From a virus (taxonomy: Duplodnaviria; Caudoviricetes): a DNA stretch of 29,778 nt. Under the pieces are notes generated by a model, which ran no database searches, was not told the origin of the DNA, and worked only from the letters and a program-made list of their open reading frames with translations. The position numbers were made by a program, and so were the translations under genes. Positions 1 through 29,778 of the stretch are shown piece after piece. The stretch is from IMG/VR virus record IMGVR_UViG_3300018030_000010, positions 1 to 29,778 of that record. The stretch is one strand, 5' to 3'. The number at the start of each line of letters is the position of its first letter. Positions within the stretch are counted from its first letter, which is position 1.

Positions 1-64
1 CCTGGACAATGGCCCGAGGCAGCCGGAGGGCGTTTTTCAATGGGACCGGATTTATCGCTGACAT
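1..64 (-). CDS. 5' end of next tail/baseplate gene (partial, MSAINPVPLKNALRLPRAIVQ...)
   Basis: ATG at 64 with AAGGA upstream, frame open to window edge; position after LysM-like tail protein. Confidence 0.55.
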   Translation of the reverse strand, partial: MSAINPVPLKNALRLPRAIVQ

Positions 65-75
65 TCAAGATCCTT

Positions 76-215
76 TTCACCACGAAGAACACGAAGAGCA
101 CGAAGAGTTCCCGTCGCGAGGCGATAGAACCAAAAGGAATTATTTTTTTTATGTGTTCCCACTTTTGCTTTCCTTCGTGCGCCTTCACCGCGCTTCGCTC
201 CCTCTTCGTGGTGAA
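76..215. repeat. Family A inverted element (CACCACGAAG-NN-CACGAAG-NN-CACGAAG ... CTTCGTGGTG) with AT-rich spacer
   Basis: Arms ttcaccacgaagaacacgaagagcacgaag and cttcgtg...cttcgtggtgaa; right part nearly identical to 4490-4548. Confidence 0.9.
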
Positions 216-219
216 TGCT

Positions 220-1170
220 TTAGCTTTCCAGCACTCCATCGTTCGTATCGGACACGCTTGGCACAGTCAAATTCGCGATCCCCTGGATGACCGGATCGAC
301 CAGGGCGTTTGCCGCCGCGATCGTGCTCCAGGCCTGTGCCTGCCCGTATGTGGCTGCCGCCAGGGAGAAAAGATCACCTCCAGCCATAAGCACCAGCGCG
401 CTCGTCTGCGATACGGCCCCGACGTTCGCCTGTATTCTGCCGAGCATCCCCGCAAGCGATACGAGCGCCTGCATTTGATTCATGGCCGTTATCGCCGCCG
501 CAATGGCCGCCGAGGTCACAAGAGGAAGCGTCCCCGCCGCTGCGATCCCGGTATTCGCCCCGATCGCTGCTTCGGCTGTAACCTGGAGGGCAATCACACG
601 CGCCTGCACGGCGGCAAGCGACTGAGTGACAACCGCCGCGGCGCTCGCGGCAAGGTTCACAAAGCTGGCCACGCCGGCGACTGCCGTCTGAAACGTGCCC
701 CAAAGCCCGGTCAGGACCGAATCGTTCACAACGGCCACCTGGGCCGTGGCCGTCGTCATGTCCGCAGAAATCTGATCGTCAAGCCCCGTATTTTGAACCT
801 GGGGCACGGGGGCCGAGAGGTTATCGACAACAATGCACCGGATCCGGTAAGGGATCTGGTAAAATCGCTGATATGCGGGATGAAATTCTTCGATTGTCAC
901 CGAATAGGCAAGCCTTCCCCAGGTAAGAGAAAGGGCATTTCCCTGCACGCGCAGATAATCGAGATGAAGCGCCCGGTCCATCGCGTCCGGCCCCTGGATG
1001 AGGCCGTTCCAATCGAGGTCCTTTTCGCGCCGGCCGAGAGCATCCACCTGGCGCCCGCCGCCGATTAGCTCATGTACTGCGAGCCTTTGCTGGCCTCCGA
1101 AGATGATTTCTTCCGGGATTTCCATGTCCCGAAAGATAAAATCTCCAAGCTGCAAAGTCGTATCAGGCAT
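220..1170 (-). CDS. Tail/baseplate protein with C-terminal LysM-like (gpX-like) motif, probable tube initiator
   Basis: N-terminal LQLGDFIF..EIPE.I.FGGQQRLAVH; C-terminal GDLFSLAAATYGQAQAWSTIAAANALVDP; follows tape measure; ATG at 1170 chosen. Confidence 0.75.
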   Translation of the reverse strand: MPDTTLQLGDFIFRDMEIPEEIIFGGQQRLAVHELIGGGRQVDALGRREKDLDWNGLIQGPDAMDRALHLDYLRVQGNALSLTWGRLAYSVTIEEFHPAYQRFYQIPYRIRCIVVDNLSAPVPQVQNTGLDDQISADMTTATAQVAVVNDSVLTGLWGTFQTAVAGVASFVNLAASAAAVVTQSLAAVQARVIALQVTAEAAIGANTGIAAAGTLPLVTSAAIAAAITAMNQMQALVSLAGMLGRIQANVGAVSQTSALVLMAGGDLFSLAAATYGQAQAWSTIAAANALVDPVIQGIANLTVPSVSDTNDGVLES

Positions 1171-1181
1171 CAAAAGAACCT

Positions 1182-1208
1182 TTCACGCGAAGACGCGAAG
1201 ACGCGAAG
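1182..1208. repeat. Family C left arm (CACGCGAAGACGCGAAGACGCGAAG), unpaired locally
   Basis: 8-bp unit x3, same as 11892, 14295, 27562. Confidence 0.85.
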
Positions 1209-1223
1209 GGAAATAGCATCCCA

Positions 1224-1673
1224 TTAAAAACTCCACCCATACTTCAGCCATTTTTCAGTACTTGTATAATTCAAGTGACGAATAGCCTCTTCTACTGTTT
1301 CGCCAAATCGACGCGTCCGAATATAGGTTTGCACATTGGGATATTTCGCCCTGTTCTCTGGATGCCCCCAGATGTCGGGTGGGTATTCATTTCTCAGAAC
1401 TGCAAAATCGAAGTCATAACCCTTTGCGACCGCTGATGGATATCGCCCGCAGATATCCAAGACAATTGGATATCCAAGGCCATCCCAAGATCCGACTTCC
1501 AGTACAATTGGTGAGCCTAATGGTCCTGGATAAGGATGGTGGCCGATGTAATCGACGGCCTCTCCGACATTTACATATGGCATGCGTGTCGCAGAAAAAG
1601 CGGAGACGGGAATTTGAGCTGCCACCGTTGCGGCAGCCAAAGCTTTTAAAAATTGCCGTCTTGTTATGTCCAC
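1224..1673 (-). CDS. Moron-like hypothetical protein with twin-arginine (Tat) signal peptide
   Basis: GTG start at 1673 after GGAG; MDITRRQFLKALAAATVAA matches T-R-R-x-F-L-K; visibly more AT-rich than neighbours. Confidence 0.7.
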   Translation of the reverse strand: MDITRRQFLKALAAATVAAQIPVSAFSATRMPYVNVGEAVDYIGHHPYPGPLGSPIVLEVGSWDGLGYPIVLDICGRYPSAVAKGYDFDFAVLRNEYPPDIWGHPENRAKYPNVQTYIRTRRFGETVEEAIRHLNYTSTEKWLKYGWSF

Positions 1674-1682
1674 CCCTGCTCC

Positions 1683-1712
1683 CTTCGTGCTCTTCGTATC
1701 CTTCGTGGTGGA
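1683..1712. repeat. Family A right arm, unpaired locally
   Basis: cttcgtgctcttcgtatccttcgtggtgga. Confidence 0.85.
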
Positions 1713-1719
1713 TCTCTTC

Positions 1720-3555
1720 TCAACCCAGGCCAACGGTCGGCGCGCCGTACGTATAATCCGGATAGCCGCCGCCGAGCGCCCTGGTCGATTCCTTCACCTG
1801 GTGGTCGGTTACCGCCTCGGCCACCTTTCGCCCATCGATGTTTATCGTACTATGCACCTGCACGCTCTGGCTGCCGCCGCCGCGCGTATAGTTGCTCGCG
1901 TAGCTTTTGCCGGTGGCCAGGCTGCTGTGCTCGTCCGGATGGGCGCCCCTGATTGTCGCATCAGGCGGACCTCCGGACCGGTGCGGACCGGTATGCCATG
2001 TCTGCCCCAGATCGCGCTTCGTCTGGTCCCACCAATTGCCGAAGGCTGCCTGATCGCGGCGCCACTTCGCCTGCACCTTGTCCCAATTCGAATAAATGGC
2101 GACCGCCGCAGCCCCCAGGGCCACAAGCGCTCCCACTATGGCAAGAACAGGCGCGGCCACGGTCCCGGCCGTCCCAGCCAGGAGACCCAGCGCCCCGGTC
2201 ACTCCTCCCAGGTATTTCAGGAGGGCCAGTCCCATGAGGACTTTCCCGAAGATCACGAGCGCCCCGCCGAGTCCGCCGAGAGTGTAAACGATCAGTCTTG
2301 CCTGGGCCGACACTTCCGGTCCGCCTTTGCCCAGGTGTTCGATCAGTTCCGCCAGGCGCGCATTGAAAAAGCTGAGGCCTTTTCCCACTTCCGGGAGCGT
2401 CTTTTCACCCAGGAGCGTGAGGATGCTCTTCATGTTCGTCTGCGCGTTGATCGCCTTCTGCCATACGGATTCATCGGCGAATTTGCCTTGAATTTCGGCG
2501 TTTCCGGGCAGCATTTTGAATTCCTGCAGGAGCGATTTCATCTGCTCCAGCGCTGCCGGGTTAGACAAGAGAGAAGCAATTCTGCCGCCTTGCACGCCGA
2601 AAGCGTGTTGAAAATTCTTCATGATATCCTGGCGGGCGATGGCTTCGGACTTGGTCGCAAACTCGCGTCCGAGGTACGTGCTGAGCTGCATCATCCATTT
2701 TTCGACGCTGAATTTGCCTTTATCGAATATTGTCGAATGGCCGCTTTCATCGATAAATCCCATTGCGGCCAGTGCTTCGGCGCTCTTGCCTCGGAGCAGC
2801 CCGGAGCCGAAAACGCCCGGGATCGTCCGCGTCATGGCGGCAAGAAGATTGGTTCCGCCTCTCGATCCCGCAAAGCCCATCCGGTTTAAGAGCGCCGTCA
2901 TGAGGACTATCTGATCGTCGCTTATGCCGAGCGCCGTCTTGCCGACCCCCTGGGAGTATTTGAGAGCGTGCCCGACTTCGGTGAGGCTGCCCGGCGTAAT
3001 AAGCGAAGCGCGGGTGAGAAGATCGAGATATTTCGTCAATTCCGCCGGCGTATAATGCTGCGCCGTATGCGCCAGGCGCACGGCCTCGACAACCGACTGC
3101 TGGGGAGGCATCCCTTTGAGCACATATTGTGCATCGGCGAACTTTGCAAAAACGGGGATGAGGTCCGTGATTTGAGATACGGTGAGTTTATTGCTCGTGG
3201 CCAGGGTTTTCGCCATCTGAGCGACCTGGACGTTGGAAAAGGTCGTAACGCCGGTCACCTTCATAATGGCCGCCTCGAGGCGAGTCATTTCACCTACGCT
3301 GCCCTTGGTGACCGCTTGGATCCCGATCATCTGCCGTTGCAGTTCGGCCGCGCTCGATACGGCGGATTTAAAGCCGTGCACCATCTTGGTCCCGAAGTTC
3401 TCGATCATGCGGCCGGCCATCATCTGCGCGAATACATTGCCTATCTTCTGCACCTGGCCGCTCAGGCCGGTGAGCTGCCCGGATATGGTCATGAGACCGG
3501 GAGAGACCTGGTTTTTGAGGCCTATCGTGACCATTACCTGGTACGCTGTAGGCAA
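1720..3555 (-). CDS. Tail tape measure protein (TP901-family-like core)
   Basis: 611 aa, Ala/Gly-rich helical; TTFSNVQVAQMAKTLA, MGFAGSRGGTNL, hydrophobic stretch, C-terminal IDGRKVAEAV; position in tail module. Confidence 0.9.
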   Translation of the reverse strand: MPTAYQVMVTIGLKNQVSPGLMTISGQLTGLSGQVQKIGNVFAQMMAGRMIENFGTKMVHGFKSAVSSAAELQRQMIGIQAVTKGSVGEMTRLEAAIMKVTGVTTFSNVQVAQMAKTLATSNKLTVSQITDLIPVFAKFADAQYVLKGMPPQQSVVEAVRLAHTAQHYTPAELTKYLDLLTRASLITPGSLTEVGHALKYSQGVGKTALGISDDQIVLMTALLNRMGFAGSRGGTNLLAAMTRTIPGVFGSGLLRGKSAEALAAMGFIDESGHSTIFDKGKFSVEKWMMQLSTYLGREFATKSEAIARQDIMKNFQHAFGVQGGRIASLLSNPAALEQMKSLLQEFKMLPGNAEIQGKFADESVWQKAINAQTNMKSILTLLGEKTLPEVGKGLSFFNARLAELIEHLGKGGPEVSAQARLIVYTLGGLGGALVIFGKVLMGLALLKYLGGVTGALGLLAGTAGTVAAPVLAIVGALVALGAAAVAIYSNWDKVQAKWRRDQAAFGNWWDQTKRDLGQTWHTGPHRSGGPPDATIRGAHPDEHSSLATGKSYASNYTRGGGSQSVQVHSTINIDGRKVAEAVTDHQVKESTRALGGGYPDYTYGAPTVGLG

Positions 3556-3560
3556 TTTAA

Positions 3561-3708
3561 ATTCTCCATTTAGGAATTTGGGGATTTAGGAATGAACCCT
3601 CACTTCATTCGGATTCGCGTTGAACATTTCAACCCATGTGAAGCGATTTAAGTTTGGCGTCCGATCTTTTGTGAGGACGCAATTCCTCAATCCCTCAATT
3701 CCTCAATT
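3561..3708. repeat. Family D element (TTTAGGAA x3 ... AATTCCTC x3) with family E hairpin (3595-3680) inserted at its centre
   Basis: Near-identical inverted copy at 13456-13611. Confidence 0.9.
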
Positions 3709-3814
3709 ATTTTATCTTGCTAAGCAAAGACACCCCAATCGCCAGGCCGATCATGAGAAAAAACGTCGCGCCAACTCCAAGCGTGCACAAGGGCAGTGTA
3801 ATCATTTCACCCAT
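3707..3814 (-). CDS. Possible 35-aa single-pass membrane peptide (MGEMITLPLCTLGVGATFFLMIGLAIGVSLLSKIK)
   Basis: Manually translated small ORF filling the gap; one hydrophobic segment followed by Lys residues. Confidence 0.4.
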   Translation of the reverse strand: MGEMITLPLCTLGVGATFFLMIGLAIGVSLLSKIK

Positions 3815-3831
3815 CACCCATTACCCGGCTC

Positions 3832-4368
3832 CTAAAAGGACCAATCATATCCAAGGGTCGAGTGGGCCTCGACCATGCGCGAGAGCGTAGCAATAGTTCC
3901 GTCCGGCAACGTCTTCGTCAGCGTCTCTCTTATAAATCCGCCCGTTGCCGCGTGGCCTAATATGGCATCGATATTTTTGAGATTATTCATTAGCGCCGGC
4001 CCCAGGACTGGGCGCATGGGCATCTTGCTCGTGCCGAATTCATGATAAACCATGACTTCGCTGTCTGAGCCGATAGTGGCTATATCGTTTTCCACTTCGT
4101 GGCTGATCGAGTCCCGGAGCGCTCCCGTGCGCCAGAGCGGATTGTCCGGAGGTGAGTATCCGAGTTTTTCTTTCTGCTCCAGCGTGCTTTCGGCAAGCGG
4201 CGCCCAGGCCGGAAAAGGATATGCTTCCGGCTGATATTCGCCGATTTCGGCTTTGGCAGTCTGCTCCACAATCTGCGCGCAAAGCTCCAGGCCCAAGTGC
4301 GATTGCTTGCCCTTCTCCGCGCAGTGGGTGAGGTAAACGGCAAATCCTTCCAGATCAAAAACTTCCAT
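3832..4368 (-). CDS. HK97 gp10-like / virion morphogenesis (neck, tail completion) protein
   Basis: WAPLAESTL, LWRTGALRDSISHEV, YHEFGTSKMPMRPVLGPA motifs. Confidence 0.8.
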   Translation of the reverse strand: MEVFDLEGFAVYLTHCAEKGKQSHLGLELCAQIVEQTAKAEIGEYQPEAYPFPAWAPLAESTLEQKEKLGYSPPDNPLWRTGALRDSISHEVENDIATIGSDSEVMVYHEFGTSKMPMRPVLGPALMNNLKNIDAILGHAATGGFIRETLTKTLPDGTIATLSRMVEAHSTLGYDWSF

Positions 4369-4383
4369 TATGCAAAGCCTTTC

Positions 4384-4548
4384 TCACCACGAAGAGCACG
4401 AAGAACACGAAGAAAATATAGAATCACCACTTTGGCGATAAAGAGCTGCTCCGATCGAGCGACCTGGTGATGCTTTTTTGAAGAAGTTTTCCCACTTTTG
4501 CCTTTCCTTTGTGCTCTTCACCGCGCTGCGCTCCTCCTTCGTGGTGAA
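4384..4548. repeat. Family A inverted element
   Basis: tcaccacgaagagcacgaagaacacgaag ... cttcgtggtgaa; ends 3 bp from the TGA of the frameshift product. Confidence 0.9.
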
Positions 4549-4551
4549 ATA

Positions 4552-4740
4552 TCATTCGCCCGCTGGCGGCTTAACGAAATCCATCCTGTCCAAATCGAAC
4601 TTATGCCCTTCCATTTCACTGAACATTATCGCAAACGCCCTTGCGCTTAGCGGGTTGAGCAGGAACGCCTCGTCGAGCCGAAGGCCGTTTTTCACGAGCC
4701 ACAGCCTCTCTCTTACGCGGTCGTCCCGGAGTAGTTTTTT
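4552..4740 (-). CDS. -1 frameshift extension (gpT/GT-like) of the tail assembly chaperone
   Basis: Slippery A-AAA-AAC at 4740-4734; -1 frame open for ~60 codons (LLRDDRVRERLWLVKNG...FVKPPAGE*) to TGA 4552-4554. Confidence 0.8.
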   Translation of the reverse strand, partial: KKLLRDDRVRERLWLVKNGLRLDEAFLLNPLSARAFAIMFSEMEGHKFDLDRMDFVKPPAGE

Positions 4741-5114
4741 AGTAATTCCTCGTCGATGGAAAATTTCGCCTGGTGTTTCACGGCAACCGGCATGAGCGCC
4801 TTTATGCCTTCATTGCCGAGCTGCTTTAAGACCACGCGCATCTGCGGCCTGGTCCTGGGCACCACAATTATCACATCATCTATCTGCGCCACGTATAAGG
4901 TCATCCGGGCCATCGAGGACGTCGCCGGGTTCCCGGCTTCGTTCCCGCCGATCGCGGCCATGAGTTCATATTCCTCCAGGATATCAGGGATCCGCGTCCG
5001 GATCTTCCGGCCCAGGTCGTCGGTTATTAACTCCGTATCGCCCGAAGGCTTGATGACCGTGGTTTTCTCTTCCTCCACCGGCGCCGTTCCCGTATCGTGC
5101 ATTGTGACTTTCAT
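4713..5114 (-). CDS. Tail assembly chaperone (gpG-like)
   Basis: 133 aa between tube and tape measure; slippery heptamer near 3' end. Confidence 0.8.
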   Translation of the reverse strand: MKVTMHDTGTAPVEEEKTTVIKPSGDTELITDDLGRKIRTRIPDILEEYELMAAIGGNEAGNPATSSMARMTLYVAQIDDVIIVVPRTRPQMRVVLKQLGNEGIKALMPVAVKHQAKFSIDEELLKNYSGTTA

Positions 5115-5506
5115 TCGTAGGTTCTCCCTTCACAATCATCGCTGATTATTCCGTCCCGGATCCATCCGTGATATGCCCCAAGGATATTGATGCTCGGAGA
5201 TACCGTGATTAATGGCGGTTCTCCTGTCACTTCCCAACCTTCATAAAAAACCCTGTCATGATTCCAGCACATGCCATCCACGCAAAAGACTTCTTTGCAT
5301 GGCATCCAGACCAGAACCGGTTCGCGGCGGGTATTGTGTTGCTTGTAAAAATCGGAAAGCCTGGGCGATTTCGACATCATGAACGGCCAATCGAGATAGC
5401 CGGCCGCGTCTCGGAACAGCTCAGAATGAAACCACATATCCCCGATCCGGAGATCCATTCCAATCATCCCCTTCCGCCATTCAATCAGCCTGCATGCCCA
5501 AGGCAT
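5111..5506 (-). CDS. Hypothetical protein with DUF6527-like C-terminus
   Basis: PPLITVSPSINILGAYHGWIRDG motif; stop overlaps chaperone ATG (ATGA). Confidence 0.6.
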   Translation of the reverse strand: MPWACRLIEWRKGMIGMDLRIGDMWFHSELFRDAAGYLDWPFMMSKSPRLSDFYKQHNTRREPVLVWMPCKEVFCVDGMCWNHDRVFYEGWEVTGEPPLITVSPSINILGAYHGWIRDGIISDDCEGRTYE

Positions 5507-5517
5507 TTCCCCTCCGC

Positions 5518-5546
5518 TCAGTCCTCAGTCCTCAGTCCTCAGTCCT
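5518..5546. repeat. Family I 7-bp tandem repeat (CTCAGTC x4)
   Basis: ctcagtcctcagtcctcagtcctcagtcct. Confidence 0.9.
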
Positions 5547-5551
5547 GCTCT

Positions 5552-5983
5552 TTACGCCGTCTTAAGCCGCCTGATCGCCACCCAGCTTATGTCCAGCTTG
5601 ACCGTTTTGTCGCCTTCCCAGGAGCCGGCGTTGTCGTATTTGAGCAAGACGCCGGGATATACATATTGGACAATGCTCCCGTTGGGGTTCTGGATTGTCT
5701 CCTGGATCATGCACGGCTGCTCCGGGACCCCGAGGTAATAGTTCGCCTCGAGTTGCGCGAAATAATCATCCAATACGCTGTCCTGGCGCTCGTATTCGAA
5801 CTTGCCGCTCCAGCCGTCGAAAAAGCGCACGTGCCTCGTTATGCCGTCCAGGCCTTTGACCTTTATTTCCGTCATGTCGGCCTTGGACGAAAAATGAGTA
5901 ACGAGACTCGAGATCAGCGGACCTCCCGGCGTCTGGATAACCAGGCTGACGTCCCGCCCTACACTGAAATTATTGATCGGCAT
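5552..5983 (-). CDS. Tail tube protein
   Basis: 143 aa beta-rich, immediately downstream of sheath; GGAG RBS. Confidence 0.85.
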   Translation of the reverse strand: MPINNFSVGRDVSLVIQTPGGPLISSLVTHFSSKADMTEIKVKGLDGITRHVRFFDGWSGKFEYERQDSVLDDYFAQLEANYYLGVPEQPCMIQETIQNPNGSIVQYVYPGVLLKYDNAGSWEGDKTVKLDISWVAIRRLKTA

Positions 5984-5999
5984 TTTATTCTCCTGAAAA

Positions 6000-6070
6000 T
6001 TTAGGAATTTAAGAATTTAGGAATTTAGGAATTCAATTCTTCAATCCCTCAATTCCTTAATCCCTCAATT
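6000..6070. repeat. Family D element (empty, no insert)
   Basis: tttaggaa-type units x4 then ttc(c/t)tcaa-type units x4. Confidence 0.9.
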
Positions 6071-6075
6071 CGCCC

Positions 6076-7623
6076 CTATTGCGGCGCGATCTGCGTGCTG
6101 ACCTTGTTCACCTGTACGCTCTGGCCGCCTTCCAGGTTTATGATGAACTTCTCCACTATGGACAGGTATGTGACCATCACGGAGGCCGTCATGTATCCCA
6201 GGGCCACCATGTTCTGCGGGTTGTTGCCCGCGTCGCATTCGACCGAAAAAGGTATCGTGCCGAGGCTGTTCCCGATCATGGGCGGGTTGATGGTCCATAA
6301 GTTCATGAGAAAGGCAGTGAGAGTCGCGGCTGCTTGCCGTTGCAGATCGAGGCTCTGCGTCTTGCCCACGTAATAGCCCATGCCGGCGTTGAGCGTGTAG
6401 GCGATGTAGTTCGTCATGCGCGTATAGTTGTCGCCGTGAATGACCTGGTTGCTCGACGTGTTCCAGCCGAACCGGGCCCCGAAATAATTGCCGCCGGGCA
6501 CCGGGTTGCAAATCAGGTCGATCCCCGCCTGGCCCAGGGCCTGCAAGTCGGCAGCGGAGTAAACCTGGTTCTGCATGCTCTTCTGGGTCCCGACGATCCC
6601 GTAGAGCTGCTTATTCAAGGTCGAATTCTGCGGGGAGAGGTTCGAGAGAAGCCCCGCTATAAACCCCTGCGGCGAGATGAGCCGCACCAGGTTGTTGACC
6701 GTATCGTTGAAATAGATCCAGTCGCCAAACAGGAGTTTAGCCGTGTAGGAATCGATGCCGGCTGAGGCCTTCGTCGCCGTGGCATTACTGATCGTGTCCC
6801 CGGCAGGCCCGACCATGATCATATAGACGCCTTCGCTTAGTCCGAAGGCTACCTGCGTTGTCCACGTGGCCGAAGTATCGCAGTCGGCGAGCATCCCGAC
6901 CGATGCCCCGGTATTTCTGAGAGCGTACATGCCCTGCCTCGGGATGGTGTCCTGGCCGAGAAGGGTGTTCGCCGTAACTCCCGATGCGCCGTCCGTTCCT
7001 CCGGAAAGAGTGACTGTCCCCGGCGAAGGTGCGGCAGTCCCGGCCCCGGCGCTCGCCACGATGAGCTGGCTCGGACCCCGAAGACCCGATATGCCGTTAT
7101 TTATGGCGCTTGCGATGGCAAGCCAGACCGCATTTCCGCCGAGCCCGGCGGCCAGGTTGTCAAAGACTTCGGGCATGACGCCCGGCATGGAAACCGTGGC
7201 CCTCCAGCTATTGGCGGCGGACCCCGCCGCGATGGTGACCTGGAGGCCGCTTCCGAGGCTCCCGGTATATTTCGATGTCACCGTGAGGCAGGTGGATTGG
7301 ATGGTCGTATTCGCCGCCAGGTCCGTGCCGTCCGTAACGCGCACGCACCTGAAATTGCTCGCCCCCTGAAGGACCGCCCCGGCAACGGCCGTACCCATGT
7401 CGTACTTGCGCGCCTGGATCTGCCCGAAAAGCTGCGCGTACTGCCACATGTCTCCGATGATCGTGGGCGAATTGACCGGCCCCCAGGCCGCAGTTCCCAC
7501 AACGCCCAGGATGTTCGTCGGCAGACCGTTTATGAGGTAATTGCTCGGCGGAATGATCTGCACGTACACGTCGGGCACGATAAGCGCCGTTAAATTGATT
7601 TGTCCCTGCTGAACTACAGGCAT
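6076..7623 (-). CDS. Contractile tail sheath protein
   Basis: 515 aa; PDVYVQII, GVVGTAAWGPVNSP, LSGGTDG, C-terminal IVEKFIINL. Confidence 0.92.
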   Translation of the reverse strand: MPVVQQGQINLTALIVPDVYVQIIPPSNYLINGLPTNILGVVGTAAWGPVNSPTIIGDMWQYAQLFGQIQARKYDMGTAVAGAVLQGASNFRCVRVTDGTDLAANTTIQSTCLTVTSKYTGSLGSGLQVTIAAGSAANSWRATVSMPGVMPEVFDNLAAGLGGNAVWLAIASAINNGISGLRGPSQLIVASAGAGTAAPSPGTVTLSGGTDGASGVTANTLLGQDTIPRQGMYALRNTGASVGMLADCDTSATWTTQVAFGLSEGVYMIMVGPAGDTISNATATKASAGIDSYTAKLLFGDWIYFNDTVNNLVRLISPQGFIAGLLSNLSPQNSTLNKQLYGIVGTQKSMQNQVYSAADLQALGQAGIDLICNPVPGGNYFGARFGWNTSSNQVIHGDNYTRMTNYIAYTLNAGMGYYVGKTQSLDLQRQAAATLTAFLMNLWTINPPMIGNSLGTIPFSVECDAGNNPQNMVALGYMTASVMVTYLSIVEKFIINLEGGQSVQVNKVSTQIAPQ

Positions 7624-7635
7624 GTTGCCCTCCTG

Positions 7636-7699
7636 AATTTAGGGATTTAGGGATTTAGGAATTCAATTCCTCAATTCTTCAATCCCTCAATTCCTGAAT
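7636..7699. repeat. Family D element (empty)
   Basis: aatttagggatttagggatttaggaattcaattcctcaattcttcaatccctcaattcc. Confidence 0.9.
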
Positions 7700-7712
7700 T
7701 TGTTTATTGATT

Positions 7713-7898
7713 TCATCCCACCATCCCTATAGCGGTCAAAATCGTAAGCGTCGGGCTCGGATCGGCCCCGTGAACCACAAAGGCCGCGTCGTCATCGTCC
7801 AATATGGCCGCTATTTCCACGGCGTTCGTAATCATGGCGCCGACCTGGTGGGCCCCCGACACCGAAGTGAATGGACTGGTCACAATGTAAGTTGACAT
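7713..7898 (-). CDS. Small hypothetical virion protein upstream of sheath
   Basis: 61-aa ORF filling the gap between two repeat elements; small genes are common at this position in myoviruses. Confidence 0.6.
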   Translation of the reverse strand: MSTYIVTSPFTSVSGAHQVGAMITNAVEIAAILDDDDAAFVVHGADPSPTLTILTAIGMVG

Positions 7899-7913
7899 AG
7901 GCCAAAACCTTTC

Positions 7914-7998
7914 CCACCACGAGCACGAAGATCATGAAGAAGGGCTTTTTGTATAAATAAATCTTTTCCTTAGTGTCCCCTTCGTGCTTCGTGGTGAA
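7914..7998. repeat. Family A inverted element (degenerate)
   Basis: ccaccacgagcacgaagatcatgaag ... cttcgtgcttcgtggtgaa. Confidence 0.85.
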
Positions 7999-8005
7999 AT
8001 GCTTT

Positions 8006-8872
8006 TCATGCATAAACGCTCGTCTCCGGCGCATTCGCCGGCGTGATATTTTGCTGCACAACCACGACTTCCCATTCTTCCTCGGTAATCGTGGTCGCAT
8101 AATCGACGCTGTAGAGCAGATCGCGCCGGTAAATTCCCATCTTCTGCTCGGAATCGTTCAGCGCCGACCCATGATAGATGATCCGCGCCGCATATCCGTC
8201 CGGAAGGGTAAGGAACCTGGGAGTCGAGATCGCCGGGTCGACCACTTTGGCCACGGCGTCTCTCAGCGCCGGACTTCCGGCCCATATCCCGGCCATGAAT
8301 ATGCGTTCCTGGTTCCGGATCCCTTTCGCCGCAACGCCGGAACCCCCGACCCTCGCCGCCGCGATCCGCGCGGTCGCCGGCAGGATTATCTGTGCGCCGC
8401 TCGACGTGGTCCCTGGAATTACTGCATTTATGAGCGCCGCCAGGGCCGCTGCTGCGCTCAAAAGCGTATCGCCGGAGACGGTCTGATAAACGAACGCCAG
8501 CCCGTTTGCGAGGATGGCAATATTTTGTCCCGGCCCGGGAGTGCCGCCGAGAGTGACCGTGACGCCGTTTATGGCCGCCGTGATCGTCGGCGCCGGCGCC
8601 GCCTGAACCTGCCAGGTCTCCATGTACCTGGTGGTATTTCTGTCCGCTTTCCACGGATAGATGTTCACATGCACGATCGGTGTGCGCGAATCCCCCGGCT
8701 TTAAGCCTTGCGGCAAATCCTTATCGAGTTGCTGCGGATTCGGCCAGCCGGGATAAACTGGTACGATAGGTCCGGCAACGCTCGGCGCCGTAGGACCCGA
8801 TACGCCGCCCGGATAAAGCGCCGCCTCAACCGTTTGGGCCAGCACGTTCATGACATCGGAAAGATCAGCCAT
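8006..8872 (-). CDS. Putative tail terminator/completion protein with inserted beta-rich domain
   Basis: MADLSDVMNVL, VYPGWP, YRRDLLYSVDYAT; position between head closure and sheath. Confidence 0.65.
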   Translation of the reverse strand: MADLSDVMNVLAQTVEAALYPGGVSGPTAPSVAGPIVPVYPGWPNPQQLDKDLPQGLKPGDSRTPIVHVNIYPWKADRNTTRYMETWQVQAAPAPTITAAINGVTVTLGGTPGPGQNIAILANGLAFVYQTVSGDTLLSAAAALAALINAVIPGTTSSGAQIILPATARIAAARVGGSGVAAKGIRNQERIFMAGIWAGSPALRDAVAKVVDPAISTPRFLTLPDGYAARIIYHGSALNDSEQKMGIYRRDLLYSVDYATTITEEEWEVVVVQQNITPANAPETSVYA

Positions 8873-8884
8873 TCAAAACCCTTC

Positions 8885-9133
8885 TCACCACGAAGATCAC
8901 GAAGGAACCCTCACTTCTTTCGGATTCGCGTTGAACATTTCAACCCATGTTAAATACTTCAAGTTCGCGTCCGATCTTTTGTGAGGACGCGCGAAAAAAT
9001 CTTTATGCGCTTCGCCGGCTGCCCGGCCACGTGCTATAGCACGTGCGCCGGCCCTGCGGGGTGCGGGGAAGTCACTTCCCCGCGGTCCTTATTTTTTGCC
9101 CTTCCTCTGTGTCCTCTGTGCCTCTGTGGTGAA
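8885..9133. repeat. Composite: family A left arm + family E (8906-8990) + family F palindromic element (9002-9085) + family B right arm
   Basis: Each module matches copies elsewhere (3595, 13492, 17504, 19018). Confidence 0.88.
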
Positions 9134-9215
9134 TGCTTTTGTTTTCAGCCAAAAGCCAGATTACGAAAAGTGCTATAAAAACTGCTAAAAGTTCCATCTC
9201 TCTTATCTTTTCCAC

Positions 9216-9246
9216 TCAGTCCTCAGTCCTGAGCAACTCAGTCCTC
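9216..9246. repeat. Family I 7-bp repeat
   Basis: ctcagtcctcagtcctgagcaactcagtcct. Confidence 0.8.
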
Positions 9247-9250
9247 TCCC

Positions 9251-9601
9251 TTAGGCTTCCATCCTCACGCAATGTAGCATGAACCCGAATGGATTCGGAT
9301 ATGCCGAAACTACCTGGAATCTTCTGCCAAGATCGTCTGTCACAAAATCCCGGTCCTGGACCGTCGTCGCGTCGAATCCGGGAGCAAGCCGGAAATAGAT
9401 GCTCCATTGGGCCTTTGTCACGTCCAGGGGCAAATTCGGGGCGTTCTTTTGTCCTATTCTCCTTGGCTGTATCCCGGCCGCGATCTCCGAAACGATCACC
9501 GTCTCGGAGGCCTCCACGTCGCCTCCATATCCTTGCAGCCCGGCCCCGGTCTGCGCTGTAGCGCGCGTTATGCTGATCGTCCGGTCGTATAAAAAGCTCA
9601 T
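9251..9601 (-). CDS. Putative head closure / head-tail adaptor protein
   Basis: 116 aa beta-rich; RDFVTDDLGRRFQVVS; synteny. Confidence 0.7.
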   Translation of the reverse strand: MSFLYDRTISITRATAQTGAGLQGYGGDVEASETVIVSEIAAGIQPRRIGQKNAPNLPLDVTKAQWSIYFRLAPGFDATTVQDRDFVTDDLGRRFQVVSAYPNPFGFMLHCVRMEA

Positions 9602-9609
9602 AGGACCCT

Positions 9610-9726
9610 TTCACCACAGAGGCACAGAGGACACGGAGAAAAGAAACTGGCTTGGCTGAAGACAAAAATCTTTTGCATTTGCTTCCCGTTGATCTTCTCT
9701 GTGCTCTTCGTGCGCTTCGTGGTGAA
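9610..9726. repeat. Hybrid element: family B left arm, B/A chimeric right arm
   Basis: ttcaccacagaggcacagaggacacggag ... ctctgtgctcttcgtgcgcttcgtggtgaa. Confidence 0.85.
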
Positions 9727-9730
9727 TACT

Positions 9731-10651
9731 TTATCCCAGCGGCATTACCACCCACGGCCTCAGCATTGCCTTCACGTCCTCGCTTAAATTCGATGCAACG
9801 AAGTTTTGGATGGACGTCTCTCCGGTCCGGCTGCTTTTTACCGCCCCGTACATGGGATTCATCTGCAGGGCCGTTATAAGCTGGGCCGTACCCAGCTTAA
9901 CGCCGTCCGGAAGGTTCGCATACGTGAATCCGGATATGTACCGGATCTTGGTCTCGGAATAATACGCAATCATTATCCCGGCCGGGATCCAGATCTGCCC
10001 GGTCGCCCGGTCGACCCCGCACGTCGCCGGATCCCATATTTCCCAGGCGGGCGGTCCGCCGAACTTGCTCAAGGCCGCGAGCAGGTTGAAATCATCGACG
10101 TTATAGTTCCCCGCATCTCCGCGCCGCCCGTAACCGTACCTGCCCGTGCCGCCAATGACGCGCACTACCGGCGTCCGGGACAGGATCGTAAGCGGCCGGT
10201 CCTTCGGCATATATTTCTGCTCGGTGATGACCAGGCCGCTCTCCATCGTGCAATTTGCCCCGTGCGAAAACATTACATTCCGTAGAGTTAGGCTGAGCTG
10301 ACCCGGAGGCGTTCCGGTTATCGATACGACAATGCAAGCCTCGGCCGCCGCCGGATTTGCCCTGTCCAGGATGAGCACGTCCCCTACCTGGAGCATAAGC
10401 AGAGGCCCCGTGACCTGTACAACGACATTTGCTCCGGGCACTATTGCTCCCACGCTTGCAAGGGAAAACTCCGCAGAAAGCGCCTGCATCCAGGACGGCT
10501 GCCCGGCGCCGTCGGGCGCCCAGATAAGCCCTTCGGGCCTCCTCAAATAGGCGCTGTCCAGCATGGCGGACGCCTGGTACACCTGGGGCGCCGTTGTATT
10601 TGCCACGCCGAACGTGGCATAGTCCTGCGCTTGCAGGTAAATCGAAGCCAA
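9731..10651 (-). CDS. Putative head-tail connector protein
   Basis: 306 aa after capsid; ASAMLDSAYLRR and YISGF..LPDGVKLGTAQLI...VKAMLRPW pattern typical of gp6/gp15-like connectors; TTG start. Confidence 0.7.
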   Translation of the reverse strand: MASIYLQAQDYATFGVANTTAPQVYQASAMLDSAYLRRPEGLIWAPDGAGQPSWMQALSAEFSLASVGAIVPGANVVVQVTGPLLMLQVGDVLILDRANPAAAEACIVVSITGTPPGQLSLTLRNVMFSHGANCTMESGLVITEQKYMPKDRPLTILSRTPVVRVIGGTGRYGYGRRGDAGNYNVDDFNLLAALSKFGGPPAWEIWDPATCGVDRATGQIWIPAGIMIAYYSETKIRYISGFTYANLPDGVKLGTAQLITALQMNPMYGAVKSSRTGETSIQNFVASNLSEDVKAMLRPWVVMPLG

Positions 10652-10666
10652 CTCGAAACCCCATTC

Positions 10667-10804
10667 TCACCACGAAGACCACGAAGAACATGAAGAAGAA
10701 ACTTGTGGAAAAGAAAAGAAATCTGCAGAAATCTATTCCTTGTCCAAGAGATCTTTTCTCTTTACCCTTTGTGCCCTTCGTGCCCTTCGTGCCCTTCGTG
10801 GTGA
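10667..10804. repeat. Family A inverted element
   Basis: tcaccacgaagaccacgaagaacatgaag ... cttcgtgcccttcgtgcccttcgtggtga. Confidence 0.9.
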
Positions 10805-10811
10805 TTCGCCC

Positions 10812-11837
10812 TTACGGCCTCTGCACCACCCCGACACTGTGCGCGTAAGCTGCGCCCTTAACGACCAAAGTATCGAACTTCACGCCGACGAACTGCCCGG
10901 CCAGGTTGCCCACCAATCCCAACTGGAACAGCCTCGGATTGGGATTGAATTCCTTGCCGGAGATGACCGGAATTTCGATGTCATCCTCAGACAGGATCGC
11001 GGCGTAATAATTCTGGTTCCCACCCGGAGGCGCGCCGAACCCGTAAGCTGCCCCTGCATCGGTAGGCATGAAGGCGTCGCCGATGATCGGCAGCACTCCC
11101 GCCTGGGTCGAAAGCCCCCCAACCGTTACACCGGCCACTACTTCAACGGGTTTCAATTCGAGTTTTGCGGCCTTCAATTCCTGGTCGATGTAGTCGCCCA
11201 GTACAGGGTTCACATAGATGGCGCTTGGCTTAGGCTTATACAACTGGTTAGCCAGCATCAACGCGACCTGGCTCTTAAGGCCGTCGATAATGGATGCGGC
11301 AGGACTGATCGTGAACTGCAGCGTGATCTGCGCAAGCGCGCCCATCCACTGGAGCTGCGTGGGCGTCATCAGGCTGGTGTCGTTTCCGGACCAGAACATC
11401 TGCGCCCGCAGCCTTTCGATTGCACTGATGATATCGTCCACGTCTTTAGCAACAACAGAGGCAAATTGCCCCTGCTGTTCGGTAACATCCCGGTCGAACA
11501 GGCTGAGGTTGCTTTGCGCCGTCGCAGCCTTGATAAAGGCCGGCCGCTCGACCCTGGTCGGACCGGTAGCAGTTGCGGACAGGTTTCGTGGATCGACCGC
11601 TGCCGCCTGGGCAACCGCCGTCTGCTCGAAATACCTGTGCGGGTGCCCTGTGGCAGGGCACTGCGCGGACGCCAACCGCTGCATCGTAATGCTCGTCCGC
11701 CTGATTATGTCCATGATCTCGCGTTCGAAGATCGGGACCTCGATGGCCCCGGTCCCGAGGTAGTCGGCCGCAGCCTGGAGCCCGAGATGGGTAGGGTCGC
11801 CTGAAAGCGCTATCATTTTTGCCGTGATTCTATTCAT
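10812..11837 (-). CDS. Major capsid protein
   Basis: 341 aa downstream of protease/scaffold; strong AAGGAGG RBS; size and position fit HK97-fold capsid. Confidence 0.85.
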   Translation of the reverse strand: MNRITAKMIALSGDPTHLGLQAAADYLGTGAIEVPIFEREIMDIIRRTSITMQRLASAQCPATGHPHRYFEQTAVAQAAAVDPRNLSATATGPTRVERPAFIKAATAQSNLSLFDRDVTEQQGQFASVVAKDVDDIISAIERLRAQMFWSGNDTSLMTPTQLQWMGALAQITLQFTISPAASIIDGLKSQVALMLANQLYKPKPSAIYVNPVLGDYIDQELKAAKLELKPVEVVAGVTVGGLSTQAGVLPIIGDAFMPTDAGAAYGFGAPPGGNQNYYAAILSEDDIEIPVISGKEFNPNPRLFQLGLVGNLAGQFVGVKFDTLVVKGAAYAHSVGVVQRP

Positions 11838-11863
11838 CGCCTTTCCCTCCTTAAAAGCAGTTA

Positions 11864-12022
11864 TTCACCACAGAGGCGCAGAGAAAGAGTTTTCACGCGA
11901 AGACGCGAAGACGCGAAGAAGGGAATACGAAAAGCCCAACTTTTGCCTTGCTTCGCGTCTTCGCGGCTTCGCGTGAGATCATTTTTGCCTAGCCTCTATA
12001 CTCTCTGTGTCTCTGCGGTGAA
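11864..12022. repeat. Family B element with complete family C element nested inside (11892-11976)
   Basis: ttcaccacagaggcgcagag [ttcacgcgaagacgcgaag...cttcgcgtga] ctctgtgtctctgcggtgaa. Confidence 0.9.
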
Positions 12023-12029
12023 GAGTTTT

Positions 12030-13442
12030 TTACGCAGCTTTCCCCATCGGCAGAAGTCCCCCGGCTGCCAGCTTGAGCTTCGCCTCTATGGCCGCACGTC
12101 CCTTAATCCCGGCTGCTTCGAGCGTTCTGTCCACATCCTCGACATTCAGTTCGCCCTTTTCAATGCTGGCGAGCAAGCCGGTTTTGTTGAGCAGGGCAGT
12201 GATTTCCGGAGTGAGTGTCTTTCTTCCCGGATTTGCGGCAGCCTCAAAAGCCTTCGCCTGGAGGTCCTTCATTTGCGTCCCGATGGATTCGATCTCGGCC
12301 TTGATGCCTTCGAACAGCTTTTTGGTTTCGCCCTCCGCGCCGGCCTGCATTGCATACATCCAATTCGTATCGTGGAAAACACTCGAAGGCAGTTCATGCG
12401 GCATCCGGCCCTGTGCGGCCTCGGTTTCCATGTGATGCGCAATTTTGTGCAGGACCGCCACATGACCGCGTGTCGCATGCAGCCCGATCCCTTCGGCCCT
12501 GCAAGCTTCTGCGCAGGCCTTGCACGCCTCGGCATGCGGGTGCACCTTGTCCATGATGGCCTTGTTGGCCTCAATCTGGCTCTGCGCTGATGTCTGCGCT
12601 GCTTCCAGCTTCTCCAGCCTTTTTCCGAGTTCTCCCAAGAGCTTTTTCAACTCTTCCATCTCAGCACTCTCCTTTTCGGCTTGCGCCGCCAAAGACGTTG
12701 TCGTGTATGCGGCATCGGCCTTGTAGAGCACCGCCGCCCCCGTAAATGTTATTTCCTCGATTACCCAGGGATCTTCGTCCATGTCCCGAACCCGGACGTC
12801 CGCTTCATAGCTGAATCCGAGCAGGTCCTTTTCCTCGCGGATGAGGGCCACTTCTTCAGGGAAATCCTTCGCGTAGAAAAAGCCTTCTATGGTGAGCGCG
12901 TTCCGGTCGATATCGTCTCCGGTAATCAGACCGATTTTCTTCTTGGGATCGTGGCCGTCAAGAGTGGCCTTAAAATCCACGCCCATTCCGAGCAGGCTCG
13001 GCAATGCCTTTTCCGCCGCTTCTTTCGGAATAAAGGTCCTGTGCCCGTCCGCGCCTCCGACCGCATAATCGCTCGGTTCGTTCACCCGCAGGAGCACGCC
13101 GGAAAAAGGGGCCCTGTTCGGATGGCCGGATACTTCGGGCAGTTCCAGCGCCATCGCCTCAAAGCGCACACCGGCGAATTGCCGGGATTTTGCTTCCTGC
13201 TTCCCGCTTCCTGCTTCCTGCTTCTGCCATTCTCTGGTATCGATCCCGAATTTCTTCGCCCTCTCGAGTATCCGCTCCCGCGCGCGCTTTTTTTCTTCGG
13301 GAGTGAGGTCCTTGGTCCGATTTACCATGTCCCAGGCGAGCCTCACGTGCTCTTCGTTGTGCATCGGGAGTTCTCGCTTGCCCGGCACGGCGAAATCGCT
13401 CGCCGGAAGCGCATCTCTTTCTTTTTGCGTCAGTTTGGCCAT
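12030..13442 (-). CDS. Putative prohead protease/scaffold with N-terminal DUF6582-like domain
   Basis: MAKLTQKERDALPASDFAVPGKRELPMHNEEHVRLA; protease-like LDGHD...KIG...LGFSYE; coiled-coil C-terminus; directly upstream of capsid. Confidence 0.75.
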   Translation of the reverse strand: MAKLTQKERDALPASDFAVPGKRELPMHNEEHVRLAWDMVNRTKDLTPEEKKRARERILERAKKFGIDTREWQKQEAGSGKQEAKSRQFAGVRFEAMALELPEVSGHPNRAPFSGVLLRVNEPSDYAVGGADGHRTFIPKEAAEKALPSLLGMGVDFKATLDGHDPKKKIGLITGDDIDRNALTIEGFFYAKDFPEEVALIREEKDLLGFSYEADVRVRDMDEDPWVIEEITFTGAAVLYKADAAYTTTSLAAQAEKESAEMEELKKLLGELGKRLEKLEAAQTSAQSQIEANKAIMDKVHPHAEACKACAEACRAEGIGLHATRGHVAVLHKIAHHMETEAAQGRMPHELPSSVFHDTNWMYAMQAGAEGETKKLFEGIKAEIESIGTQMKDLQAKAFEAAANPGRKTLTPEITALLNKTGLLASIEKGELNVEDVDRTLEAAGIKGRAAIEAKLKLAAGGLLPMGKAA

Positions 13443-13455
13443 TGCGATTACTCCT

Positions 13456-13611
13456 AATTGAGGGATTGAAGGATTGAGGAATTAAAGAATTGCGTCCTCA
13501 CAAAAGATCGGACGCCGAACTTAAATCGCTTCACACGGGTTGAAATATTCAACGCGAATCCGAATGAAGTGAGGGTTCATTCTTAAATTCCTAAATTCCT
13601 AAATGGAGAAT
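13456..13611. repeat. Family D + family E composite, inverted relative to 3561-3708
   Basis: E reverse complement at 13492-13577; end motif taaatggagaat equals reverse complement of 3561-3572. Confidence 0.9.
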
Positions 13612-13614
13612 CCC

Positions 13615-13896
13615 TCAATCCGCCTTCCCGTACTTCGCCAAATGCGGCTTGGCCGCCTTGAGGCGCAGCATAAGATCGTTAATGCTCACATACGCCGCGT
13701 GAAGCAACGCGTGGGCCGGGTAGTCTCCGGCCTTCTGCGCGGCATTTGCGGCAGCTTCGAGCTGAGACTGCGCTTCCATAAGCTTTGCGGTATGGCTTTT
13801 TTGCTGCTCGGGCTTGGCTTTTGCCGCTTCTTCCTTCACCAGCCCTTCACCAGGCAGCATTCCTGCCACCGCTTTTTCGCTCGTTTTCGTCGCCAT
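13615..13896 (-). CDS. Hypothetical protein (93 aa, helical)
   Basis: ATG 13896 with AAGGAG RBS; longer ORF call runs into repeat. Confidence 0.7.
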   Translation of the reverse strand: MATKTSEKAVAGMLPGEGLVKEEAAKAKPEQQKSHTAKLMEAQSQLEAAANAAQKAGDYPAHALLHAAYVSINDLMLRLKAAKPHLAKYGKAD

Positions 13897-13916
13897 GATT
13901 AGCTCCTTTCGAAATT

Positions 13917-14053
13917 CCACCACAGAGGTACAGAGGTCACGGAGAAAGACAATCAAGAGGGGACAAGAGGTCCCCTTCTTTAACTATGCCGTTTTCTTTC
14001 CTCGATGCTCTCCGTGTCTCTGTGGTGAGGCCGTTCCGCGCCTCTGCGGTGAA
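13917..14053. repeat. Family B inverted element with a duplicated right end
   Basis: ccaccacagaggtacagaggtcacggag ... ctccgtgtctctgtggtga ... cctctgcggtgaa. Confidence 0.88.
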
Positions 14054-14056
14054 TGC

Positions 14057-14278
14057 TCAGCTTAGGTTCGTAATCTGAGTATTCACAGTGGCGATATTGG
14101 CCGCATCGCTGGCCGGAGTCAGGATATCGGCCACGATGAAACCGAGCAGATCGATCAGTTCCGCGCATTTTTCCTGCGCCTGCTGCATCAATCCGTTCGG
14201 GTCTGCGCTGATCTTTTCCGCCTGCGTCAAGTCGGCGGCGGTCAGGGTAATGCCTGCAAGTACGGTCTTCACTCCCAT
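14057..14278 (-). CDS. Hypothetical protein, paralog of 14524-14811
   Basis: AAGGAG RBS; shared AQ.K..ELI..L..I...NIAT..T.I..LS pattern. Confidence 0.7.
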   Translation of the reverse strand: MGVKTVLAGITLTAADLTQAEKISADPNGLMQQAQEKCAELIDLLGFIVADILTPASDAANIATVNTQITNLS

Positions 14279-14294
14279 GATTTAATTCTCCTTT

Positions 14295-14511
14295 TTCACG
14301 CGAAGACGCGAAGACGCGAAGAAAAACAAAAACCTCTCACGCGGAGAAGCGGAGCCGCAGAGAAAACTTTTGGCTTAGCAGGCAAAACAGGAAGCCACCC
14401 CCCGATGCTTTCTGTTTTTTCTGCATTCTCCTTCCCCCTCTCTGCGTCTCCGCGTCTCCGTGTGATACTTCTTTGTCTTTTACCTCTTCGCGGCTTCGCG
14501 TCTTCGCGTGA
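14295..14511. repeat. Family C element with variant C' element (CACGCGGAG units) nested inside (14337-14465)
   Basis: Two concentric pairs of inverted arms. Confidence 0.9.
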
Positions 14512-14523
14512 GACAGTTATTTG

Positions 14524-14811
14524 TCAGCTCAAATCCGCAATCAACGTCTGCAGCGTCGCTATGTTACTGTCGCCTGCCGGCAGCCGGCTCAAAATCGAAT
14601 TGAGCTGCATGATCAACTCGCGGGCTTTGACCTGGGCGCTTGTAAGCATGCCGGCCATGTCCTCGCCATAGATCTCTCCCGCCACTTTATCGGCGGCCGA
14701 CATCGAAAGCACCGACCCAAGCGCCGTGTAAGTCCCTACCGGCACAAACGAATTGACCGGCATCAGGTTGAAATCTATACAAAATCCTGATAATCCCTGC
14801 ATTAAGCCCAT
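14524..14811 (-). CDS. Hypothetical protein, paralog of 14057-14278
   Basis: AGGAG RBS; shared C-terminal pattern. Confidence 0.7.
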   Translation of the reverse strand: MGLMQGLSGFCIDFNLMPVNSFVPVGTYTALGSVLSMSAADKVAGEIYGEDMAGMLTSAQVKARELIMQLNSILSRLPAGDSNIATLQTLIADLS

Positions 14812-14822
14812 GATGAACTCCT

Positions 14823-14892
14823 GGGTAATGGGTGAGAGGTAATAGGTTATGGGTAAACACCTATAACCCCTAACCCCGGACCCCTGACCTAA
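14823..14892. repeat. Family H 7-bp inverted element (GGTAATG-like ... TAACCCC-like); related arm at 3807-3826
   Basis: gggtaatgggtgagaggtaataggttatgggt / acctataacccctaaccccggacccctgacc. Confidence 0.7.
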
Positions 14893-14895
14893 TTC

Positions 14896-15204
14896 TTACG
14901 CCACGATCAAAACATCAAACGTCCCGGCCGCGAGCGTATTGGCCGCAAGCCTCGGGTTGAGCACCACGCTGAACCCGGTCAGCGTCTTGCTCGTCACGTA
15001 TGCGACCGCGTCCTGGTTCGGCGTCACGATCACGTCATAGGCTGCCGGCAGCCGAAGTCCGGCAACGGCCGTGGTTACGCTTTGCCCTGCGCCGCCTCCG
15101 GCCCCGTTCGCCACGGCCACAAGCACCCCGATGATGCACCGGTCCTGCAATGCCGGCCTGTTCGATCCGGGAGTGCGCTCAATCGTATGTTGTTCAAAAG
15201 CCAT
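14896..15204 (-). CDS. Small beta-rich protein, possible head decoration
   Basis: ATG 15204 with GGGAG; VTSKTLTGFSV...FDVLIVA; head module position. Confidence 0.6.
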   Translation of the reverse strand: MAFEQHTIERTPGSNRPALQDRCIIGVLVAVANGAGGGAGQSVTTAVAGLRLPAAYDVIVTPNQDAVAYVTSKTLTGFSVVLNPRLAANTLAAGTFDVLIVA

Positions 15205-15230
15205 GATTTTTAACTCCCAATTGAAAGACA

Positions 15231-15304
15231 TTTAGGGATTTAAGAATTGAGGAATTTAGAACTTCAATCCCTCAATCCCTTAATTGTTTTTCAATCCCTC
15301 AATT
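15231..15304. repeat. Family D element (empty)
   Basis: tttagggatttaagaattgaggaatttag ... caatccctcaatcccttaatt...caatccctcaatt. Confidence 0.85.
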
Positions 15305-15308
15305 CGCC

Positions 15309-16982
15309 CTAGCTCGCATCTTCCTCGGTCTCGACCGTGATATCTACAACCCCACCGGCCGGGATCGCGCTTCCATTGCCCGAAAGGACCAGGAAATCCG
15401 ACGTGCCGCGAAGCACGAAGGCTTTATCCTGGCGGGTCGAGAAGTCCAAAACCACCGGGTTGTACGCCAGGCCGGTGCCGGCCGCCGAGAACTGAATGCG
15501 GTCCGCGCTCAGAATCGTGCTGTTCCCTGTGCCCTGGGTTGTATAGTTGGCCGTCCCGACCGTCGAAATGGTGGCCGTTGCGCCCGCATCGTTCGGATCG
15601 TGCTTGACTGCCGTAACGGCCGTAAGCACGGCGGACCCGAGCGACCCTGCAGTGGACCACCTGGATGCCTGGATCTGCATGTTTCCGGCGGCCGTTGCGA
15701 CGCCGCCGACCTTGATCAGTTTTACCCTGACTGTCTTGGTGGCAGATCCCTGGATCACCAGGAAGGCGGTAGGTGTGGCTACCATAGAGAAAGCCTGCAC
15801 CGCATAGCGGTATGTGGCCTTATAGCCGTCGCTCGATACAAGGAGCGCGCCCGGATTGCCCGCTGCAATCCTGGGCAGGTAGAACTTGCCGTCGACTGAG
15901 TTGAAAAGCGCATCGCTTTCGACGCCCATGCCGAAGGGCAGGAACCCGGTTATGCCTGGGCTTTGAGCCGCAAACGAATCCCAGGCGACTGTGGTATATG
16001 CGTAACTGTTGATTGTGCCTGGAGAAGCGAGCGTGCCGCACAGGATCGGGACGGTTGTCGAACCTGGCACGTAGTTCAGTCCGACGTAGGCAACCTCGAC
16101 CTGGCTCGATGTGCCGGTGAGGCCTGCGGAGCCGTAGAGAACGATCATCTGTCCCGGCTGGAGCGAGCCGATGCCGCTGACGGCAGGGGCCCCGGAAAGG
16201 GTCAGGCTGACATTCCCGGTCTGCGCCACATAGCCCGAAAGGGTCCCGGTCGTAATCCCCTTGGCCATGACGTTCCGGGCGCGGTCGAAGTTGGCGGCGC
16301 CGCCGGGGCCGCCCGCGTTATACTCGTACTCTGCGGCCACCGAAGTGCCACTTCCGGACGCGCCATCATTCTCACCACTGGCGTCCCGCTCCTGGTTGAA
16401 CGTGAATCCCTGCACCACGACGCTCGCCCCGTGCGTTTTCGCAAAAGTCGCGGTGATGCTCGGCGTGGCGCTGTTCACCGCCGTGACGATAACCAGTTCA
16501 ACATTCGCACCTCCGACGTCGTAATTGAGCACGTCCCCTACTTGGATTTGCCAGGGCACGCCGTTGCTCTTGCCCACAAGTCCCGTTGCGCCTACAAGCG
16601 TGATCGTCGTGGATCCCGGCGCTGCAACGGCCGTCGATGTCCCGACCTGGAAGATCATGGCCTTCATGCCGAGTCCCATCGGCAAGCCTACGGCCGGTAT
16701 GTTATCGGCGCCTGCTTCTCTTTGCCGGTCGATGTTTCCGGCAAGATTGATCAATTGCGCCACTCCACCGGTCAGCAAGCCGTAAGCCGTAGCGCCCGGG
16801 GCCTGGTTGTCCGCGTTGTGGTATTGGGCCACCGTGGCCCCATACCCGCTCGCCGGATCGCAAATCGTGCTGATCCCGCCATAGGAACTGTCCGAAACGA
16901 ATTGATTGACCCGGATGTTCTGAGCCGCCTGGTTGGCATCTTTCACTACCAGGTTGACGTTGTTCACATTGCCGATTGCCAT
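15309..16982 (-). CDS. Large Gly/Ala/Thr-rich beta protein, possible head fibre/decoration
   Basis: 557 aa, AAGGAG RBS, virion-structural composition, located between portal and protease. Confidence 0.6.
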   Translation of the reverse strand: MAIGNVNNVNLVVKDANQAAQNIRVNQFVSDSSYGGISTICDPASGYGATVAQYHNADNQAPGATAYGLLTGGVAQLINLAGNIDRQREAGADNIPAVGLPMGLGMKAMIFQVGTSTAVAAPGSTTITLVGATGLVGKSNGVPWQIQVGDVLNYDVGGANVELVIVTAVNSATPSITATFAKTHGASVVVQGFTFNQERDASGENDGASGSGTSVAAEYEYNAGGPGGAANFDRARNVMAKGITTGTLSGYVAQTGNVSLTLSGAPAVSGIGSLQPGQMIVLYGSAGLTGTSSQVEVAYVGLNYVPGSTTVPILCGTLASPGTINSYAYTTVAWDSFAAQSPGITGFLPFGMGVESDALFNSVDGKFYLPRIAAGNPGALLVSSDGYKATYRYAVQAFSMVATPTAFLVIQGSATKTVRVKLIKVGGVATAAGNMQIQASRWSTAGSLGSAVLTAVTAVKHDPNDAGATATISTVGTANYTTQGTGNSTILSADRIQFSAAGTGLAYNPVVLDFSTRQDKAFVLRGTSDFLVLSGNGSAIPAGGVVDITVETEEDAS

Positions 16983-17012
16983 TGGTTTTCTCCTTTTTGC
17001 GCTAAATTGACA

Positions 17013-17099
17013 AAGGCGCCGCCGTGGAAGACGGCGCTACCTCATAAATTGAGATATCTTCCTATCCGGTAGCGCCGCCTTCTTCCACGGCGGCGCCTT
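17013..17099. repeat. Family G: inverted pair of GTAG-REP-like palindromes (REPIN-like doublet)
   Basis: GTAG followed by CGCCGCC...GGCGGCG palindrome, two copies inverted around a 26-bp AT-rich spacer. Confidence 0.85.
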
Positions 17100-17110
17100 C
17101 GCACCCGTTT

Positions 17111-17479
17111 TTAAGCCGCATCCCCATTTTGCCTTTGCTCTTCTTCGTGTCCTTCGTGTCCTTCGTGGTGAGATTGCTTTTCCACGATCCTCATCGGATT
17201 TTGTGCCTGCTTCATCGCCGCCCTCAGCGCCTCGAACCCCGGCGGCAGCACCGCATCTTCACCGCCGCATTTTTTGCAGACGTACTTGAACAGGCTCGAT
17301 TGAAAGAATGGCTGACCGGTTTGATTCGCCGGATGGTCTTCGGCTATCCAGACTACCTGATAAACCGCCTCGAACTCCGGATGCCCGCAAATTTTGCAAA
17401 CCATAACTGCCGTGTCCATCGGTCCCGGCTCCCTGGGCGCTTCCGCCTTTTTTTTGCCCTTATTTTTCCGCTCGCTCAT
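17111..17479 (-). CDS. Hypothetical zinc-ribbon protein; C-terminus encoded by a family A arm (17142-17171)
   Basis: CKIC...CKKC; ends SHHEGHEGHEEEQ. Confidence 0.65.
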   Translation of the reverse strand: MSERKNKGKKKAEAPREPGPMDTAVMVCKICGHPEFEAVYQVVWIAEDHPANQTGQPFFQSSLFKYVCKKCGGEDAVLPPGFEALRAAMKQAQNPMRIVEKQSHHEGHEGHEEEQRQNGDAA

Positions 17480-17503
17480 ATGATTGCCCTTTCTAATTTA
17501 TGA

Positions 17504-17670
17504 TTTATGCGTTTCGCCGGCTGCCCGGCCATGTGCGGAACCCTCACTTCGTTCAGGTCCGCGCTGAGCATTAGAACCAGCGTTCGGTACTTCAAACTCA
17601 TGCCCGATCTTTTGTGAGGGCGCGCACGTGCGCCGGATATTGAGGGGTGCGGGACGGTCACCGCTCCGCG
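17504..17670. repeat. Family F element with family E (17539-17623) inserted at the centre of its CACGTG palindrome
   Basis: Flanks match uninterrupted F at 9002-9085. Confidence 0.88.
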
Positions 17671-17673
17671 CTC

Positions 17674-19005
17674 TTAATCTTTTCCGTTTTTTCCCTCCGG
17701 GTCCTCTGTGTCCTCTGTGTCTCCGTGGTGAATGTCTTTCTTCTTCCCTACGAGCATCTGCGTTTCCGCCGCAGTCATGTCCCCGAATTTGCTCTTCATC
17801 GGAGGCCTGCTTGTCATTGCTCGATACTCATTCGGCGTAGTTGCATTATTGCGGTATTCAATTCCATATCTCCTTGCGACTTCCGTTTCGTCCTCTCTGT
17901 CCAGCGTGGTCCATCGAAAATGTATCTGGTAGAAGCCCAGTTTCCCTTCGATCATTTCCCTATTTATATGCCGTCTAATGAGACCGGCAGTCGGGATGAT
18001 GGCTATCTCCCAATCGCGATCTGTTGCGACCTCGGCTGTGCTCCGATTGACATCAGCTTCAAGGCCCATATTCATTGGGGAGATTCCGAAGGGAACTGCG
18101 ATCTCCCTGATGATATGCTCCTGATATTTGAGATAGAGGGCTGCATCGCTACCCGCATGGAGCTTTATGGCCTTGAGGTCCTGGTAGCCAACAATCGGCA
18201 TGGCCCCCTGGCCTTCAATTTCATCGTGCCACCAGCTCCTCACCCTCTTGATTTGATCTTCAGTCGCTCCTTGAAAAAGAATTATATTTTGTGGCTGCGC
18301 ATTTCCGGCTACGTTCCCGGAATATTCAGCCGTCGTCAATTGCCGGTTGAGGGTTGCGAATGCTATTTCTAGCGGCCCGAAGCCGAACGGGTTCTCGGTT
18401 GTCGGATCTTTGCGGATATAGATTAGTTCGTCATTCCGAAGCTGGATTCCCTGGACGCCGCCTATGTTGCCGTATCCGAGCGTCTGCAGGTATCTCGCTT
18501 CATCCCACGCCCCGGTCCATCCGGCGTATATCTGTATGGACATCCCATCGACCGGCCAAAGCCATACGGGCCGTTTCGGGTCCGATCCGAGTTGCTGTTC
18601 TATCGCGCCGGCGCCACATACTAAAATGTCCTCAACCGTTTGCTCGGCCAGGCTTTCGAACGAATCATCGCGATTTGGCCTCTCCAAACATGATGTTGTA
18701 ATGTTGATTTGCCTTTTAATTTCAGACGTTAACGCTACGCCTGGCTTTGGTACGATCTCCCACTGACCTCTATCGCATAGAGTGCCAATCGGGTCCTTGA
18801 TCGTATTTATTGCGCGCCTGGCATACGGCGTCCGCGAAAACTTCCGGACGTTCATCGCCGTGGGCTTGATGAGCGGTTTTTCCCGCGTCGTGTAGCCCCC
18901 GACGTTCATTAACCTGGGATAAAGCCTCGTTTCCCGCACAGGCTCCTGTCTGCGCCTGCCGATTTTCTTCGCCTTCTCCCAGGCTCGCTTCATCAATCCC
19001 GGCAT
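17674..19005 (-). CDS. Portal protein (HK97-like); C-terminus encoded by a family B arm (17703-17732)
   Basis: LWPVDG, ELIYIR...FGFGPLE, IAVPFGISPMNMGL..VNRSTAE, TPNEYR; follows terminase. Confidence 0.88.
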   Translation of the reverse strand: MPGLMKRAWEKAKKIGRRRQEPVRETRLYPRLMNVGGYTTREKPLIKPTAMNVRKFSRTPYARRAINTIKDPIGTLCDRGQWEIVPKPGVALTSEIKRQINITTSCLERPNRDDSFESLAEQTVEDILVCGAGAIEQQLGSDPKRPVWLWPVDGMSIQIYAGWTGAWDEARYLQTLGYGNIGGVQGIQLRNDELIYIRKDPTTENPFGFGPLEIAFATLNRQLTTAEYSGNVAGNAQPQNIILFQGATEDQIKRVRSWWHDEIEGQGAMPIVGYQDLKAIKLHAGSDAALYLKYQEHIIREIAVPFGISPMNMGLEADVNRSTAEVATDRDWEIAIIPTAGLIRRHINREMIEGKLGFYQIHFRWTTLDREDETEVARRYGIEYRNNATTPNEYRAMTSRPPMKSKFGDMTAAETQMLVGKKKDIHHGDTEDTEDPEGKNGKD

Positions 19006-19017
19006 AAAATCAAATCC

Positions 19018-19137
19018 TCACCACAGAGGCACAGAGAGCGCAGAGAAGAGCCTCACTATGCATAAAACCTAAAAGCTTTAAGTATTGGTTTTTACCCAAA
19101 GAAGTTTCCTCTATGTCCTCTGTGCCTCTGTGGTGAA
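19018..19137. repeat. Family B inverted element
   Basis: tcaccacagaggcacagagagcgcagag ... ctctatgtcctctgtgcctctgtggtgaa. Confidence 0.9.
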
Positions 19138-19169
19138 TGCTTTTCCGCCTCTATGGTGAGAAGTCTTTC

Positions 19170-20648
19170 TTATATGCTTCCCAGCGCCAGCGGAAATTCC
19201 GCCTCCATCGACGTCGCGAAGACGACCATCGCCCCGGCGATTGCGGCGTCCCCGTGCCTCTGCTCGCCGTCTTTTTTCACCCGGCTAGACTCCGGGACCT
19301 TCGCCACGCCCTTGATCATCTTAAGCGATCTCAAATCCTCCATGACCCTGCTGTCTTTGGCGATGAGCAATTCCTTGTCGTCAATCCGCGCCTTGAATTT
19401 CGGCATGTTTTCGCGATACCAGCCTTCAGTCAGCATCACTTCGGCTATCCGGTCCGGACCGTATTTCTGCCGGGCGACTTCGGCCAGATATTGGCCGTTT
19501 CCTCTGGCGTCGAGCGCCCCGCCGCTGAATCGCGGGAGCCGGTCGCAAATGAAGTAAAATATTTGCTTCTGCGCCTCGAACGGCATATTGCGCAGTTCGA
19601 GGATAAAAGGCGTCGCCAGAAGAAGATTGGGCATTTCCTGCGCCGGCCAAAATACGGAAAGATCTCCCAGCCTTCCGAAGTCCCCCCCGACATAGCTCGG
19701 CAGTGCGGGCGCAAGCCGGCTCAAAAGCGGGGCGAGATTTTCTTCACACCAGTCCTGTATTTCCAGCACGCGCTGCGCCTCACTCCAATCGACAAAATCC
19801 TGCGCCGGCGGGGCCCACCTGATAACGGGGATTTCGGCCCTCATGCACGCTTCGATTTGCGCCCGCGTCAGATAAAGGCCGCTGCCCTTGCTCGGGATGC
19901 AAAAGAGTTCCTCGTCGGCGTTGTCGCCGTAAAAATCTATGAGTTGCTGGCGCCACTCCTCTTCCTTTTTCTGGCTCCATTCTTCGCCTTTTACGAGGCA
20001 GATCCGCCTGTAAAGTCCCTCGGCCAGGGCCTCGTCGAGCGTCTCCCTGTGCAGCGAGTATTTTTTCTTACCGGCCCTTATGTCCTGGATATACTGGTTG
20101 AATTCGTTGTCTTCGCCGTTGTGCGTGGATATCACTTCGACCTGGCCGCCCCACATGACGAGCGCGATCGCGGCCTTCAAAAGCTCGTCCAGGTCGTCGC
20201 AAAAGGCCGCTTCGTCGAGGACTACGCGGCCCTGCTTGCTCCGCAGGTTCCGGGGCGCGCTGGTCAGTGCGCTCACGTGCCGCCTCGAGGCAAATCTCAC
20301 CCGGTAGATGTGAATTTCTTTGTCATCTTCCAGGATCGTTTCTTCTTCGATATCGGAAACGGCCATCTCGAACCGTTTCGCCCATATGGCGACGTCGCCT
20401 ATGTATGTCTCGGTCATGGATTTATCGTAGGAGATGTAAAACGTATTCATCTTGTCTTCGGCCGCAAGCAGGCAACTCTCCGAAGCGTCCCCATAGGATG
20501 CCCCTATGCGCCGTGATTTTTCCCAGAACTTTATGGCCGCCCGGTCTTCGTTCCACCGGTTCTGATAAGGCAAAAGAAGGGCCGGCGCCACAGGTGCAGG
20601 ACTGAGTGCTGAGTGCTGAGGACTGAGGATGGAAGATTGAGAACTCAT
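19170..20648 (-). CDS. Terminase large subunit, Mu gp28-like
   Basis: LLPYQ, EKSRRIGASY (Walker A), VVLDEAAF (Walker B), ISTHNG, GGDFGR, DARGNG, HGDAAIA; N-terminal ~17 aa encoded by family I repeat. Confidence 0.95.
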   Translation of the reverse strand: MSSQSSILSPQHSALSPAPVAPALLLPYQNRWNEDRAAIKFWEKSRRIGASYGDASESCLLAAEDKMNTFYISYDKSMTETYIGDVAIWAKRFEMAVSDIEEETILEDDKEIHIYRVRFASRRHVSALTSAPRNLRSKQGRVVLDEAAFCDDLDELLKAAIALVMWGGQVEVISTHNGEDNEFNQYIQDIRAGKKKYSLHRETLDEALAEGLYRRICLVKGEEWSQKKEEEWRQQLIDFYGDNADEELFCIPSKGSGLYLTRAQIEACMRAEIPVIRWAPPAQDFVDWSEAQRVLEIQDWCEENLAPLLSRLAPALPSYVGGDFGRLGDLSVFWPAQEMPNLLLATPFILELRNMPFEAQKQIFYFICDRLPRFSGGALDARGNGQYLAEVARQKYGPDRIAEVMLTEGWYRENMPKFKARIDDKELLIAKDSRVMEDLRSLKMIKGVAKVPESSRVKKDGEQRHGDAAIAGAMVVFATSMEAEFPLALGSI

Positions 20649-21811
20649 GAACCCTCTCCCATAAGCAATTTGCGCCGCAGTTCTTCCGCCATCTCGCTTG
20701 AAAGTCCTTTCCGTTTCTCCTTATCCGTCTTCTGCCTTCCGTCCTCCGATCTCCGTCTGAGAACTTCGATCAGTTCCATCGCATCCTTTACGGCCTTTAC
20801 CTGGGCCGGCCTGGCCACGCCCCGGGCAGTCTGCATAAGCCATAATTGATGCCTCACGAAATTCTGCAGCGCCTCGATTGCCTCTTCCTCGGTCATAAGC
20901 CCGACATCGGTCAGCACAACGGCTTCTTCTGGGGCCCCTATTGACGCAGCCGTGGAAGGCTGCGCTACCGCTTCTGATTTGGTGGCGCCGTCTTCTATGG
21001 CGGCACTGTCTGCCCGCTCTGTCATCCTTGCCAGATACGCCTGCGCCCGCTCGATCTCCGCGACTTTTATTTTCTCCGGATGATCGAGCATGGCGTTTAT
21101 CATTCTTGAAAACGCCTCCCAAAGAGCCTCGCGCGCATCTTCAGGGCTTGTAATTCCGCGCATTGCGGCTTCCAATTTTTGATCTTCTTCGCGGCCTTCG
21201 CGGCTTTCCTTGCCCCGTCCACGATCGGTGATATCGCCAGTTTTAAGTTGCTCTATCACCGCCAGCGCCTCGCGGATCTCCCGGAATGTGCCCGCGTTGA
21301 CTTTCTCCGGATCTCCGAGCACCCGCCCGATCCGGACGTCGACCAACTCTTCGAGGGCTGCGATCCGCTCCTCATCACCACTTATCACCCGCGCCGGAAC
21401 TTCATTCTCCGTCTTTGGCGCTTCGTCCTCAGTCCTCAGTCCTCGGTCCTCAGTCCTCCGTCTTACGGCTATCATCGTCTTCACCAGGCCGCAAAACGCA
21501 TAACAGGCCTGGTTGTCCACCACGCCGGCCGCCAGCGCCTCGAAATAATCTTCATAACGTTGCTTCTGCTTCCCCAGGGCTGCCACCAGGCCATTCTCCG
21601 CAATGGATGCCGCCTGCCGTTGCATCTCGGCTTCCAGGCTAGCCGCCCGGTTTTTCCAATCATATTTTTGCGCCCAGGCCATGAGCGTCTGCCGGCTGAC
21701 CGGCAGCCCGAGATCGGCGCGCTTGAGCCTGCGCTCCGTCTCGGAAAAATTCTGCCCGCATTCGATCCAGGTCCGGTATGCAAGCTCTCTTGCCTGTGTC
21801 TTTTCACTCAT
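20645..21811 (-). CDS. Putative terminase small subunit, expanded (N-terminal HTH plus three helical repeats)
   Basis: HTH-like VSRQTLMAWAQKYDW; C-terminal KGLSSEMAEELRRKLL typical of Mu-like small terminases; ATGA overlap with large subunit; start 21811 chosen. Confidence 0.7.
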   Translation of the reverse strand: MSEKTQARELAYRTWIECGQNFSETERRLKRADLGLPVSRQTLMAWAQKYDWKNRAASLEAEMQRQAASIAENGLVAALGKQKQRYEDYFEALAAGVVDNQACYAFCGLVKTMIAVRRRTEDRGLRTEDEAPKTENEVPARVISGDEERIAALEELVDVRIGRVLGDPEKVNAGTFREIREALAVIEQLKTGDITDRGRGKESREGREEDQKLEAAMRGITSPEDAREALWEAFSRMINAMLDHPEKIKVAEIERAQAYLARMTERADSAAIEDGATKSEAVAQPSTAASIGAPEEAVVLTDVGLMTEEEAIEALQNFVRHQLWLMQTARGVARPAQVKAVKDAMELIEVLRRRSEDGRQKTDKEKRKGLSSEMAEELRRKLLMGEGS

Positions 21812-21820
21812 AAAAAAACT

Positions 21821-21941
21821 CCACCACAAAGGCACAGAGGGGACCGAGAAAAGCATTCGTGGGGAGAATGCAGGGCTAAAAGCTCTTGGATTTTATGCAT
21901 AGCAATTCTCTTCTCTGTGCCCTCTGTGTCTCCGTGGTGAA
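21821..21941. repeat. Family B inverted element
   Basis: ccaccacaaaggcacagagg ... ctctgtgccctctgtgtctccgtggtgaa. Confidence 0.88.
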
Positions 21942-22238
21942 TCAGCACTCAATCCCGCAATCCTTCACGCGCCCATCCATTGCATCGATCCCATACGCGG
22001 TGATCCTTACGAGCGTTATCCCGAACCCTTCTTTCCTGTCGAGTGTCAGGCAACTCTTTTCGGCCAGGTAATTCAGATAAAAATCCAGCGTATGCGAATC
22101 CATCGGATACCCAAGGGTCGCCATAGTCGCCCGCAGAAGCTCCGAATCCACGGACCGGGGATAGGCCTTTGCGGCGATTGTCAAAATGTGCCGTCTCATC
22201 ATGTTATGCCGGACGTTCGCGAGCTCATCGACGGCCAT
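21942..22238 (-). CDS. Mu gp26-like winged-helix protein
   Basis: RRHIL...LNYLAEK...RITAYGIDAMDGR...GI pattern and position upstream of small terminase. Confidence 0.7.
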   Translation of the reverse strand: MAVDELANVRHNMMRRHILTIAAKAYPRSVDSELLRATMATLGYPMDSHTLDFYLNYLAEKSCLTLDRKEGFGITLVRITAYGIDAMDGRVKDCGIEC

Positions 22239-22627
22239 TATTCATCTCCTTCGGCAGCTATTGGCTTTTGTGAATGGACCATTTTTAATGTCTTCTCAAG
22301 GCTTCCAATGCGAGCGGCTTCTTCCTTTGCTGTCCGTACTTCATCGCGCAACCACTTCAATTCCTGGCCCACAACCTGCACGGCGAGCAAAATCTCCCGG
22401 TGATCGTTATTGTCCCTTTGGATGTAGGTCTGTATCGCGGCGCTCATGCCCGTCATGCTCAGCGCCTGCTGGGCCATCGCTTCTGCGATTTTCTCCTGAG
22501 TCGCAATGAACGCCACGCCGAACCTTATGGACAATTTATAGATAACGACCACGATGAGCGCGCAGATGACCACGGTGCATCCGAGGTCCACCAGGCTCTT
22601 GATTAACGTCAGATCGTTCATGGGCAA
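22238..22627 (-). CDS. Membrane-anchored coiled-coil protein (holin-like / Mu gp25 position)
   Basis: One N-terminal hydrophobic segment followed by helical region; synteny. Confidence 0.55.
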   Translation of the reverse strand: MPMNDLTLIKSLVDLGCTVVICALIVVVIYKLSIRFGVAFIATQEKIAEAMAQQALSMTGMSAAIQTYIQRDNNDHREILLAVQVVGQELKWLRDEVRTAKEEAARIGSLEKTLKMVHSQKPIAAEGDE

Positions 22628-22636
22628 AAATCTTTC

Positions 22637-22797
22637 TCACCACGAAGATTGTTGGCGTAAAAACAAAAAATCTATCACCACGAAGAGCACGAAGAGCACG
22701 AAGGAAAAAATTCATAGGGAGAGGCAATGCCTAAAAAGTTTTGGTTTTTATCCATAACGAGTCTTTTCTTCGTGTCCTTCGTGCCCTTCGTGGTGAA
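22637..22797. repeat. Family A inverted element with an extra partial left arm
   Basis: tcaccacgaag ... tcaccacgaagagcacgaagagcacgaag ... cttcgtgtccttcgtgcccttcgtggtgaa. Confidence 0.9.
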
Positions 22798-22805
22798 TTC
22801 TTCTC

Positions 22806-23066
22806 TTATTCCGTGATCGCCGCATTCGGCTGAGCAGGCGGCGGAATCGGAAGCGGCGCGGTCCACGGCGGCGTGGTGAAGGCTTCCGATGTCCCGGCTT
22901 TATTGACCGCGACGATAACGGCCTTATATTCCGTCCCCGGAACCGCAATAAAATCGACCAGGGCCGAACCGTCTGCCTCGGGGATTATTTGCCCATTCGG
23001 GATCGGAAGTCCCTGCACCTGGTAATACTCAACGTTTTCAAGAGGTTCGATTTTAAGCTGTGCCAT
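22806..23066 (-). CDS. Small fibronectin-III-like beta protein with Pro-rich tail
   Basis: VEYYQV, PGTEYKAVIVAVNKAGTSE resembles FN3 consensus; GGAGG RBS. Confidence 0.55.
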   Translation of the reverse strand: MAQLKIEPLENVEYYQVQGLPIPNGQIIPEADGSALVDFIAVPGTEYKAVIVAVNKAGTSEAFTTPPWTAPLPIPPPAQPNAAITE

Positions 23067-23093
23067 TTCACTTTCCTCCCGTTATTGATGCCT

Positions 23094-23126
23094 TTGGTTC
23101 GCCGCCGTGGAAGGCGGCGCTACCTC
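23094..23126. repeat. Family G REP-like copy; perfect 33-bp inverted match to 24004-24036
   Basis: ttggttcgccgccgtggaaggcggcgctacctc. Confidence 0.92.
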
Positions 23127-23475
23127 ACTCTTCATGACTTATTGATGCTGAAGGTTGCAAAGGCGCTCCTCCCGCTCCCGCATTGAGGGTCCGGTTTAGC
23201 TGCTGGACCTGCCCTGCAATCTTCGACGGGTCCCCATCGATTAGGTCCTGCATCTCCTGCTCGATCTTAGGGCCAACAACATCAAATGTTTTTCTAATAG
23301 GCTCGGGCAAATCGGCTTGTACGCCCTGCCAGCCGGCGATGAAAAACTGAGAGAGGAACTCAAGTACATAATTCGGCCGCAATTGCGTTGATTTGCCAAT
23401 TGCCTCGGAGAGATAAAAGAGCAAATAACCCACTGGGCAGATGACGTAGATCCAGATCGGGATTTCGACTGTCAT
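23125..23475 (-). CDS. Hypothetical membrane protein
   Basis: N-terminal hydrophobic segment; ATGA overlap with upstream gene; AAGGAG RBS. Confidence 0.65.
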   Translation of the reverse strand: MTVEIPIWIYVICPVGYLLFYLSEAIGKSTQLRPNYVLEFLSQFFIAGWQGVQADLPEPIRKTFDVVGPKIEQEMQDLIDGDPSKIAGQVQQLNRTLNAGAGGAPLQPSASISHEE

Positions 23476-23885
23476 TTCGCCTGCTCCTTGTTCTTGTGCG
23501 CCCAGAAAGCATCATCCCCCCAGGACGCGACGAATTTGTAGTATTCAAACGCTGCGGATCTGCATGCCACGCGCTGAACGTGCTCTATGATTCCGTTGAG
23601 GACACAATGCTCATCGACTGCGAGGAGTAAATTATAAAGGAAGCACCGGTCTGCGATCCTCTTATGCTTCTCCGTTTCCCCGAAATGGTAGCAGGCATCA
23701 TGGCCACAGCAGGCGGGGTAGAAATCGACGCCCAGGATCGAATCGGGGACGAGTTTGCGCTTCATGCTCTCCGGCCCGCAGCCGTTCGATATGTTCTTGA
23801 GCTGCTCGGAGCTGAGTTCAGCCACAATCCGGGGTAGCATCATGCCGCCGGGAGTGTTTACGATCTCGGCAAATACATCGCTCAT
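23472..23885 (-). CDS. Phospholipase A2-like protein
   Basis: NGCGP...DFYPACCGHDACY (C-x-x-H-D-x-C-Y catalytic motif), downstream ADRCF and YYKFV; start 23885 chosen. Confidence 0.65.
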   Translation of the reverse strand: MSDVFAEIVNTPGGMMLPRIVAELSSEQLKNISNGCGPESMKRKLVPDSILGVDFYPACCGHDACYHFGETEKHKRIADRCFLYNLLLAVDEHCVLNGIIEHVQRVACRSAAFEYYKFVASWGDDAFWAHKNKEQAK

Positions 23886-24100
23886 TGCGTTTTTCTTTCC
23901 CTTTCCCACTCCCGAAACCGTTCGCAGAGGTCGCGACACTCCGATATCCCCGCGATTACTCGATAATTCACGCAGTTATAGCAGGGACAATCGAATGGGA
24001 TGGGAGGTAGCGCCGCCTTCCACGGCGGCGAACCAAGCGGTCGGCAACCTTCCCCTCCCTGCTTCTCGCTTCCCGCTTCCATCTCCATCACCAATCCCAT
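23882..24100 (-). CDS. Small Cys-rich hypothetical protein
   Basis: CPCYNC...CRDLCERFREW; stop overlaps PLA2-like ATG (ATGA); N-terminal half runs through repeat sequence. Confidence 0.5.
   Translation of the reverse strand: MGLVMEMEAGSEKQGGEGCRPLGSPPWKAALPPIPFDCPCYNCVNYRVIAGISECRDLCERFREWERERKTQ
24004..24036. repeat. Family G REP-like copy
   Basis: gaggtagcgccgccttccacggcggcgaaccaa. Confidence 0.92.
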
Positions 24101-24236
24101 CTGCGCTGAAAGTAGAGCATCTTCTTCCCTGTCTGCGGCAGGACTGTATCCTGTTCCCCGAATCCATTCACTCCGGTCCAGCCGGGCCAGCCGGCCGGGA
24201 CCTCATCGCTCCCGGCGAGTTGATCCAGCTCCGCCG

Positions 24237-24860
24237 CTACTTCGAGGAGCCAGCGGGGGTAGCCGGCTGCGTAGGGACCGCAGGCGCGACTCCTGGGTTC
24301 GTGGCTGCTTGAGCTGCCGCTAAGACGCTTCCCACTTTCGAAGAGGCGTCCGTTACTGCTTTATCCACAATCGCAGCCTGTGCCGCGACGCTCGTGTCCG
24401 ACGCCTTTGCGGCCAGCAGGTTATCAAGGTTACCGACTTCCTTGCTTGCCAACGCTATTGCGGGACCGGCTGAGGGGTCGGCTATCGTTGCAACCGCCAG
24501 GCCCACCGGGGCGATAAGGCCCGCAACATAGGTATGATAGAATTGGCTCATGGTGGCCCAATTGGTTCCAGAGGATGAAGGCTGAGCTGCCGTGGAGGGT
24601 GCGTTCGTCGAGCGCTGAGTGGTGGCGCAGAAACTGCCGCCACATGCGAACGTGGCGATCAATACAATTGCGATTGCGAACCTGGCGCCGCCAACGGGCA
24701 TGAATTTGCGGTATGCTCTGCGTTGTCCAAACAGGATGAAAATGAGAGCGGCCACAAACAATAATCCAAGGGCTATCATTGGCGCGATGGTCAACAGAAC
24801 GAAGATGAGGACCAAAGCGATCAACATAAAACCGACTGCAATTCCGATAAGCGTTTTCAT
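24237..24860 (-). CDS. Membrane protein, possibly lysis-related
   Basis: Three hydrophobic segments, then Ala-rich helical region; GAGGAG RBS. Confidence 0.6.
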   Translation of the reverse strand: MKTLIGIAVGFMLIALVLIFVLLTIAPMIALGLLFVAALIFILFGQRRAYRKFMPVGGARFAIAIVLIATFACGGSFCATTQRSTNAPSTAAQPSSSGTNWATMSQFYHTYVAGLIAPVGLAVATIADPSAGPAIALASKEVGNLDNLLAAKASDTSVAAQAAIVDKAVTDASSKVGSVLAAAQAATNPGVAPAVPTQPATPAGSSK

Positions 24861-24910
24861 TTATTTCTCCTCACTGCTCATTCTTCACTGTTCACTGCCC
24901 TTAATCCCCC

Positions 24911-24955
24911 AAAACAAAAAAAGCCCGGCCCCACGCTTTCGCGTGGTGACCGGGC
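24911..24955 (-). terminator. Intrinsic terminator downstream of the Com-like gene
   Basis: Minus strand gcccggtcaccacgc-gaaa-gcgtggggccgggc followed by a U-tract. Confidence 0.75.
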
Positions 24956-24981
24956 ATCGTGTGCCTCTGGGGCGACTGGAA

Positions 24982-25049
24982 GAGTTTTGAGTTTCCAGTT
25001 TCGAGTTTTTAGTAATTATTCAAAACCAAAAACTCCCAACCAAAAACTG
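24982..25049. repeat. Family K 7-bp inverted element (AGTTTTG-like ... CAAAAAC-like)
   Basis: gagttttgagtttccagtttcgagtttttag / caaaaccaaaaactcccaaccaaaaact. Confidence 0.7.
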
Positions 25050-25112
25050 CCCTTCCCGTCCGGCGGCTTTATTTCTCCGCTTCGGCCCTCAAGGGGGCTC
25101 TAAATTGTCACG

Positions 25113-25322
25113 TTAAAAAATATCAGGCGCCTCGGCATTGTCAAGAACAATTTCAGATTTTAATTCGTTATTGCTCAATAAAAAAATAAGCTGCTTGCAT
25201 CCGCACCTATGGCAGATGATTTCGAGGACGCCGACGAAATCAGCCCTCCCGAGAAGGCGGCTGCATCGCCTGCAACGCACTTTCTCCAGTTGCGTTCGTA
25301 CGCTTCCCCCTCCTAAAAGCAT
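25113..25322 (-). CDS. com: Mu Com-like zinc-finger regulator
   Basis: VRCRRCSRLLGRA...LEIICHRCG matches the Com family pattern; start codon uncertain. Confidence 0.75.
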   Translation of the reverse strand: MLLGGGSVRTQLEKVRCRRCSRLLGRADFVGVLEIICHRCGCKQLIFLLSNNELKSEIVLDNAEAPDIF

Positions 25323-25508
25323 TTAGACCTTCCTCGCCGGTATATGATTAGTAAGTAAGTTTTCCCGGTTTTTCCGGCTGCCCACGCCTCCAAGGGCGAG
25401 GCCGGGCGCATCTTTTGGCTTAAGCCGATCCATGCCTGCCCATAAAAGGCCCATTATCCCGCTTCCAACCGCTACGCCTGCCATGAAAGCTACCGCCATT
25501 CCGAGCAT
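25323..25508 (-). CDS. Small membrane protein
   Basis: N-terminal hydrophobic helix; abuts Com-like gene. Confidence 0.5.
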   Translation of the reverse strand: MLGMAVAFMAGVAVGSGIMGLLWAGMDRLKPKDAPGLALGGVGSRKNRENLLTNHIPARKV

Positions 25509-25556
25509 CGCCTTCCCTCTTTTATCCTACCTCCGCCCTCTTACCTCCGACCTCCG

Positions 25557-25838
25557 TTACGATGCCCTCCTCAGCACGCTCACTTTTCCCGGCTTATCGA
25601 CAACCAGGTGCAGGGCCCCGCCGCCTTTGAGTATCTTCGCGGCCAGCTCGAAATCCTCCGGGCTCTCAAGGTAGCGCGCGAAAGTGATATGAGTGTATTC
25701 GCGGATCCGCAAACCAATGAACCGCTCGGCCATGTGATCGAGGTATCCGTCCCCTTTGACCTGGTGATGCGGCGTAATCCCCGCATTCACCATCTCCCGC
25801 CTGTTGTCTATTTTCCGCTGTAAAATGTCCGTAATCAT
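25557..25838 (-). CDS. Hypothetical protein
   Basis: 93 aa, AAGGAG upstream; YLDHMAERF...ITFARYLESP. Confidence 0.65.
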   Translation of the reverse strand: MITDILQRKIDNRREMVNAGITPHHQVKGDGYLDHMAERFIGLRIREYTHITFARYLESPEDFELAAKILKGGGALHLVVDKPGKVSVLRRAS

Positions 25839-25861
25839 TTCATGCTCCTTTCAAAAGATGC

Positions 25862-25889
25862 TCACCACAGAGGCACAGAGGGCATGGAG
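25862..25889. repeat. Family B left arm, unpaired locally
   Basis: tcaccacagaggcacagagggcatggag. Confidence 0.85.
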
Positions 25890-25900
25890 GGAAAAAATCT

Positions 25901-26170
25901 CTAATTGATCCTTTTCCACTGCCCATTATCCTGTACTTCGTATTTACGGCCGTCCGACATTTCGACAATTTCTCCAGGCTCGTGCAATGTCACGATTGGC
26001 TCGCCGGATTTTTGTGTTTCAAGCTCAACCGCCGGGCCAACCATGTGCTCGCTCACCTGATCGAAAAGTGCCCGTAATTGGTCAACAGCCACAGCATACT
26101 TTCCGGTTACTTCCTCAAATTTTTTCAATGCTTCCGGCCTTAAGAATGGAGATTGTTGCAACTGAGCCAT
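25901..26170 (-). CDS. Hypothetical protein bracketed by repeat arms
   Basis: 89 aa, AAGGA RBS, more AT-rich than neighbours. Confidence 0.65.
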   Translation of the reverse strand: MAQLQQSPFLRPEALKKFEEVTGKYAVAVDQLRALFDQVSEHMVGPAVELETQKSGEPIVTLHEPGEIVEMSDGRKYEVQDNGQWKRIN

Positions 26171-26182
26171 GACTTTTCCTTT

Positions 26183-26245
26183 CTTCGCGGCTTCGCGTCT
26201 TCGCGTGAAATGCTTGAAGTCGCCGCCGTGGCAGGCGGCGCTACC
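26183..26245. repeat. Family C right arm (26183-26209) plus family G copy (26221-26245)
   Basis: cttcgcggcttcgcgtcttcgcgtgaa; cgccgccgtggcaggcggcgctacc, which contains the gemA stop codon. Confidence 0.85.
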
Positions 26246-26825
26246 GTCTCGGCCTATGTTCTTCGATAAACCTCATGATCTTCGGATCGTCAAACTGCTT
26301 GTCCCACCAATCCTTCCCGCACAGTTTCTCCATGCGATGCTCAAACATCTTCTTGAGGCCTTCTATAACGAGCCACGCCTCGCGCGAGGTCCTCACTCTG
26401 TCGATCCTGAGCCGCTTTTCCATCCAGCGCTTGAGGCCGTCGCGGTATTCCCAATCGATCAGCGCGGCCAGGGCGTCGATTTTCGCAAGCTCCTGGAAGC
26501 TGGCCAGGCGCACGAGCTTTCCATCCTCGCGCCCCGTTTCCCGCTGCGGGCGGCGGCGCCGCACCCAACCTGAATAGCTGCTCCCGGTCCTCCGCGTTCT
26601 TTTCTTCGTCTCGAACCCCAAAATCTCGAAGCGCTCGATTAGCCTTGTCGCTTCCATTCTTGTGAGCTGCGTGCAGCTCGATACCTTGAACTGCTCCAGG
26701 AGCATGGCCCGGTATGTATCATCATCCATGCCCAGTTCCTTTTGGGCGATCTTGATGATCTGGATCTGTCCCCGGCTGATCGGGTCCGGGAATTTGTTTG
26801 TTGATGTTTGTGTGCTGCGATTCAT
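26241..26825 (-). CDS. gemA: Mu GemA (gp16, DUF1018)-like regulatory protein
   Basis: QIQIIKIAQKELGMDDDTYRAML...SSCTQLT; LAKIDAL; AWLVIEGLKKM; start 26825 chosen. Confidence 0.88.
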   Translation of the reverse strand: MNRSTQTSTNKFPDPISRGQIQIIKIAQKELGMDDDTYRAMLLEQFKVSSCTQLTRMEATRLIERFEILGFETKKRTRRTGSSYSGWVRRRRPQRETGREDGKLVRLASFQELAKIDALAALIDWEYRDGLKRWMEKRLRIDRVRTSREAWLVIEGLKKMFEHRMEKLCGKDWWDKQFDDPKIMRFIEEHRPRR

Positions 26826-26839
26826 TCGAGACCCCTTTT

Positions 26840-26925
26840 CCACCACGAAGAATGCGAAGGTTTTTAGAATAAAAATCCTGATTTTTATGACTTTTCTTCC
26901 TGATCTTCGTGCCCTTCGTGGTGAA
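26840..26925. repeat. Family A inverted element overlapping the endolysin 3' end
   Basis: ccaccacgaagaatgcgaag ... cttcgtgcccttcgtggtgaa. Confidence 0.88.
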
Positions 26926-27541
26926 TGCTTTGTCCCAATCCCTTTTCGATATATACGGCTTCGGCTTCGCGCCTCTCCTGCAAGCTCTTCGTATCCGGCC
27001 ACAGCCGCTTCATTGCCCGCAGCTCGGCCGGGATCGCCGCCCACTTGCCGCCGGCGACGTCCTTGCGTATATTCATCATCTCTATCCGGCTCGGGCCGTA
27101 TACCGATGAGCCCCTATTGAACACAACCGACAGCAAGGCCTCCTGGACGCATTGTGGCGCCTCTTCGACCCCAGGGAAGGCTACCTGTGCCATCTTGAAA
27201 TAACGAGGCACCGTGTAGCGCCTGAACTGCGCCAGGGCGATTTCCCACGGAATGGAAACCTCCTGCATTTGGGGCAAAAACCGCTTCGCAGCATCTCCCT
27301 TCACCCCTACCATCGTCGCCAGCTTCGCAAGCGCTTCCACGGAGAGAAATTCCTGCCATTCCTGCATCAAGTCTGCCGTTGGATGCTGGCCCACGTCCCA
27401 GCCGATGCCGATAGTGATTCCGGACGTTGTATCTTTGCCGCCCGGCACGGTCGGATGGACGCAAAATTTGCTGTAATATTTCTCGCCGCCGCCCACTTCC
27501 CAATCGAGTAGAAGCTGCAATCCCTCAGATGTCAGTTGCAT
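26885..27541 (-). CDS. Endolysin (lysozyme-fold muramidase, pesticin C-terminal/GH24-like)
   Basis: LLLDWEVGG, SGITIGIGWDVG, ALLSVVFNRG, RREAEA. Confidence 0.85.
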   Translation of the reverse strand: MQLTSEGLQLLLDWEVGGGEKYYSKFCVHPTVPGGKDTTSGITIGIGWDVGQHPTADLMQEWQEFLSVEALAKLATMVGVKGDAAKRFLPQMQEVSIPWEIALAQFRRYTVPRYFKMAQVAFPGVEEAPQCVQEALLSVVFNRGSSVYGPSRIEMMNIRKDVAGGKWAAIPAELRAMKRLWPDTKSLQERREAEAVYIEKGLGQSIHHEGHEDQEEKS

Positions 27542-27561
27542 CGATTTTTCCTTTCATTTTG

Positions 27562-27627
27562 TTCACGCGAAGACGCGAAGCCGCGAAAATTCGAAAGCAT
27601 CTCACGCGGAGACGCGGAGCCGCGAAG
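27562..27627. repeat. Two tandem left arms (family C and C')
   Basis: ttcacgcgaagacgcgaagccgcgaa and tcacgcggagacgcggagccgcgaag. Confidence 0.85.
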
Positions 27628-27629
27628 AG

Positions 27630-27866
27630 TTATCGAACACTCCAGGCAATCCCTTTTTCCTGGGCCAGCATCGCAAGGTACGCGCATGCATCATATTGGT
27701 AATCAAAACACACGCTGCGGCCGCCTGTTGTGCATGGATACCACCGGCCCGCAATCTCGATCTCTACGCCCCACAGGATGCGCCTGCTAATTAAATCCAC
27801 CCATCGCGCCGGCCGCATTCTGACTCCCTGCTTGCCTGCCTTCGGCTTTCTCTTTTTTTTGAGCAT
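27630..27866 (-). CDS. Hypothetical protein
   Basis: 78 aa, AAGGAG RBS. Confidence 0.6.
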   Translation of the reverse strand: MLKKKRKPKAGKQGVRMRPARWVDLISRRILWGVEIEIAGRWYPCTTGGRSVCFDYQYDACAYLAMLAQEKGIAWSVR

Positions 27867-27898
27867 CGCCTATCGCTCCTTAAAAACTTAAAAATGTC

Positions 27899-28011
27899 TC
27901 ACCACGAAGAGCACAGAGAGCACGAAGATATCTTTTCGAGAAAAAGCTCCCGGATCTGTCTGCCTTAAATGCTTAGTCATTCTTCGTGTCCTTTATGTCC
28001 TTCGTGGTGAA
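27899..28011. repeat. Family A inverted element (one B-type unit)
   Basis: tcaccacgaagagcacagagagcacgaag ... cttcgtgtcctttatgtccttcgtggtgaa. Confidence 0.88.
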
Positions 28012-28015
28012 GGCC

Positions 28016-28720
28016 CTACTGCAGCCCCTCCAGCACCCGGCTCAATTCACTCGAAAGCTGCTTGATCTTCGCCACCTGGTCCCGGCGCACAAAAATATCG
28101 CCGAACTCCTCCTGGATCCGCTTGATCTCGGCCGCATATTTGGCCGGGTCTCCTTTTACCTGCTGAAGGAGCCCGGTCACGACCGCCACCCATGCCGGAG
28201 GACCGTCCTCGCCGGGTCCCGGAACATCGGCGATATCGCGGTGCATCTTTGCCTCGCCTTCAAACCCAAGACTGAGTTGCACCATTGCGTCGGCATAAGC
28301 GGCTTTGCGGCCCCGCGCGGCTTTGACCAGGCCCGTCATTGCGCGCCGGTGAAACGCCCTGTAATTACCTTCGACGTCTTCCTTGCTCGCCGGCAGCCAG
28401 TATCCGCCGCCGTTTCCGGCCATGCAGCAGATTGATATGCCGTGCGTTATAATGAGGCTGTTTATGGTCTCCCGCACCTGCCGTTTGCAGGATTCGATCC
28501 GCGTGCGCTCTTCATTCCAGTTCGGCGTTTCCGATTCCCAGATCGTCGGATAGATGATCTGCGCCAGGGCATTGGACGATAGCCTTCCCGCGTGCCCGAG
28601 GGGTTTTCCACTTTCGTCGTATCCAGCCTGTACCAGCGCAGCCAGTATCAGCCGTTCGTTGTCATCGAGCCTGTTTCCATCCAGCGCCGCCCGGGCGCTT
28701 TTAAGAGATCCGATTTCCAT
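28016..28720 (-). CDS. Hypothetical winged-helix-like phage protein
   Basis: KRQVRETINSLI..HGISI...GGGYWLP pattern; AAGGAG RBS. Confidence 0.65.
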   Translation of the reverse strand: MEIGSLKSARAALDGNRLDDNERLILAALVQAGYDESGKPLGHAGRLSSNALAQIIYPTIWESETPNWNEERTRIESCKRQVRETINSLIITHGISICCMAGNGGGYWLPASKEDVEGNYRAFHRRAMTGLVKAARGRKAAYADAMVQLSLGFEGEAKMHRDIADVPGPGEDGPPAWVAVVTGLLQQVKGDPAKYAAEIKRIQEEFGDIFVRRDQVAKIKQLSSELSRVLEGLQ

Positions 28721-28743
28721 TGTCCGCTCCTTTGAAAAGCTTT

Positions 28744-28828
28744 TTCACCACGAAGGCCACGAAGCTCACGAAGAAAAAGATATCTTCATTTTTTACTCTT
28801 CCTCTTCTTCGTGTCCTTCGTGGTGGAC
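28744..28828. repeat. Family A inverted element overlapping the 3' end of 28793-29458
   Basis: ttcaccacgaaggccacgaagctcacgaag ... cttcgtgtccttcgtggtgga. Confidence 0.88.
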
Positions 28829-29458
28829 CAATGCCACTCCCAGGATTTCGCCCATCAAATTTCCAACGGCTCGCGCCGCAGCCTTTTCCTTCCATTGCCC
28901 GCAACCCAACATTTGATTCCCAGAAGTCGGGCTGCTTTTTACTTCACATCCTCTCGGTGGCCGGAATGATTCACACGTAAAACAACCTCTTCGGGTTGGT
29001 TTATGCGCAGCCGTGGAAGGCTGCGCTACCGTATCCTCTTCGCGGCTTCGCGGCTTCGCGTGAACCTGCTCTCTCTCTGCCTGCGCTGCGATTCCGCGCG
29101 CCTTCGTCCACACTACCTTTCTCAGATAGTTGTGGTTCTCCAGCTCCCTTTTGCCCTTCTCGCACATTTCCAACATCACTTCGGCCCACAGCTCCGGAGG
29201 CGCCGGCCGGGTTTCCCCGCCCTCCCAATGGACAGAACCGGCAGCAACCAGGTCTTTTAGCTCCTGGAGTATCCGCAGCGCCCGCTTCCACGACAATCCC
29301 CGCGTGCCGATCCTGAATAGCCCCAGATAGTTCGCCGCATGATGCTGAACATGATGAGGCAGCCCGGACATCACGGCGCTGAACTGCCGCACTGCCGCAT
29401 CGTTTTCCCATCCTTCCAGGCTGTATGTTCCCCCGCATCCGGGGCAGACAAGCTTCAT
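28793..29458 (-). CDS. Mu-like phage hypothetical protein with N-terminal CxxC
   Basis: MKLVCPGCG..YSLE, YLGLFR...LSWKRA, LENHNYLRKV; contains in-frame G and C repeats at 29007-29063. Confidence 0.75.
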   Translation of the reverse strand: MKLVCPGCGGTYSLEGWENDAAVRQFSAVMSGLPHHVQHHAANYLGLFRIGTRGLSWKRALRILQELKDLVAAGSVHWEGGETRPAPPELWAEVMLEMCEKGKRELENHNYLRKVVWTKARGIAAQAEREQVHAKPRSREEDTVAQPSTAAHKPTRRGCFTCESFRPPRGCEVKSSPTSGNQMLGCGQWKEKAAARAVGNLMGEILGVALVHHEGHEEEEE

Positions 29459-29778
29459 AAATTCTCACCGGTAGCGCCGCCTTGAACCCTCACTTCGTTC
29501 GGATTCGCGCTAACACTTGCGGCCGACGTTAAACGATTCAAGTTCGCGTCCGATCCTTTTTGAGGGCGCACGGCGGCGGAAGATCCTTGCGTCCTCGGCC
29601 AAAATCCGGGAGTTGTCCAGTCCTGGTCGGCCATCTCCGCCCCCGGAGGCAAATCATAAAAATGCCTTTCCTTTTTCACGCGGCTACACATACCGAGCCT
29701 CAATTGCCCCTGGGCCTCGAGTAGTTCGCGCTCATATTGCCATTCTGATCTGAAAAGGCCGCAGGCTTCGACGCTGCC
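29455..29778 (-). CDS. 3' part of a hypothetical gene (frame open to window edge) carrying an in-frame G+E insertion
   Basis: Frame open 29778-29455; TGA overlaps next ATG (ATGA). Confidence 0.5.
   Translation of the reverse strand, partial: GSVEACGLFRSEWQYERELLEAQGQLRLGMCSRVKKERHFYDLPPGAEMADQDWTTPGFWPRTQGSSAAVRPQKGSDANLNRLTSAASVSANPNEVRVQGGATGENL
29470..29578. repeat. Family G palindrome with family E (29485-29569) inserted in its loop
   Basis: ggtagcgccgcctt[gaaccctcac...tgagggcg]cacggcggcg. Confidence 0.9.

Follow-up and report, generated by a model that had tools for sequence, protein, structure and literature searches.

A 29,778-nt stretch of viral DNA (the window), which is part of a Mu-like prophage, carries host-derived miniature hairpin elements at nearly all of its gene junctions, and we consider it probable that these are non-autonomous elements, likely mobilized in trans, that build up and are replaced over time at gene junctions in phage operons. 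Late operons of phages are usually compact. The affiliation of the phage follows from a repressor, a DDE transposase, a transposition ATPase, GemA and Com, the marker matches being phrog_310, phrog_296 and repressor PHROGs in G002, a 49.9-kb record of the same phage, and PF06252 and PF10122 in the window. Eight further sequences of this phage differ from G002 by 0-4 substitutions or one 1-nt indel, so the element pattern is not an assembly artefact. Enrichment was measured in G001, a related host genome with two unrelated prophages, the window's own host being unsampled.

Occupancy of the gene junctions

Our curated list holds 40 genes and 41 junctions, counting both window ends. At least one arm is present at 36 of the 36 junctions with a gap of at least 26 nt, a count that is not blind because the motif list was partly derived from the window itself, and arms are absent from all five overlapping or abutting junctions (5111/5114, 20645/20648, 22238, 23472/23475 and 25322/25323). 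A sequence-only reading had proposed that nearly all junctions are filled with such elements, which this occupancy bears out together with copy numbers far over those of shuffled sequence: A9 (CACGAAG) 16, C8 11, D8 10, E7 4, GTAG 6 and the 85-nt element G89 5, against means of 0-0.2 in 20 dinucleotide-model shuffles. Its estimate of at least eight families is corrected to about 13. It also listed as element-free, besides the overlapping or abutting junctions, the gap 24100-24237, which is in fact filled; ORF 23882-24100 was omitted from the curated list as probably spurious, which undoes this "empty" junction, and the gap 23885-24237 contains a GTAG REP and a 7-mer array. Tandem arrays were recovered independently by TRF. 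Among 85 arm matches, 78 lie at junctions and 7 within ORFs, and two (14874 and 12599) are probably spurious. Each of the 21 elements folded forms a stable structure (z -2.2 to -13.2), and the two strands have similar folding energies.

The earlier placement of arms a few bases from stop codons and ribosome-binding sites holds for 11 of 18 left arms, which begin 1-12 nt past the stop, and fails for those in frame or in ORF ends: five of the 18 begin 34-61 nt within the upstream ORF, and TerL, TerS and two further genes contain in-frame arms. The right arms stop 9-32 nt short of the start, several providing the best anti-Shine-Dalgarno match. The elements also alter phage proteins, with new C-termini and a 17-residue terminase extension. 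They nest, duplicate with inversion and sometimes fall in frame; the composite at 3561-3707 has an inverted twin at 13465-13611 (93% identical), and removing G89 from the sequence restores the parent repeat at three loci (L316, L325 and L326), with no target-site duplication.

Table 1. Elements of the window, tabulated without strand ('.'), and context genes
Position	Strand	Feature	Match	Remark
74..216	.	A9 (TCACCACGAAG-NN) inverted pair		GxxExxY-type arms
1181..1208	.	C8 right half-arm		brackets accessory gene 1224-1673 with A9 half 1683-1712
1683..1712	.	A9 left half-arm		8 nt downstream of tape-measure stop
3561..3707	.	D8 (four-helix-type 8-mer) pair		G89 (85 nt) nested at 3594-3678
3807..3826	.	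7-mer array (TCACCCA)
4382..4548	.	A9 pair
5517..5546	.	E7 (CTCAGTC) solo left arm		immediately 5' of next ribosome-binding site
5997..6072	.	D8 pair		sheath-to-tube junction; D8b+G89 or different family in relatives
6076..7623	-	tail sheath	phrog_23	context
7635..7701	.	D8 pair		5' of sheath gene; empty 18-nt gap in G001 prophage
7916..7998	.	A9 pair, degenerate
8884..9135	.	composite		A9 right arm, G89 (8905-8989), H hairpin (about 9005-9085), B9 left arm
9215..9246	.	E7 array
9609..9724	.	hybrid A9/B9 pair		6.2-kb gene cluster here in G001 prophage
10665..10804	.	A9 pair
11864..12022	.	B9 (TCACCACAGAG) pair		encloses nested C8 pair; outer B9 pair only in G001 prophage
13191..13224	.	7-mer array (TGCTTCC)		in frame in putative protease/scaffold gene
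13455..13611	.	D8[G89] composite		inverted relative to copy at 3561
13916..14056	.	B9 pair
14295..14512	.	C8 pair		C8-variant pair nested
14822..14889	.	7-mer pair (GGTAATA / TAACCCC)
15229..15303	.	D8 pair
17013..17100	.	GTAG REP inverted doublet		REPIN-like
17141..17172	.	A9 left arm		within 3' end of ORF 17111-17479
17505..17735	.	H hairpin with nested G89 (17538-17622) and B9 left arm		B9 arm read through by portal C-terminus
17674..19005	-	portal	PF04860	context
19017..19138	.	B9 pair		terminase-to-portal junction; other families in G001 prophage
19170..20648	-	terminase large subunit	phrog_2	context
20598..20629	.	E7 arm, in frame		part of 17-residue N-terminal extension of large terminase
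20945..20972	.	GTAG REP, in frame		small-terminase-like gene
21425..21462	.	E7 array, in frame		small-terminase-like gene
21820..21942	.	B9 pair		GGAG preceding next start is arm end
22635..22798	.	A9 pair		additional degenerate right arm
23094..23127	.	GTAG REP
24004..24080	.	GTAG REP and 7-mer array		in gap earlier called empty
24871..25050	.	7-mer arrays (TCACTGT; GAGTTTC / AAAACTC pair)
25515..25556	.	7-mer array (TCCGACC)
25860..25885	.	B9 right half-arm		brackets accessory gene 25901-26170 with C8 half at 26180
26180..26248	.	C8 left half-arm and GTAG REP
26241..26825	-	GemA, Mu-like marker	PF06252	context
26838..26926	.	A9 pair		left arm entered by putative endolysin C-terminus
27561..27628	.	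C8 right half-arms, two
27898..28012	.	A9 pair
28744..28826	.	A9 pair		overlaps 3' end of ORF 28793-29458; A/B arm common to G001 prophage here
29006..29062	.	GTAG REP and C8 arm		in frame in ORF 28793-29458
29468..29572	.	GTAG half and G89 (29484-29568)

Partner genes in genomes of the host family

Genes for GxxExxY nucleases or for four-helix-bundle proteins lie between copies of these arms in Syntrophobacteraceae genomes, and both are partners that the sequence-only reading had named. The 8/9-bp TCAC arms enclose GxxExxY PD-(D/E)XK genes, with a TIGR04256 gene at loci L098, L122 and L125 (A9), L097 and L100 (B-like) and L101 (C8-like); the two intact A9 cassettes score 146-149 bits with TIGR04256. 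Genes for TIGR02436 four-helix-bundle proteins are bracketed by 7-mers, namely E7 at L110, GAAGCRG at L112 and GGGTGAA at L106, and those with D8-type arms have only the related D8b variant (L107, L108), not the window's exact D8 unit. Short-period arms adjoin 8 of the 8 GxxExxY-like loci listed and 8 of 11 four-helix loci, and the best phage arms are 93-100% identical to intact-cassette arms over 25-38 nt. No cargo remnant was found in the phage elements, and none of 35 virus records with arms contains GxxExxY or four-helix cargo above either family's cut-off. The literature search returned no biochemical data on GxxExxY or four-helix proteins mobilizing arms.

The GTAG-tagged palindrome, with six window copies, is extragenic, and its pattern occurs in 23 of 81 family genomes. 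Here the search for a recurrent flanked gene yielded the RAYT partner that had been named as one candidate, as REP arrays flank both sides of the RAYT gene L453:1702-2181 (NF047646, 103.4 bits; cut-off 80). The window has one inverted doublet (17013-17100), and its remaining copies are singlets. Arms of the A9, B9, C8, D8 and 7-mer families were not seen beside the six Y1 genes of G001. The phage itself (G002) encodes no GxxExxY, four-helix-bundle or RAYT gene, in agreement with the earlier remark that no mobilizing gene is recognizable in the window.

Turnover among related phages

In 33 junction comparisons with the syntenic G001 prophage, scored by eye, the same family was present in 6, the related D8/D8b in 2, another family in 15 and none was detected in 10; hence orthologous junctions mostly carry different families, which answers the presence/absence check proposed from the sequence. 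Junctions likewise differ one by one in a second phage group that is 74-93% identical in aligned blocks. In distant relatives (n=38) 30 lack an arm match and 8 have one, and genes overlap where the window gaps are 129, 378 and 549 nt, as at the junctions 8884..9135 (median -1, n=27) and 9609..9724 (median -4, n=20).

Hairpins of whatever origin might now be kept as a domesticated RNA layer that tunes late-transcript processing, stability or translational coupling, as the filling of all spaced junctions, the closeness of arms to stops, starts and anti-Shine-Dalgarno matches, and the stability of the stems would suggest. We regard this as distinctly unlikely. RNA-processing stems are not favored on sequence grounds because occupancy is not conserved, the 10 junctions with no detected element belonging to a relative that looks functional and genes overlapping at such sites in distant relatives, and because the variable positions of the arms do not covary over shuffled expectation (24 pairs; complementary at 25/48 against 21.7 shuffled, and at 18/48 against 18.0). 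Moreover, folding is equal for both strands, one composite occurs in both orientations, the elements of the window show no systematic terminator signal, and its sigma-70 promoter-like sites (9 against about 14 expected) have no tie to elements.

The dispersed arms could also serve as recombination points for the gain, loss or exchange of accessory genes, like the PeSLs discussed below. Three accessory genes (1224-1673, 25901-26170 and one between transposase A and B in G002) lie between left and right arms of mismatched families and have no counterpart at the same place in the G001 prophage, and the hybrid A9/B9 at 9609-9724 stands where that relative has a 6.2-kb cluster beginning with a B9 arm. 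This support for an option raised in the sequence-only reading is circumstantial, and we think the option improbable: the core genes keep their order although homologous arms are numerous, arms occur between core genes as often as next to accessory ones, the phage ORFs scanned include no recombinase or integrase family, and the homology tracts are merely 25-40 nt.

Density in prophages and host DNA

The G001 prophages contain 34 sites in 53 kb and 11 in 21 kb, and G002 45 in 49.9 kb, against 32 in 400 kb of unselected G001 host DNA; this gives 5.2 and 6.4 sites per 10 kb in the two unrelated G001 prophages versus 0.8. Counted per ORF, the values are 34/59 and 11/26 for the G001 prophages and 45/52 for G002 versus 32/349 for the host, a 4.6-6.3 fold excess for both G001 prophages, and with all families counted prophage enrichment is about 5-8 fold. 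Strict A/B arms reach 13-15 per Mb in the densest of 81 family genomes versus 541 in G002, and none of the six families scanned has an arm in the roughly 2.5 kb to the left of the repressor. Unrelated phages are filled likewise, and so are some host operons (flagellar, Hdr-like and other clusters, and a 40-kb host tract in G076); one of 20 unselected G001 tracts has 6 sites. The density check set by the earlier reading therefore confirms prophage enrichment and removes phage-exclusive targeting, because some host operons are also filled. That the true host is saturated genome-wide and the prophage mirrors it is very unlikely given the A/B contrast, the per-ORF excess and the arm-free DNA beside the repressor, even with the host unsampled, host tracts having several consecutive filled junctions, and phage genes being shorter and therefore offering more junctions per kb.

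A proposed model of trans-mobilized elements

Non-autonomous elements mobilized in trans, the first option of the sequence-only reading, fit the partners and the junction turnover best, without the exclusive targeting of phages. Under this model, proteins encoded on the host chromosome would insert, nest and replace gene-less host repeats again and again, with the long one-strand operons of this prophage as their sink. The arms, with a constant 7-bp core and freely varying 2-bp spacers, would be DNA recognition sites for the cassette proteins, which would mobilize empty copies in trans. Where genes are co-oriented, such copies may insert at a stop codon or close to it, like intact promoterless cassettes, and would survive provided that neither the stop nor the ribosome-binding site is lost; folding of the hairpin would bring these two back together. 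Phage operons might fill faster than they empty, being silent in the lysogen, present in many copies on induction and exposed to the mobilizers of successive hosts. Benefit to the phage would not be required.

Several results, however, sit less easily with trans-mobilized elements. There is no presence/absence polymorphism among the eight near-identical phage copies, so no movement was caught, and in the TCAC and 7-mer families the filled and empty versions of a site were never similar enough for an insertion footprint to be read. Full occupancy and strict half-arm polarity exceed what pure neutrality obviously predicts, G89 and H yielded no partner gene, and filled host operons and the G076 tract also count against the model. 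Neighboring junctions share a family in 9 cases against 9.4 by chance, so short-range hopping gets no support.

A bolder version, which we hold to be rather unlikely, would make the GxxExxY and four-helix-bundle proteins an undescribed machinery that places hairpins at stop-start junctions of highly transcribed polycistronic operons. Phage induction would be its main arena, temperate phages the reservoir and inter-host vector of a miniature-element community, G89-like elements second-order parasites inserting only into other elements, and the hairpins would double as exchangeable gene connectors.

Comparison with known systems

In the available text of PMC3116915, REPIN-RAYT systems comprise gene-less extragenic inverted repeats that insert into or beside existing copies; a gene bordered by that repeat is proposed to mobilize them in trans. 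The GTAG family of the window is a true REP of this kind, whereas most window families have tandem 7-9-bp units and variable spacers, and pair with GxxExxY or four-helix-bundle genes rather than RAYT. Mobile elements of Pseudomonas map to REP-free deserts (PMC3390384, available part), whereas prophages are the richest regions here.

The vMITEs, as far as the available portion of PMC11602168 describes them, are host-derived non-autonomous inverted-repeat elements in phages, usable for phage-host linking, listed in phages of Desulfobaccales and Acidobacteriae with up to 30 per sequence; 0.01% of viral sequences were positive, mostly with two each. In contrast, all spaced junctions are filled here, internal sequence is unconserved, G89 shows no target duplication, and the partner genes differ from classical transposases. 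Terminal inverted repeats and lack of coding capacity recall classical MITEs; ends common with an IS transposase element were rejected, the arms being common instead to GxxExxY and four-helix cassettes, and the ends of the one inspected IS110 copy of G001 are unrelated to the arms.

PeSLs of T4-type phages are repeated intergenic boundary cassettes and possible recombination points, described in the available text of PMC2839356 as phage-owned promoter-terminator units in hyperplastic regions. The window elements are instead host-shared, of many families, promoterless and located in the core morphogenesis operon; a sigma-70 promoter plus terminator per cassette, as in PeSLs, was not found. The GxxExxY and four-helix hairpin cassettes occur here only as empty forms, at full occupancy and mixed with REPs and nested G89.

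Implications

Two features appear to be new: the phage-sink pattern, and an 85-nt element with other elements as its insertion targets. In the available parts of published surveys, miniature elements are rare in viruses (PMC11602168) and REPs absent from mobile regions (PMC3390384); this is reversed here in several unrelated phages. The elements act as a host fingerprint, the presence of G89 pointing to Syntrophobacteraceae. For two orphan protein families, GxxExxY and four-helix-bundle, the phage is a test bed in which a single 50-kb replicon offers natural insertion sites by the dozen, and relatives supply orthologous empty sites. If our reading is true, dormant viruses would be a sink for gene-less elements of their hosts.

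Repeat elements at the gene junctions

Arm motifs occur in the window far more often than in shuffled sequence. On a curated gene list, at least one arm is present at all 36 gapped junctions, with 13 families represented, whereas none is present at the five overlapping or abutting junctions, the motif list being derived partly from the window so that occupancy was counted on the same sequence. The saturation of junctions claimed in the sequence-only reading is thus borne out. The left arms of the TCAC-type families (A9, B9 and C8, with 9- or 8-bp units) start 1-12 nt past the stop codon in 11 of 18 cases, at 32-33 nt in two and within the upstream ORF in five, and 16 right arms end 9-32 nt ahead of the start codon. 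Unpaired TCAC arms show a single polarity, with the purine-rich arm by the stop and the pyrimidine-rich arm by the start.

Seven of the 85 arm hits fall within ORFs, and alignment with a relative reveals sequence added in frame: the TerL N-terminus is longer by 17 residues, the TerS-like gene contains two elements and the putative protease a run of 7-mers. The elements are also nested, C8 within B9, and G89, an 85-nt imperfect hairpin with sub-terminal inverted repeats, within both the tandem-unit family D8 and the hairpin family H; the 147-nt composite of G89 in D8 is found as two mutually inverted copies in the window with 93% identity. Rfam returned no match at its gathering thresholds. The portal tail reads through a B9 arm in the window and a C8 arm in the prophage of G001, a Syntrophobacteraceae MAG.

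The carrier phage and its likely host

The window is in its entirety a virus record of 29,778 bp without host DNA, and all its annotated genes lie on the minus strand; family matches include GemA, Com, terminase, portal, sheath, neck and tape-measure proteins. It is contained at 99.99% identity in G002, a provirus record of 49,882 bp (94% complete), which beyond the window encodes a repressor, a DDE transposase and a transposition ATPase, and the carrier is therefore a Mu-like prophage. Host DNA flanking this phage amounts to about 2.5 kb, left of the repressor only. Its closest relative within a genome is the prophage in G001 (locus L028), the sole match to a capsid query among 81 family genomes.

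G89 has a narrow host range: among the 80 listed loci (of 85), most are in Syntrophobacteraceae MAGs and the others in a few deltaproteobacterial MAGs that are unclassified. Syntrophobacteraceae are therefore the likely host of the phage. G89 mostly lies inside another repeat family, without target duplication, and its removal at three loci (L316, L325 and L326) gives back the parent repeat exactly. No neighbor gene recurs across the 85 loci. As for a mobilizer, there are two IS110 copies, of which the one inspected has different ends, and three GIY-YIG matches, of which the one inspected is associated with different repeats; no gene moving G89 was found among these loci and candidates.

Coordinates of G89 copies and other features in the window and related loci
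Location	Feature	Observation
Window 3594-3678	G89 copy	
Window 8905-8989	G89 copy	
Window 13493-13577	G89 copy	
Window 17538-17622	G89 copy	
Window 29484-29568	G89 copy	
L307-L391	Further G89 loci	
Window 10812-11837	Putative capsid	Labeled from position, without a naming family match
Window 12030-13442	Putative protease	Labeled from position, without a naming family match
Window 28793-28826, 26885-26926, 17111-17172, 17674-17735	ORF ends	Read through an arm, giving HHEGHEE-like tails
L028:4441-4530	B9 right arm within likely 5' end of a gene	Hydrophobic segment encoded by the arm, a possible signal peptide
Window 9072-9194; L028:10458; L010:894	Small hydrophobic ORF between g116 and g288 in three phages	Surrounding repeats differ in each
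Window 4695-4745	A run at end of ORF 4713-5114, then a short out-of-frame ORF	Resembles the tail-chaperone frameshift (candidate)
Window 23472-23885	ORF	Weak prokaryotic phospholipase A2 match (PF09056, under cut-off)
Window 25117-25144, minus strand	Best promoter-like site (10/12)	In the last part of the Com-like gene, ahead of the late genes
L118:4954-6021	SDH/Clp-fold serine-proteinase-like gene	Left of the repressor, in element-free DNA
L076:8422-9955	PLD-family nuclease and ThyX gene	G002 early region; without match in the G001 prophage
G001:C7 ~57,000-78,200 (L299, L300)	Podovirus-like prophage	D8b (a D8 variant), E7 and G89 at consecutive junctions
L405 (G001:C168)	IS110-family element	Within a 7-mer four-helix-type repeat array

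Turnover of elements between relatives

The G001 prophage, on two contigs, is syntenic with G002, and most common proteins are 50-88% identical. The alignment of related prophages proposed earlier as a check on mobility was performed on this pair, and shows differing families at most junctions rather than identical elements: the same family is present in only 6 of 33 junction comparisons and the related D8/D8b pair in 2, another family is seen in 15 and none was detected in 10, all being scored by eye, with one G002 junction entering twice, once for each side of a 6.2-kb insert, and one comparison lying at a contig start. A third relative (L010) is again different at its junctions. Eight other sequences of the window's phage differ from G002 by a few substitutions or a single base, and no current movement of elements was seen among them.

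Arm hits are absent from 30 of 38 distant relatives, and the other eight have one each. In such relatives adaptor and g116 overlap (median -4, n=20), as do g116 and g288 (median -1, n=27) and tape-measure and g316 (median -4, n=5), versus gaps in the window of 129 nt, 378 nt and 549 nt, respectively, the latter two with a small gene inside. The elements thus fill junctions that outgroups keep closed. In a lambdoid group unrelated to the window's phage, with 74-93% identity in aligned blocks, the elements likewise differ junction by junction. An unrelated lambdoid tail module (L282, L283, L288 and L298) has additional hairpin families at junctions beyond those of the window.

Host origin of the elements

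G001 encodes GxxExxY proteins (nine matches, six above cut-off) and four-helix-bundle proteins (11 matches), neither of which was detected in G002 by the same family searches. Short-period arms adjoin all eight printed GxxExxY-like loci and 8 of the 11 four-helix loci of G001, which confirms the candidate partners named in the sequence-only reading; these arms include the window's A9, B-like, C8-like, E7 and GAAGCRG types and a relative of D8. Two intact A9 cassettes, in which the arms bracket the cargo gene, are present in other family genomes (TIGR04256, 146-149 bits; also PF13366), and the best phage arms are 93-100% identical to cassette arms across 25-38 nt. RAYT, also named as a candidate, proved a partner of the GTAG palindromes, arrays of which lie on both sides of a RAYT gene in a further family genome, G077. 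The window's elements are host-derived. A search of the phage spacers for decayed cargo found no remnant, and in a set of 35 virus records with arms, neither cargo gene scores above its cut-off in any.

With its RAYT partner, the GTAG family is a REP family comparable to REPINs (PMC3116915). In Pseudomonas, mobile elements sit in REP deserts (PMC3390384), the opposite of what is seen in the window's phage. PeSLs are phage-owned promoter-terminator cassettes (PMC2839356); in contrast, the window's elements lack such signals. A survey detected MITEs in 0.01% of viral sequences and, rarely, as many as 30 in one sequence (PMC11602168). A literature search in which subscription papers were little covered gave no account of saturated junctions or of cassettes with GxxExxY or four-helix genes, though the tables of PMC11602168 may include some of the elements; in the available text of 10.1101/2021.01.26.428298 the mention of GxxExxY is incidental.

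Enrichment in prophages

The strict A/B pattern has 27 hits in G002 (541 per Mb) and 30 in G001, nine of them in the Mu-like prophage (170 versus 3 per Mb); the densest of the 81 family genomes reach 13-15 per Mb. G89 is less skewed: among the matches listed, 6 of its 109 pattern hits in G001 lie in the prophage (113 versus 15 per Mb). With all families in one pipeline, G002 has 9.0 sites per 10 kb, the Mu-like prophage of G001 has 6.4 and a second, podovirus-like prophage of that genome has 5.2, compared with 0.8 in 20 unselected host tracts and 1.5 in a ribosomal-protein region; in the same order, sites per ORF are 45/52, 34/59, 11/26, 32/349 and 3/30. From these figures, an enrichment of about 5-8 fold within one genome is therefore a fair estimate.

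An effect specific to Mu-like phages is ruled out, as the podovirus-like prophage, the lambdoids and other phages are likewise filled. That all arm clusters might be prophages is also ruled out: on a reading of their ORFs, those in G021, G017, G014, G020 and G076 are ordinary host operons, two of them surrounding an intact cassette. Together with an unselected G001 host tract with six sites, these clusters weigh against exclusivity to phages; hence, of the proposed phage-specific density, enrichment stands in the relative G001 and exclusivity does not. A scan of IMG/VR for the exact A9 arm recovered only 113 stretches, and of 35 virus records studied in more detail, several that are unrelated carry arms at high density, such as 13 within 15.3 kb and 9 within 18.0 kb.

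A proposed mode of spread

Short-range hopping along the phage was not supported, since neighboring junctions do not share a family above chance; weak clustering is seen for D8 (p 0.03) and GTAG (p 0.02), these p values being uncorrected over six tests. Across 24 A9 pairs, complementarity between the arms at the two variable bases per 9-bp unit does not exceed that of shuffled controls; the set is small, with duplicates from a single phage group and one doubtful pair among its members, and G-U wobble is possible. This result is more in keeping with a DNA site in repeated copies than with an RNA stem under selection.

Intact cassettes are co-oriented and lie directly past a host stop codon, so a reliance on read-through would follow. 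Empty copies keep this position after the stop, and host GxxExxY, four-helix and RAYT proteins would move them in trans, with those copies surviving where the stop codon and ribosome-binding site remain intact. The filling of phage operons would follow from their silence in lysogeny, their amplification at induction and their passage through many hosts. The phage is best read as a sink for a shifting set of miniature elements.

Follow-up and report, generated by a model that had tools for sequence, protein, structure and literature searches.

E, an 86-bp hairpin-ended element that inserts into other repeats and carries internal complements of its own ends

Transposition by Y1 enzymes is not known to remove bases from the target. 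The small dispersed repeats (SDR) of Nostoc, which Elhai et al. are said to have described in 2008, are reportedly tiny mobile repeats of 21 to 27 nt that insert into palindromes and tandem repeats and can be nested; no enzyme is known to move them. Known Y1 transposition is strand specific (PMC8266576), and in IS200/IS605 and REP sequences a tetranucleotide 5' of the hairpin foot picks the site of cleavage through base pairing with a tetranucleotide at the terminus (PMC6006769, PMC8266576). Orphan ssr9 modules of ISPpu9 lie in REPs (10.1101/2025.01.17.633520), and REP-targeting IS110 elements are described as having the same core dinucleotide at either end and a single target (10.1101/2025.01.17.633520; PMC11208160; 10.64898/2026.03.19.712850). 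The element described here, E, offers a compact testable substrate for asking how repeats of less than 100 bp with no gene of their own spread in bacteria. It was analyzed in a prophage sequence of 29,778 nt (Caudoviricetes; IMG/VR record IMGVR_UViG_3300018030_000010), referred to below as the window, and in bacterial genomes.

E resembles IS200/IS605 ends and REP/REPIN-RAYT systems (PMC6006769, PMC8266576, PMC3116915) in being non-autonomous, hairpin ended, present in high copy number and mostly intergenic, in having a tetranucleotide 5' of a hairpin foot that is complementary to a terminal tetranucleotide, and in producing no target duplication; like REPINs, it is two-fold symmetric. Unlike them, E has neither a GTAG tag nor a fixed target tetranucleotide, and its two hairpins differ in sequence. 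Its guides are found at the inner foot of each hairpin, use Watson-Crick pairs throughout and have as partner the opposite end of their own strand, an arrangement that the cited descriptions do not mention, and 1 to 4 target bases are lost. Among 30 Y1 loci in 5 genomes, some of them incomplete, none turned up that is adjacent or cognate to E.

Five copies of E, of 86 to 87 bp each, were aligned in the window. Copy 1 (3594 to 3680, plus strand, 87 bp, ends GAACCC...GGACGC) lies at the center of a D-type tandem-arm repeat, copy 2 (8905 to 8990, plus strand, 86 bp) away from any apex, within the left-hand arm of a repeat of type A, copy 3 (13492 to 13578, minus strand, 87 bp) at the center of a second D repeat, copy 4 (17538 to 17623, plus strand, 86 bp, ends GAACCC...GGGCGC) at the center of an F palindrome, and copy 5 (29484 to 29569, plus strand, 86 bp) within a GTAG-REP (type G, 29471 to 29578), whose loop it occupies. 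The first-pass annotation had listed these five copies and had placed every one inside another repeat; all five are real and all five do lie in repeats, and each begins one base earlier than it had proposed. A covariance model of E scanned against the window gave exactly five full matches (E-values of 6e-23 to 2.5e-19), the other 7 of its 12 rows being opposite-strand readings of the same copies and two weak matches (0.23 and 0.6). The copies in the two D repeats are inverted with respect to one another, and repeat plus element are 93% identical over 147 nt, so that they probably stem from a single insertion that was coamplified with its host D. Independent contigs from four runs were identical to the window across the left ends of copies 1, 2 and 3 (26, 44 and 26 letters into the element), and bridged the whole of copy 4 with no differences; for copy 4 and these three left ends, this is evidence against an assembly artifact. 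Copy 5 contributes in-frame sequence to the 3' end of an open frame on the minus strand.

Empty counterparts of two host repeats are present in the same window, as had been noted. The dinucleotide TC at 6033 to 6034 of an empty D paralogue (6004 to 6070) is absent from the filled D sites, and CC at 24020 to 24021 of an empty GTAG-REP paralogue (24007 to 24030, plus strand) is absent from the filled site. The replacement of one base previously read at D and G thus becomes a loss of two once the full ends of E (GA...GC) are counted, and the loss is 1 to 4 bases overall, often 2; for F and A, the window alone gives no fixed value. The terminal C was assigned to E because filled sites carry it even when their empty counterparts, such as those reading GA or GG, lack a C. 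The absence of a target-site duplication held for the window copies and for the comparisons of empty with filled paralogues. No orthologous empty allele was seen among the 15 joints listed of 89 or in viral contigs, and a related phage has neither E nor its host repeats at the positions of copies 1 and 2.

Beyond the window, E was found in 19 of 96 genomes of the order, all in one Syntrophobacteraceae clade that includes some soil and peat bacteria, and the richest genome has more than 100 right ends. Across the family, the element is 85 to 89 bp long and non-coding, and it forms tandem arrays and nested stacks, inserting both into other repeats and into itself. Plasmid and phage records gave no match. 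The literature search, which lay outside ISfinder, subscription journals and preprint supplements, returned no description of E. The first-pass annotation had proposed that a match to a known IS end or ncRNA family would undo its view of E; none appeared at the candidate-enzyme loci screened or among Rfam 15 covariance models, whose 7 window matches at E-values of ≤5 overlap no copy. Nor did the long copies with an ORF between the same ends that it had suggested looking for turn up among the loci screened, a screen that covered part of the copies in each genome and would miss a parent with diverged ends.

The architecture of the element is given here for copy 2. The left terminal hairpin, H1 (8905 to 8927), is predicted to fold on the minus strand; its stem of 6 bp is accompanied by tandem GA/GA, and most members close it with a C(GNA)G loop. 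It is followed by guide 1 (GCGT, 8928 to 8931, plus strand), the complement of the element's last four bases, by a variable middle of near-constant length (8932 to 8962), and by guide 2 (GTTC, 8963 to 8966, plus strand), the complement of the first four bases. The right terminal hairpin, H2 (8967 to 8990), is predicted to fold on the plus strand and has a 6-bp stem, with tandem GA/GA in 62 of 62 copies. Two internal stretches of E are the reverse complement of the abutted right-left end joint, one of them formed by 8922 to 8927 together with guide 1. The GA/GA motifs of H1 and H2 lie on opposite strands; read on the plus strand, H1 has 46 A.C against 4 G.T mismatches, and on the minus strand its loop is C(GNA)G in 45 of 62. 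GNA loops and sheared GA pairs are stable in DNA, and the opposite-strand GA/GA motifs and the minus-strand GNA loop therefore fit DNA strands better than one RNA.

Both features covary. In the terminal hairpins 90.6% of cells are paired and 73 changed on both sides, and in the cross-guides 96% are paired and 61 changed on both sides; neither score was reached in 500 shuffles, a control that ignores relatedness, and the changes amount to about 5 to 7 subfamily-level events rather than hundreds. Among 219 non-tandem units, end base 84 matches both internal copies in 181, with a further 18 G.T wobbles, base 86 does so in 205 and base 2 in 178. This three-way match is retained by subfamilies ending GGACGC, GGGCGC, GGCCGC, GTGCCC, GCGCCC and GGCGTC, natural subfamilies having recoded the ends at least five times. 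The left and right terminal dinucleotides may differ (GG versus CC, GA versus TC), and each still matches its own guide. The long stem drawn earlier (CCTCAC/GTGAGG plus TCGGA/TCCGA) was not supported: it shows no covariation, and 247 of 500 shuffles reach its score. The inverted match of the termini is confined to the subterminal CCTCAC/GTGAGG. The middle is very variable with no transition excess (300 versus 357), and a search for a target guide at a fixed position within it gave no signal in 145 sites. A CRISPR reading of the middles was rejected, as they are related to one another, and candidate flip/flop inversions of the terminal hairpins all proved to be normal ends on the other strand. 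Set beside the Nostoc SDR, E is likewise tiny, mobile and nesting, but has 86 nt, two covarying end hairpins and a self-splint.

Target choice was assessed on 70 of 111 site classes, the 41 with an E-derived flank having been dropped beforehand (peeling of clusters was imperfect). Repeats are enriched as targets (34/70, against 54/300 controls), which, with a paralogous REP that is empty at two loci (L289 and L293) and filled at three (L301, L288 and L292), supports the earlier view of E as a mobile mini-element that parasitizes other repeats. Hairpin loops account for 9 of 70 outermost site classes against 8 of 300 controls, an approximately five-fold enrichment that still leaves them a minority. 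Insertion is mostly at pyrimidine^purine: position -1 is T in 47, C in 12, G in 11 and never A, and position +1 is A in 51, with controls near even.

Beyond what is directly established (copy number, clade restriction, nesting, target loss, pyrimidine^purine bias, and covariation of the end hairpins and 4-nt cross-guides), we give a probability of roughly 40% to the reading that E, itself non-autonomous, travels in single-stranded form by means of a predicted trans-acting HUH (Y1)-like enzyme, with end guides that E encodes itself. On each strand the GA-mismatch hairpin at the 3' terminus would fold, and the 4 nt bordering it on the 5' side would pair with the first 4 nt of the same strand, so that both termini would meet on an internal splint that defines the cut sites. 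The target would be cut in a staggered manner, on each strand mostly 5' of A, and the two 3' ends of the element would be ligated there, with the intervening 1 to 4 nt trimmed and the gap filled. Repeats may be preferred for their exposed single strands or frequent cutting, a bias that coamplification with mobile host repeats would inflate.

Candidate-enzyme loci were surveyed in 5 E-rich genomes. No E-like ends were seen in the flanks read at 15 of the 30 Y1 loci fetched, some of these genomes being incomplete and an enzyme being able to act in trans, and when all 30 were scanned for E motifs, the sole occurrence was an insertion close to one of them. Of 81 genomes of the family, about 13 of which are E-rich, 73 have Y1 genes whether or not E is present, so their profile is uninformative. 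IS91-plus-integrase elements had no E-like ends either. Known Y1 transposition is strand specific and is not known to cost target bases, against the two-fold symmetry of E and its deletion of 1 to 4 nt.

E could be the non-autonomous substrate of an IS110 DEDD or serine recombinase that cuts with a two-base stagger and accepts cores that do not match, repair then favoring the dinucleotides of E; we judge this unlikely. It predicts, as well as the HUH-type reading does, the tandem junctions, all 78 of which have exactly 2 nt, in both expected forms (61 right-type and 17 left-type), none keeping both dinucleotides. A target consensus of Y-NN-R matches the C-NN-A joint of E, and two bases are the commonest loss outside E (14 of 29 rows in subfamily a1 and 11 of 23 in a2), but a loss of 1, 3 or 4 nt is also frequent. 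The core of IS110 is the same at both ends and in the target, a pattern that E departs from, as in subfamilies b and d, with the exception of subfamily e, whose two ends are both GG and whose preferred target is GGC^..^A (6 of 8 left flanks). The LDG/RDG of bridge RNAs differ from the two internal copies of E, which are antisense to one and the same strand. At 24 of 27 IS110 loci the ends were read, and all 24 were unlike E; resolvase loci (n = 30) were covered by a motif scan only, and G070, a perhaps incomplete genome with 74 right ends, had no resolvase-family match. The orphan ssr9 modules are a precedent: they too are small, ORF-less, in REP hairpins and free of long duplications, but E differs from them and from IS110 elements in its unmatched end dinucleotides, deleted target bases, dozens of unrelated targets and want of a bridge-RNA-type target guide (10.1101/2025.01.17.633520).

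E may be a patch captured at breaks made by the nucleases of its host repeats (GIY-YIG, PD-(D/E)XK), with the appearance of targeting amplified by comobility and by gene conversion between copies, an account that we hold to be distinctly unlikely. GIY-YIG enzymes leave a 2-nt 3' overhang, E lies in REPs flanking GIY-YIG genes in two genomes (G001 and G002), and variable target loss fits trimmed breaks; the two D copies of the window form one composite, and in G070 single variants each track a single host repeat. Against it, the units found, which by the search rule must have both ends, begin and end precisely; insertions also lie outside repeats (L061, L368/L527), at several fixed positions inside E itself and, for subfamily b, in 26 different host classes, and the conserved end guides are left without an explanation. 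GIY-YIG loci had no E-like ends.

Movement via RNA, with the ends held by the splint and copied into nicks by a reverse transcriptase, appears improbable. Reverse transcriptases are encoded in 5 of 5 E-rich genomes tested, the middle of E is very variable, and target-primed copying can delete target bases; however, the stabilizing GA/GA motifs and wobble bias indicate opposite strands, the middle lacks a transition excess, Rfam gave no match, and the reverse transcriptase loci read were mostly group II intron-like, none with E ends. The attC consensus is RYYYAAC...GTTRRRY with L boxes; in E, AAC and GTT lie 12 to 13 nt apart and are not conserved. Least tenable, at long odds, is the proposal of the first-pass annotation, insertion at hairpin tips governed by structure alone, with attC- or HUH-type chemistry acting on a single long hairpin of E. 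In its favor, tip sites are enriched and four of five window copies lie at a palindrome center. Against it, 61 of 70 site classes are away from a tip, the sites show a base rule, the long stem does not covary and no integron integrase exceeded the cut-off in any of the 5 E-rich genomes. Tip insertion as the sole rule is largely refuted and integron-type chemistry is not supported; HUH-like chemistry stays plausible, though those genomes yielded no enzyme for it.

From the three-way covariation of the ends with two internal copies, it can be predicted exactly which mutations would compensate one another and what junction a circle would have. If cutting is indeed directed by the splint, the ends that the enzyme joins would be of freely changeable sequence. 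A bolder reading seems doubtful to us: that E is the first of a class of mini-elements with its own end-joining splint on both DNA strands and recodable end specificity, for which an uncharacterized enzyme with no relation to known transposases would carry out insertion at staggered cuts, at the cost of target bases. Should the enzyme turn out to be a known one, E would be a new MITE-like family of modest interest. It is unlike a classical DDE-type MITE in having no target-site duplication and no terminal inverted repeats that match an autonomous IS.

Recurrent neighbors of E were set aside, being an IS1182 with unrelated ends and ordinary housekeeping families. An IS1182-family element of G002 is inserted, like E, at a REP tip, in this case that of a sister REP within G002; unlike E, it encodes a DDE transposase, is bounded by terminal inverted repeats of its own and comes with a 4-bp duplication, and its ends are unrelated. 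IS1182, IS110 and E are layered in the same repeats, as parasites on parasites.

The element E, a noncoding sequence of ~86 bp with a hairpin at each end, is real nonautonomous mobile DNA whose ends are built in an unusual way that can be tested. Five copies had been claimed in the first-pass annotation, each inside another repeat, and alignment and a covariance model bore this out for all five: E1 (3594-3680), E2 (8905-8990), E4 (17538-17623), and E5 (29484-29569) on the plus strand and E3 (13492-13578) on the minus strand. E1 and E3, together with their D repeat flanks, form a single inverted repeat (147 nt, 93%), so the 29,778-base viral window represents about four independent insertions. 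The left ends of E1 to E3 and the whole of E4 were spanned without differences by contigs from four independent runs. Pfam analysis of 32 ORFs revealed portal, terminase, morphogenesis protein, and Mu GemA, and no transposase was among the matches. Several repeat families crowd the intergenic spaces, many of which hold at least one of A, B, D, F, GTAG-REP, or 7-mer arrays. In a related phage (65 to 75% identity), such repeats were absent or different at the four positions compared, and neither E nor its host repeats were present at the E1 and E2 positions. No match to E was obtained in Rfam or in plasmid and phage records, and a literature search found no description of it. E behaves in the manner of REPIN- or SDR-type mini-elements, but membership tests placed it outside REP/IS200, IS110, TIR-MITE, and attC.

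End anatomy was analyzed in 62 diverse copies (85 to 89 bp). The long stem proposed in the first-pass annotation is conserved in sequence but does not covary (247 of 500 shuffles reach it), whereas both terminal hairpins do (0/500). The left hairpin comprises a 6-bp stem and a TC/TC dinucleotide pair, equivalent to GA/GA on the minus strand, where its loop reads C(GNA)G in 45/62 copies. Its mismatches, read on the plus strand, are A.C in 46 cases and G.T in 4, and it is therefore predicted to form on the minus strand. The right hairpin has GA/GA on the plus strand in 62/62 copies. The 4 nt inside each hairpin are complementary to the terminal 4 nt of the opposite end (96% paired; 0/500 shuffles), so that the reverse complement of the abutted right|left joint is present twice within E. 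Among 219 nontandem units, end base 84 matches both internal copies in 181 (plus 18 wobbles), with agreement of 205 for base 86 and 178 for base 2, and the match is kept in subfamilies that differ at the right end, of which six forms occur; this three-way agreement rests on about 5 to 7 subfamily-level changes. The middle of E is variable in sequence and nearly fixed in length, and no fixed-position match to its targets was found at 145 sites. Two loci carry head-to-head fusions of left halves (L031, 2428-2515; L050, 563-686), with one joint within the GTT/AAC motif and the other within the left hairpin, suggesting inversions or deletions between copies.

Comparison with empty sites, which are paralogues and make individual rows approximate, revealed the loss of 1 to 4 target bases and no target duplication. 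At D and G, one base was earlier thought to be replaced; once the full ends GA...GC are counted, two are missing, namely, TC (6033-6034) and CC (24020-24021) of the empty paralogues. Outside E, two-base loss was found in 14/29 a1 and 11/23 a2 rows with a match (a1, a2, b, and e being subfamilies of E). Subfamily b lost three bases in 53/63 insertions into E, and sites within the right hairpin of E lost four. The cleanest pair is a REP after a GIY-YIG gene (empty, L289 and L293; filled, L301, L288, and L292), where TC was lost. REPs beside this gene (L296, L288/L292) also carry an unrelated second insert of ~30 bp in the loop used by E. A local duplication (L061) showed a 3-base loss at a nonhairpin site.

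Of 111 context classes, 41 with an E-derived flank were removed and 70 were counted. By a conservative test, 34/70 lay in some repeat, compared with 54/300 controls. The base preceding E was T in 47, C in 12, G in 11, and A in 0, and the base following was A in 51, G in 11, C in 6, and T in 2 (controls near even). E also nests in itself at fixed positions, and subfamily b was found in 26 host classes. E has clearly been coamplified with its host repeats, and its copies may also have undergone gene conversion. Subfamily e (L006, L228, L576, L578, L581, L583, L586, and L587) both begins and ends with GG and favors left flanks ending GGC, similar to its own end joint. Insertion with two bases lost adds a net 84 nt and can stay in frame, as within a long open frame at 29455-29778 (minus strand) and at L012, L028, L051, and L093/L376; L093 is a Pfam amidohydrolase gene with a nested E stack. 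Of 161 contexts, 23 fall within open frames of 150 codons or more, although many of these frames are probably spurious.

We propose that each DNA strand would fold its own GA-stabilized 3' hairpin, lengthened by 4 bp through pairing with the strand's own 5' end, so that both termini would be brought together on a splint. A trans-acting enzyme would cleave there and join the 3' ends of E to staggered target cuts, the bases between them being lost. Our first, tentative choice is an HUH-like enzyme (probability about 0.4). Y1 transposition is not known to lose target bases, which counts against this choice, as does our finding no joint that retains both end dinucleotides. An HUH-like enzyme is preferred because a hairpin with a 5' tetranucleotide guide follows the logic of IS200/IS605 and REP systems, as described in excerpts of PMC6006769 and PMC8266576. 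The latter excerpt also gives known Y1 transposition as strand specific, a further point against.

A mismatch-tolerant recombinase with a two-base core is a doubtful alternative. It accounts for the Y-NN-R target bias and for the tandem junctions, which had exactly two bases between cores in 78/78 distinct cases (61 right-end and 17 left-end), but it leaves the unmatched end dinucleotides and the 1-, 3-, and 4-base losses unexplained; IS110, according to excerpts of PMC11208160 and an ISPpu9 preprint (10.1101/2025.01.17.633520), requires a shared core. Capture of E at nuclease cuts is unlikely, and an RNA/RT route is improbable. Least probable is pure apex targeting; hairpin-loop sites (stem of at least 6 bp) were commoner among the classes (9/70) than among controls (8/300) but were still a minority.

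No enzyme moving E was identified in the loci screened. Neither a long E copy nor an enzyme gene flanked by E-like ends turned up at the IS110, resolvase, Y1, RT, GIY-YIG, integron-integrase, and IS91-type loci of five E-rich genomes. IS1182 and IS110 elements of E-rich genomes also sit in repeats, and their ends are unrelated to E. In genome G002, an IS1182-family element with a 4-bp duplication has inserted at the tip of a sister of the E-targeted REP (L144, L145, L147, L148, L158, L161, and L165). Multicopy IS110 elements of G001, G002, and G070 (L231-L256) lie in dispersed repeats, including A-type arms.

In the genome collection, 114 stretches matched a 19-base left-end pattern. Judged by eye, 91 extend as E and come from records with Syntrophobacteraceae, Syntrophobacter, or delta proteobacterium in the title, and the remaining 23, from other taxa, share the first hairpin motif alone. 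A right-end pattern was present in 16/81 family genomes, the five with the most matches having 139, 135, 126, 104, and 74, and its reversed control gave zero matches. With the best 29 to 46 candidates per genome scored, the covariance model matched 19/96 genomes of the order and, among 151 drawn from the phylum, the seed genome only. Genome G061 holds a relative of the prophage, which points to a host within the E-bearing clade. The left-hairpin core recurs in unrelated taxa (L030, L034, L048, L063, L068, L079, L085, L090, L094, L113, L129, and L131), several times inside other palindromic repeats, and could thus be a DNA-hairpin module that has been reused widely.
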